Below, one piece after another: positions 1 through 37,315 of a DNA stretch of 37,315 nucleotides. The stretch covers positions 1 to 37,315 of the forward strand of contig JBEKHN010000019.1 in NCBI GenBank assembly GCA_050012255.1, given 5' to 3'. Within the stretch, counting starts at the first letter, position 1. Every line of letters starts with the position of its first letter. The notes under the pieces were generated by a model that was given only the letters and a program-made list of their open reading frames with translations, did no database searches and had not been told where the DNA came from. The position numbers and the translations under genes are program-made. This DNA is from Candidatus Bathyarchaeia archaeon (GTDB taxonomy: Archaea; Thermoproteota; Bathyarchaeia; Bathyarchaeales; Bathycorpusculaceae).

Positions 1-149
1 TTGTCCAGAAGGATGTTTTCAGGGATTGTTCTGCGCACGAGCTTTTCCATTTTTGCATGTTGAAGTATATACTGGAGTGAAACAGCAATTTCACGTTCAA
101 CCGCTTTGTTTAGCAAGTCTATATATGCTGTTGTTGTTTTGGCAGCCAT
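1..149 (-). CDS. Ferritin-like (bacterioferritin-type) protein, N-terminal part, runs off window
   Basis: Manual translation MAAKTTTAYIDLLNKAVEREIAVSLQYILQH..., resembling the LLNKAxxxExxxSxQYxxQH first helix of ferritin-like proteins; not in ORF track. Confidence 0.65.
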   Translation of the reverse strand, partial: MAAKTTTAYIDLLNKAVEREIAVSLQYILQHAKMEKLVRRTIPENILLD

Positions 150-293
150 GATTAATCACAACTTCTACTCAGAAAGGAACAATTACTTAGATATAAGATT
201 TTTTTAGTACGCGCTAAATATTAGTCGTCGTCACCGTCGTAGTCACTGTTTGGGTTTGGGGTAAAGTTTACATCCTACATTAGCGCGCGCTGA

Positions 294-479
294 TCATAGA
301 ACATACTCTTCGCCGTATTCTATTGTCTGCACATTGTTACAGTGGTTTTTGAACAGTTGCTGGTTCTCTGTGTGCACTGGAAAAACTCGTTTGGGTTGGA
401 TGCAGCTGATCAAGTCTACCACCTGGTATTTGTTTAAGTGACCAGAAGCGTGAATCTGATGAAACTGCATTTTGAAGTG
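294..479 (-). pseudogene. C-terminal fragment of RNase J-like beta-CASP/MBL-fold hydrolase
   Basis: HFKMQFHQIHASGH...IQPKRVFPVHTE...EEYVL* carries the HASGH and PVH-x-E motifs; in-frame stop at 480-482 and no N-terminal domain. Confidence 0.75.
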
Positions 480-544
480 TTATATCCGCGCGCGCTCCCT
501 CTCTTTTTTAACCTCCAAGCCTGTTACCCTTTTTGAGCACTACT

Positions 545-565
545 TTGGGAAAGTTTAATTCCCAA
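545..565 (+). promoter_or_regulatory. Inverted repeat overlapping a BRE/TATA-like element
   Basis: TTGGGAA-AGTTTAA-TTCCCAA, perfect 7-bp arms around AAAGTTTAA, about 35 nt upstream of ATG 597. Confidence 0.45.
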
Positions 566-596
566 GAAGATGAATAGAGTGACGCAGGGGAGAAGA

Positions 597-734
597 ATGA
601 AACTCAAGGATGACGTGCCCACATGTGAAAGATGCGGCTATCCGATTGACGACTGCAAGTGCATGTGTCCATACTGCGGCGAATCTTCTGGTTGCGAGTG
701 TTGCATTGGCGCAGACGCAGTGACCGGGGGCTGA
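597..734 (+). CDS. Small Cys-rich protein (45 aa, 9 Cys) ending in Gly-Gly
   Basis: Manual translation MKLKDDVPTCERCGYPIDDCKCMCPYCGESSGCECCIGADAVTGG*; alternative in-frame ATG at 570; below ORF track cutoff. Confidence 0.75.
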   Translation: MKLKDDVPTCERCGYPIDDCKCMCPYCGESSGCECCIGADAVTGG

Positions 735-789
735 GAACGGATCTTTTGCCCCAAGAGACTTGTTCGTAAATTATGCAGGGAGGATTCCG

Positions 790-3664
<2,875 letters not shown>

Positions 3665-3694
3665 TCTCGAAAAGCTTGATTGAGGAGTTCTAGA

Positions 3695-4135
3695 TTGAGC
3701 TTGAAAGAGTATGAGCGTAAGAGAGACTTCGACAAAACTGCAGAACCAAAGGGCGACCTACAAGAAGGACATGGCAGTATCTACGTGGTTCAGAAGCACG
3801 CTGCGACGCATCTGCACTACGATCTGCGTTTGGAGATGGACGGCACGCTGAAAAGCTGGGCTATCCCGAAAGAGCCGCCCATTGAGCTCGGTGTCAAAAG
3901 ACTCGCGGTCCAAGTTGAGGATCACCCCATATCGTACGCGACGTTTCAAGGAACCATTCCCAAGGGCGAATATGGCGCAGGAACAGTTGAGATCTGGGAT
4001 AAGGGAACGTACGAGTTGATAGACAGAAAAGAGGACAAACTCATCGTGGAAATCAACGGCGAAAAGCTACGCGGGGCCTATGTCCTCGTCAGACTGAAGA
4101 GCAAGCAGAACTGGCTCTTCTTCAAGAAAAAGTGA
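3695..4135 (+). CDS. Stand-alone DNA ligase D 3'-phosphoesterase (PE) domain protein
   Basis: [59 protein letters not shown]; start could also be 3680. Confidence 0.9.
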
Positions 4136-4396
4136 ACGTAGCTGACGTCTCTTTTAGATGTTCGTTGTCATGCATTGTAGCTTGAGCAAAGTGGTGCTGA
4201 GATATGCAAACAGTTCATCATTTTGTGCACTTTGCTGTTTCCGCTATTTCAAGTGTTTACTCTTTTTCTATCATAGAACAAACTTTCAGAAGCTTATTAT
4301 AGTTAAACGGGGCAGTATTTGATTGTGAACATTGCCAGTAGATCTGGTATTTGTTCGCGATTCAAGTGTTTAAATTGGGTAAAGGAGAAAGGAAGG

Positions 4397-6784
4397 ATGA
4401 AGAAGCGTAGTTCTAAGGCTATAGTTTTGCTTTTCATAGCGATTCTATCCATAAGTGTTGCGTCAGTGTTTCGTACGTATGCACCGTCGATCGAGTGGCA
4501 GGGGTACGTTAAACCATCATTCATAGACTATGCACCCAGCGGGATGCCGGACTTCGATCAAAAGCAGATTGGTTGGGGTCCAGCGCTGGGTGTCTACACT
4601 TGGTGTGGTCCTGTTGCAGTCGCAAACTCGTTGTGGTGGCTCGACTCAGAATACGAATCGTTGGTGTTCGCTAACCCTGTGGCACCACCGACGATAAGTG
4701 ACCACTTTCCCCTAGTAAAGGCCTTTGGCACAGCGTTTGATGATCATGACCAAAGCAACGTTCTTCCGCTTGTGACGACTTTGGCTTACTTGATGGACAC
4801 TGATGGTCTTCAGAGTCACGATGGTCACTGGGGAACACGTTGGCAAGACCTGGAAAGTGGAACCAAGTATTACCTAGCCCAGCAGGGACTAGCCAAATAC
4901 TTTGAGGTTCACAACCGAACTTTCCCAGACTTTGGTTGGTTGAGCAACGAGATCCTGAATTGTCAGGACGTTGAACTATTCCTCGAGTTCTACCAATGGA
5001 ATGGAGCAAGTTGGTACCCGGTCACCAGCATTCCAAGTCTTGAGTCTGGTCACTTTGTGACTTGTGCGGGCGTGAACGTCACAAAAAGCCAAGTGCTTAT
5101 AAGTGACCCGTGGCAGGACGCGTATGAAGCCGGAACCGCTCCTGGACGCTCGCCCGTTGCGCACCCGGCTGGCCACAACGCTACGGTCCACAACGATGCA
5201 CAGTACGTTTCACAAGATGCCTACAACATGACAGTGCGGATCTTTACGCCACCCATAACCATGCCGCCACCAGATGCTTATCCAAATACGGTATACGAGT
5301 TGGAAGGCTATCTGCAGACCATGGGTATTTTCGACAACAGTTATCACACATTCGTCAGAGCAGCTGTAGCGACATCGCCTGTTGCTCAGTGGCCCGGGTA
5401 CACCAAGCCTGCATTTCCTGACTATGCACCTAGCGGCATGCCAGATTTTGACGAACAGCAAGACGCGTGGGGCAAGATGGGTACATACACCTGGTGTGTT
5501 CCTGTGGCTGTTGCGGACTCGTTGTGGTGGCTCGACTCAGAATTCGAATCACTCATGTTTGCCAACCCTGTGGCGCCACCGACAATAAGTGATCACTTCA
5601 ACTTGGTAAACTCGTCAAACCCCTCGAATTGGGACGATCATGATCCAAACAACGTTATGTCTCTTGTTCCGACTTTGGCATTTCTGATGGACACTGATGG
5701 TCTTGCGTCTGGGGACGGGCACTCAGGAACGAGGTGGACCGACATTCAGACGGGAATCCAAAAGTATCTAGTCCAACAAGGTGTGTCAAACATGTTTGAG
5801 GTTCACAACCAATCATTCCCAGAATTTGGATGGATAGACAAAGAAATCGAAAAGTGCCAGGACGTTGAGCTTTGCATTGAATTCTGGCAATGGAATGGAA
5901 CAGCGTGGACCAACACAACAGTCACAGAACCGTTTTTCCAATTCGGCCACTGTGTGGCGTGTGCAGGGGTGAACATCACAACAAGCCAGGTGCTTGTGTG
6001 CGACCCGGCACAAGATGCATACGAGGCTGGAACGGTTCCGGGACGCGAACCAATACCGCACGCGTACCCACATAACTCTACGGTTCATAATGATGCGCAG
6101 TACGTGTCTCAGGATGCTTACACAGTATCGTTGTTCAATTTCTCTAGCCTGCCTCTGCCTATGTCGACGCCACCGCCGGGTTACCCGCAGACCGTGTGGG
6201 AGCTGCAAAATTACCTCGGGCCGAGTTTTCACGCGTTCATAAAAGGTGCTATCGCAGTTTCGCCTGCATTGAACATAGTTCCAGTCAATGTCGAGAGTGA
6301 TAAAGACAAGTGCCTCCCAATGCCAACGGTTGGCAAGGGATTTCTAACGGACATAAACGCCACAGTCGTCAATAACGGATCAAGTGCAGAGAGCTTCACA
6401 GTCACCGTGTACGCAAACTCAACTGCCTTGGGAACCACGACAGTGAACAACTTGGCTCCAGGCGCAAACGTTACGGTTACCGTTGCGACTTGGAACACGA
6501 CCACCTGGGCTTACGGCCACTACTTCCTATCTGTAACAACCAACGCGTCTTATTCGACCTTTACAAGCGATCTTGCGGTGTGGGTGGTCATTCCTGGCGA
6601 CATCAACGGCGACGGCACAGTGGACATCTACGACGCCATACTGCTGTCTGGCGCCTTCAACTCCAGTCCAGGCAGTACAAAGTGGAACCCCAACGCAGAC
6701 ATAAACTGCGACGCCGTCGTTGACATCTACGACGCCATCCTGCTATCAGGTCACTTCAACAAGAGCCAAGTGTACGACCCATAG
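4397..6784 (+). CDS. Secreted protein with two tandem C39/papain-like domains, CARDB-like domain and C-terminal dockerin
   Basis: Signal peptide after MKKRSSK; duplicated units with DQ..WCxPVA, GHxV and DP; two EF-hand-like repeats GDINGDGTVDIYDAILL / ADINCDAVVDIYDAILL. Confidence 0.75.
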   Translation: MKKRSSKAIVLLFIAILSISVASVFRTYAPSIEWQGYVKPSFIDYAPSGMPDFDQKQIGWGPALGVYTWCGPVAVANSLWWLDSEYESLVFANPVAPPTISDHFPLVKAFGTAFDDHDQSNVLPLVTTLAYLMDTDGLQSHDGHWGTRWQDLESGTKYYLAQQGLAKYFEVHNRTFPDFGWLSNEILNCQDVELFLEFYQWNGASWYPVTSIPSLESGHFVTCAGVNVTKSQVLISDPWQDAYEAGTAPGRSPVAHPAGHNATVHNDAQYVSQDAYNMTVRIFTPPITMPPPDAYPNTVYELEGYLQTMGIFDNSYHTFVRAAVATSPVAQWPGYTKPAFPDYAPSGMPDFDEQQDAWGKMGTYTWCVPVAVADSLWWLDSEFESLMFANPVAPPTISDHFNLVNSSNPSNWDDHDPNNVMSLVPTLAFLMDTDGLASGDGHSGTRWTDIQTGIQKYLVQQGVSNMFEVHNQSFPEFGWIDKEIEKCQDVELCIEFWQWNGTAWTNTTVTEPFFQFGHCVACAGVNITTSQVLVCDPAQDAYEAGTVPGREPIPHAYPHNSTVHNDAQYVSQDAYTVSLFNFSSLPLPMSTPPPGYPQTVWELQNYLGPSFHAFIKGAIAVSPALNIVPVNVESDKDKCLPMPTVGKGFLTDINATVVNNGSSAESFTVTVYANSTALGTTTVNNLAPGANVTVTVATWNTTTWAYGHYFLSVTTNASYSTFTSDLAVWVVIPGDINGDGTVDIYDAILLSGAFNSSPGSTKWNPNADINCDAVVDIYDAILLSGHFNKSQVYDP
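4496..6266 (+). repeat. Intragenic tandem duplication, two units of about 890 bp (4496-5389, 5390-6266)
   Basis: Near-identical blocks such as TCGTTGTGGTGGCTCGACTCAGAAT, CACCGAC(G/A)ATAAGTGA and TGATGGACACTGATGGTCTT in both units. Confidence 0.9.
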
Positions 6785-6802
6785 CTCCCCCTCTTTTTCT
6801 TT
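6785..6802 (+). terminator. C-tract/T-tract terminator
   Basis: CTCCCCCTCTTTTTCTTT directly after the stop; similar tract at 30017-30032 after another gene. Confidence 0.5.
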
Positions 6803-7090
6803 ATGGTGGGCGAATCGAAACACTGCTCAACAACCATAGTTCTTCTTCACACTTCTGTCGAGGAGAAGGTAGGATTCTGGACGGTGGTAATGTTGGAAAC
6901 GAAAGTGACATGCTTCAGACTTGTCCGTTGAGGCACATGCCCTGACGTTGTTCCAAGGCGTTATCTAAGCAACGGTTTTTCGATGGTCAACAACCTGCCC
7001 GCTTGATATGACATGGCTTCGGAATGGTTGACCTTGGCTAGATGATTCTAGAAGTGTTGAAGGAATGATTTTGTTCTTTTCTCAGCTGGC

Positions 7091-7381
7091 TTATTCGTTT
7101 TCTTTTTCCTCGCTTTCGACCTTGGGTGTTCCAACAACCTCGGCTTCTGCAAACCTTCTGCTTATCCTTGTCACCTTGATTTTGACGTGCTCGCCTTGTT
7201 TAGTGTTTGGCACGAATATCACCAAGCCCTGTACTCTGGCTATTCCTTCTCCTCGGCTGCTAAGTTCTTCAATGTTCACTTCGTATTCTTTGCCAACCTC
7301 AACTGGTTTGGGGATGAACCCGCCTCTTTCACGTCTTCCGAATCCTCCTCTTCTGGGTTCGAATCTTCTTCTTTCCTCCAT
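7091..7381 (-). CDS. Single TRAM-domain protein (RNA chaperone)
   Basis: PKPVEVGKEYEVNIEELSSRGEGIARVQGLVIFVP...VKIKV; RGG-rich N-terminus. Confidence 0.9.
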   Translation of the reverse strand: MEERRRFEPRRGGFGRRERGGFIPKPVEVGKEYEVNIEELSSRGEGIARVQGLVIFVPNTKQGEHVKIKVTRISRRFAEAEVVGTPKVESEEKENE

Positions 7382-7431
7382 TCACCTCACCTCTCATAAT
7401 TGCTGGTAGAAACCAACTCGCCATCATGAGA

Positions 7432-7737
7432 CTACTCGACAGTCAGTGTCCCATATTTTCCGACGTTGAGTTGAATCTCGCCTCTGAAGCTTGTAACGTA
7501 ACCGTTTTCCACTCTTACAGTGTCGTTGACGTTCACTAGTTCGATCTGCTCGTTCCAGAGTGTCAGCTTCACTGTGCCTGTCTCGTCTGCGACCATGACC
7601 GTGGCCACCCGGAAGGTTTGGTCCTTGAAGCGGGAAACTACTTCCCGTGGGTCTGATTTTTCTGTGACTCGAGCTTGAACGTTGACGCGTTTCATTCCGT
7701 CGTGAAGTTCATTGATCTTCAAGCTTTTACTCTCCAT
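7432..7737 (-). CDS. ssb: Single OB-fold single-stranded DNA-binding protein
   Basis: KINEL..GMKRVNV, VADETGTVKLTLW, VENGYVTSFRGEIQLNVGKYG. Confidence 0.85.
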   Translation of the reverse strand: MESKSLKINELHDGMKRVNVQARVTEKSDPREVVSRFKDQTFRVATVMVADETGTVKLTLWNEQIELVNVNDTVRVENGYVTSFRGEIQLNVGKYGTLTVE

Positions 7738-8022
7738 TTAGGCTAGTCTTTCCGCGAGAGCGAACTTTTCTCCTACTGACCTGATCTTGACCCTGACTCG
7801 TTCTCCGATCTTGCTGCGCGGAACAAAGATGAGGTAACCTTCTATTCTGGCTATTCCGTCGGCCCTGCTTCCAATGTCGTCGATGACGAGTTCTATGTCC
7901 TGATTCTCCTTCACTGGCCTCGACTGCAAGAACGGCCTGCTCGGACGATACCTGCTTTGACTTCCGAACCTTCGGGGCTTCCTTGGTGCGTTCTTGGTTT
8001 TTTCTGGTAGCCGTCTTGGCAT
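7738..8022 (-). CDS. Single TRAM-domain protein
   Basis: PVKENQDIELVIDDIGSRADGIARIEGYLIFVP...VRVKI; Arg-rich N-terminus. Confidence 0.88.
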   Translation of the reverse strand: MPRRLPEKTKNAPRKPRRFGSQSRYRPSRPFLQSRPVKENQDIELVIDDIGSRADGIARIEGYLIFVPRSKIGERVRVKIRSVGEKFALAERLA

Positions 8023-8133
8023 CTTGAGTTTTCGTCCTTATCGCGGAACCAGCCTTCTTCCACAAAAACCCATCGTGCCAAACTCTGACACTTGAGCCTC
8101 GGTTAAGGCCGGTTAGATGCAGAAAAGCCCTTC

Positions 8134-8150
8134 AGCCATATAAATTTTGC
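8134..8150 (-). promoter_or_regulatory. BRE/TATA promoter of the TRAM-SSB-TRAM operon
   Basis: Minus strand GCAAAATTTATATGGCT about 115 nt upstream of ATG 8022. Confidence 0.45.
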
Positions 8151-8387
8151 TAACTGTTCATAACGCCCCGCTTCCACAGAGTTCAGCTTGGAAGTCTTCC
8201 TTGTAGGCGGAACCATTGTCTATTCAAGCGAAAACACTGGAGTCATTGTGAGAGGATGCGCCTCGGCTTTGCGGATAATGGTGCCCTGCTGTTGCGGCTG
8301 AATGAAGCTTGACAGAAGGTAGGCTAGTCCACAAGAAACAAAAAGTGGGTGCTTCTTTTTCTTTTAAAGTTGCTTTCTTCGCGGTTC

Positions 8388-9569
8388 TTATCCGAACAAG
8401 AAGCTTCCAATGAACAGGGTTACGAAGTAAGCCACTGTTGCTGCCAGCAAGCTCTTAGTCCAACCGAACCCGCCGAGCAGATGAACTGCAAGTCCGGCTA
8501 GTGCTATGGTCCAAACCCACACTGCTATCTGAATTACAGTTGCGGTCAGAGAAACAAAGTAGGTCTGATTTGAAATCGCGTTGGAGGCAGCTTGACCTGC
8601 GTCGCTAGGGACGCCACCACTTAGCGCAAAGGGCACTCTGATGTTAGACAGGGTTCCCCATGCGGCCGCGTTCACGACCGCTTGGACGACCATGGTGATA
8701 AGGAAGCATCCGATCACGATTAACAACGGTTTCCAGACAAGCTTTGCACCTAGCGCCCTTGACAACAAGTAGAGTACTCCTCCGAGGATAACCCATGTGA
8801 TGACAAACTGCAAAGCGTATGAAAAGGCAACGCTAAACACGTAAGAGCTGCCTACGGTTTCCAAGGAAGATTCGTACGGGCCGTGGAAAAAGAGACCATC
8901 CACCAGCAAGGTTATGTTCGAAACGGCTGGCCATGTTAGGTCCAGCTTGAAACCAGTGATGTTGCCCCAGTCTGCACCAGCATTGTCTTTATTCCATCCT
9001 GAAACGAGCTGGATGTCCGTCAGGTTGTTCCATTCATTAAAGGTAGAGCTGGAGAAGTTTTGAGTCAGATCGTAATAAGAGTAGTTAGAAGGGCTTGCTG
9101 AGAAGAGGTAAATGGTGGCGCTGACAGGGTTGTTCTGCGGGCTGAGCTGTTTCACTCTGAAATCAAGTTTGCTGTAGCCATCTGGACCGGAGCAGTTAAT
9201 GGGCCCTATGTTATTCAACTCCATCCAGACCTCACTGCTGCTTATCGAAAAAGCTATGCTCTTGGTTCCATAGTATTGGCGCACGTTTGCGGGGTAGCTT
9301 ACGGTGACAGCATCACTGCTCTCACTGACGGTGGTGTTGGGATTCGATGTCCAGAACGTCTTGCTCTCAGTCCATTCGTCATGGTTCAATCCGTTGGGCA
9401 ATGTCTGCTCAAAGTAGGTTTTTGATGAGCTTATGTAAACGTACCCCACGTTTGCTGCGACAAAAAGAACTACTATGAGGAGGGGACCCAAGTACGTCGG
9501 GTTTGCAGCTATTTCTTTGACTGCTTTGTACGGGGCGTAAATGACTTTGAGTAAGTTAGGAACCTGCAA
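8388..9569 (-). CDS. YIP1-like membrane protein with large extracytoplasmic insertion
   Basis: N-terminal VIYAPYKAVKEI..P plus TM helix, about 190-aa S/N/T-rich soluble segment, then 4-5 TM helices. Confidence 0.65.
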   Translation of the reverse strand: MQVPNLLKVIYAPYKAVKEIAANPTYLGPLLIVVLFVAANVGYVYISSSKTYFEQTLPNGLNHDEWTESKTFWTSNPNTTVSESSDAVTVSYPANVRQYYGTKSIAFSISSSEVWMELNNIGPINCSGPDGYSKLDFRVKQLSPQNNPVSATIYLFSASPSNYSYYDLTQNFSSSTFNEWNNLTDIQLVSGWNKDNAGADWGNITGFKLDLTWPAVSNITLLVDGLFFHGPYESSLETVGSSYVFSVAFSYALQFVITWVILGGVLYLLSRALGAKLVWKPLLIVIGCFLITMVVQAVVNAAAWGTLSNIRVPFALSGGVPSDAGQAASNAISNQTYFVSLTATVIQIAVWVWTIALAGLAVHLLGGFGWTKSLLAATVAYFVTLFIGSFLFG

Positions 9570-9616
9570 TGCCTTGCGCTCCGCTCTTAAGTTGCTGAAG
9601 GCTTATTAATGGTTTT

Positions 9617-11125
9617 CTACATTCCGACTTTCAATCGCCTGTAAGTCGTGTAGTCCACGTACTCTACGAAGGGGTTTTCTGCTTGATACCTGACTGTGAG
9701 CTTCTGGTTCTGCCTTTTTTCAAGTATCTGACTTGTCGTCATGAGCGAGTAAGCGTCGCTTCCCGCTCCTGAACCGTAGCTCGCAATAACGATTCGTTCA
9801 TCTGGCTTGGCGATGTCAAGCACGGCTGCGAGACCGACTGGCGAAGCGGCCGAATACGTGTTGCCGAATTTTGCTACTTGAAGCATGGGCAGATACTGTT
9901 CTTCCTTGAAGCCCAGTTCTTTTGCGATCCGCACTGGAAATTGAACGTTAGGCTGGTGGGCGACAAAATAGTTCACGTCAGCAACCTTCAGGTTGAGCCG
10001 TTCCATCAGTTTCTTAGCCGACTTTCTTATGTGCTTGAAGTAGGCTGGGTCTCCCGTGAACCTTCCGCCATGCATCGGATACGCTTCACCGTCCCTTCGC
10101 CAGAAGTCAGGAGTGTCTGAGGTGCAAGAGTACCACCCTTCAATCTCGGCGATAACGTCGCACTTTCCGAACATGAATGACGCTGCACCGTACCCTACGA
10201 ATATGTCCAGTTCCCCACCGGGGCAGTCTCTTGGCGCTGCTTGCGCGTTGTCGGTGCCAGTTACCATGGCGTATTTGATGTTTGACTTTGGATAATTGAC
10301 CAGTGAAGCTGCATCCTTGAACATGCTAGTGGCCGCTTTGCAAGCGAACTCTGTGTCCACGGCGTCAACTCCCTGCACGTCCTCATCTTCCTCTCCTAGC
10401 TTCAACACCTGCGCAACCTTTGACGCTATGGGCTTGACGGCGTAGGGGTTCGACTCCGAGCCTACGTAGATCTTGCCGATATGATTGCTGCCGACTCTGG
10501 CGTGAATGAGCGCGAGCTTTCCAGCCTCGACCGCAGCGGTTATGGAGTCCTCGTCTATGAATGGGACTGAGCGTTCGATGTTACCTTCCTTTATCCTGAA
10601 CTTTGAAGTGTAAACGCCGTAGCCGACGATGCCAGGCGAATCGTATTCCTTTTTCGGCTTCGCCACTTTGTATTCTTGGTGTGGATAATACTCGTCGGCA
10701 AACGTGAACGCCAGAGAGATCGTCGGAACAACATCGTTTCTGTCAACCGAGTAGCGTCTTCGGAACCTCGGGACGACGGTTCGTCCCTCGAGCGCTGAAA
10801 AATCGACATTCTCGTTGCATTTCGGCGTTCGGTCCGTGATGCGCCCTGGAACGCGTATCCTTCCATCGTGGAATGAAACTATGCCGTAGATGTAGTTTCC
10901 GAGCTTAGAAAACTTGTTTGTTGGCTCGTTGACGAGTGTGCAGACTTCGAGTTTGCCCTTTTCGTAGAAGAGGTCGTTTTCCTCCATCTTGCCGTAGCTT
11001 TTTCTTCCACAGTTTCCGCAGTAGTCTCGGATCTCAAAGTATTCTTTTCCACATATCCGACAACGGTTGCCCCTCAGCCTGTCTCCAAGGTAAGAAACTC
11101 TTCTCTCTATCGGTTCACTGCTCAT
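9617..11125 (-). CDS. mvaS: HMG-CoA synthase with N-terminal DUF35 (Zn-ribbon/OB-fold) fusion
   Basis: CRICG...CGNCG Zn ribbon, then DEDSITAAVEA, GSESNPYAVKP, FACKAAT, HQPN, GNTYS, SYGSGAGSDA. Confidence 0.9.
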   Translation of the reverse strand: MSSEPIERRVSYLGDRLRGNRCRICGKEYFEIRDYCGNCGRKSYGKMEENDLFYEKGKLEVCTLVNEPTNKFSKLGNYIYGIVSFHDGRIRVPGRITDRTPKCNENVDFSALEGRTVVPRFRRRYSVDRNDVVPTISLAFTFADEYYPHQEYKVAKPKKEYDSPGIVGYGVYTSKFRIKEGNIERSVPFIDEDSITAAVEAGKLALIHARVGSNHIGKIYVGSESNPYAVKPIASKVAQVLKLGEEDEDVQGVDAVDTEFACKAATSMFKDAASLVNYPKSNIKYAMVTGTDNAQAAPRDCPGGELDIFVGYGAASFMFGKCDVIAEIEGWYSCTSDTPDFWRRDGEAYPMHGGRFTGDPAYFKHIRKSAKKLMERLNLKVADVNYFVAHQPNVQFPVRIAKELGFKEEQYLPMLQVAKFGNTYSAASPVGLAAVLDIAKPDERIVIASYGSGAGSDAYSLMTTSQILEKRQNQKLTVRYQAENPFVEYVDYTTYRRLKVGM

Positions 11126-12345
11126 TTCGAGTCTCTCCCTAGAACGTAGACGTAGCCCTTGGTTCCGAAACCCTCAAGTTCAAGCACACAGCCGTACTTC
11201 AGCTCTTCATCGCTTTTGACTTGGCGTTCACAGGCCTCGCCTCTCAGCTGCTTTACGACCTCAAAGGTTTGGGCGCCGCCCGTCGCTCCTAAAGGGTTTC
11301 CGTCTGCCTTCAATCCGCCGTTCATGTTCACGAAAAGCTTGTGACCGTCCATCTCGTAGTAGCCCTTGTAGTCCGAACAGCTTTCGAATATGCTCCTCCA
11401 AGCGGTTCCAGGCTCGCAGAAACCTAAGTCCTCAAGCGAAACCATTTCCATGACCGTAGATTGATCGTAGAGCTCAACAACCTGGATGTCCCACAGGGCT
11501 CTTCCAGCCATTTTTAGAGCGTTCTTCATGGAATTTCTGGTCACTAAGAAGTGGGTCATATCCTCTCTTGCCGGGTAGGTCAGATAGTCTGTTGCTGAAG
11601 AAGATCCTAAGATGTAGACTGGTTTATCGGTACACTTCTTCGCAACCTCTTCGCTGGCCAAGACGAGTATGGCTGCACCGTCAGAAATAGGTGCATAGTC
11701 ATAAAGGCCCAACGGTTTGTGTGCCTCTTTTCTGGCGTTCAACACTTGTTCAACGGATATCTTTCTTTGGTATTGCGCGTATTCGTTTCTTGACCCGTGC
11801 AAGTGGTTCTTGACTGAAATCTGGGCTAAAGCGGTGTTAAGCTTCTCCAAGTTGTCTCCGGTCAAGCCGTATTTTTTTATGTAGGCTCTCAGCATCAATT
11901 CATGGTTTGCTTCCGGCGTACACCCAGCGTAGTAGCTCCACGGGTCTTCAAGGAGCATGAGGTCGTCGCGTATCTTGTCCCACCGGTCTGTCATCTTTTC
12001 TATTCCGCCCACCAAGACCATGGTATGCCTTCCAGCTTGGATGGCGTTGCACGCGTTTGAGAGGGCAGAGCTGAAGGAACGGGTCACTTCCATGGGGGTG
12101 TGGAGCTCAGTTAGTTCTGACAGAAAGCCTTCCTCTAGACCTAGCTTGTTGGTGATCGGGAGAAAGTAGTCTGAAAGGTAGCAGGCTTCCAAGTCTTTGC
12201 GTTCTATGTTTGTTTCCGCTGAAGCCTTAAGCCAGGCTTCTTCAATAAGCCTTTCAGGCTCTTTCTCATAGTGTTCTCCAAATCTTGTTCTTCCAGCAGC
12301 AACTATTGCTGGACGGTTTTGCATTACAGTGCTCCTCGTCGTCAA
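11122..12345 (-). CDS. Thiolase-fold protein with degenerate catalytic motifs
   Basis: GGIEKMTD, YAPISDGAA, VNMNGGLKADGNPLGATG, QLRGEA; catalytic Cys and His positions substituted. Confidence 0.85.
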   Translation of the reverse strand: MTTRSTVMQNRPAIVAAGRTRFGEHYEKEPERLIEEAWLKASAETNIERKDLEACYLSDYFLPITNKLGLEEGFLSELTELHTPMEVTRSFSSALSNACNAIQAGRHTMVLVGGIEKMTDRWDKIRDDLMLLEDPWSYYAGCTPEANHELMLRAYIKKYGLTGDNLEKLNTALAQISVKNHLHGSRNEYAQYQRKISVEQVLNARKEAHKPLGLYDYAPISDGAAILVLASEEVAKKCTDKPVYILGSSSATDYLTYPAREDMTHFLVTRNSMKNALKMAGRALWDIQVVELYDQSTVMEMVSLEDLGFCEPGTAWRSIFESCSDYKGYYEMDGHKLFVNMNGGLKADGNPLGATGGAQTFEVVKQLRGEACERQVKSDEELKYGCVLELEGFGTKGYVYVLGRDSK

Positions 12346-12449
12346 TTAGCAAATATCCTTTCCATGATGGCTTTTAAGTTTACCGTTTATCCACAAGAAG
12401 CCCCAAAAAAGTTGGTTCCTTGATGATCCTCAGGTTAACATACGTATGC

Positions 12450-13598
12450 TTAGCAACTCAGCCTCTTTTCGCTAATCTGTATTCCTCGCTTCTCTAAACC
12501 ATCCCAGAACATTCTGAAGACACGGTCTTCCATGCCTAACCTTTCAGGAGGGACTACGCCTTTCTCTTTGATGGCCCCGCTCAGTATCAATTGGGCAACA
12601 ATCGACATCGGATAGGCCGTTGTTCTGGCCATGGCAGTTATCCCGCGCCTTCTATCACAATTGTCTAGCATGTGATAGGTGTAGCCCGTTTTCTCGCCAT
12701 TCTTGACTCCGTAGACTTCAACCTTCAGCGCCACGAAATCTTTAACCTCAGGCTTCCGCAGTGTCTGCTCAAGAAGCTTTGCCGTGAGCTTTCTAGGCGA
12801 AACCTCTACGCCTTCAACCTTAATCTTCTCATCTTTAAACAAACCCATGGCTTCAAGTAGTTTTATCTTCTCAGCATGCCCAGGATACCTCAGTGTTTTC
12901 TCCCACATATCTCCTACGCCATCCATCGTGTACAGGAGCGTTCGGAGTCCGTCGGTGAAAAAGGCTTCGAGCTTTCCGACTTCTGGAAACTCGATGCTTT
13001 CCACTCCACTCAGAGCTTCAACCTGAACCCTGCGGCCTCGCTTGACTATTACCGCTTTTCTTGTGTACTCGTCGATTAGGCTTTCAGGAGACCAAGTGAT
13101 AATGTAGCCCAGAGGCGGGATTGGCTTTTCTGGCAGACCCCCCACCATTACGTGAACAGCCTTCGTTTCGTCTAGCTTCTGAAAGGCGTGTCCCACGATG
13201 AGATTGCTGATGCCAGGGGCCAATCCGCAGTCTGGCACAATAGTTATGCCAGCACTTGTTGCGGCTTGATGAAGCCTAAACGGGTTCTCGGCCATGTAAG
13301 AAACGTCAACCAGATCCTTTCGTGCTTCGATGCACACTTTCATCAAACTATAACCAAGATTTCCAGGCAGAAAACCCATGGCCAAGTCACAGTCCTTCAG
13401 TGTGCGAAGCAGCTGGCCACGATTTGCTGCGTCCAGATGAACCCATGAAACGTTGCTTTTGCCAATTCGATCAGCAACATTCTTTGCTCTTCTTGCATCT
13501 TGGTCAGCGATAACGATGTCGGAGGAACTGATGTTCTTGGCCATGTCCCCTGCTGCTGTTGAGCCTATGTTTCCAGAACCTAGAACTAGTACCCTCAT
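12450..13598 (-). CDS. Saccharopine dehydrogenase family / lysine 6-dehydrogenase-like protein
   Basis: GSGNIG Rossmann motif, DCGLAPGISN, VGGLP, LEAFFTDGLRTL, EKTLRYPGH, AMARTTAYP. Confidence 0.88.
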   Translation of the reverse strand: MRVLVLGSGNIGSTAAGDMAKNISSSDIVIADQDARRAKNVADRIGKSNVSWVHLDAANRGQLLRTLKDCDLAMGFLPGNLGYSLMKVCIEARKDLVDVSYMAENPFRLHQAATSAGITIVPDCGLAPGISNLIVGHAFQKLDETKAVHVMVGGLPEKPIPPLGYIITWSPESLIDEYTRKAVIVKRGRRVQVEALSGVESIEFPEVGKLEAFFTDGLRTLLYTMDGVGDMWEKTLRYPGHAEKIKLLEAMGLFKDEKIKVEGVEVSPRKLTAKLLEQTLRKPEVKDFVALKVEVYGVKNGEKTGYTYHMLDNCDRRRGITAMARTTAYPMSIVAQLILSGAIKEKGVVPPERLGMEDRVFRMFWDGLEKRGIQISEKRLSC

Positions 13599-13747
13599 GA
13601 GCGTACTTTCAGTGGAGTTTTTGATTAAAGACTTTCGTAACGAACGTTAAAGCTCTATTGCAGAATTATGCATTATTGAGAGGAAGGTGAGTTTCTATTC
13701 GGCAAAACGGTTATGCAGCATAGAGCTAGCTTATAGAGCAATGATTT

Positions 13748-13761
13748 GAAAGTTTTATATA
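13748..13761 (+). promoter_or_regulatory. BRE/TATA promoter of aIF1, probably leaderless or short-leader transcript
   Basis: GAAAGTTTTATATA 30 nt upstream of ATG 13791. Confidence 0.6.
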
Positions 13762-13790
13762 CCCCCAAAACAATTGTACAGCTGAGCGAA

Positions 13791-14099
13791 ATGGCTGAAA
13801 TTTGTTCTACATGCGGGCTGCCGAAGGACTTATGCGCTTGTGGTGAAATCGAGAAGGAACAACTGCGAATCCGTATACGCCTCGAAACACGCAAGTTCGG
13901 GAAACCAACGACGATAGTTGACGGCATAGACGAGAAAAACAACAACCTGCCGGAAATTGCCAAGAAGTTGAAAGGCTTCTGCGCATGCGGTGGAACGGCG
14001 AAAAATGGTCAGATTATGCTTCAAGGAGACCATCGAGAAAGAGTCCGCCAGTTCTTGATACGCATGGGATACCCACAGGAAAACATAGAGCTTCAATAA
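13791..14099 (+). CDS. sui1: Translation initiation factor aIF1 (SUI1/YciH)
   Basis: MAEICSTCGLPKDLCAC, RKFGKPTTIVDG, CACGGT, LQGDHR. Confidence 0.95.
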   Translation: MAEICSTCGLPKDLCACGEIEKEQLRIRIRLETRKFGKPTTIVDGIDEKNNNLPEIAKKLKGFCACGGTAKNGQIMLQGDHRERVRQFLIRMGYPQENIELQ

Positions 14100-14126
14100 T
14101 GGCACAGTCAGGGATGCAGGCGCAAT

Positions 14127-14330
14127 ATGGGAAAGCTGCGAGACATAGGTGAACTATTTAAGGCTCTGAAGCGTCGACGGCCGTCAAAGATATACTGCCC
14201 TAGGTGCGGAAGTCCCGAGATCCACTTGTCCAGCAGCACAGATTACTGGCTGACGCCGAAAAAATACGTTTGTAACCAATGTGGATACCATGGCCTGTTG
14301 ATCATGGAACTTGAAAAAGAGGAAGGCTAG
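14127..14330 (+). CDS. Small Zn-ribbon protein
   Basis: YCPRCGS...WLTPKKYVCNQCGYHG; follows aIF1 closely. Confidence 0.75.
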   Translation: MGKLRDIGELFKALKRRRPSKIYCPRCGSPEIHLSSSTDYWLTPKKYVCNQCGYHGLLIMELEKEEG

Positions 14331-14351
14331 CCGAACCCGTGTGCTCTAAGG

Positions 14352-15341
14352 CTAGTCTGGTACCTCTATGTTTAGCTGTTTCTTCAAGCTTTTGTAACGG
14401 TTTCTTACCGTGACTTCGGTGACGCCTGCCGCCTCGGCTATGTCTTTCTGTGTCTTCTTTTCGTTGTTCTTCAAGCATGCAATGTAAAGTGACGCAGCTG
14501 CTAACCCCATAGGGTCTTTTCCCGCAGCAGCCCTTCTCTTCCTGGCTTCTCGCAGGATCTGTATGGCGATTCCCTGAGTCCTACCTGTTATTCCAGTTCT
14601 CTCAGCTATCTTTGAAACGTACGTAAGGGGATCCGCGATTGGCATGTGCACGTCGAGCTCGCGCAGCAGCAACCTGTAACATCGCGCAACGTCTTTCTTG
14701 TCGACTAGACTCGCCTCCGCGATTTCACGGAGGGTTCTTGGTGTTCCGCTTCCACGGCACGCCGCGTAAAGCGCGGCCGCAGCGATGGCTGCAATTGACC
14801 TGCCTCGGACCAAGCCTTTGTCGAGGGCCTTACGGTAGGTCACCGCTGCCTTCTCTTTTATCGGCGGTGGAATGTACACCTTGTCTGACAGTCGGTCAAG
14901 TTCTGCCATTGCTTGGGCCAAGTTTCTGTCGATCGAAGAGTGTACTCTTGACCTTATCTGCCATTTTCTGAGACGCCACATCTGCAAGCGGGTTGAAAGC
15001 GGAAGCTTTCTCCCAAAGGCGTCTCGGTCAACCTGGCTTATGGCCGTTGACAAGCCCTTATCATGAACGGAATAGGACGTTGGCACTCCAACGCGGCTTC
15101 TCGATGCCTTCTCTTCCTGAGTGAAGGCACGCCATTCTGGTCCCTTGTCCATCATCTGCTCGTACAATACGAGTCCACAATCACCACATACTGTTTCACC
15201 AGTGTCATAATCATGGACAAGGTTTGAGCTACCGCACTCCGGGCACTTGTCGATTAGGCGTTGGCGAATTGCGCCTTCTTTCTTACTCAATCCATTTCGC
15301 CTCGGACATTTTTCCGTAGAACCGTCGTGATTCTTCATCAT
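14352..15341 (-). CDS. tfb: Transcription initiation factor IIB
   Basis: CPECGS...CGDCG ribbon, GPEWRAF, two cyclin repeats, GVTEVTVRNRY. Confidence 0.97.
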   Translation of the reverse strand: MMKNHDGSTEKCPRRNGLSKKEGAIRQRLIDKCPECGSSNLVHDYDTGETVCGDCGLVLYEQMMDKGPEWRAFTQEEKASRSRVGVPTSYSVHDKGLSTAISQVDRDAFGRKLPLSTRLQMWRLRKWQIRSRVHSSIDRNLAQAMAELDRLSDKVYIPPPIKEKAAVTYRKALDKGLVRGRSIAAIAAAALYAACRGSGTPRTLREIAEASLVDKKDVARCYRLLLRELDVHMPIADPLTYVSKIAERTGITGRTQGIAIQILREARKRRAAAGKDPMGLAAASLYIACLKNNEKKTQKDIAEAAGVTEVTVRNRYKSLKKQLNIEVPD

Positions 15342-15392
15342 TGTTCAGAAAACAGAACGTTCGGTTCCGCGTAGCTATCGACGTGACATGTT

Positions 15393-15410
15393 TTAATATA
15401 TAAGCTTTGT
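15393..15410 (-). promoter_or_regulatory. BRE/TATA promoter of tfb
   Basis: Minus strand ACAAAGCTTATATATTAA about 55 nt upstream of the start. Confidence 0.55.
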
Positions 15411-15739
15411 GGTCTTCTCAAGAATATTCTGTTCACAGATCTCGAATCTCTACAGAGGCTATTGATTCAAAAGAATGAATCGAGCTTCTATCAGTGCCAT
15501 TTTGCGTTATTTCGTCTAGGGCGCTAGCGTGTTCCCAAATTCCCTTTATGGTGTCGTAGAGTGCGGTTTTGCGATCCACATGATTCTGCCACCGTCATAG
15601 GTCACGTTATCGCCCATAAACCAGGATATGCCAGAAGCAAAAGCGCGCGCCGCCCAATGCAGTGAGTATCACATTTTGGAAGATAGAATCTCATGATTTA
15701 GATGGCCCTTAGGGGCGCAAACATTAATACTTCTTTCCT

Positions 15740-16132
15740 GTGTTTGCTCTCCTTGGGGTGGAACGTTTGGACGAGGCTAAGCGTAGGCGTGGGCGAGGTT
15801 TTCCTGAGGTTATAACGCGTCTACCAGAAGCAGACATTCAACTCAAAGGTGTCAGAGCATGGATCCTGCAGGGGGAGAAGCAGCAGCTGGTCTTCTTCGA
15901 AATGGAATCCTCTGCAAAAGTGCCAGAGCACAGTCACGACTATTCTCAATGGGGAATCATGATAGAAGGAAAAATGGAATTGATCATCGAAGGCAAGCCC
16001 AGAATCTGCGAGAAAGGCGATGAATACGTCATTCCTGCCCACGCAAAACACTATGCAAGGTTCTTGACAAAATCCAGAGTGATTGACTTCTTCTCCGAAA
16101 GAAACAGATACAGACCCAAACCTCCTCGTTGA
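15740..16132 (+). CDS. Cupin-domain protein
   Basis: PEHSH...QWG...GKMEL...GDEYVIPAHAKH; true start may be slightly downstream. Confidence 0.85.
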   Translation: MFALLGVERLDEAKRRRGRGFPEVITRLPEADIQLKGVRAWILQGEKQQLVFFEMESSAKVPEHSHDYSQWGIMIEGKMELIIEGKPRICEKGDEYVIPAHAKHYARFLTKSRVIDFFSERNRYRPKPPR

Positions 16133-16556
16133 CCAGTCTAGGTATTATTCACTTCCAATGCAATTTTGGCTTTTTCGTGCGCTTAACCTTTTAAAAATGA
16201 GTGACGTCAGCAACGTTATGTAGAAAGCTATTCACGCGTAAGCTTGGTTCTAAATTCGTTCGCGACTGTTTTCGTCATAGGTTTGCTTGGTTCTTGGATG
16301 ACTGTGTGACTATTGATGCGAGAAGTATTGTTTGTAGGACATGAACCAGCTCGTCACGCCTGAAAAGGGGATTTCAGGAAGACGCTGAGCGCGCTAGTCG
16401 CAACAACGTGCAGGTCAAAGGGTCAATGTCAGTTTCATCTTTTGATCATGACGTGAAGTCTTCGACCATCTTCACTGCTATAGCTGAGAAAACCTGCGAA
16501 AAAGTTAATGGGAGACTTATTAGGAGGTTAAAATGTCTATCTGAGTGGCCCGGAGA

Positions 16557-16656
16557 AGCCCGGTGGAGGGAAGAACACCTTTCCGCCGATTGTAGTGGAC
16601 AAGCATAGCGGGCTTTGGACCCGCCGACGAGAGTTCGAATCTCTCCCGGGCTACCA
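16557..16656 (+). tRNA. tRNA-Gln(UUG) with 24-nt intron at position 10/11 (16567-16590), CCA encoded
   Basis: Acceptor AGCCCGG/CCGGGCT, D stem G|TGT/GCAT, anticodon stem GCGGG/CCCGC with TTG at 16615-16617, T arm GAGAG-TTCGAAT-CTCTC; BHB-like motif at the intron ends. Confidence 0.92.
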
Positions 16657-16846
16657 CTACATGTGTAAGAGAATACTCCCCAATTTTTTCACTCTTCTAA
16701 TAGTTGAGCTGACAATGACTTTGCGTAATGATTGACCGTGAACGCGTGATTTCGTAAAGGTCTAGCGCGCGCTTTCCGTAACATTTTCTGATTGCTGAGT
16801 ATCTCTTACCAGTGAGAGAGATCTCGGAAGCGTTCCGTCCGTTGTA

Positions 16847-17272
16847 TTAAGCAGACTTTTTCGTCCCTTTTCTCCAAGGGGCCTGTTCAATAATTTCTAA
16901 AAGGCGTATGAACTGGCTTATGGGAGTAGCCTCCTTGGGAGAAATAGGGTTAAGCACGACTTGCGGTTCAGGTTCAGCGGTGGCCTGTGCAGCATCTTCA
17001 GGCGTCTCCTCTTCCTCCACAGTTCTAGGGATCTCCTCTCCCCTCAACCACTTCAGCCTTCTCAACCCCTTCTCTGTTATCTCGTGTATCCTAGTTCCCC
17101 AAGAGTCGGTGCTGCGCCTAGAGAGGAGACCTTGACGACTGTACTTTTTCAAGAGGGTTCTGGCGTTGTGGATCTCCAGGTCCAAGGCAGAGGCCAAGTC
17201 CGAGGACGTTGTCGTCGGGTGCTGCCTCACGTACTCCAAGACCTGAAGTTTTCTCTCGTTGTATCTGGCCAT
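16847..17272 (-). CDS. Winged helix-turn-helix DNA-binding protein
   Basis: LQVLEYVRQHPTTTSSDLASALDLEIHNARTLLKKYSRQGLL...EITEKG, acidic tail. Confidence 0.8.
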   Translation of the reverse strand: MARYNERKLQVLEYVRQHPTTTSSDLASALDLEIHNARTLLKKYSRQGLLSRRSTDSWGTRIHEITEKGLRRLKWLRGEEIPRTVEEEETPEDAAQATAEPEPQVVLNPISPKEATPISQFIRLLEIIEQAPWRKGTKKSA

Positions 17273-17301
17273 CCTGTCTCCGTCCAAGATTTCTTCCGTT
17301 A

Positions 17302-17576
17302 GTCCGTCTGTCCTCTGTCCGTTTTCCGCTGTTTATCCGCCAACCCACGCTTATTAAGCGTTTGCTGCTAGTGTTTACCCTCCCCTCCTCCGCCTAGTGG
17401 ACCCGATAGCTCCTATCGGGAGCAGAAGGAACTGAGCACTGTGTCGGAGCGGACGGAGCCAGAGACGGACGGACAACACTGAAAAATCCGCGAAGGCAGC
17501 CACGGACGGGAGCGGACAGGGACGGACAAATAGCGCGCGTGATGATGCGGCGGATAAGGGATAAATGGTGCGGACA
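17302..17576. repeat. Divergent CGGA(C/T)A short-repeat array around two inverted repeats
   Basis: Reverse copies at 17302, 17316, 17334; forward copies at 17450, 17466, 17470, 17503, 17513, 17523, 17551, 17571; hairpin CCCGATAG-CTC-CTATCGGG at 17402-17420. Confidence 0.7.
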
Positions 17577-17603
17577 ACCCATCTTTTGTTGGAGAGGATT
17601 GGA

Positions 17604-18896
17604 ATGTCCGTTAAGGGTCGGGTCAAGGAAGACCTTCACGCAGGAAAACCCTGGGATGTGATATACAAGAGGTATCGTTCCAAGAGCCAGATCTACGAGG
17701 GCTTAACCGAGTGGTTCGAGGAAGTGAAGGGTGAAATCACGGCCAAGCAGGACGAGGCTGCAGGCTTAGACGCCAAAGTAGAGGACTTAACCTCCAGGGT
17801 AAAGGGAGCCTCAACCGAGCATGCGGGTCTCCTTGAGAAGAGTGAGGACTTGAAGGAGAAATGTGAGCAGCTTAGCGAAAGCGTATCGAGCCTCGAACAG
17901 AGGAAAGCGACACTGGATACCCACCTGAACAACCTCACCTCAAAAATTGATGATTTAGCATCCAGAGGCGTCACGCTGGAGGTTGTTGAGAGAATCCACA
18001 CCGCCCAGTTTGAGTCAGGTGAAGACCTTCTAGGCCGGGTGCAGACAGCGCAAGCCCATGTGAGGCTGCGGGAGGATGAGGAAAAGCTTCGCATCAGCAA
18101 GGAAAAGCTTGAGGGCACGGTCAACAGCCTCGAAGGGACGGTGAAGGGCTTACAAGAGAAGGTCACAAGCGCGGAGAACAAGCTTGACACCGTTAGAGAC
18201 GAGACAGCCATTTACGGGACAGCCGTGGACGCCGTGAAACAGCTCTTCAGGGCAGGATACAAGGTAGAGGATATCAGCGCCTTGAGGGAAGGCTTGAAGG
18301 TCATGGAGATAAAGGGGGATCCTGAGATGTCTTTGAAGCGTTTTGTTGATGGCCTTCAAAGAGTGAAGTCGCTGGAGACTCTGAGGAAACAAAACGAGGA
18401 GGAAAAGACTAAGCTCGAAGCGATAAGGCGAGACCGCCGCGCTGTAGAAGCAGAGTTAACCTCCATGAAGGACACGACCGTGAAGGCTCTAAATGAAGCC
18501 AGAGAAGCGGCCGTAACTGAGGTTGAAAAGGTTGAACAGGAAGCCACAGCCGAAATTAGAGGTGTCCTGACGAACTTTAAGGAGGATTTGAAAGAGTGGG
18601 GCGAAATAAAGGCCGAGGCCGGGAAGTTGGGAGACCTGATCGATTTGGCTTACCGCTTAATGGGGATCAAAACGGTTTCCCCGGAGATACTCGGGAAGGT
18701 CTCCACCTCAGAGATAGCAAGCCTTATGGAGAGAATCTGGGTCTGGACGACTGTCAGGCTTCCAAACGAGTATGGCACTCTTAAGTATAACGAGTATGTA
18801 ACTCTTAAGTATAATCGTTTAAATATTCCTGTTGTAGCCGAGTTTCTGACGGAGGAGTTGAAGAAGAGAGCATTGGAGGAGGCGAAAAAAGCGTGA
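17604..18896 (+). CDS. Long coiled-coil protein, unknown function
   Basis: E/K/L heptad pattern over most of the length; no Walker motifs, so not SMC; start 17565 or 17604. Confidence 0.75.
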   Translation: MSVKGRVKEDLHAGKPWDVIYKRYRSKSQIYEGLTEWFEEVKGEITAKQDEAAGLDAKVEDLTSRVKGASTEHAGLLEKSEDLKEKCEQLSESVSSLEQRKATLDTHLNNLTSKIDDLASRGVTLEVVERIHTAQFESGEDLLGRVQTAQAHVRLREDEEKLRISKEKLEGTVNSLEGTVKGLQEKVTSAENKLDTVRDETAIYGTAVDAVKQLFRAGYKVEDISALREGLKVMEIKGDPEMSLKRFVDGLQRVKSLETLRKQNEEEKTKLEAIRRDRRAVEAELTSMKDTTVKALNEAREAAVTEVEKVEQEATAEIRGVLTNFKEDLKEWGEIKAEAGKLGDLIDLAYRLMGIKTVSPEILGKVSTSEIASLMERIWVWTTVRLPNEYGTLKYNEYVTLKYNRLNIPVVAEFLTEELKKRALEEAKKA

Positions 18897-19492
18897 GTTT
18901 CAACGAGATTAAACAAACCCTAAAAAGGGTTGATTTGCTCACGGAAACCCAAAGGGAAAACGAGGAGCTGAAGAAGGAACTTGCGAAGAGCCGTAGAGCG
19001 ATGGAGGAGTTAAGAGAAGACTTCAACAAGAGCTGTATGGCTGACATGGAGAAGTGGAAAGGTGAGGTGGTGGCGGCTAAAGAAGGTGAGGAAGAAGCCC
19101 TCACCAGGCTGGGGCTATTCAGGATTAGATGCGCGGCGGGCTTAGAACCCTATGACCTCTCCTTCAACGATGTCGAACCAGACCTCTTGACGAAGATTGT
19201 TTCTCTGAACCAAGAACTGCTGAACAGCGGAACCCTTCAGAATCCCGTCGGACGGGAAATCCAGTTGGCCTTAAACTACCTAAAGAAGAAGCTCCCCCCA
19301 GCGGATTGGAATCTGACCGCCCTCAAGGTGGGCAGCCACGTCCTGGAAAAGTTTGCGTGCCTTGCGGCGGATAAGTGTCTGACGTGTGGAGGGATCGGCT
19401 CGATAGCAACGGTATCCAAGGTACAGTGTCCACGATGCGGGGGGTCTGGAAGGCGAGAAATCGGAATGGGAAGGAAGGTTGATGAGGCATAA
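18893..19492 (+). CDS. Hypothetical protein with C-terminal DnaJ-type Zn-finger motifs
   Basis: CLTCGGIG...CPRCGGSG; GTGA overlap with the upstream gene. Confidence 0.7.
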   Translation: MSFNEIKQTLKRVDLLTETQRENEELKKELAKSRRAMEELREDFNKSCMADMEKWKGEVVAAKEGEEEALTRLGLFRIRCAAGLEPYDLSFNDVEPDLLTKIVSLNQELLNSGTLQNPVGREIQLALNYLKKKLPPADWNLTALKVGSHVLEKFACLAADKCLTCGGIGSIATVSKVQCPRCGGSGRREIGMGRKVDEA

Positions 19493-19962
19493 TAAGAGCA
19501 AGCCTCATCACAGAAAAATCCACAAAACAAAATAGCAAAAGAAGCGAGAGAGAGCGCGCACTTGATTCCAATGCATAACTCGTTCAAAGCTGAGACATAG
19601 GTAAGAACCCTAAACTTTTTGCGGCTAGATTTTTATGCTCTTTCTGACTACATCGAGCCTGGCATTTTCAGCGGGATGTCAGCACCTCAACTAGCGTTAA
19701 AACGTGAAAACTCAGCAACGGTAAAAACGCTAAAACCAGGTCAATGCTGTCACCAAACATAATCACTGCGCGTGCTGAATAGTCACGGTTGCCACATGCC
19801 ATATGACAAGCTCGAACTGCTGCTTCAACCCCCTTCTTTCTATTTGGCATGAGGCGTCATCGTGGTTACCCTCACTATGCTGCCTCACCCATGTTCTTAG
19901 CGCATGATTTCACAGTCCCCTTAGAGCCCCTGTTTTGCAACAGAGCTTTCAAGAGACTCAGG

Positions 19963-20722
19963 CTAACCGTGAAACTTCGCAAATTCCTTGGACTTCTCTA
20001 AAATCTCTGGAATGGTTAGCCTCGCCAAGTCTTCAGTATCGCCTATGAAACTGCATACTAGGCCGGTTCTAGCGTTAAGCGTGTTTGGAACAGTAACCAG
20101 CCTCATGGGATCGACTGAAACTGTGAAGTGGACTCTGTCAAAAACGTGAGTCTGCTTCTGCAACAGCTTAGTCAGTTTGAACCGGCTGGCATGGTGACAC
20201 CAAATCGGATCTCGCTCCCTATACCTAACCCAGTCTCTATAGTCAAAGTCCAAAACGTGAACGTGAAAGCCCATTCTTCCGCTAAAAACGACAGCGAGCC
20301 GCGAGTAATACTTCCTTATGATTTCGCATAGCTGCAAAGTCAACGTTTTAGCCATGCCCAAACATTCAACGCAGACACTCCATTCTGGATCAAGCTGGTG
20401 TTCATGCTTCCACAGCATCATGTAGCTATCAACGTCGACGACATAGCGCCGTTTAGAGGAACGCAGTACCTAGCCTTGTACTTCTTTCCAACACGTTCAG
20501 GGAAGAGCCAGTTTAAAACGCTGAAGTAGACGTGTTGAGGCTTGAGTTTCTAGCAGTAGAAGCGAGGTCCTTCTCGCTTAGCCTGTTCTCGAATTTGTTG
20601 AGCTTGACGAATCTGCCTTCGCATAGCTTAACCCTGAAATGCTTTCTGCTCAGGTTCCAAAGACTAGGCACTCGGAGGGGAACGTCTAGGTAGAACCTTT
20701 CGATCTGCCCCTGTGAAAGCAA
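19963..20722 (-). pseudogene. Archaeo-eukaryotic primase (PriS-like), frameshifted
   Basis: Reconstructed motifs YVVDVD, VFSGRMGFHVH, VDPMRLVTVPNTLNARTGL; frameshifts near 20565 and 20448 and in-frame TAG at 20550-20552, judged against the second copy and motif continuity. Confidence 0.8.
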
Positions 20723-20845
20723 GTTTCGTCAAGCCCAACCCATCGCTTGCGTCCGGGCAAATAAAAGGCAAGTGCTGAAACGATTGGCTTGGGAGCTGGA
20801 GAGACTCAAGTTAAAGTGAGCACGCATCTAATTGTTCTTCGAAGT

Positions 20846-20863
20846 TAGGACATTTTTGTCCTA
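20846..20863. promoter_or_regulatory. Perfect inverted repeat, possible operator
   Basis: TAGGACA-TTTT-TGTCCTA upstream of the primase remnant. Confidence 0.35.
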
Positions 20864-21181
20864 GGGTAACTCGAATCCGAGCAAATGGAGATTTCTCTCA
20901 CAAATCCCCTTTTTTCTCTTTACCACACTCGCTTGCTACCTATTTTTCCGCAAAATTCTACGTCACACTCTAATTTGGTAACACTGATTTAAAATTGCGA
21001 ATTTTCCCTAGCGCGCAAAGGCAGCGCGCGCTTGTCAGGGCGACGTTCAAACTCTCGACAATGAGAGAACGAATTGTCTTAGTCGGTAGAGGAAAAGGTC
21101 AAGAGGTCACTTCGAGGATGACTTCGTCGTAGCCTAGCCTTGCTGAAACTCGGAAAGGCCTTAAAAGAAGAGTTAGACGCG

Positions 21182-21292
21182 CGCGAATATTTGATTCCGA
21201 TGTTAGAGAAGATGGACATTAAGTGCGAAATTCCTTTGAAGAATCTCGGCATTGGCAGGCAACTAGCTTGGTACAAAAAGCATTATTGCTGA
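21182..21292 (+). pseudogene. C-terminal gene fragment, DUF6884-like
   Basis: REYLIPMLEKMDIKCEIPLKNLGIGRQLAWYKKHYC*; family recognised from memory of the PLxxLGIGxQLAWY ending. Confidence 0.5.
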
Positions 21293-21390
21293 GCGCGTGC
21301 GCGTGTTTAGCCTAATCTTAGGGCTCCTGCAGCTCCTTCCCCGTAAAACATATCTTTTGGTTAAACCATACATGACGTGAAGAAATAGTA

Positions 21391-23073
21391 TTGTTAAAGA
21401 GAGCAGTTTCTGGAATAATTCTGACATTGCTGTTAACGGGCATGTTAACGTTGGCATTTAACATTCAACCAGTTAAAGCAAGTGGAACGATTTACATTAG
21501 GGCTGACGGCTCAGTGGACCCGCCAGACGCACCAATCACAACCTTAGACAACGTGACATACACGCTAACAGAAAATATTAATATTACAAGTTCTGACGAT
21601 GGAATTATTCTAGAAAGAGACAACATAATAATTGATGGAAATGGATACACAGTTCAAGGGTCAGTAACATTTTTTTCCAGAGGAATAATCCTGACGGGAA
21701 GAAGCAACGTAACAATCAAGAACACGAGAATTACGACATTCCATTATGGCATTACGACATTAGGTTATGAGCCCGAGATCGATTCGTGTTCTTATGGCAA
21801 CATTAGCGGAAACAACGTAGCAAACAACGTGGACGGCATCTATCTCAGTAGTTCTTCTGGCTACAGCATTAGCGGAAACAACATAACAGCAAACAACATG
21901 TGGGGCATCAGGCTCGCTTTTTCTTCTGGCAACAGTATCAGCGGAAACAACATGACAGCAAACGGCTGGGCTGGCATCTATCTCGAGTCTTGTTCTGGCA
22001 ACAGCATTAGCGGAAACAACATAGCAAACAACGGGCATGGCGTCCAGTTATACGGGTCTTCAAGCAATACTATGGCTGGAAATAACATAACAAACAACGG
22101 GTATGGCATCATGCTCGATTGGGCTTCTCCTGGCAACAAGCTTTATCATAACAACTTCAACAACACTAACCAAGTCTGTTCTTCAGACTCAATGAATGTT
22201 TGGGATGACGACTATCCAAGCGGTGGTAACTACTGGAGCGACTACGTTGGCGTTGACCTTTATCATGGACTCTATCAGAATGAGACCGGTAGCGATGGTA
22301 TAGGAGATATTCCCTGCATTATTGATGAAAATAATCAGGACAACTATCCTTTGATGGAGCCTTGGAGTCCTGTTGAAGTTGTTAACGCTACTATCGATAT
22401 TGACCCTGGTACTCTGAACTTGAGGAGCAGGGGTAAGTGGATTACTTGCTACGTTGAGCTTCCTAAGGGCTACAACGTAAGTGATATTAACGTTACCTCG
22501 GTTATGCTGAATGACACGGTTCCTGTCTATCCCAAGGCGCACGCTATAGGAGACTATGATGAAGACGGCATCCCAGACTTGATGGTTAAATTTGACAGAG
22601 CTGAAGTCATAGACTACATAATGGCTAATGTTAACATGACTGAACTGTTTGAAGAAAAGCTCATGACAGTTACATTAACCATAACTGGTAAACTCAATGA
22701 TGGAACACCACTCCAAGGGAATACAAAAATCAGAATAATAGCGCGCGCGGGGCTTCCAAGAATCAATAGCAAGATATCTTTTAACCTATCGCCAAACCCC
22801 GCATTAACCGGGCAAACAATCACTTTAACCGGCAATCTCAAGAACCAGCTTGGCAATGCGATAGGCAATGCTCCCATTGAAGTGTATTACAGCATAGACA
22901 ACGGTCTCAATTGGATATACGCAGGAGCAATACGAACGAACTCTACTGGCTGGTTCAGTGCCAAAGGAAAGCTCACAATCGTTGGCATCTTTCCAATCGC
23001 AGTTGTCTACCGAGGCAACTTCAGATACAGCCAAAGCTACCAAATAGAGAAGCTAACGGTCAAATTGCCGTAG
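21391..23073 (+). CDS. Secreted parallel beta-helix (NosD/CASH-like) protein with appended Ig-like domain
   Basis: Signal peptide, GTIYIRADGSVDP, repeated SGNSISGNNITAN units, GGNYWSDY...DGIGD...DNYPL, PDLMVKFDR. Confidence 0.85.
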   Translation: MLKRAVSGIILTLLLTGMLTLAFNIQPVKASGTIYIRADGSVDPPDAPITTLDNVTYTLTENINITSSDDGIILERDNIIIDGNGYTVQGSVTFFSRGIILTGRSNVTIKNTRITTFHYGITTLGYEPEIDSCSYGNISGNNVANNVDGIYLSSSSGYSISGNNITANNMWGIRLAFSSGNSISGNNMTANGWAGIYLESCSGNSISGNNIANNGHGVQLYGSSSNTMAGNNITNNGYGIMLDWASPGNKLYHNNFNNTNQVCSSDSMNVWDDDYPSGGNYWSDYVGVDLYHGLYQNETGSDGIGDIPCIIDENNQDNYPLMEPWSPVEVVNATIDIDPGTLNLRSRGKWITCYVELPKGYNVSDINVTSVMLNDTVPVYPKAHAIGDYDEDGIPDLMVKFDRAEVIDYIMANVNMTELFEEKLMTVTLTITGKLNDGTPLQGNTKIRIIARAGLPRINSKISFNLSPNPALTGQTITLTGNLKNQLGNAIGNAPIEVYYSIDNGLNWIYAGAIRTNSTGWFSAKGKLTIVGIFPIAVVYRGNFRYSQSYQIEKLTVKLP

Positions 23074-23317
23074 CATGCACTAAGAAATCAGTCTATCTTT
23101 CTGGTTCGCTTTGCCGACGAGCCAGTTTAGTCCGATAACTGACGCGATAGAAAGGAGACCCACAAGCGCGCGCATTCTACTCCCTCGAATCAAACGCAAA
23201 ATGTGCAAACAACATAACACAGCGCGCGCGCTTAGGACGCACGTCGATTAAATAGTCAAATGCAACACGTTTGACGGTAGTTAGCGAAACGCCGTGATGA
23301 ATGTAAGGGGCGTTCAT

Positions 23318-23779
23318 ATGAAAGTTAAGTGGAAGATACGGCGTCATATTAAGCCAGGGGATATAGGGTATCTCACTTATCTTCATGGAATCTTGTATGC
23401 AAAAGAATATGGCTACGACCAAACATTCGAAGCGTATGTTGCAGGTGGGCTTGCAGAATTTGTTCAATCGTTCAGACCCGCCAAAGATCAAATTTGGCTG
23501 GCAGAGACAAACGGTCGAATTATTGGTTCCATCGTCATTGTCGGGCACTCAAAAGTAGATGCTCAACTTCGCTGGTTCCTCGTTCATCCTGACTATCGAG
23601 GGCTTGGTATTGGCAAAGAGCTCCTGAAGGACGCGCTTCAGTTCTGTAAGGAGTGCAAGTACAAAACCATATTCCTCTGGACAACAAACGAACTAATAGA
23701 GGCTGGTCATCTCTACACATGCTTCGGCTTCAGTAAAACCGAGAGGAAAACGCACAAAATTAGCGCGCGCGCTACATAG
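23318..23779 (+). CDS. GNAT family N-acetyltransferase, C-terminus apparently truncated
   Basis: AQLRWFLVHPDYRGLGIGKELL, FLWT, AGHLY..FGF; ends abruptly ...THKISARAT in a (GC)5 tract. Confidence 0.85.
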   Translation: MKVKWKIRRHIKPGDIGYLTYLHGILYAKEYGYDQTFEAYVAGGLAEFVQSFRPAKDQIWLAETNGRIIGSIVIVGHSKVDAQLRWFLVHPDYRGLGIGKELLKDALQFCKECKYKTIFLWTTNELIEAGHLYTCFGFSKTERKTHKISARAT

Positions 23780-23803
23780 ACAACAATTTGAGGAAGACGG
23801 AGT

Positions 23804-24163
23804 TTGACGAAGAAAAAAAGCAAGACCCGTCGATGGATGGAAAAAAACAGCGTGGGCCTTCTGGAGGTAGTTGTTACAATTATCATCGGATTGCTGACAA
23901 TCAATTATTCAAGAACAGTTGTAATAATAAACCAGACATACGTGCCACCTGCCGCGCAGGCTAGCTGGCATACGGTGGAAAGTTGGCAATTGGGAGCCTC
24001 AGCAACGGCAACCACACAAACACTTACATTTGATTGGGCGGGATTCTTGGGAGACGTTTCTTGGTGTGTTACATTAGGTGTTGCAGGTCTAATCGGGCTA
24101 TACCGCTGGAAAAACTATCATTGGAAGACGGTAAATTGGCGCGCGCTAATGAATGCTCACTAA
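23804..24163 (+). CDS. Small membrane protein, possibly chimeric or truncated
   Basis: Two hydrophobic segments; the 3' end runs through the (GC)4 tract at 24139. Confidence 0.5.
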   Translation: MTKKKSKTRRWMEKNSVGLLEVVVTIIIGLLTINYSRTVVIINQTYVPPAAQASWHTVESWQLGASATATTQTLTFDWAGFLGDVSWCVTLGVAGLIGLYRWKNYHWKTVNWRALMNAH

Positions 24164-24660
24164 TGTTTTCTTCGGAGCCAGAATATCCATTGAGCCAATA
24201 TGAACCCGAATGTTGCGATTGTCGAAAAGATAATGACCAAGCCTGTGAAGGGATTTATGTATGCTTCGAATTCGACAGTAGGACCAACTAACCTACCCCC
24301 GATCAAGACATTGATTATCACAAGTAAGAATATGCTCAAGTACAAACCAACAGCCAAAAATGTTCTTGCACCCAACAAGATCGCTTCTCTTTTCGATTTT
24401 AGAAACCAAAAATAGCAAAGAATTGCACCTAGTAACGAGAATGAAGAATATATGCCAAACTCTGAGATAATGTAGCCATAACTAAGAAACGGAATCCCGA
24501 AGAAGTTCGTCATGCCCGCATGGTTAACTATTGTCAATACATCGTTTGGCATAGTTAGAACAATAGAATACATGACAAATACAAAACCGAGAATGACAAC
24601 AGCGATCTCGATTTCAACTCTATAGGATTCGCTTATGGTGGTTTCTTTCTTTGTTGGCAT
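24160..24660 (-). CDS. Hypothetical 4-TM membrane protein
   Basis: Four hydrophobic segments; GAGGA before ATG; AT-rich. Confidence 0.7.
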   Translation of the reverse strand: MPTKKETTISESYRVEIEIAVVILGFVFVMYSIVLTMPNDVLTIVNHAGMTNFFGIPFLSYGYIISEFGIYSSFSLLGAILCYFWFLKSKREAILLGARTFLAVGLYLSIFLLVIINVLIGGRLVGPTVEFEAYINPFTGLVIIFSTIATFGFILAQWIFWLRRKH

Positions 24661-24862
24661 AAATCCTCATAGAAGATAAATCTTGAAACCAACTATTAAC
24701 ACATTTTCTTTTCGCCACATAGCGTGCTTTGAAAACTTTAAGAAAAAAGAGTTTATGGCAAGGCGTACAGCTTCTTCGGTCTGCCTTCTTTCGGCTCGAG
24801 GCTTTTTCCCCTGTCATCCCCGATCTTCCGAACGGTTCCCCATGCCACTCCATATACTCACT

Positions 24863-24994
24863 CACACACTGTGCGAGTGTGTGGTCACTATGTATAGGTA
24901 GGTAGGTAGGGTGTGTGAGAGATTGTGTGCGTAGTAGAGAGTAGTAGAGAGCGAGTGTGTGTGCTTAGGGGTAAAGTTTTACCCAACCAACCAA
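24863..24994. repeat. Low-complexity microrepeat block
   Basis: CACACACT/AGTGTGTG hairpin, (TAGG)4, (GTAGTAGAGA)2, GGGTAAA-GT-TTTACCC, (CCAA)3. Confidence 0.7.
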
Positions 24995-25037
24995 CACATG
25001 ACAAAACTTTTTCCAAGAGGCAAACCAAAAGTAATCA

Positions 25038-25277
25038 GCACCTCGCTGATCGCGAGGTGCCTGCAAAGCAAGAGGCAGGGTGCCACCCTTCGTCACCTAC
25101 GCCCCTATAACGAAGCAGGTCACCTAATACGGGGCTTTGGTGACTACGGGTGGCTGGTAAGAGGCTACGTGAACGTGCTGTGAGAAAAGAGGCTACCTAT
25201 TACGCACGTTCGCTCTCACAAAGAAAGAAAGCAATTCAAGACGCTATATTCCAAGAGGCTACTCTTGACGCTATATT
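25038..25277. ncRNA. Candidate structured non-coding RNA or ssDNA element
   Basis: 9-bp hairpin, three-way junction with complementary loops, 10-bp stem, three AAGAGGCTAC copies; strand not determined. Confidence 0.5.
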
Positions 25278-25384
25278 ATAGTGCTAAAGAAAGAAAGTAG
25301 ACAGCAGGGCAAAAGAGGGGTAGAAAAGCGTAAAACGGGAAAAACTGTTAGAAGTTAAATCTATAAGACAAAACAACAACATGT

Positions 25385-26080
25385 TTGAACATGAATCATC
25401 GCAAAGCTCTTTCACTCTCAATATCGGTAGTGCTTTTGGTAATCTTTATAGTGCTGGTCTATTTCTATCGGTCATCTTTTGAATTCCTTTCGATTTTTGT
25501 AAGAGATGCATTGTGGGCAAGCGTTCTTGTCACGGTTGTGCTGGTAATCATAAACACTTTCTATGCAATGCAAACAAGACAGACAATTAAAGAGATGGAA
25601 AAAGCAAGGAAAGCCGATTTCCTTCCACACGTCAGAGCCGAGTTGAGTTTTCTAGGTCCAGTTTTTTTGATTCTGAAGGCAACTAACTTCGGCAAAGGAC
25701 CAGCTACTGACATTAGAACCGAAATCACTTTTCTACCTTCAAATGAAAAAAGGGTCTGGCAACAGGCAATTATGTCACCTAATGAATTCATTCGCATTCT
25801 ACTGCCAGATGGAAATCTGGCAAAGGTATTGGAGAGGTCTGCGGAAATCACTGCGAAGGGAGAATACAAGGATGTTTTCGGTCAAACCTTCAAAATAGAT
25901 GAAAGAATGGACGTAAAGGCATTCATTGATGAAGCTACACAACTTCGACCCATTCTAGAGAGGGACCTTGCCAGACTTGTTGAAGATATAAAAGACAAGT
26001 TAGACGGTATAGAGCGAGAATTACATGATATACGGTTACAATTGGAAACCAGAAGAATAGCAGAAACGGAAGAGCTGTGA
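25385..26080 (+). CDS. Hypothetical protein with two N-terminal TM helices and C-terminal coiled coil
   Basis: 231-aa ORF; TM-TM-YAMQTRQT..EM...NFGKGPA pattern. Confidence 0.75.
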   Translation: MNMNHRKALSLSISVVLLVIFIVLVYFYRSSFEFLSIFVRDALWASVLVTVVLVIINTFYAMQTRQTIKEMEKARKADFLPHVRAELSFLGPVFLILKATNFGKGPATDIRTEITFLPSNEKRVWQQAIMSPNEFIRILLPDGNLAKVLERSAEITAKGEYKDVFGQTFKIDERMDVKAFIDEATQLRPILERDLARLVEDIKDKLDGIERELHDIRLQLETRRIAETEEL

Positions 26081-26086
26081 CACCGA

Positions 26087-26333
26087 ATGGACAAAGAGGA
26101 TAGAGAGTTTCAGCTCGAACTAACAAGACTTCAATTAATATTTGAATGGTTTTTTGCGGTACTTGTTGGTATGTTCAATCTTTTATGGGCTACTGTCTTT
26201 CTACCGAGATAACCCTGCTATGTTCTTGGGTACAAACGCGATGATAGTTCTGATTATGGCTCTTCTTGTCGTGACTTATAGATTAATGGACTATAAATTC
26301 AAACAAATAAGAAAGAGCTACATCGAGAGCTAG
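26087..26333 (+). pseudogene. Small membrane protein gene, probably frameshifted
   Basis: MDKEDREFQLELTRLQLIFEWFFAVLVGMF in one frame continues as SIFYGLL...KFKQIRKSYIES* in another; shift near 26175. Confidence 0.45.
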
Positions 26334-26393
26334 CATTTTCCGTTTCTAGCGCGTGCGCTAAGTGTTTTAAGAACGGAAAGTCTATTCTAACAC

Positions 26394-26843
26394 ATGAAAA
26401 AAGAATTTGAATGGACAAATCACGAAGCTGTCAAGAATGCAGTTAAAGAGTGGTTGAAAAACCGAAGATATTTTGAAATCCTTCCTGCAAAAACATGGCT
26501 CAATCCTTTGAACATTGATGTCCTCACAAGAAAGACTTGTCCAGAAGAACTGTACCTCTTTGAATTATATGAAATAAAGGTGAAAAGAGATAACCTTCAG
26601 GTAGCACCTTATCAACTAGAAACCTGTAGAATACGACTTGAAGACCAAGGTGCTACTAGATGCTATGTTGTTGTGCCACACTGGCTTTTAGACCAACTAG
26701 ACAATTGCGGTGAATATCCTTTTTTCATTGCAGCAATGAAACGATTTGGATATGGCATAATAACCGTTAGTCCTGCGCTTATTCCGACCGAATTTGTGAA
26801 ACCTCTTACTTTCAAGAGAGTCAAAGAAGCTACATGGAAATAG
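26394..26843 (+). CDS. PD-(D/E)XK nuclease-like protein
   Basis: HEAVK..VKEWL...IDVL...YEIK...YQL pattern, followed by YVVVP and GIITV strands. Confidence 0.6.
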   Translation: MKKEFEWTNHEAVKNAVKEWLKNRRYFEILPAKTWLNPLNIDVLTRKTCPEELYLFELYEIKVKRDNLQVAPYQLETCRIRLEDQGATRCYVVVPHWLLDQLDNCGEYPFFIAAMKRFGYGIITVSPALIPTEFVKPLTFKRVKEATWK

Positions 26844-27008
26844 TCTAAACCATTTCTTGAGATTCTTTTCCTCTTCTATTCAGAATTCAGAAAGGGAGCC
26901 TTTCTAAGGCACGGAATAACGTTTAATAGCCTATTAGCCTTTATCCTTCTAGGAGAAGGAGAGAATGAAGACTAAAACGGTAAAGGTGGCTCTAGATAGC
27001 GCGCGCGC

Positions 27009-27281
27009 ATTTAGGGGGACACAATACCGAGCCTTATACTTCTTGCCGACCCTTTCTGGAAAGAGCCAGTTTAGAACAGAGAAGTAAACGTGACGAGGCC
27101 TGAGTTTCCGACAGTAAAACTTCAAGTCCCTGGCTGATAGGCGATTTTTGAACCTGTTTAGTTTGACGAATCGGCCTTCGCCAAGCGAAACCCGGAAATG
27201 CTTCCGGCTTAGGTTCCAGAGGCTGGGCACTTGGAGGGGATAGTCTACATAGAACCTTTGGATTTCGCTAGGTGAGAGCAA
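27009..27281 (-). pseudogene. N-terminal fragment of a second PriS-like primase copy
   Basis: MLSPSEIQRFY...YCVPLN closely matches 20722-20452; similarity stops at the (GC)5 tract 26999-27008, before the catalytic DxD. Confidence 0.85.
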
Positions 27282-27321
27282 GGTTCGTCATCCAAATAGA
27301 AGACCGCGCGCGCTTTCGATT

Positions 27322-27333
27322 CTCACCGGTGAG
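27322..27333. repeat. 12-bp palindrome CTCACCGGTGAG (also 31189-31200; 10/12 variant 16805-16816)
   Basis: Direct sequence match; each copy lies near a (GC)4 tract. Confidence 0.75.
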
Positions 27334-27818
27334 TAAAAGTGATTTTGGAGTTTTGTATGGTAAGGTTCAAAGGTTAGCAAGCGCGCATGCGTGTTCCTAA
27401 AATGGTCAAAAATGGTTTTAATTCGGTTTTGCCCGTTTCTCCTGTGTTCGAGGAAGACAAAATCCCCAAAGAAATCAAGAACAGACACGAAGCCCAAAGC
27501 CGTCCCCAGATGATGAAGTGCGAAGGCGCGCGCGCCATAGATTATTGAAGTTATCTTTTCAATATGTTTTTCCAGATGTTTCAAGCAGTTTTACCATTGA
27601 CAGGAATTCTGATGCTTCAATTGGAACAATTTTATAACCTTTGTTTATGGCTTGAGTAATGAGATTAGTAGCGCGAGCTATGTTCCACAAATCTTAAATA
27701 AAGTTCTCGCACAAAGAGACACTTATCCTATGTTTTGGAATGTCGTTTAGCGAAAAATGAACTTCTTCTCGAACATAGGAGAAAAATGAATAGCGTAGAG
27801 AAGGGAGAAAAAGGAAAA

Positions 27819-29990
27819 ATGAGAGAAAGCTCAAAACTGGGAATTCTGCTTTTAGCTTTGCTGGTGATGAGCCTTTTTGCAGGCGCCTATTTTGTTTCAG
27901 GTACATCCGATTCTTCAATGATAGCCGATAAAGCGAGGTCAAATCATCCTTCGCCGAATGAACAAGTGACAGTCTCAGACCCAACAGCCGAAAAGCCCCT
28001 GACGAATATTATTGTCGATTCCGATGCACCGCAATTTGCCTCAGACAATGACGTTGCGGGCTCATCGGGTTCTGGCTGGAAACCCGACGTAAACATAGTG
28101 CCTGGAAGCATCTACACGGCGAGAGATGAGGTTAATCCCTCAATTGCCACGTACATTGATTCGTCAACAGGAGCGGTTACTCTGTGGGCTGCGATGCAGA
28201 GTTGGGATTCATACTATTCCCACTGGTTCCTATGGGTCTTTGCTTCTAACGATAGAGGAGCCACGTGGTGGCAACGTGGCGCAGCCGCTTGGGTTTCGAA
28301 CCGAAGCATCATCAACCCTTCAATAGCAGTCAGTCCTTACAACGGAACAGTCTTCGTCGCCGTTCAAAACACCGCGTTCGGAGGATCTACAAACGACATA
28401 CAAATCCATGTTATCTCTCCAGTAGCTCTTGGCCCATGGGCATCGTATAATATTGACGCTGATGCTGACGATGACCTCTCTCCGCAACTGGTTTCGGAAT
28501 ACGGCTGGGGAACTGGCAACTGGTTGCACGTTTCTTATGAGAGGTACGTGACTTATGACGACCGCGACCTATGCTATGGAAACTCGGGAGACTGGGGCAA
28601 AACATGGTCAACGAAAGTGTTACAAGGTGCGGTAGGCACCCCTGGAGCAGCCGATGTATTCACTCAAAGTGACATCGCATTTGTGCAAGACAACGTATAC
28701 GTGGCCTACAGGCACTCAATCGACTACAATACACAAGGAATCATAGAAGTTATGTACTCCACTAATTTTGGCGGCACATTTAAAATACCCGTTAAAGTCA
28801 GTCCCACAAAAAACACTAATGCTCGGTGGCCAACCGTAATAGGCTCTCACAAAGGACCTTGGAACGAGCCAACCACAATGTGGATTGCTTATCAAAATGC
28901 CAGTGGCAGCCCCACCTACGGCGACGTTTTTGCTTGTTGGAGTAAGGACTTCGGTGATACATGGTCGTCTCCAGTAACAATAGCTGGCACTTCTTATGAT
29001 GAAGGGAAACCTCAGCTGAGCGTGGACGGAATGGGCACAGAAAACGGCAACGTACCTGGGTACATTCATCTTGTGTACTGGACAAGCGAAAACACCGCCT
29101 CCAGAACTAACGGTGTATACTACACGCAAATCGCTTACTTCGAGCCGACCTACGCTCCTGCCCCGCAGGTTTATCTCTTCGAAGAAGGCTGGTCAACCCC
29201 GAAAGGACAAATCATTGACAACAACGGGTACGCGAGTGCCACTTACAACACTCCGACAATCACCACTTTCACACGTACAGTTGCAGGAGAAACCCTTTGG
29301 GTGCCAGGCGTCGCATGGACAGACTTACGAAACCCCAACTACGATGTATACTTCACCACACTCGACACGATGTTCCGCGTTACCGTCTATCCTAGCACTC
29401 AGACTGTGGTCGCAGGCGGGTCACTATCGTACTACATCACGGTCACGCTAAACTCAGGCGCAACGGCAACAGCCACGCTGGACATCGTTGGACCAAACAC
29501 GTACCACCTGAGCAGCGCAAACGTGTGGGGCCACACCTTCAATCCGCCAACAGTCACACCAACTGCCACATCGCTCCTAACCTTCAATACCGCCAACTTC
29601 CTAGGTCCAGGAAGCTATTCCATCCGTGCATCCGCGGTCATAGGAGGCTACCGCCGCACCGCCGCTGTAACCTTTGTGGTGACGGCATCCCCGACCCTTA
29701 CACTGAACATCAATCCGTCCACGGTCGCAAGAGGCTCGCCACTAGCCATAAACGGGCAACTCACTCCTGGCATGGCCACGACAGTATACCTTTACTACAG
29801 ATATCCCCACGCAACTGGTTCATGGGCACTAGCCACTACCATACCAACCAACGCGGCTGGAGCCTACAGCGTAACCGCAACGGTTCCAATGAGCCTAACG
29901 CCCGGAATCTATGACCTAGTAGCGGTCTGGTTCAACCCAGCCAACGGCGCCTACACAGCTAGTCCCATAAGAGTACTAACAATAACATAG
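27819..29990 (+). CDS. Secreted BNR/Asp-box (sialidase-like propeller) protein with C-terminal Ig-like domains
   Basis: Signal peptide; SNDRGATW, SGDWGKTW, STNFGGTF, SKDFGDTW; T/V-rich beta-sandwich tail. Confidence 0.8.
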   Translation: MRESSKLGILLLALLVMSLFAGAYFVSGTSDSSMIADKARSNHPSPNEQVTVSDPTAEKPLTNIIVDSDAPQFASDNDVAGSSGSGWKPDVNIVPGSIYTARDEVNPSIATYIDSSTGAVTLWAAMQSWDSYYSHWFLWVFASNDRGATWWQRGAAAWVSNRSIINPSIAVSPYNGTVFVAVQNTAFGGSTNDIQIHVISPVALGPWASYNIDADADDDLSPQLVSEYGWGTGNWLHVSYERYVTYDDRDLCYGNSGDWGKTWSTKVLQGAVGTPGAADVFTQSDIAFVQDNVYVAYRHSIDYNTQGIIEVMYSTNFGGTFKIPVKVSPTKNTNARWPTVIGSHKGPWNEPTTMWIAYQNASGSPTYGDVFACWSKDFGDTWSSPVTIAGTSYDEGKPQLSVDGMGTENGNVPGYIHLVYWTSENTASRTNGVYYTQIAYFEPTYAPAPQVYLFEEGWSTPKGQIIDNNGYASATYNTPTITTFTRTVAGETLWVPGVAWTDLRNPNYDVYFTTLDTMFRVTVYPSTQTVVAGGSLSYYITVTLNSGATATATLDIVGPNTYHLSSANVWGHTFNPPTVTPTATSLLTFNTANFLGPGSYSIRASAVIGGYRRTAAVTFVVTASPTLTLNINPSTVARGSPLAINGQLTPGMATTVYLYYRYPHATGSWALATTIPTNAAGAYSVTATVPMSLTPGIYDLVAVWFNPANGAYTASPIRVLTIT

Positions 29991-30185
29991 CAAAAAGGTG
30001 CGCAACCCTAAGCCATCCCCCCATTTTTTCTCTGTATTGCCTAGAAAAGACCACTTCTCACTCGCAAACGTTGTACGTCGTCGTATGCCAGCTAAACTTT
30101 AACGAATTGGGGTTTTGGGTTTGGGGGTAAAGTTTTATTGCTGAAATGAGGTAGGGTAGACCACCTAGCAACGAGGTCATAGACA

Positions 30186-31079
30186 ATGGATTTGGAGAAG
30201 GGTTTCTTGGGCGGTTTCGCGCGCGCGCGCGCGAAGGAGAAGCTGAACTTCACACGCTTCTACAGGATTTTCCCCGGGGGCATACCGGAGGTGTGTAAAT
30301 TCGCAGAAGTTCCTGTTCCGATCGAGCGGATCAAAAGGATAGAGAAAGCGATGAAGGCCTCAAGGGATGAGGAGGTCAAGGGAGTTCTGACCAGGGCGTT
30401 TGGATGGGAGAAGAGACGTGACAAAGCTAAGGCGCTGCTTGATGCGGAGAAGAGGGAGAAGGAAGCCAAGTTAGAAGCGCTGAGGATGGAAGCTCAGCTG
30501 GATCCAAGGAAAATTCCTGCATACCTTGAAGAGAAGAGCTCGCCCTTGCTGAGCGATCTGCGTGAAGCGTGCGCCATTGAGAAGGACAGCCTCCAGGATG
30601 CATGCCTTGAAGCTGTCGAATATTGGGATTCGAATGCTCGCTCAGAAACCAAGACTTTTGAGGATTATATTGAGTACTGCTTATCAAATTGGGCATGGTG
30701 GGTGAGGCTATGTAATGCAACAAAAAAGTACAGTGGAACGACCTTCGGCTGCCGTTGTCCTGAATGTAACGGCAAATATGAATATGCTACGTATTATGAC
30801 TCCGGCGCTGAATTCTTCAAATGTCCCAACTGTGGAAAAACTGTATGCTATCCATGCCCAATCTGCATGGAAGCGTGGCGTTCCGAGAAGCGTTTAGAAT
30901 ATGATCCGAAGAGAAATACACTCCACTGTTCCTTGTGTGGATCTCACTTTGACGTGACCCCTCCAGCCCTGAATAGGCAGAGCACTGCTTACACAGAAAA
31001 AGTCAAGCAGCAGAGAAGAAATGCGGAAAAGCAAGACCAAGAGATGATGAAAAGGTTGTGGCGTAGCCTGATGCATTAA
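30186..31079 (+). CDS. Hypothetical protein with four CxxC motifs; N-terminus probably chimeric
   Basis: CPEC, CPNC, CPIC, CSLC; (CG)8 tract encodes ARARA near the start. Confidence 0.7.
   Translation: MDLEKGFLGGFARARAKEKLNFTRFYRIFPGGIPEVCKFAEVPVPIERIKRIEKAMKASRDEEVKGVLTRAFGWEKRRDKAKALLDAEKREKEAKLEALRMEAQLDPRKIPAYLEEKSSPLLSDLREACAIEKDSLQDACLEAVEYWDSNARSETKTFEDYIEYCLSNWAWWVRLCNATKKYSGTTFGCRCPECNGKYEYATYYDSGAEFFKCPNCGKTVCYPCPICMEAWRSEKRLEYDPKRNTLHCSLCGSHFDVTPPALNRQSTAYTEKVKQQRRNAEKQDQEMMKRLWRSLMH
30216..30235. repeat. Perfect 20-bp palindrome TT(CG)8AA, longest member of the (GC)n family
   Basis: Direct reading; other tracts of at least 8 nt at 283, 488, 15643, 16765, 21024, 21178, 22741, 23166, 23222, 23763, 24139, 26999, 27306, 27526, 31206, 31312, 31449. 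Confidence 0.95.
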
Positions 31080-31668
31080 TCAGATTTCGCAGGTTCTTTG
31101 CCAACAAATGCACGCACCGCTGCGACTAGCGCGCGATTCTTTCATTTCTACAGTTATGTTGCCCATTAATATGAGATCGATCGAAATACTCACCGGTGAG
31201 TCAATGCGCGCGCTACTGCAAAGAAGCAAGAAGGAGCTGCGGTCCTCAAAACTTCCCACAAATCCGAAAACAAGAATTATAACCATTTTACACCAATTAT
31301 TTAACCCGCCTGCGCGCGCTTTCCAGTTTTTCCCGCGCCTTGACTCTTTCTGCTGGACCGCCAAATCATTTTACGCTAAAGTAAACTAGAATTATGGTGG
31401 GGATTAGGAAGTAACTTTGTATCGTCGACTATCGTTCGCATATCTGGAGCGCGCGCGCTCAGAAGCGCGTTTCTCGCTGACTGAGAAATTCGAAGCAATT
31501 CTGTAGAACGCGCACATCTAGATTTGTTGCATTTGATACAGATTAGTTGCAGGAATCACGCCTATCCCACATCATATTGCCGATAGAAGAGGATTCCATA
31601 AAGCATTTAAGCAGAATATGTTCAGATGTGAATATGATTGATTACCATTGACAAAGATATTTAGGTCG

Positions 31669-34600
31669 ATGTGCACACCAAAGAAACTGTTGATACTTTT
31701 CATCTTCGTGATGTTTGTTTTTCCAACAGTCACAGTTTTCGTAGCTCAATCAAAAGGGCATCCCGATGCAATCAGCATACAATCATCAATGGCTAGTGGT
31801 TCAACTGAAATAAGTGGGACCTTGAATCTAAAACAGCGCGTTGAGATGCAAAACTCGTCTTTTGACTACCCTATACATTATTTCAATAACCACACTCTCT
31901 TGCTGAAATCTGGACCTATGGAACCACCTCCAGGAATAGATCAATCACTATTACAGTTGCTAAATAGACAAGATCAAGATCCAGTAGCGTCAAGATACTT
32001 CTGTCTGATTCAACTCTATAACGATATTACAAATAATGAATCGGATGAATTTGGGAAACTTGGAGTAGAATTCGAGGAATACGTTCCGATGGACGGCTTC
32101 TTTGTCGCCGTGCCGCCCAGCAATTTGTTACCAATGTCGAGTCTCAGATGCGTCAGAAGTGTCTCGAGAATAACGCCAGAAATGAAAATTGAGCCAACTC
32201 TTCTAAAGTTGTTGCCTCCTGGGGGAACTGCTGTAGTAAGAGTAAGGATAGTCACTTTTAACCAAAATGCTACGTTAGAAAGCAAGTTCCCCTTCATCTC
32301 AGCTACTAGTTCAGTGAATCTTTATGTCGCAGAGATTAACAGCGATCAACTACTTTTGCTTGCAAATGAAAACAATGTAAAGTGGATTGAACAGTACTTC
32401 AAGGAAGAAATGTGCACTGCCCAAAGCGTCTATGTTATTTCTGCAAACAAAGTATGGGGGCAAGGCAACACTGGCACCGGAATAAATGTCGGCATATCTG
32501 ATAGTGGAATTGATCCAACTCATCCGTATTTCTCATCAACCCCTCTTATCTATGCAACAGATTACGTCGATGGTGGCCCACCAATCGATGATGCCGCTTT
32601 TGGTCACGGAACCCATGTGGCTGGGATCATAGCCGGTAGCGGCACATACAATGGTTTGTCGTTGAAGGGCGTTGCGTATGGTTCGTCACTTGTCATTCAG
32701 AGGATCTTTGATGGAGCCAGAGTTTATCATGGTCCTGCGAACCCAGCTGATCTGTTTAACGATTTGAGGAGCCATGGTGCACAGGTGATAAGCTGCAGTT
32801 GGGGACACGATTCAGGGAGGATGTATGATTATAGCGCACAGCAAGTTGATCAATGGATCCGTGACAATGGCATCATGGTTGTATTTGCAAATGGGAACTG
32901 GCCCGATGTCGCCAACATGATGTCTCCTGCCCTTGCCAAGAACGTAATAGCGGTAGGAGCCACAATCGATGGAAGCGACTCAAGCGGACAAGTGTCTTAT
33001 AGCAGTTCACAAAATGTAGACCAAATCTCGTCACTCAACAATCTGATATCTCCTATTGATGGCCGAACAAAGCCTGATATAAATGCACCAGGCGAATGGA
33101 TAACCTCAACAATCCCATGGAGCACCTATGCGACATGGCGTGGAACGAGCATGGCTACTCCGCACGTGTCTGCAACTGTCGCTTTAATGCTTCGCAACTA
33201 TGGGACGCTGTCCCCAGCGCTGATCAAAGCGATGATATTGAACGATGGAGTAGATTTGAGGAGCAAGACAGGTCAAACTAACTACCCACTGGGATGGGGG
33301 AAACTTGATGCATACGATGCCATTTACTGGACCCCAAGTGAATCTGTGGCGCAGTACGCAGAAGGAGAAGTTGGGAAGTGGCCATATCCTTCAGAACAGA
33401 CCTTCTCTGTGAACGTTCCCAGTGCATCCAAAACGTTCAAAGTCACCATGACCTATTCAGACAAACCAGGCAGCATTAATGCTAACCCTGCACTTGTCAA
33501 TGATCTGGATTTGGAGATGGTTTCTCCATCGGGGAACCATTTCTATTCATCTAGTGCAGTAAACAATGTAGAGCAAATAATCGTGGCCAGCCCTGAAACA
33601 GGCAGTTGGACAATCAAAACAAAGGTCTATAACATTCCTGGTCTACTGGATCTGTCCCAGAAATATGCCTTGAGCTGGAGCGTAGCAAAGTATGACCGCT
33701 CTCTTGCAACTTCTGTTCCAACATCTGTTTCTGCGTTGAAAGATCAGAATTTTCCGGTTACTGCAACTATCTCGGTTCCTTCCACCAGCAATATGATTTC
33801 AGGTGTTTACGCACAGTTTAGGTCATTGGTTGGCAGCATAACCCTGCAATCTAGTGGAGGATATGTCATTGGCAACATGTGGACAAGTGATACTTCGCAG
33901 GTGTCAGCTCAGTTTATGTCCAGTCAAATAGGCACCTTTAGCAATGCCATAGAAGTCACGATCGGGTCATCTGATGGAGGAGGTATCAGCAAAAGTTACG
34001 TTACAGTTATTGCTAATCCTTCTTCACTGCTTCCGAGCTCCATTTCTGTGAGTGTCAACCCTTCTACGATTACGTTGGGTAGCGGTACAACAATATCTGG
34101 ACAGATAAGCAGCAACACGCAAGGAGATCTATCTGGCACAGTCTACCTACAATATAGTACAGACGGCTCAAGCTGGAACAGCATCGGGTCAACTTCTTCC
34201 AGCTCCTCTGGCTCCTATTCATATTGGTGGACTTTATCGTCAACCGGCACTTTCTACGTTAGAGCCTATTGGAATGGAAACAGCCAATACAGCGGGGCAA
34301 CCAGTACCTCTGTTGTGTTGGCGGTCAATTCCCCTGGCGGAAACCTAGCAGATCATACCATGTGCAAGGGGGTGCAACCCAATGATCCTTGGAATCCCAT
34401 AACCCGTACAAGCATCTTTTACACCGATGATCCGGCGGCGTATTCATGGCTCAATTTTGTCAATATTTATGATGGTCCTCATTATGTTCATTGGGACTGG
34501 TACGATCCTGACGGACAGCATTGGACTTGGGATACCACGATACCAGCCCCGTCTCCGGGACAATATTGGATCTCGTACAAAGTGTGGAGCTACCTTTATC

Positions 34601-37315
34601 CATTGCATTTTGCCGACAGCAAACTGGGCAGAACCTTCACCACCAAAGTCTATTATGACAGCAATCTAGCAGTTACAGAAACCTGGACAGTGATCAAGCA
34701 CCAAAGTTCGATTAGTGTTTCCCTTTCATCTAATTCAATAACCTATGGCCAAAGTGTAACGATAGGTTCTCAACTGTCACCGTCATTTTCGGATGGAACA
34801 ACAACCTTGCAGTACAGTACTGATGGAGTGAATTGGAACAACCTTGCATCAGGGACCCCGTCAAACGGCTACTATTCTTACACCTGGACTCCAACAAACA
34901 CAGGAACGTACTATTTCCATGCAGTCTGGAGTGGAGACTTGGACAACTATGGCTCAACAAGTTCGACCCAAACCCTATCAGTGAACAAGGCATCCACATC
35001 CTTAACGACTTCTGCATCATCATCTACCATAACCTATGGGTCAAGCGTAACCATTACCGCGTCTATATCGCCAGCATTGCAGGGTAAATCCGTGACTATC
35101 CAATACAGCCTTGACGGGTCAACGTGGTTCTATCTCAGTTCAGGTACGACAAATTCGGCTGGACAGTATCCATATTCATGGACACCAGATGCAGGAGTCT
35201 ATTATTTGCGGTCAACGTGGAGCGGAGATGCGAACTACTATGGCGCAACCAGCCCCGGTCAACAACTAACCGTTAACAAGGCTTCAACATCTACATCCTG
35301 CTCCCTTTCCACCTACTCTATCAACTACGGAGAGAACGTTACAATCATTGGCACAGTAAGCGTCTCTGTTAACGACGGAACCGTAATACTTGAAAACAGT
35401 ACAGACGGGGCAAACTGGAACCTCATCTCATCAGGCACACCTTCAAGCGGGTCTTACCAGTACACGTGGACTCCAACAGGTGGCGGAACATTCTACATAA
35501 GAGCCACGTGGTCAGGAAACAACAACTACCTCGGGTCGACAAGTTCAAGCCAGACACTCAACGTTCTCGTAGACACCACGCCACCAGTTGTAATCATAAG
35601 CTGTCCTGCCAACGGAGGCTACATAGGACCCGTTCCCATGATATGGGTTAACGGGACTGTAACGGAAGACAACAAAGGCACGCATGTGCCTCTAATAAAC
35701 GATACACGTCTTGTTCTCGCTCAATGGGAGTCTGCCACAGGCAAATTCGCTTTCAAGAATGGCACGACAATCCCAGATGCGTCTATCCCTGTAAGAGTAA
35801 ACTTCACAGACATCGCTGGCAACACTGGCTTTGATACTGTGTTCTTCACGCTTGACACAAAGGCACCAATTGTTGCCATAACTTCCCTCCTGAGCAACTC
35901 TTGCGTGAAGGGATCTGTCTGGGTCAATGCAACCATACTTGAGACCAATCCCTTCAGCTACGTTGTAGCCCTAAACGGAACTCCAGTCTCGTCTGGACTT
36001 GGACAAGCCTCATGGCAGTGGGTCACAACCCTGTACTCGGACGGAACATATGTTGTCAATGTCACAGCTACAGACGCAGGTGGAAACACTGGGTGGAACG
36101 CAGTAACAGTCACGGCGGATAACACGCCGCCCACAGTGACCATCAACTCGCCCGCCTATGGATCTTATCTGAACTACAGCACCCTATGGATCAACGCGAC
36201 ACTAACAGATGCCACCTCAGGCATAGACTCAGCAACCATCAATATGAGCTTGAACGGAGCTCCAACATCGTACTATTATGCCAATGCAACAGGTTTGCTT
36301 TCGCATTGGGCAGTGGGCGTGGCTAATGGCAACATCACTGTGACAGTAGTCGTTCAGGACCTAGCGGGAAACACTGCAAACGTCACTTGGTGGTTCGTCA
36401 TCGATGTTACGCCACCGGTCATTAACGTTGTATCACCCACGCCAAGTTCCTATCTGAATGTTACCACTATTTGGATCAACGCAACCCTGACAGACGCAAC
36501 TTCCGGAATAAATGCTTCAACAATTGCTATGACGTTGAATGCAAGTCTAGTGCCTTGCAACTTTGACCAGGCAACAGGTCGGCTATCGTATCATGCCGTT
36601 TTTCTAGCCGATGGTCTTTACACAGTAAACGTTAGTGTGCGAGACATTGCCGGAAACCTCGCAGCCAACTCTTGGAACTTCAAGATAGACACAACTGAAC
36701 CCGTAGTCACCATACTATATCCGACCGAAGGTGCAAATGTAACCATAACCCCAACTCTATGGATAAACGGGACAGTAACGGAAATGAACATGGGAACACT
36801 GACACCATCCATAAACGACTCACGCTTCAACCTAGCCTGCTGGGACTTTGCCACGGGCAAATTCGCCTTCAGCAATAACACAGTGATTTCGGAAGGACCC
36901 ATCCGTGTCAAGGTCAACTTCACAGACCTAGCCGGAAACACAGGGCTAAAAGCGGTGACGTTCAATCTGACGCCCCAAATGAAACTGGACACGAGGATTG
37001 TCTTCACATTATCTCCGAATCCTGCTTACGTCGGACAAATGGTAACGCTTCTTGGAAATCTCACGGAGTCTGATACCGGCATGCCGATGAGTAATGTGCG
37101 AGTTGACCTTTATGTGAACGGGACATTCAAAGCCAACCTCTGGACTAATGCAAACGGATGGTTCCAGGGCAGCGGTTACACATCATCAGGCGTCTATCAG
37201 ATCAGTGTGACCTACTCAGGCAATGCAACACTTAATCCAAGCAGCCGCACAGAAACTCTGACAATTTATGTGGCAACCATCAAAGTATGGACAGACAAGA
37301 CCGCCTACCACGCTG
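31669..37315 (+). CDS. Very large secreted S8 subtilase (KP43-like) with many Ig-like repeats, 3' partial
   Basis: Manual translation: signal peptide, VGISDSGID, HGTHVAG, FANGN, GTSMATPHV, VNDLDL/NNVEQ; reads as one frame to the window end, which explains its absence from the ORF track. Confidence 0.92.
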   Translation, partial: MCTPKKLLILFIFVMFVFPTVTVFVAQSKGHPDAISIQSSMASGSTEISGTLNLKQRVEMQNSSFDYPIHYFNNHTLLLKSGPMEPPPGIDQSLLQLLNRQDQDPVASRYFCLIQLYNDITNNESDEFGKLGVEFEEYVPMDGFFVAVPPSNLLPMSSLRCVRSVSRITPEMKIEPTLLKLLPPGGTAVVRVRIVTFNQNATLESKFPFISATSSVNLYVAEINSDQLLLLANENNVKWIEQYFKEEMCTAQSVYVISANKVWGQGNTGTGINVGISDSGIDPTHPYFSSTPLIYATDYVDGGPPIDDAAFGHGTHVAGIIAGSGTYNGLSLKGVAYGSSLVIQRIFDGARVYHGPANPADLFNDLRSHGAQVISCSWGHDSGRMYDYSAQQVDQWIRDNGIMVVFANGNWPDVANMMSPALAKNVIAVGATIDGSDSSGQVSYSSSQNVDQISSLNNLISPIDGRTKPDINAPGEWITSTIPWSTYATWRGTSMATPHVSATVALMLRNYGTLSPALIKAMILNDGVDLRSKTGQTNYPLGWGKLDAYDAIYWTPSESVAQYAEGEVGKWPYPSEQTFSVNVPSASKTFKVTMTYSDKPGSINANPALVNDLDLEMVSPSGNHFYSSSAVNNVEQIIVASPETGSWTIKTKVYNIPGLLDLSQKYALSWSVAKYDRSLATSVPTSVSALKDQNFPVTATISVPSTSNMISGVYAQFRSLVGSITLQSSGGYVIGNMWTSDTSQVSAQFMSSQIGTFSNAIEVTIGSSDGGGISKSYVTVIANPSSLLPSSISVSVNPSTITLGSGTTISGQISSNTQGDLSGTVYLQYSTDGSSWNSIGSTSSSSSGSYSYWWTLSSTGTFYVRAYWNGNSQYSGATSTSVVLAVNSPGGNLADHTMCKGVQPNDPWNPITRTSIFYTDDPAAYSWLNFVNIYDGPHYVHWDWYDPDGQHWTWDTTIPAPSPGQYWISYKVWSYLYPLHFADSKLGRTFTTKVYYDSNLAVTETWTVIKHQSSISVSLSSNSITYGQSVTIGSQLSPSFSDGTTTLQYSTDGVNWNNLASGTPSNGYYSYTWTPTNTGTYYFHAVWSGDLDNYGSTSSTQTLSVNKASTSLTTSASSSTITYGSSVTITASISPALQGKSVTIQYSLDGSTWFYLSSGTTNSAGQYPYSWTPDAGVYYLRSTWSGDANYYGATSPGQQLTVNKASTSTSCSLSTYSINYGENVTIIGTVSVSVNDGTVILENSTDGANWNLISSGTPSSGSYQYTWTPTGGGTFYIRATWSGNNNYLGSTSSSQTLNVLVDTTPPVVIISCPANGGYIGPVPMIWVNGTVTEDNKGTHVPLINDTRLVLAQWESATGKFAFKNGTTIPDASIPVRVNFTDIAGNTGFDTVFFTLDTKAPIVAITSLLSNSCVKGSVWVNATILETNPFSYVVALNGTPVSSGLGQASWQWVTTLYSDGTYVVNVTATDAGGNTGWNAVTVTADNTPPTVTINSPAYGSYLNYSTLWINATLTDATSGIDSATINMSLNGAPTSYYYANATGLLSHWAVGVANGNITVTVVVQDLAGNTANVTWWFVIDVTPPVINVVSPTPSSYLNVTTIWINATLTDATSGINASTIAMTLNASLVPCNFDQATGRLSYHAVFLADGLYTVNVSVRDIAGNLAANSWNFKIDTTEPVVTILYPTEGANVTITPTLWINGTVTEMNMGTLTPSINDSRFNLACWDFATGKFAFSNNTVISEGPIRVKVNFTDLAGNTGLKAVTFNLTPQMKLDTRIVFTLSPNPAYVGQMVTLLGNLTESDTGMPMSNVRVDLYVNGTFKANLWTNANGWFQGSGYTSSGVYQISVTYSGNATLNPSSRTETLTIYVATIKVWTDKTAYHA

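What the first reader, a model, noticed from the sequence alone, without database searches (positions are those of the whole stretch)
283..31458. (GC)n palindromic tracts mark the junctions of a mosaic of genes and gene fragments: candidate undescribed joining/shuffling system
Seen: 18 alternating-GC tracts of at least 8 nt (283, 488, 15643, 16765, 21024, 21178, 22741, 23166, 23222, 23763, 24139, 26999, 27306, 27526, 30218, 31206, 31312, 31449), six of 6-7 nt (16389, 17533, 19554, 21011, 27381, 31129) and one-mismatch variants (19768, 21293, 26349, 27671). A given octamer is expected about 0.6 times in 37 kb at equal base frequencies. I found no GCGCGC in 500-15600 or in the subtilase. Lengths vary from 6 to 16 nt and about half have a TA flank (TAGCGC..GCGCTA). 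At least five fall where a gene is cut or fused (RNase J-like, DUF6884-like, beta-helix, GNAT, primase). Inference: either a HIP1-like iterated palindrome used as a recombination site, or scars of end joining in which self-complementary (GC)n tails are added to DNA ends so that any end can anneal to any other. Variable length and placement inside coding sequence favour the second model.
Basis: partly seen in the sequence, partly recalled or inferred. Interest (0 to 1): 0.92.

Follow-up and report, generated by a model that had tools for sequence, protein, structure and literature searches.

The report
GC palindrome scars at DNA junctions
In this uncultured archaeon a short fixed palindrome, (A)GCGCGCGC(T), sits where stretches of DNA have been deleted, swapped or inserted, which points to a way of rejoining DNA that I found described nowhere.

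Summary
All 24 tracts are at the stated places. GCGCGCGC is the commonest 8-mer of the 2.35-Mb Bathyarchaeia genome, 868 against 50-62 expected. It is a discrete 8-10-nt motif with A/T flanks, not a variable tail.

Compared with a closed genome of the same genus (G001), 331 of 393 tracts lie in unshared DNA. A tract lies within 12 nt of 135 of 654 homology ends; random non-ORF places give 15.5 for one genome. In 35 of 114 indels the short allele is flank-(GC)n-flank; 32 of the 35 long alleles have no tract near their ends. Gene remnants in shared flanks show deletion in three cases.

The mechanism is open. IS5-like elements and MITEs end in GCGCGC and swap with solo tracts. But of 21 tract-rich genomes among 401, only 4 have Ku and 7 this transposase type.

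Best reading (0.45): end joining with a fixed self-complementary filler. Main rival (0.25): transposon footprints.

The parts
283..290 (.). Tract TA-GCGCGCGC-TG. It is the left border of a 247-bp stretch (272-518) that differs from G001.
   Evidence: Homology to G001 ends at 271.
487..495 (.). Tract CGCGCGCGC. It is the right border of the same stretch. G001 has a different insert of about 125 nt at this place, also bordered by GTGCGCGC and AGCGCGCGCC.
   Evidence: Homology resumes at 519.
3680..4135 (+). Stand-alone LigD 3'-phosphoesterase gene. This family is common in the order, so it is not a marker of the tract trait.
   Evidence: PF13298, E 2e-40; found in 27 of 31 relatives.
4136..6763 (+). 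A 2.6-kb segment holding the CARDB/dockerin ORF 4319-6784. In G001 it is replaced by TTGCGTCCAG-GCGCGCGC-TA. G001 keeps about the last 25 nt of the ORF right after its tract, so G001 carries a deletion with a tract scar.
15643..15650 (.). Tract AA-GCGCGCGC-CG in the spacer between the TFB and cupin genes. The DNA is shared with G001, which reads GCGCGCAC here (decay by one transition).
16235..16395 (.). Degenerate MITE copy, 73% identical to the MITE at C4:116795-116961. The 6-nt 'tract' at 16389-16394 is its terminus.
16589..16645 (+). tRNA gene (Rfam hit; ARAGORN finds none). Reading the sequence, I take it for tRNA-Gln(UUG) with an odd insert, spanning about 16558-16663. Synteny with G001 ends at its 3' end (16656).
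16657..31500 (.). Strain-specific island beside the tRNA. It has no syntenic match in G001, G004, G007 or G009. It holds 15 of the window's 18 tracts of 8 nt or more. My ORF and Pfam scans found no integrase in it.
16765..16772 (.). Tract TA-GCGCGCGC-TT, about 110 nt past the tRNA, at the start of the island.
17533..17539 (.). A 7-nt tract, TA-GCGCGCG-TG, between ORFs.
19554..19559 (.). A 6-nt run between ORFs. This length is within the chance range.
19963..20740 (-). AEP (PriS-like) primase-like gene, apparently disrupted. Its paralog lies at C32:4589-5285.
   Evidence: PF01896, E 0.0012, a weak hit.
21011..21031 (.). Two tracts 7 nt apart (GCGCGC and GCGCGCGC) in the spacer upstream of the NosD-like gene.
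21178..21185 (.). Tract CGCGCGCG in the same spacer.
21391..23073 (+). NosD/beta-helix surface protein ORF. The tract at 22741-22749 is in frame (it reads ...RII-ARA-GLP...) between a middle domain and a C-terminal Ig-like domain. Whether this is a fusion point is not resolved.
23166..23173 (.). Tract AA-GCGCGCGC-AT in the spacer.
23222..23231 (.). Tract CA-(GC)5-TT, upstream of the GNAT gene.
23294..23779 (+). GNAT acetyltransferase whose last 5 codons are the tract at 23763-23772 (TA-(GC)5-TA). Its C-terminus is about 12-20 residues shorter than in solved relatives.
24139..24146 (.). Tract TG-GCGCGCGC-TA where two small convergent ORFs end.
26999..27008 (.). Tract TA-(GC)5-AT. Homology of the primase-like fragment to its paralog starts right after it.
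27010..27290 (-). N-terminal fragment (about 93 codons) of the AEP-primase-like gene. It is 76% identical to 20452-20731 and is bounded by tracts on both sides.
27305..27313 (.). Tract CGCGCGCGC, 14 nt upstream of the fragment's start codon.
27380..27535 (.). Truncated MITE. The left inverted repeat, A-GCGCGC-ATGCGTGTTCCTAAAATGG..., is intact (its GCGCGC is the '6-nt tract' at 27381). The right end is replaced by (GC)5 at 27526-27535.
30218..30233 (.). The longest tract, (CG)8. The 34 nt before it (30185-30218) are 97% identical to C1:3409-3442, and that likeness ends at the tract.
31129..31135 (.). A 7-nt tract, TA-GCGCGCG-AT, in the non-coding stretch before the subtilase gene.
31206..31213 (.). 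Tract AT-GCGCGCGC-TA.
31312..31319 (.). Tract CT-GCGCGCGC-TT.
31449..31458 (.). Tract GA-(GC)5-TC, the last one before the subtilase ORF (31648 onward).

Best explanation
The tracts are scars. When DNA in this Bathyarchaeia lineage is deleted, replaced or inserted, the new joint receives a fixed, self-complementary filler of 8-10 nt, (A)GCGC|GCGC(T).

Shown:
- The filler appears de novo between arbitrary flanks.
- The intact allele has no tract at the break points.
- Each side carries its A or T independently of the other.
- The scars then decay neutrally by transitions.

Inferred: each broken end receives its own half, (A)GCGC..., by a sequence-specific addition or a ready-made GC oligomer. 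Because the halves are self-complementary, any end can pair with any other and be sealed. This gives deletions (two chromosome ends joined) and captured fragments (a tract on each side).

Also inferred: the IS5-like elements and MITEs whose ends read GCGCGC+WWGC insert into these scars with the 4-bp target duplication usual for that family (6+6 letters occupied against 8 empty). They do not make the scars.

I have not identified the enzyme.
For: 1. Placement. In G000, 331 of 393 tracts lie in DNA that does not align to the closed sister genome G001 (3.55 against 0.44 per 10 kb). In G001 the split is 393 of 455. By class of DNA, the densities per 10 kb are 12.3 in unshared non-ORF, 1.27 in unshared ORF, 2.4 in shared non-ORF and 0.16 in shared ORF.

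2. Homology ends at tracts. Of 654 homology ends, 135 have a tract within 12 nt in one or the other genome: 53 in G000 and 92 in G001. Random non-ORF places give 15.5 +/- 3.7 for one genome.

3. Indels. Of 114 indels between collinear blocks, 35 short alleles carry a tract of 7 nt or more at the joint. From the densities I estimate about 4 by chance. Of the 35 long alleles, 32 have no tract within 40 nt of either end.

4. Filler sequence. Clean fillers are AGCGCGCGCT (twice), AGCGCACGCT, AGCGCGGCCT, ACGCGCGC and GCGCGC next to a flanking GC.

5. Polarity. The shared flanks keep pieces of genes whose remainder lies in the long allele:
- the window's CARDB ORF 3' end in G001;
- the last 52 codons of a cohesin protein at C23:1859;
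- the first 31 codons of a UbiA gene at C6:52178.

6. Independent halves. P(A at -1) is 0.68-0.72 and P(T at +1) is 0.60-0.70. The joint frequency equals the product of the two.

7. Neutral decay. Only 28 of 60 tracts in shared DNA are kept in G001. One-mismatch variants are enriched about 2-fold for transitions at every position.

8. Tract-bounded fragments. These are window 272-518, and the differing G001 insert at the same place, also between two tracts; the primase-like fragment at 27010-27290; and tracts at one end of 56 of 377 variable segments (12.5 expected) and at both ends of 3 (0.1 expected).

9. Tracts occur without the transposon family. G004, G008 and G009 have 39, 56 and 82 AGCGCGCGCT but 0, 0 and 1 inverted-repeat matches.

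10. The tracts are not an assembly artefact:
- G001 is a single closed contig;
- all 10 genus genomes carry the motif;
- independently built contigs of run X1 cross 19855-27348 and 27477-33000 without a difference.
Against: - I know of no enzyme that adds a fixed alternating GC sequence to DNA ends, and I found no candidate.
- Ku with LigD Prim-Pol and ligase is present in G000 but does not track the trait. Only 4 of 21 tract-rich genomes among 401 have Ku. Many Ku-positive genomes have 0-3 copies, among them G016, which has the whole operon.
- The ends of the IS and MITEs, (A)GCGCGC, match a half-tract. A transposon origin would explain that more simply. A second, different IS in another family (G122) has the same ends.
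- Polarity rests on gene remnants in only 3 cases, plus 6 of 35 long alleles with a junction-spanning ORF of 120 aa or more. Chance open frames can mimic that test.
- Why the filler is 8 nt and not 4, which is what pairing of two GCGC tails would give, is unexplained.
- All the evidence is comparative. No junction was seen forming.
Confidence: 0.45

Rival explanations
1. The tracts are transposon footprints. They would be what remains when IS5-like elements and their MITEs, whose ends read (A)GCGCGC..., cut themselves out. Either the last 4-5 nt of each end (AGCGC + GCGCT) or two copies of a 4-bp GCGC target duplication are left and joined. Deletions would arise from transposase-made adjacent deletions followed by excision.
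For: - The inverted-repeat pattern has 96 matches in G000 and 67 in G001. Each genome holds some 30-40 MITEs of 160-310 bp.
- A 1.08-kb copy encodes a frameshifted transposase with DUF772 and DDE_Tnp_1 domains.
- In 4 of 4 clean cases a MITE in one genome is replaced exactly by an 8-nt tract in the other.
- By my reading, 5 of the 35 tract-scar indels have an inverted repeat at an end of the long allele.
- G122, from another family, has a different 1138-bp IS with the same GCGCGC+TAGC ends and no direct repeat outside them.
- The patchy spread of the trait over the class fits a mobile cause.
Against: - G004, G008 and G009 are tract-rich with 0-1 such repeats. Only 7 of 21 tract-rich genomes show a DUF772 transposase. 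MAGs do lose repeats, so this is not conclusive.
- By my reading, about 27 of the 35 scars join flanks whose intact allele has neither an element, a tract nor GCGC at the break points (3 of the 35 have a tract near one end). Each would need insertion, adjacent deletion and excision within one lineage, yet no plain new insertion was seen among the alignable sites.
- If the hexamer belongs to the element, the element has no target duplication. That is unusual for a DDE transposase.
- If the scar is a doubled GCGC duplication, empty AGCGCT sites should be seen, and deletion scars at places without GCGC should not exist.
Confidence: 0.25
2. The tract is the site of a sequence-specific nuclease or recombinase that cuts GCGC|GCGC. 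Pieces lying between two tracts are cut out and ligated into other tracts, as gene cassettes moving between identical palindromic sites.
For: - At window 272-518 the two genomes hold different inserts between the same pair of tracts.
- The GNAT gene, the small ORF at 23804-24163 and the primase-like fragment each lie between two tracts.
- Both-end cases number 3 of 377 against 0.1 expected.
- Some homology ends have a tract in both genomes with unrelated DNA beyond, for example C1:251525.
Against: - In 32 of 35 tract-scar indels the long allele has no tract near either end. Most events therefore cannot be excision between two existing sites.
- Tracts lie near both ends of only 3 of 377 variable segments.
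- I identified no recombinase or nuclease candidate and found no integrase in the island.
Confidence: 0.12
3. A HIP1-like highly iterated palindrome. It would be kept or spread by selection or by biased repair tied to a methyltransferase or restriction system, or it would serve as a regulatory or structural (Z-DNA) site. Its link with junctions would be secondary.
For: - It is an octamer palindrome and the most frequent 8-mer.
- It is lineage-specific: all 10 genus genomes have it, against 0-1 copies in 20 relatives.
- It is mostly intergenic: 274 of 393.
Against: - It is not conserved beyond neutral decay: 28 of 60 kept.
- It lies at no fixed distance from gene starts or ends and is about equally dense in divergent, tandem and convergent spacers, at 0.66, 0.70 and 0.95 per kb.
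- It is at about chance level in shared ORFs, 0.16 per 10 kb.
- It arises as a de novo insertion at joints, not by point change of near-matches.
- I did not test for a cognate methyltransferase.
Confidence: 0.05

Closest known systems
HIP1 (GCGATCGC), the highly iterated palindrome of cyanobacteria
   Same: An 8-bp palindrome that is the most over-represented octamer of the genome and is specific to a lineage.
   Different: From my recollection, not from a call, HIP1 is spread through core and coding DNA and is linked to a Dam-like methylase. Here the motif is near chance level in shared ORFs. It is concentrated in strain-specific non-coding DNA and appears de novo at rearrangement joints. The searches listed no paper on an archaeal counterpart; I saw listings and abstract starts only.
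Excision footprints of cut-and-paste transposons (Tc1/mariner, P element, hAT; known from eukaryotes, from my recollection)
   Same: A short constant sequence that matches the element's ends stays at the old site. MITE and solo tract alternate at the same place.
   Different: Most scars join flanks where the sister genome has no element. Tract-rich genomes occur without the element family. The search found one review and no case in archaea; I saw the listing only.
Filler DNA and templated insertions at end-joining junctions (NHEJ N/P nucleotides, polymerase-theta joining; from my recollection)
   Same: Extra nucleotides at deletion joints that come from neither flank. A Ku / LigD Prim-Pol / ligase-PE operon is present in this genome.
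   Different: Known fillers vary in sequence or are copied from nearby DNA. Here the filler is one fixed palindrome, and its presence across the class does not follow Ku.
IS5-family insertion sequences and their MITEs
   Same: The 1.08-kb element has DUF772 and DDE_Tnp_1 domains and terminal inverted repeats. Short derivatives without an ORF occur in many copies.
   Different: The ends are, or abut, GCGCGC. The elements appear tied to one 8-bp palindromic target or footprint. The 4-bp duplication expected of the family can only be inferred from the 6+6 against 8 letter count.

Membership tests
HIP1-type highly iterated palindrome | An octamer palindrome that is the most over-represented word of the genome | tested here: met
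   GCGCGCGC has 868 counts against 50-62 expected. It ranks first by count and by observed/expected ratio (13.9).
HIP1-type highly iterated palindrome | Spread through the whole chromosome, including conserved and coding DNA (feature recalled, not from a call) | tested here: not met
   0.16 per 10 kb in shared ORFs against 12.3 in unshared non-ORF DNA. 331 of 393 tracts are in unshared DNA.
HIP1-type highly iterated palindrome | A cognate DNA methyltransferase acting on the motif (feature recalled) | not tested
   I made no methyltransferase search. Transitions are equally enriched at all positions, which points to no particular methylated cytosine.
IS5 family (for the 1.08-kb element with GCGCGC ends) | DDE transposase with DDE_Tnp_1 and an N-terminal DUF772 domain | tested here: met
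   DUF772 E 7.7e-11 and DDE_Tnp_1 E 5.2e-15, in two reading frames; the gene is frameshifted in both copies read.
IS5 family (for the 1.08-kb element with GCGCGC ends) | Terminal inverted repeats | tested here: met
   GCGCGC-ATGC/TAGC-NTGTTCCTAAAT at both ends, with 96 matches in G000.
IS5 family (for the 1.08-kb element with GCGCGC ends) | Short target-site duplication (4 bp in the IS5 group; feature recalled) | tested here: inconclusive
   No direct repeat lies outside the hexamers. A count of 6+6 occupied against 8 empty fits a 4-bp GCGC duplication inside the tract. Among copies with variant hexamers, some fit the inner four letters and some the outer four (C12:61124).
MITE | Small, without an ORF, many copies, with the inverted repeats of an autonomous element | tested here: met
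   65 complete copies of 134-493 bp in G000 and G001 together. The largest subfamily has 33 copies of about 202 bp.
Ku-dependent NHEJ as the maker of the scars | Ku, LigD polymerase and ligase genes present | tested here: met
   G000 C10 carries LigD_Prim-Pol (E 7e-84), Ku (E 2e-40) and a ligase+PE fusion in one operon.
Ku-dependent NHEJ as the maker of the scars | Genes co-occur with the trait across lineages | tested here: not met
   Ku is in 4 of 21 genomes with 20 or more AGCGCGCGCT, out of 401 Bathyarchaeia. 113 of the 401 have Ku, and most of those have 0-3 copies. MAG incompleteness applies.
tRNA-linked integrative genomic island (window 16657-31500) | Strain-specific DNA starting at the 3' end of a tRNA gene | tested here: met
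   Synteny with G001 ends at 16656. The Rfam tRNA hit is at 16589-16645.
tRNA-linked integrative genomic island (window 16657-31500) | An integrase and a direct repeat of the tRNA end at the far border | tested here: not met
   No integrase family appeared in the Pfam scans of the island's ORFs. No repeat of 16591-16656 appeared inside the window in the self-search.

The most novel reading that the evidence does not exclude
Several lineages of Bathyarchaeia have a DNA end-joining route that does not depend on Ku. It puts a fixed, self-complementary sequence, (A)GCGC, on each broken end, so that any two ends can pair and be sealed. Each event leaves the palindrome (A)GCGCGCGC(T). This route would drive gene loss, fragment capture and the mosaic build of their genomic islands, and a family of IS5-like elements would have come to use the scars as landing sites.
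Probability: 0.4. Interest if true: 0.92.

Novelty: new variant of a known kind. Interest (0 to 1): 0.8.

Why it matters
If the scars come from a repair route with a built-in 'universal sticky end', this would be a new way for cells to rejoin DNA. It could also yield an enzyme that adds a defined sequence to DNA ends.

Whatever the mechanism, every scar is a dated, readable record of a deletion or capture event. These scars could therefore be used to measure gene turnover in an abundant, uncultured group of sediment, peat and soil archaea.

The result also shows that an 'iterated palindrome' can be a by-product of rearrangement rather than a functional site. That bears on the long-open question of where HIP-like motifs come from.

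If the tracts are instead transposon footprints, they would, as far as my searches show, be the first large set of excision footprints in archaea. They would also show cut-and-paste turnover on a scale not seen from element copies alone.

Tried and rejected
- Longer repeat unit around the tracts: rejected. Only positions -1 and +1 are biased.
- General microsatellite slippage: rejected. Other dinucleotide repeats are not enriched, and the length curve has a separate hump at 8-10 nt.
- Promoter or terminator element: rejected. There is no preferred distance to starts or stops, and density is similar in all spacer types.
- A special variant at the centre of the tract (GCGCACGC turned up twice at empty MITE sites): rejected. 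All transitions are equally enriched.
- Strict TA target duplication of the MITEs: rejected. The two flanks of a copy often differ.
- Testing whether the inner or the outer four letters of the terminal hexamers form the duplication: no decision. The variant copies point both ways (C12:61124).
- ORFs spanning junctions as a polarity test: 6 of 35 long alleles pass. Chance open frames can give some of these, so I rely on the three gene-remnant cases.
- Pfam domains crossing the junctions: none did.
- Paralogs of the NosD C-terminal domain did not settle whether 22741 is a fusion point.
- No paralog of the GNAT exists in G000 or G001.
- Literature searches with 'GCGCGCGC'+archaea, 'highly iterated palindrome'+archaea, 'excision footprint'+'insertion sequence'+archaea, and Bathyarchaeia with insertion sequence, genomic island and palindrome found nothing relevant. 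I saw listings and abstract starts only and read no paper.
- Runs X2 and X3 hold only small, diverged parts of the island. The short 'joints' have sides of 20-27 letters, and I did not use them.
- I made no complex prediction, structure prediction or large protein search.

Full report
**What the window is**

The window is a whole 37,315-bp contig (C19) of a 2.35-Mb, 38-contig, 48% G+C genome. The genes are archaeal: TFB, pyruvate:ferredoxin oxidoreductase and an SSB-like OB-fold protein. The closest TFB loci in public genomes all carry Bathyarchaeia or Bathyarchaeota MAG titles, apart from two rows filed under bacterial names.

**Checking the observation**

Across the genome there are 393 alternating-GC runs of 8 nt or more, against about 42 in order-3 Markov simulations. 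GCGCGCGC is the commonest 8-mer, at 868 on both strands against 50-62 expected. No other dinucleotide repeat behaves this way.

The run lengths fall off geometrically up to 7 nt. They then form a separate hump at 8 (201), 9 (123) and 10 (63), with only six longer runs. GCGCGCGC outnumbers CGCGCGCG 176 to 25. Outside the run, only position -1 (A, 62%) and position +1 (T, 56%) are biased. So this is one discrete motif, (A)GCGCGCGC(T). It is not a tail of free length and not part of a longer repeat.

**Where the tracts lie**

- On a rough ORF map that covers 84% of the genome, 274 of 393 tracts lie outside ORFs.
- They lie at no preferred distance from starts or stops. They are about equally dense in divergent, tandem and convergent spacers. 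That argues against a promoter or terminator role.
- All 10 genomes of the same genus have 7-114 copies of AGCGCGCGCT. Twenty genomes from other genera of the family and order have 0-1.

**Comparison with a closed sister genome**

G001 is a single 2,346,764-bp contig of the same genus, 92-94% identical to G000 in syntenic blocks. I fetched all of it.

- About 60% of each genome aligns to the other. In G000, 62 tracts lie in aligned DNA and 331 in unaligned DNA (0.44 against 3.55 per 10 kb). In G001 the numbers are 62 and 393.
- Split by ORF status, the densities per 10 kb are 12.3 (unshared, non-ORF), 1.27 (unshared, ORF), 2.4 (shared, non-ORF) and 0.16 (shared, ORF).
- Of 60 tracts in shared DNA, 28 are kept in G001. 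Most of the other 32 differ by one to three point changes.
- One-mismatch variants are enriched about 2-fold for transitions at every position.

Once made, the tracts therefore decay about as neutral DNA would.

**Tracts sit at junctions**

A tract lies within 12 nt of 135 of 654 homology ends: in G000 at 53 ends and in G001 at 92. The same number of random non-ORF places gives 15.5 +/- 3.7 for one genome.

Between collinear blocks there are 114 indels in which one allele has 40 nt or fewer and the other 100 nt or more. In 35 of them the short allele carries a GC tract of 7 nt or more exactly at the joint. From the densities I estimate about four by chance. About ten more short alleles carry decayed versions. 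Of the 35 long alleles (162 bp to 4.1 kb), 32 have no tract within 40 nt of either end.

The cleanest fillers are AGCGCGCGCT (twice), AGCGCACGCT, AGCGCGGCCT, ACGCGCGC, and GCGCGC added to a flanking GC. A further 33 indels have no filler but have microhomology or direct repeats of 0-29 nt. I take these for ordinary insertions and deletions.

**Which allele is older**

In three cases the shared flank still holds part of a gene whose remainder lies in the long allele:

- G001 keeps about the last 25 nt of the window's CARDB/dockerin ORF directly after its GCGCGCGC. Three further genus genomes have neither the gene nor a tract there.
- At C23:1859 the last 52 codons of a cohesin protein remain in the shared flank.
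- At C6:52178 the first 31 codons of a UbiA gene remain in the shared flank.

These are deletions sealed with a tract. A junction-spanning ORF of 120 aa or more exists in 6 of 35 long alleles. That test can be passed by chance, so I give it little weight.

**Tract-bounded pieces**

- Window 272-518 lies between the tracts at 283 and 487. G001 has a different insert of about 125 nt between its own two tracts at the same place.
- The 281-bp N-terminal fragment of an AEP-primase-like gene (27010-27290) is bounded by the tracts at 26999 and 27305. Its fuller paralogs lie at 19963-20740 and at C32.
- The GNAT gene ends in a tract. Solved relatives run 22-30 residues beyond the last aligned residue, while this one has 10. 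A contig of run X3 matches it at about 90% up to 23761 and has 89 more letters beyond that part.
- The 34 nt before the 16-nt tract match C1:3409-3442, and the match ends at the tract.
- Among 377 variable segments of 100 nt or more, a tract lies at one end of 56 (12.5 expected) and at both ends of 3 (0.1 expected).

**The two sides are independent**

P(A at -1) is 0.68-0.72 and P(T at +1) is 0.60-0.70. The joint frequency equals the product of the two, in both genomes. Each half, (A)GCGC, therefore looks as if it was acquired by its own DNA end.

**A transposon family with the same ends**

The 6-nt 'tract' at 27381 is the tip of a MITE. The inverted repeat reads A-GCGCGC-ATGC/TAGC-NTGTTCCTAAAT and has 96 matches in G000 and 67 in G001. 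The two genomes together hold 65 complete MITEs. A 1.08-kb copy encodes a frameshifted transposase with DUF772 and DDE_Tnp_1 domains, which is the IS5 type.

In four of four clean cases, a MITE in one genome stands where the other genome has an 8-nt tract: 6+6 GC letters when occupied, 8 when empty. This fits either of two readings:
- insertion into the 8-mer with a 4-bp duplication, or
- excision that leaves a footprint.

The flanks are not a strict TA duplication, and variant copies do not decide between the two (C12:61124). The window's own MITE copy has lost its right end to a (GC)5 tract.

**Does the transposon make the tracts?**

- G004, G008 and G009 have 39, 56 and 82 AGCGCGCGCT but 0, 0 and 1 such repeats.
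- Among 401 Bathyarchaeia genomes, 21 have 20 or more copies of AGCGCGCGCT. They are spread over at least five families. Only 7 of the 21 show a DUF772 transposase.
- One of them, G122, has the same length hump and A/T flanks. It also has a different 1138-bp IS whose ends are again GCGCGC+TAGC, with no direct repeat outside them.

So elements with these ends go with tracts, but tracts occur without the elements. With MAGs this is suggestive, not final.

**Does Ku-type end joining make them?**

G000 has an operon of LigD Prim-Pol, Ku and a ligase-phosphoesterase fusion. Seven of the ten other genomes of the genus also have Ku. But G016 has the same operon and a single AGCGCGCGCT. Across the class, only 4 of the 21 tract-rich genomes have Ku, while 113 of 401 genomes have it. 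The stand-alone LigD phosphoesterase gene in the window is common to the order, in 27 of 31 relatives.

**Not an artefact**

The tracts occur in a closed single-contig genome and in ten MAGs. Contigs built independently from run X1, which is probably the source sample and so not independent data, cross 19855-27348 and 27477-33000 with no difference. They break only at the tRNA and the MITE.

**Verdict**

These palindromes are junction scars in a mosaic, strain-specific part of the genome.

The step I can show is the de novo appearance of a fixed filler, (A)GCGCGCGC(T), between arbitrary flanks. The step I infer is how it gets there.

- My best reading is an end-joining route that gives each end a self-complementary GC half, with IS5-like elements landing in the scars (0.45).
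- The main rival is that the scars are footprints of those elements (0.25).
- Cutting and rejoining at the tract itself comes next (0.12).
- A HIP1-like selected motif is the least likely of the four (0.05).

Four literature searches found no description of this. I saw listings and abstract starts only.

Noticed in passing
G000:C10:11500-15300 (L201:2504-6306): A complete archaeal end-joining operon: LigD Prim-Pol, Ku and a ligase fused to the LigD phosphoesterase, followed by a DUF72 gene. Ku is present in 113 of 401 Bathyarchaeia genomes.
   Followed up: partly
window 16545-16665: A tRNA gene that Rfam finds only in part (model positions 9-63) and ARAGORN misses. The sequence looks like tRNA-Gln(UUG) with an insert in the D-arm region and an encoded CCA. 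It is the border of the island, and its last 66 nt recur in several genomes.
   Followed up: partly
window 248-270 and 30101-30138: A conserved motif, about GGGTTTGGGGGTAAAGTTT, recurs at 94-100% identity in several places in all the genus genomes searched. The words GGTAAAGT and GGGGGAGG are among the most over-represented 8-mers after the tract. It may be a promoter or some other signal.
   Followed up: no
window 19963-20740, 27010-27290; G000:C32:4589-5285: A small family of AEP (PriS-like) primase-like genes lives in the strain-specific DNA. In the window, one copy is disrupted and one is reduced to a fragment.
   Followed up: partly
Contig ends: G000 C8:93-114, C9:88-109, C15:106-127, C16:240-261, C20:107-128, C25:106-127: Several contigs of the assembly end about 100-260 nt from an inverted repeat of the MITE/IS family. 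A full-length element is therefore probably collapsed or missing from this assembly.
   Followed up: no
G001:C1:382081-395204: A 13.1-kb insertion relative to G000 (C23, a precise joint) holds 12 tracts. It is the densest stretch I saw.
   Followed up: no
window 31648-37314: A very large open-ended ORF (1889 aa or more) encodes a subtilase followed by many Ig-like domains. It has no tract. Its Ig-like repeats resemble the C-terminal domain of the NosD-like ORF.
   Followed up: no
window 21780-22140: Internal tandem beta-helix repeats of the NosD-like gene match many paralogs in this genome and the sister genomes. They attract short diverged contigs from other metagenomes, which explains most of the short 'joints' in the read table.
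   Followed up: no

Follow-up and report, generated by a model that had tools for sequence, protein, structure and literature searches.

Decaying PriS-like primase cassettes and fixed-size alternating GC tracts at gene truncation points in Bathyarchaeia

Why should two copies of a PriS-like primase gene, carried on one stretch of archaeal DNA, both be damaged just ahead of the first catalytic motif, one of them at an alternating GC tract? The stretch analyzed here (37,315 nt, referred to as the window) belongs to the chromosome of a Bathyarchaeia archaeon; it encodes TFIIB, pyruvate:ferredoxin oxidoreductase, and HMG-CoA synthase/thiolase, and 10 of 13 related loci (L001 to L009 and L011) come from Bathyarchaeota or Bathyarchaeia MAGs. 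The relative in L011, which shares a MAG with L008, is distant (27% identical). An earlier note had proposed that both copies are broken at the same codon, that a short GCGC seed sits there, and that the primase itself might write the tracts. We consider it probable, on the whole, that the primase genes are decaying cassettes, that the tracts are scars of DNA breakage and rejoining, and that the shared site is mostly a matter of chance.

Two decaying copies of a compact PriS-like cassette

Both primase sequences represent a single-gene cassette that occurs in multiple copies, and both are in decay. The cassette is made up of a promoter-like block, the gene for a compact PriS-like archaeo-eukaryotic primase (AEP; about 270 to 280 codons), and a conserved 3′ stem-loop. 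The features of the two copies are as follows.

19847..20722, minus strand: copy 1, a full-length pseudogene of the compact PriS-like AEP (three-frame translation; DNA alignment to five related loci)
19849..19888, minus strand: conserved stem-loop at the 3′ end of the cassette, overlapping the stop codon and retained even in gutted remnants
about 19926-19931, minus strand: +1 shift in copy 1 (three-frame translation, DNA alignment)
19963-19965, minus strand: in-frame TAG replacing Tyr in copy 1 (same methods)
20446..20450, minus strand: the copy 1 site in question, GGCGC versus GGN GAR (Gly92-Glu93) in relatives, before the YVVDVD motif I
20550-20552, minus strand: in-frame TAG replacing Trp in copy 1 (same methods)
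20564/20565, minus strand: frameshift in copy 1, CT-CGC versus CTGCG in relatives
26999..27008, no strand: (GC)5 tract, the 3′ breakpoint of copy 2
27009..27304, minus strand: copy 2, a 296-nt 5′ fragment of a second PriS-like cassette, from a leader of about 23 nt to codon 91
27305..27313, no strand: 9-nt alternating-GC tract severing the upstream region of copy 2

Over its catalytic part, copy 1 shares 95% identity with P0001, an intact protein. It carries three frameshifts and two in-frame TAG codons in total, with at least four lesions besides the GGCGC site; the catalytic motifs are legible, but the N-terminus lies in another frame. Point lesions would be its route of decay. Copy 2, about 77 to 78% identical to copy 1, would instead be a twice-cut cassette, the 296-nt survivor between two (GC)4-5 tracts. 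In agreement with the earlier note, it reads CCC CTA AAT before the tract, GCGCGCGCGC (26999-27008), which is followed by TAT CTA GAG. In BLASTN comparisons with intact relatives, its 3′ homology ends at 27008 in L001, L002, and L008, at 27010 in L004, and at 27015-27022 in the remaining four of the eight matching loci. The tract is a true breakpoint: homology to related loci ends either there or no more than about 14 nt away. The paralogue, together with the intact relatives, does serve as the internal control that had been suggested. Upstream, homology reaches its limit at 27301, and the GC tract noted there proved to be 9 nt long (27305-27313), lying 23 nt before the TTG start; the promoter-like block of other copies is missing beyond it. 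Across the 26999-27008 tract lies an unrelated ORF on the plus strand, represented there by its first 11 codons (26965-26997). This ORF, also reported earlier (MKTKTVKVALD, from 26965), has 40 codons and a GGAG-rich stretch upstream; it runs into the tract after those 11 codons and is antisense to copy 2 thereafter. Both flanks of the tract are 3′-truncated convergent genes.

The family itself resembles archaeal PriS in several respects. D97, D99, S148, H154, H156, D205, C118, and C121 are invariant in 77 proteins (for G149 and G152, conservation is 90% or higher); motifs I (DxD), II (SGxGxH), and III (hD) are present and align with DID, SGR-GYH, and VTVD of Pyrococcus abyssi PriS, and a Cys/His zinc knuckle lies between motifs I and II. 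An AlphaFold model of a family protein (pLDDT 83.7) gave archaeal PriS as its top seven Foldseek matches (E 3.7e-12 to 5.4e-11, TM about 0.55 to 0.56), so the predicted fold is that of PriS, with the best matches to the Pyrococcus and Saccharolobus proteins. Curated PriS cut-offs were missed for TIGR00335 (44 to 51 bits versus 143.5) and, in three of four proteins, for PF01896 (13.8 to 21.2 bits versus 26.8); P0076 reached 30.2 bits with the latter. Unlike archaeal PriS, the family has only about 270 to 280 residues and lacks the helical domain between motifs II and III, and its gene is multi-copy, often broken, without conserved neighbours, and followed by its own conserved stem-loop. No PriL gene was adjacent in the window or in five annotated loci. 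A LigD polymerase domain was considered and rejected: PolDom structures ranked 42 and below (E about 1e-5), and there was no Pfam PolDom hit. The window does encode a stand-alone LigD phosphoesterase-domain gene, at 3680-4135.

The 3′ stem-loop comprises 14 pairs, with 95.5% of cells paired versus 28 to 60% in slid controls; double-change cells number 12 versus 3.7 in shuffles, a count reached in none of 500. This hairpin is limited to the PriS cassette and is not common to other cassettes. The conserved ends of the cassette survive deletion of its middle. Taken alone, neither primase copy is out of the ordinary; each is a pseudogene in decay from a multi-copy cassette. This is a narrower claim of lesser import.

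The shared damage site

The copy 1 sequence CCT CTA AAC GGCGC TAT GTC GTC GAC, with a change of frame, is indeed found at plus-strand positions 20446-20450. That the two copies are damaged at the same codon is only approximately right: copy 2 is broken after the first base of codon 92, and the copy 1 lesion is in codon 93 (GAR to GC, a net loss of 1 nt), 4 to 6 nt away. The probability that any of five lesions falls within 3, 6, or 9 nt of the copy 2 break is 0.04, 0.074, or 0.107, respectively. The proposed GCGC seed was absent from all eight homologous DNA copies (GGN GAR in seven, CGT TAA in one), and among the 77 proteins conservation of G92 and E93 is 90% or higher. Judged from these sequences, the GCGC of copy 1 is derived, made by its own lesion, and not ancestral.

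That leaves the question of a hotspot. One could propose that a GCGC seed at the Gly-Glu site nucleates tracts and that the AEP writes them by untemplated addition, and terminal transferase activity is known for some AEPs. Breaks do fall within positions 91 to 96 in copy 2, P0288 (VPMG/ARA), P0279/P0281 (YVV/ARA), and P0044 (SAR/VIDVD), the slash marking the junction, and other lesions occur there in copy 1 (frameshift), L007 (stop codon), P0259, and P0258 (p about 0.04 to 0.08). Of 19 AR-type junction events used for comparison, copy 2 set aside, 3 are no more than 5 codons from the site (p about 0.04), and 2 are no more than 3 codons from it (p about 0.08). The cluster at 91 to 96 is suggestive, although protein searches favor fragments retaining the conserved block 60-100 just upstream and so bias it. 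P0259 stops at PLNGE and P0258 begins at GEFVVDVD; these ends and the cluster imply that the shared site is perhaps not pure chance. Still, the other 15 of the 19 events are scattered over positions 16 to 281, and close pairs among the first 14 positions number 4 versus 2.9 expected (P = 0.31). With none of the eight homologous copies carrying the seed, with unrelated genes also broken by tracts, and with a predicted fold of the replicative PriS type, not that of an end-joining polymerase, we find this proposal improbable. The role of tract writer gains no support, since the family is seen here only as a target broken by tracts, and L001 has an intact copy yet carries (GATC)n tracts. The proximity of the copy 1 frameshift to the copy 2 break is probably due to chance, which is the simplest account; a weak hotspot is the most that might be claimed.

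Alternating GC tracts and the genes they bound

Three further features of the window bear on the tracts.

300..486, minus strand: tract-bounded remnant, encoding ~62 C-terminal residues of a protein that is intact in L011 (456 residues)
15643..31458, no strand: tract-rich region; of the 18 alternating-GC tracts in the window that reach 8 nt or more, 16 lie here, and between about 19.5 and 31.6 kb short ORFs and gene fragments form a patchwork with tracts in between
22741..22752, plus strand: 12-nt in-frame insertion (9-nt tract plus GGG, encoding ARAG) in a NosD-like surface protein gene (21391-23073)

GCGCGC occurs 49 times versus 6.6 expected, a count reached in none of 100 shuffles. The tract census covered 195,331 nt of Bathyarchaeia DNA, sampled around one gene family and biased toward variable islands, whose genes include a methylase and a Hachiman defence system in L001, an integrase in L005, and IS110 transposases in L009. 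Tracts of 8, 9, and 10 nt numbered 25, 29, and 15, versus Markov expectations of 2.3, 0.5, and 0.1 (69 versus about 3 overall); none had 11 to 15 nt, and one had 16. A microsatellite origin was rejected, as there is no smooth length tail and other alternating dinucleotides lack the 8- to 10-nt mode. ORFs of at least 150 aa make up 70% of the DNA, and 64 of 70 tracts lie outside them; of the six in-ORF tracts, four lie no further than 4% of the ORF length from one of its ends. The first outward base was T in 72 of 140 flanks (27% background), and the information is confined to the tract and two flanking bases. Rather than a microsatellite, the tract is a self-complementary word of fixed size (8 to 10 nt) that recurs lineage-wide, A(GC)4-5T being its commonest form. 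L001 carries (GATC)2-3 instead of alternating GC.

In independent assemblies, tracts mark the limits of truncated gene fragments, which belong to at least three families. At the DNA level, PriS-like copies are cut at tracts in L005 (5′ truncation) and in L006 and L007 (3′ truncations), and L003 has a NosD-like gene truncated at a tract. The 300-486 remnant lies between tracts at 283-290, 3 nt past its stop, and at 487-495, its 5′ truncation. At the protein level, the point where homology stops coincides exactly with an Ala/Arg run in at least 10 of 120 family members; the same holds for 7 of 58 short fragments. At the NosD-like insertion site, P0122, P0124, and P0126 have ARAG, P0123 has AHAG, and P0125 has ARTG; P0127 (73% identical) reads IIL-PK without the insertion, so that the case depends on one diverged protein and may reflect a deletion in that lineage instead. 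No target-site duplication surrounds this insertion. The L001 remnant is an internally deleted PriS cassette whose joint carries a (GATC)3 tract plus 7 nt; in intact PriS copies the gene itself is free of tracts. The five joints inspected showed 0 to 2 nt of microhomology.

Could the tracts, or the copy 1 frameshifts, be assembly or consensus errors, for instance at methylated GCGC in long reads? The first copy 1 frameshift is at an inferred intact GCGC and the second in a GCGC-containing stretch, and several related MAGs have contig names of long-read style. Set against this, SPAdes and MEGAHIT contigs carry tracts too; L006 is of the former kind and L007 of the latter, and their junctions are therefore not a long-read artefact. 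Long ORFs of the window, 22.4 kb in all, contain 47 GCGC and 52 CGCG sites with no frame break at any of them, and copy 1 also has two nonsense substitutions. We regard such errors as very improbable.

Scars, motifs, or mobile elements

We favor the scar reading, in which breakage and rejoining of DNA would leave a tract, or have one written, at the joint, and the tract's self-complementarity would allow any two ends to pair. The outcome would sometimes be a bare tract insertion and sometimes include loss or exchange of flanking DNA; (GATC)2-3 would serve the same role in one related genome. We infer that tracts arise at the break and do not pre-exist there, from the L001 deletion joint, the NosD-like insertion, the doubly truncated flanks at 26999-27008, and the scant microhomology.

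Some features also fit a functional intergenic motif, with A(GC)4-5T selected between transcription units as a protein-binding, Z-DNA-prone, or RNA-hairpin element. Tracts would then be recombinogenic only secondarily, and deletions anchored at a pre-existing tract would truncate its neighbours. Consistent with this are the strong exclusion from ORFs, the defined length and symmetric flank consensus, and the intergenic position of all seven tracts at 1-19.6 kb, where the genes of the window are conserved. Internally decayed tracts in the window are few (about 3, versus 18 perfect), which could mean selection on a functional motif and not neutral scars. The A...T and AT-rich flank preference would be unexpected for filler between random ends and fits a sequence-specific site or target preference. 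However, such a motif leaves unexplained a tract in the internal deletion of a gene that is tract-free when intact, an in-frame insertion within a coding region, and a tract between two truncated genes, and the distance from PriS cassette end to tract varies (about 20 to 360 nt). We consider it rather unlikely.

Alternatively, the tracts might be footprints of a cut-and-paste element or site-specific cassette recombination sites, with (GC)n, or (GATC)n in L001, as ends or core. Fixed length, palindromy, a TA/AT-rich flank preference, a genome-specific tract word, accompanying deletions and fusions, and integrase and IS110 genes in related loci are all consistent with this. We nevertheless give it little credence: the window encodes no transposase or integrase, no element with matching termini was seen in the 17 kb of tract-rich DNA inspected, no terminal inverted repeats were found around tract pairs, and the NosD-like insertion lacks a target-site duplication. 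Integron gene cassettes were rejected, as the boundaries are 8- to 10-nt tracts, not attC hairpins of about 60 to 120 nt, and the window has no integrase. A restriction-linked origin is without support, since GCGC, CGCG, and GATC outside tracts are not avoided (observed/expected 0.53 to 1.17). No enzyme, element, or donor behind the tracts was identified.

Among known systems, the scars suggested here resemble in part those of nonhomologous end joining (NHEJ; the Ku/LigD pathway), which leaves filler DNA and overhang fill-in at junctions. Shared features are short insertions at rejoined breaks, microhomology of 0 to 2 nt, and flanking deletions; NHEJ filler is variable or templated by the flanks, whereas the tract is one self-complementary word of fixed length, genome-wide. 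The REP/BIME elements of bacteria are short GC-rich extragenic palindromes in many copies, often at gene ends and at sites of rearrangement (PMC2817692, PMC12306157); the available portion of PMC12306157 contains neither "Bathyarchae" nor "GCGC." The tracts are likewise extragenic, palindromic, and in high copy number, but they are 8 to 10 nt of pure alternating GC without the 20- to 40-nt imperfect stem-loop and conserved head, they sit exactly at gene truncation points, and the window has no REP-associated RAYT transposase. Thermophilic polymerases with restriction endonucleases are reported to make tandem palindromic repeats without template in vitro (Liang et al. 2004; Ogata 2007, as cited in PMC9097989). 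(GCGC)n and (GATC)n are such tandem short palindromes; that reaction is known in vitro, however, and here there is no evidence of a matching endonuclease. The IS-excision enhancer (IEE), compared by description only, is reported to be an AEP with microhomology-mediated end joining activity at mobile elements (PMC9943667). It ties an AEP-family enzyme to DNA breakage and rejoining; the family protein studied here is predicted to fold like PriS.

One can envision, tentatively, that some Bathyarchaeia join broken or captured ends via fixed-size self-complementary linkers, written at the ends for annealing. Most sampled genomes have (GC)4-5 and one has (GATC)2-3. The PriS-like cassette could be a mobile passenger of such a process or, less likely, a component.

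In predicted proteins of these organisms, Ala-Arg-Ala runs flag fusion or truncation points and may be of use in annotation. If the tracts are scars, each rearrangement, insertion, and truncation in such genomes is visibly marked, and the genome-shuffling history of a major uncultured archaeal lineage would be readable from sequence; they would also point to an undescribed end-joining or recombination chemistry. If the linker idea holds, it would amount to a natural adapter ligation that shuffles gene fragments and builds patchwork islands, scarring every joint.

The two broken primase copies and their shared site

The two PriS-like genes of the window are pseudogenes of the ordinary kind, derived from a small and unusual primase cassette. 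Species-representative genomes were scanned with an alignment of intact relatives, yielding 13 loci. Nine of these (L001-L009) are in Bathyarchaeota/Bathyarchaeia MAGs, at 43-81% identity; L011, a distant relative, shares its MAG with L008, and the remaining three are distant matches in Archaeoglobaceae, Acidobacteriota, and Clostridia MAGs. On the minus strand, copy 1 starts with a TTG at 20722, reaches the stop usual for the family at 19875-19877, and differs from its relatives by five lesions.

Lesions of primase copy 1
20564/20565, minus strand: loss of 1 nt
20550-20552, minus strand: conserved Trp changed to TAG
20446-20450, minus strand: the site under question
19963-19965, minus strand: Tyr changed to TAG
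~19926-19931, minus strand: +1 shift that throws the conserved C-terminal tail out of frame

Copy 2 has ~77-78% identity to copy 1. In BLASTN comparisons with eight related loci, its homology ends at 27008 in three, at 27010 in one, and at 27015-27022 in four, with an upstream limit at 27301; copy 2 is therefore a 296-nt piece exactly between two alternating-GC tracts, 26999-27008 and 27305-27313. The earlier note, whose quoted sequences for both copies are correct, had taken copy 2 to be bounded upstream by a GC tract and the tract to be a breakpoint, and both statements hold: the homology reaches 27301 beside the first of these boundaries and stops at 27008-27022 beside the other. Tract 26999-27008 has a truncated gene on either side, in convergent orientation.

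It had also been claimed that both copies were damaged at the same codon. Both are indeed broken there, but copy 2 keeps AAT and one G before its tract, and thus the lesions lie 4-6 nt apart rather than in one codon. The further proposal of a short GCGC seed at the equivalent site is refuted; GCGC is not ancestral there and is absent from all eight related DNA copies. These read AAY GGN GAR TAY, except for L007 (CGT TAA), and five of the eight have GGC GAR. Gly92 and Glu93 are at least 90% conserved among 77 full-length proteins, and Asp97 and Asp99 are invariant. The GGCGC of copy 1 derives from GGC GAR, with one base lost and another changed.

How unusual is it for both copies to be broken here? 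The chance that one of five lesions (over ~855 nt) falls within 3, 6, or 9 nt of a given point is 0.04, 0.074, or 0.107. For a wider census, we collected positions at which the homology of family members ends at an Ala/Arg run, which is what (GC)n encodes in whatever reading frame. There were at least 10 such ends among 120 proteins in the near-full-length range, and seven proteins representing five events among 58 shorter fragments; tract junctions were seen at the DNA level in L005, L006, and L007. Junction positions are spread across the gene from 16 to 281. With copy 2 excluded, 3 of 19 events (P0288, P0044, and P0279/P0281) lie within five codons of position 91 (p ~0.04) and two within three codons (p ~0.08); other lesions there are the stop in codon 93 of L007, the end of P0259 at PLNGE, and the start of P0258 at GEFVVDVD. 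Among 14 positions, there was no excess of close junction pairs (P = 0.31). The cluster around position 91 is suggestive and is confounded, since fragments were found via shared 5-residue words and the most conserved block is just upstream of the site, favoring N-terminal fragments that end soon after it. The shared site is unproven as a hotspot.

In pairs that might be halves of one insertion (copy 2/P0044, L006/P0070, and L007/P0107), one fragment ends almost exactly where the other starts, but their nearest relatives differ, which makes them independent events.

Size, placement, and junctions of the tracts

The window has 49 occurrences of GCGCGC where 6.6 are expected; its alternating-GC runs number 24 at a length of 6 nt or more and 18 at 8 nt or more. 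In the window pooled with ten Bathyarchaeia loci (195,331 nt), runs of 6, 7, 8, 9, and 10 nt number 37, 18, 25, 29, and 15, compared to first-order Markov expectations of 33.5, 7.1, 2.3, 0.5, and 0.1; none is 11-15 nt long, and one is 16 nt. No second length mode was found in other alternating dinucleotides of the same DNA. Ordinary slippage is ruled out by this size, fixed at 8-10 nt. Enrichment is seen across assembly types, including SPAdes (L003 and L006), MEGAHIT (L007), and long-read-style assemblies.

Simple random filler is an explanation with several points against it. One is a flank preference: reading outward, T stands next to the tract in 72 of 140 flanks, with A or T at the second position in 98 of 140, and A(GC)4T and A(GC)5T together occur 13 times. 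Another is the scarcity of decayed tracts, with only ~3 in the window carrying an internal substitution (21293-21302, 26349-26358, and 27381-27390); the single-change forms are GCGCGTGCGC, twice, and GCGCGCATGC, once, of the C-to-T type at CpG. Finally, no writer was identified.

In general, tracts avoid long genes: ORFs of at least 150 aa make up 70% of the DNA, yet 64 of 70 tracts of at least 8 nt fall outside them, and of the six inside, four are within 4% of the ORF length from either end. A fragile intergenic motif under selection is a serious rival to an origin at breaks. Two tracts meet ORFs of the window as follows.

Tracts within open reading frames
30218-30233: longest tract, 16 nt, at codons 11-16 of ORF 30186-31079
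23294-23779: complete GNAT acetyltransferase ORF, its last five codons running through the (GC)5 tract 23763-23772

ORF 30186-31079 encodes a 297-residue protein with weak zinc-ribbon matches, and its true start may lie downstream of the tract. The ORF following the GNAT gene, 23804-24163, likewise ends shortly past a tract.

Junctions are not limited to the primase family. The NosD-like gene of L003 has 63% identity to the NosD-like protein of the window over ~125 residues, then enters a 9-nt tract and ends; the window protein continues for a further ~435 residues. Window positions 300-486 (minus strand) code only for the C-terminal ~62 residues of a protein whose intact form, in L011, has 456 residues; the 5′ side of this remnant ends at tract 487-495, and its stop is 3 nt from tract 283-290. 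Within the NosD-like gene of the window, tract 22741-22749 plus GGG encodes ARAG, common to its relatives P0122, P0124, and P0126, with AHAG in P0123 and ARTG in P0125; these AHA and ART variants of ARA are also of the C-to-T type at CpG. The four residues are missing from P0127 (73% identical), and unfused relatives have the same IILP motif at their end. On this comparison, ARAG looks like a bare 12-nt in-frame insertion.

L001 has a second word, (GATC)n. Two palindromic octamers are overrepresented there, TCGATCGA and GATCGATC, each found 8 times with 0.3 expected, and all but one of its eight (GATC)n tracts are outside long ORFs. An internal deletion of a PriS cassette in L001 has a (GATC)3 tract plus 7 nt at the joint, and the truncated copy of L008 breaks at ATCGATCG. 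Each word repeats a 4-nt palindrome in tandem and is fully self-complementary.

At L002 7684-7706, a (GATC)n tract stands beside a (GC)n tract with TAT alone between them. The 12-nt palindrome CTCACCGGTGAG occurs twice in the window (27322-27333 and 31189-31200; 17 of 19 nt shared including flanks), each copy 1-8 nt from a (GC)4 tract and the latter also 3 nt from the (GATC) tract 31175-31184.

The PriS-like cassette and its setting

In a profile search, archaeal PriS is the match among solved structures (E 7e-8); the aligned parts include the DxD, zinc knuckle, SGR-GxH, and motif III aspartate, and ~80 residues that PriS has between motifs II and III are skipped. The best matches of the predicted fold (AlphaFold model from 77 sequences; pLDDT 83.7) are Pyrococcus and Saccharolobus PriS (E 3.7e-12 to 5.4e-11), followed by eukaryotic Pri1 and then LigD PolDom only at E ~1e-5. 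With curated PriS models, the protein scores far under the cut-offs. A phage, plasmid, or defense origin of the protein was rejected, as tblastn gave no match in phage or plasmid collections and the protein belongs to no PHROG or PADLOC family.

The unit conserved between loci is a promoter-like block, the gene, and a 3′ stem-loop; neighborhoods of intact copies are unrelated (methylase and Hachiman genes in L001, metabolic genes in L002 and L004). The block, TTCACTTTAAC...CTCTCTCC, is ~120 nt upstream of the PriS-like start (region 20830-20870 in the window), aligns in L001-L004, L006, and L008, and probably acts as the promoter; three loci have a tract 10-19 nt further upstream.

3′ stem-loop of the cassette
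Window 19849-19888, minus strand: stem-loop overlapping the stop codon
L001 10787-10877 and 19899-19989; L002-L005; L008 11364-11454: stem-loop in relatives

An invariant AGGGTAAC loop is found in the stem-loop at the 3′ end of every PriS-like cassette. Pairing holds in 95.5% of alignment cells (28-60% in slid controls), and there are 12 double-change cells, against 3.7 in shuffles, a number reached by 0 of 500 shuffles; the predicted structure is supported by these compensatory changes. L001 carries an intact copy and a gutted remnant, and both cassette ends are kept in remnants without the middle (L001 19762-19990 and L008), the pattern of a multicopy cassette whose ends matter. A covariance model recovered only its own eight input sequences and no orphan stem-loops.

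Directly upstream of the intact gene in L001, the genome with (GATC)n tracts, are a 633-residue N6/N4 DNA methylase and a Hachiman-type pair, HamA plus helicase (899-8920).

The window itself is gene dense and normal from 1 to ~19.5 kb and a patchwork of short ORFs and fragments from ~19.5 to 31.6 kb. TFIIB, 2-oxoacid:ferredoxin oxidoreductase subunits, an HMG-CoA synthase/thiolase pair, and an OB-fold single-strand-binding protein make up an archaeal housekeeping set; large secreted proteins with NosD/beta-helix, CARDB, dockerin, and subtilase domains are also encoded.

Other features of the window
3680-4135: stand-alone LigD 3′-phosphoesterase domain protein (Pfam E 2e-40), adjoining the oxidoreductase genes
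16589-16645: partial tRNA-like match (Rfam 32.2 bits, model positions 9-63)
24840-25330: low-complexity noncoding stretch, GT/GA rich, with CCAA and AAAGAAAG repeats

The tRNA-like match, which may be left over from an integration site, has a tract on either side and is close to the border of the tract-rich region. It is the only match to known RNA families in the window; ARAGORN calls no tRNA, and the low-complexity stretch has no Rfam match.

Origin and meaning of the tracts

The best fit to the data is that tracts would appear at the moment of break-and-rejoin, because an internal deletion has a tract at its joint in a gene that is tract free when intact, because the NosD-like gene has a bare in-frame insertion, and because a tract can be flanked on both sides by truncated genes. 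One can envision that self-complementarity would let any two word-bearing ends anneal. Microhomology with the gene side was 0-2 nt at five joints inspected, similar to end joining. The LigD-type phosphoesterase gene shows that end-joining parts are present in the organism and nothing beyond that.

A restriction-site origin was rejected: outside tracts, GCGC, CGCG, and GATC show no avoidance (observed/expected 0.53-1.17), and primase-gene breakpoints fall elsewhere than at native GCGC or GATC sites. A transposon ending in tracts was also set aside, with no inverted repeats beyond the tracts in 15000-32000 of the window.

We found no description of such tracts in mainly open-access literature, including term look-ups in PMC11697101 and PMC12306157. 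Thermophilic polymerases reportedly synthesize tandem palindromic repeats in vitro, which is a suggestive parallel.

The earlier note had also put forward, as speculation, the primase as a candidate writer of the tracts. Here the family is seen only as a target broken by them. Tract density does not track local copy state in 20-kb samples, which are far too few for a proper test: L002, with an intact copy, has 5.8 tracts per 10 kb, L009, with a broken copy, 6.3, and L001, with an intact copy, 1.4 plus (GATC)n tracts. The observation in the earlier note is real, and its lasting value is that the primase paralogues expose a lineage-wide palindromic junction word of fixed size.

Follow-up and report, generated by a model that had tools for sequence, protein, structure and literature searches.

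The largest non-coding gap of an archaeal contig holds a run of hairpins and repeated words at positions 25038 to 25277, and the question is whether these encode a structured RNA, as a first-pass annotation had proposed, or belong to the DNA itself. The window (the whole stretch of DNA that was analyzed, 37,315 nt) encodes TFB, SUI1/aIF1, an Ssb-like OB protein, and pyruvate:ferredoxin oxidoreductase (Pfam), and the relatives of one local gene are Bathyarchaeota/Bathyarchaeia or metagenomic proteins. To our knowledge, this group has almost no experimentally known regulatory RNAs. The GC content of the gap is 45.2%, that of its core (25038-25160) is 59.3%, and that of the remaining gap is 40 to 44%. 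The two genes that border the gap have no meaningful Pfam, NCBIfam, or PADLOC match, and the 231-aa protein has one weak PHROGs match, to a family of unknown function. The open reading frames over the core have no relatives (a 74-aa frame spanning it gave 3 protein candidates, none with an E value of ≤1), and a coding origin of the core was rejected for this reason.

When the sequence was read directly, all of the motifs listed in the first-pass annotation were found in place (Table 1). GCACCTCGC (25038-25046) pairs with GCGAGGTGC (25052-25060) to form hairpin 1, AAGAGGCTAC occurs exactly three times (25159, 25187, and 25253), GACGCTATATT occurs twice (25240 and 25267), and the A+T-rich, TATA-like TAAAGTTTTA stands about 60 nt upstream (24972-24981). 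A locally stable, unrecognized, non-coding element is therefore really present at 25038-25277, and the feature is real but unclassified.

Table 1. Positions of features in and around the hairpin region
Feature	Position (nt)	Strand	Remarks
Membrane ORFan, 166 aa	24160-24660	-	Left border of gap
Non-coding gap	24661-25390 (724-730 nt)		Between divergent genes 24160-24660 (-) and 25391-26080 (+)
GT-rich tandem degenerate repeats	24911-24968		GAGNNNGTGTGCKTAG x2, GTAGTAGAGA x2
Near-palindrome GGGTAAA-GT-TTTACCC	24969-24984		Holds TATA-like TAAAGTTTTA; possible promoter or operator
AAGAGGC copy 1	25015-25021	+	Within TTCCAAGAGGCA
Hairpin 1	25038-25060		Perfect 9-bp inverted repeat, 5-nt loop; z -4.80 (+) / -5.99 (-)
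Weak 5-bp hairpin CCTGC/GCAGG	25060-25079		z -1.81/-1.34, not significant
Long interrupted inverted repeat (P1/P2/P3 region of first-pass annotation)	25082-25154 (73 nt)		Helices of 7+6+5 bp
P1 segments GCCACCC / GGGTGGC	25082-25088 / 25148-25154		Complementary
P2 segments TTCGT / ACGAA	25089-25093 / 25110-25114		Complementary
Loop words GCCCC / GGGGC	25101-25105 / 25131-25135		Complementary
P3 segments GTCACC / GGTGAC	25119-25124 / 25139-25144		Complementary
AAGAGGCTAC copy 3	25159-25168	+	Linker, long hairpin to hairpin 3
Hairpin 3, 10-bp stem GTGAACGTGC/GCACGTTCGC	25169-25178 / 25204-25213		-14.8 kcal/mol; pair probabilities at least 0.96
TGTGAGA / TCTCACA	25179-25185 / 25214-25220		Complementary; TCTCACA is the competing partner
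Two GACGCTATATT copies	25240-25250, 25267-25277		Flank AAGAGGCTAC copy 5 (25253-25262)
Membrane-anchored ORFan, 231 aa	Likely ATG 25391	+	Right border of gap

The center of the region had been drawn as a three-way junction in which stem P1 encloses P2 and P3, and the loops of P2 and P3 kiss through GCCCC and GGGGC. Taken from the outside inward, the same segments form two arms, GCCACCC-TTC-GTCACC-TAC-GCCCC and GGGGC-TTT-GGTGAC-TAC-GGGTGGC, in which 20 of 24 positions are complementary (83%); the three helices are separated by two 3x3 internal loops and closed by an apical loop of 25 nt. Over these 73 nt, the junction has a folding energy of -22.4 kcal/mol compared with -33.6 kcal/mol for the extended hairpin, a gap of 11.2 kcal/mol. 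The ensemble probability is 0.00 for all 11 pairs of P2 and P3, and it is at least 0.98 for all 18 pairs of the extended hairpin. The energy model has no pseudoknot term, and a 5-bp kissing contact would need to contribute more than 11 kcal/mol. What had been described as kissing loops is the apical helix of the extended hairpin. The junction can be drawn on paper only because GTCACCTA is duplicated (25092 and 25119), so that GGTGAC has two possible partners. The bases assigned to P1, P2, P3, and the kissing loops are one interrupted inverted repeat, and the region folds as hairpins in a row, adjoining with linkers of 0 to 2 nt, in preference to the junction.

The stems to the right of the long hairpin had been described as switchable. 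The pairing TGTGAGA/TCTCACA is worth -6.7 kcal/mol and has a probability of 0.00, compared with the far more stable stem of hairpin 3 (Table 1). Judging from the geometry, these two pairings cannot coexist as a pseudoknot, because their segments abut with zero-length linkers on both sides. Hairpin 3 includes a single G-T that can pair on the + strand but not on the - strand, and its 25-nt loop contains AAGAGGCTAC copy 4 (25187-25196).

The likeness that had been seen to purine riboswitches and to the SRP Alu domain lies in segments that, on paper, make two hairpins above a closing stem, with loops able to pair with each other. In contrast with the purine riboswitch (RF00167) and SRP Alu, the region has no covariance-model match at the gathering score or at an E value of ≤10, and the junction is not its stable fold. 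With Rfam cmscan, the whole window at the gathering score gave solely a partial tRNA match (16589-16645), and 24500-25500 at an E value of ≤10 gave four chance-level matches (best E value, 0.42), none of which is a riboswitch or SRP; the description of the sequence as unrecognized thus holds after the Rfam scan. A riboswitch-like RNA with a junction locked by GCCCC/GGGGC and followed by an alternative-stem expression platform is extremely improbable. The complementary segments and the second partner for GGTGAC do exist, but the junction is disfavored by energy and pair probability, the alternative stem has a probability of zero, Rfam returns no riboswitch or SRP, and the gene downstream encodes a membrane ORFan of no known family. 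The analysis removes the riboswitch-like topology for 25038-25277. Other RNA classes did not fit either: inspection by eye found no convincing C/D-box, H/ACA, or bulge-helix-bulge motif, a defense-system non-coding RNA (retron or ToxI-like) was rejected since PADLOC gave only weak coiled-coil or subthreshold matches with no reverse transcriptase or toxin, and an IS110, IscB, or TnpB guide RNA was rejected since Pfam and NCBIfam found no such recombinase or nuclease gene.

Compared with shuffled sequence, the 240 nt from 25038 to 25277 fold with z scores of -3.52 (+) and -4.00 (-), and none of 200 dinucleotide shuffles was equally stable. The implied claim that the region folds better than shuffled controls holds for the whole 240 nt and for 25038-25154, where the signal is concentrated, and fails for the right half, 25155-25277, which is not significant (z -1.38/-0.69). 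The z score of the 73-nt inverted repeat is -4.38 (+) / -5.36 (-), and that of the hairpin 3 region (25169-25220) is -2.70 (+) but -0.80 (-). In a scan of the contig with 1490 windows of 80 nt, 25079-25158 takes second place by z on the - strand (-4.73; + strand, -2.69); 7 of the 1490 reach z ≤ -4, and the other six lie within open reading frames. When 2480 120-nt windows were compared after GC regression, the region's highest-ranking one came 13th. Few local folds of the contig match the long hairpin in stability, and stability alone is no mark of a gene. Hairpin 1 taken alone is no more than chance, because shuffles yield the same number of perfect 9-bp hairpins (1 observed in 37 kb, compared with 1.1 ± 1.35 in 30 shuffles). 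A second candidate structure (20760-20940; z -1.73) and a GC-rich patch to the left (24755-24850; z +0.26/-1.47) were dropped.

Folding as DNA gives similarly low scores (25030-25225; z -4.52/-5.40). Nothing marks a strand, because 41 of the 42 pairs in the six helices are Watson-Crick and one is G-T. Folding discriminates neither between the strands nor between RNA and DNA.

The other property of the region is its density of repeats. Between 24840 and 25330, 49 8-mers are repeated on either strand, compared with 4.8 ± 2.8 (maximum 16) in 300 shuffles, and 16 10-mers are repeated, compared with 0.36 expected (maximum 4) in 300 shuffles. This repeat-rich zone reaches left of 25038 to about 24860. 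The word AAGAGGC occurs ten times in the whole contig, both strands counted, and five of these copies, all on the + strand, stand within 245 nt (25015-25259), at 25015, 25070, 25159, 25187, and 25253; three of the five extend to exact 10-mers. With at most one mismatch, AAGAGGCTAC has 7 matches in the whole 37,315 nt, compared with 2.31 expected. Copies and hairpins alternate: copy 1 precedes hairpin 1, copy 2 (25070-25076, in the loop and 3' arm of the weak hairpin) stands between hairpin 1 and the long hairpin, copy 3 between the long hairpin and hairpin 3, copy 4 between the two arms of hairpin 3, and copy 5 beyond its 3' arm. The spacings of 55, 89, 28, and 66 nt are irregular, with no helical phasing.

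Several longer words are also repeated. GAGNNNGTGTGCKTAG has two direct copies at 24919-24968 and one inverted copy at 25197-25220, AAAGAAAGAAAG has two direct copies and one inverted copy, and GAGNNNGTGTGC has three direct copies. The two GACGCTATATT copies resemble TATA boxes whichever strand is read, and within 25240-25277 CAAGAG pairs with CTCTTG in a 6-bp hairpin. GT, GGTA, and GTAGTAGAGA tracts, which are microsatellite-like, stand beside the palindromes. A 24-nt inverted repeat, 75% complementary, links 24914-24937 with 25197-25220 at a distance of 259 nt, and TCTCACA is its outer end. AAGAGGC at 25070 and 25159 flanks the 73-nt palindrome, and CAAGAGGCA at 25014 and 25069 flanks hairpin 1.

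The surroundings of the gap bear on the origin of these repeats. Two 283-nt direct repeats, 75.6% identical, lie at 20452-20731 and 27010-27290, and each corresponds to the 5' part of a PriS-like primase gene on the - strand (NCBIfam TIGR00335, E value of 1e-8, a match that falls short of the family cut-off). The right copy (copy B) is a 5' fragment that stays in frame to ...YCVPLN, where the homology ends, and the left, insertion-side copy (copy A) has two frameshifts and an in-frame TAG stop. The 3' part of the gene (19963-20451) forms an open reading frame beginning within the catalytic YVVDVD motif. The simplest reading of this arrangement is that a 6.56-kb segment, 20452-27009, was inserted into the PriS-like gene. 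The GC content of the segment is 43.1%, compared with 48.0% for the contig, and its cargo consists of a NosD-like beta-helix protein, a GNAT protein, small membrane ORFans, the gap, the 231-aa gene, and a 149-aa protein, a model of which (Atlas) resembles the PD-(D/E)xK-fold families XisH and MmcB-like (TM, 0.63 to 0.70). Within the insertion, the region is surrounded by ORFans and by genes for secreted or membrane proteins. Searches with Pfam, NCBIfam, PHROGs, and PADLOC recognized no initiator, Rep, integrase, or partition gene in the insertion or nearby. An alternative raised at first, that the region is an origin or priming signal for the primase of the island, is weakened by this arrangement, in which the PriS-like gene appears split and its insertion-side copy is broken. 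Because segment 20452-27009 would split the gene, the "island's primase" would be the target of the insertion and not its enzyme.

Relatives of the region were searched for at the DNA and protein levels. The 724-nt gap had no match to plasmids and phages (blastn, distant mode), the 231-aa protein had none to phages and plasmids (tblastn), and the PriS-like open reading frame had none to phages (tblastn). The 231-aa protein has 63 relatives at an E value of ≤0.001 among 885 candidates, almost all metagenomic. The query was aligned with 34 of the 63 (the 29 that were dropped were mostly shorter or fragmentary), and a scan of genome contigs with this alignment gave 24 pattern-matching stretches, which led to one relative, on contig L001 of a Bathyarchaeia MAG (9.4 kb). 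The L001 copy is 59% identical, and closer relatives (60 to 80% identical) exist on metagenomic contigs of up to 34 kb. On L001, a 672-aa gene of the same strand precedes the gene, a short gap away, and the hairpin region is absent: all 11 blastn matches to 24501-25500 have an E value of ≥1.2, and tblastx matches the gene only.

One explanation that takes the repeats at face value is that the region is non-functional debris of slippage and duplication, or a MITE or other small palindromic insertion, in a decaying island. The AAGAGGC flanks of the 73-nt palindrome and the CAAGAGGCA flanks of hairpin 1 look like duplicated target sites, microsatellite-like tracts adjoin, the surrounding island carries a broken gene, and L001 does not have the region. 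As in MITEs, a small palindromic unit has short direct-repeat flanks, and the imperfect 24-nt inverted repeat around it (24914-25220; 75%) may be terminal; neither feature is decisive. Unlike multicopy MITEs, however, the unit is present once in the 46.7 kb searched, with no second copy in the 37.3-kb window or the 9.4-kb L001, and its arms are perfect or nearly so, which argues against long neutral decay. We consider debris or a MITE rather unlikely.

The reading that we favor, tentatively and at somewhat less than an even chance, is that the region is a cluster of repeat and hairpin sites at the DNA level, the relic of a control or maintenance region, either origin-like or recombination-site-like, that belonged to inserted DNA. 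The repeat cluster would have been brought in by a horizontally acquired, low-GC segment that entered the PriS-like primase gene. It comprises three Watson-Crick inverted repeats in a row (9 bp and perfect, 18 bp and interrupted, and 10 bp), each bracketed by direct AAGAGGC(TAC), followed by A+T-rich, A-tract DNA with the duplicated GACGCTATATT. The same-strand repeats would be bound by a sequence-specific protein, and unwinding of the DNA could let the inverted repeats extrude as hairpins; at present the element may no longer function. We prefer the DNA-level reading because it accounts for the direct repeats, the symmetry between strands, and the arms made up of Watson-Crick pairs, which an RNA fold leaves unexplained; in particular, an RNA fold gives no account of the direct repeats of GACGCTATATT (twice), AAAGAAAGAAAG (twice), and GAGNNNGTGTGC (three times). 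We counted in its favor the repeat density, the + strand orientation of AAGAGGC, the strand symmetry, the insertion context, the precedent of pRN1, and the lack of an Rfam family. Counted against it were the lack of a recognized initiator gene, the unphased spacing of AAGAGGC, and the presence of signals able to frame a transcript. If the region is such a DNA site cluster, then it is the kind of trace that mobile DNA commonly leaves, here in a little-studied archaeal lineage, and it would serve mainly to mark the borders and history of the insertion that split the primase-like gene.

Two known kinds of replication origin offer comparisons for the DNA-level reading. In the crenarchaeal plasmid pRN1, a 100-nt stem-loop is reported to be required for replication and is proposed as the origin; this stem-loop lies just downstream of an intact prim-pol/helicase gene, recurs in related plasmids, and depends for its function on the integrity of the hairpin (PMC4234260). 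The region resembles pRN1 in having a long imperfect stem-loop (here the 73-nt interrupted inverted repeat) in the non-coding DNA of an archaeal mobile element with a primase-type gene nearby, and it differs from pRN1 in that its inverted repeat is 73 rather than 100 nt long and in that the PriS-like genes closest to it, at distances of 1.7 and 4.3 kb, are broken or truncated. An intact prim-pol/helicase gene of the pRN1 type beside the region was not found with Pfam, NCBIfam, or PHROGs. Iteron-type plasmid origins combine direct repeats in the same orientation with inverted repeats, an A+T-rich stretch, and a long intergenic gap. Like these origins, the region has several repeats in one orientation (five AAGAGGC on the + strand, where at least three are looked for), inverted repeats, and an adjacent A+T-rich stretch. 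Unlike them, it has the irregular spacing described above, short repeats of 7 to 10 nt, and no recognized initiator gene.

A small RNA is a close rival to the DNA-level reading. Abutting hairpins and a core of 59.3% GC in a spacer of 40 to 44% GC are also the pattern of a structured-RNA gene, and the gap holds signals that resemble promoters and terminators. If a discrete RNA is made, then it would be an unclassified archaeal small RNA with an unusual layout of repeated motifs. TATA-like words and runs of T4 to T5 are present on both strands. The upstream regions of genes on the contig show A-rich stretches ahead of TTAAWW-type boxes, and comparison with these favors neither orientation.

On the - strand, the duplicated AATATAG words (- strand of 25271-25277 and of 25244-25250) could serve as TATA boxes. 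An independent small non-coding RNA gene on this strand would be about 195 to 225 nt long; its RNA would start about 25 nt downstream of either box, take in hairpin 3, the long hairpin, and the weak hairpin in turn, and terminate at hairpin 1 followed by UUUU. On the DNA, the TTTT in question (25030-25027) lies 7 nt past the stem of hairpin 1 and is predicted to be terminator-like, and three terminator-like sites are predicted on the - strand at 25033-25088, compared with 0.8 ± 0.9 in shuffles. This RNA would also be consistent with the slightly better folding of the - strand, both over the 240 nt and over the 73 nt, with the second rank of its 80-nt window, and with the GC-rich core. Its 3x3 internal loops would become purine-purine (G-A, A-G, and A-A) around a U-A pair, which may be significant. 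However, the T run is just T4 and stands off the stem, the boxes have no A-rich, BRE-like stretch ahead of them as the upstream regions of contig genes do, hairpin 3 is not significant on this strand and its G-T pair turns into a C-A mismatch, no wobble pairs mark the strand, Rfam has no match, and the direct repeats stay unexplained. We regard a - strand RNA gene as possible and, on balance, rather improbable.

On the + strand, the near-palindrome at 24969-24984 could direct an RNA start near 25002. Similar sequences occur at 249-269 and 30115-30137, and the second of these precedes an ATG at 30186 by about 50 nt. The product would be either a leader of about 385 nt for the 231-aa gene or a separate small RNA that displays AAGAGGC(UAC). 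This is consistent with the presence of GGGGTAAAGTTTTA about 50 nt ahead of the gene at 30186 as well, with the better z score of hairpin 3 on the + strand and its single G-U, which pairs on that strand only, and with the fold of the + strand, in which three of the five AAGAGGC copies lie in a loop or linker. It is opposed by a T5 run (25008-25012) directly after the predicted start, by the lack of a T run between the structured core and the coding region, by the TATA-like TTAAATCTATAAG that the 231-aa gene has of its own about 25 nt before its ATG, and by L001, whose relative of the gene has a short upstream gap with no similarity to the region. A leader or small RNA on the + strand is decidedly unlikely.

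A more speculative variant, to which we give little credence, is that the GC-rich core is transcribed in Bathyarchaeia as an orphan RNA of about 200 nt, whose three adjacent hairpins would present the purine-rich AAGAGGC(UAC) five times, in loops and linkers, and so make it a decoy or platform. CsrB and RsmZ are multihairpin decoy small RNAs with a short GGA motif. If the + strand is transcribed, then the region would be like them in presenting a short motif about five times in loops and linkers between stable hairpins, and it is unlike them in that the motif is AAGAGGC and not GGA; we know of no CsrA-like partner in archaea. Such an RNA could titrate an RNA-binding protein or the anti-Shine-Dalgarno end of the ribosome. 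In hairpin 1, the arms hold a CACCUC-like sequence paired with GAGGUG.

The gene for a PriS-like primase appears, from the sequence, to be split by a 6.56-kb insertion, which carries the noncoding gap containing the repeat/hairpin cluster at 25038 to 25277. The inserted segment has a GC content of 43.1%, versus 48.0%, and both of its ends are bounded by direct repeats of 283 nt (75.6% identical) that correspond to the 5' part of the PriS-like gene. The copy on the insertion side carries two frameshifts and an in-frame TAG, and no integrase was seen for this insertion. At the left end of the gap, a small basic ORF covers the GC-rich patch and shares some sequence with the 166-aa gene where the latter begins; if this ORF is real, the noncoding gap is only ~525 nt long.

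Coordinates of the features discussed (candidate assignments are marked as such)
Feature	Position(s)	Strand	Remarks
PriS-like primase gene, apparently split	19963-20731 + 27010-27290	-	
Apparent insertion	20452-27009		
Basic ORF, 81 aa	24620-24865	-	
TTGGGTTTGGGGTAAAGTTT(TA) common word	249-269, 24959-24984, 30115-30137		All three sites intergenic
GCGCGCGC	e.g., 283-290, 16765-16772, 23763-23772, 26999-27008, 30219-30232, 31449-31458		~17 sites
CTCACCGGTGAG palindrome, 2 copies	27319-27337, 31186-31204		89% over 19 nt
tRNA-Gln candidate, anticodon UUG, CCA encoded	16557-16656	+	Rfam partial match and reading by eye
ORFan, 149 aa	26394-26843	+	Atlas model
Secreted protein, 751 aa	27735-29990	+	

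Two short words recur in the window. The TTGGGTTTGGGGTAAAGTTT(TA) word is a possible promoter or operator sequence, and its copy upstream of the cluster includes a near-palindrome with 7-bp arms (24969 to 24984). The word GCGCGCGC occurs 25 times, compared with 0.48 occurrences expected from shuffles; by eye, it lies mostly at gene ends or between genes, and a frequent form is TAGCGCGCGC(TA). There are no copies of GCGCGCGC in the gap that holds the cluster. Both copies of the CTCACCGGTGAG palindrome adjoin a GCGCGCGC site.

The tRNA-Gln candidate is likely to be genuine. The Rfam match is limited to model positions 9 to 63 (16589 to 16645), ARAGORN made no call on this stretch, and there is, by eye, an apparent insert of ~25 nt between the D arm and the 5' acceptor half.

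Among the protein-coding genes of the window, the Atlas model of the 149-aa ORFan resembles PD-(D/E)xK nuclease-fold families (XisH, MmcB-like, and P4 cII; TM, 0.63 to 0.70), and an IDV...ELYEIKVK motif can be seen by eye in its sequence. The 751-aa secreted protein has no Pfam match, and the three Asp-box-like SxDxGxTW motifs found in it by eye (SNDRGATW, SGDWGKTW, and SKDFGDTW) suggest a BNR or sialidase-like propeller. The gene for an 821-aa CARDB/dockerin protein contains an internal duplication of ~740 nt that is 70% identical (4494 to 5225 versus 5388 to 6122).
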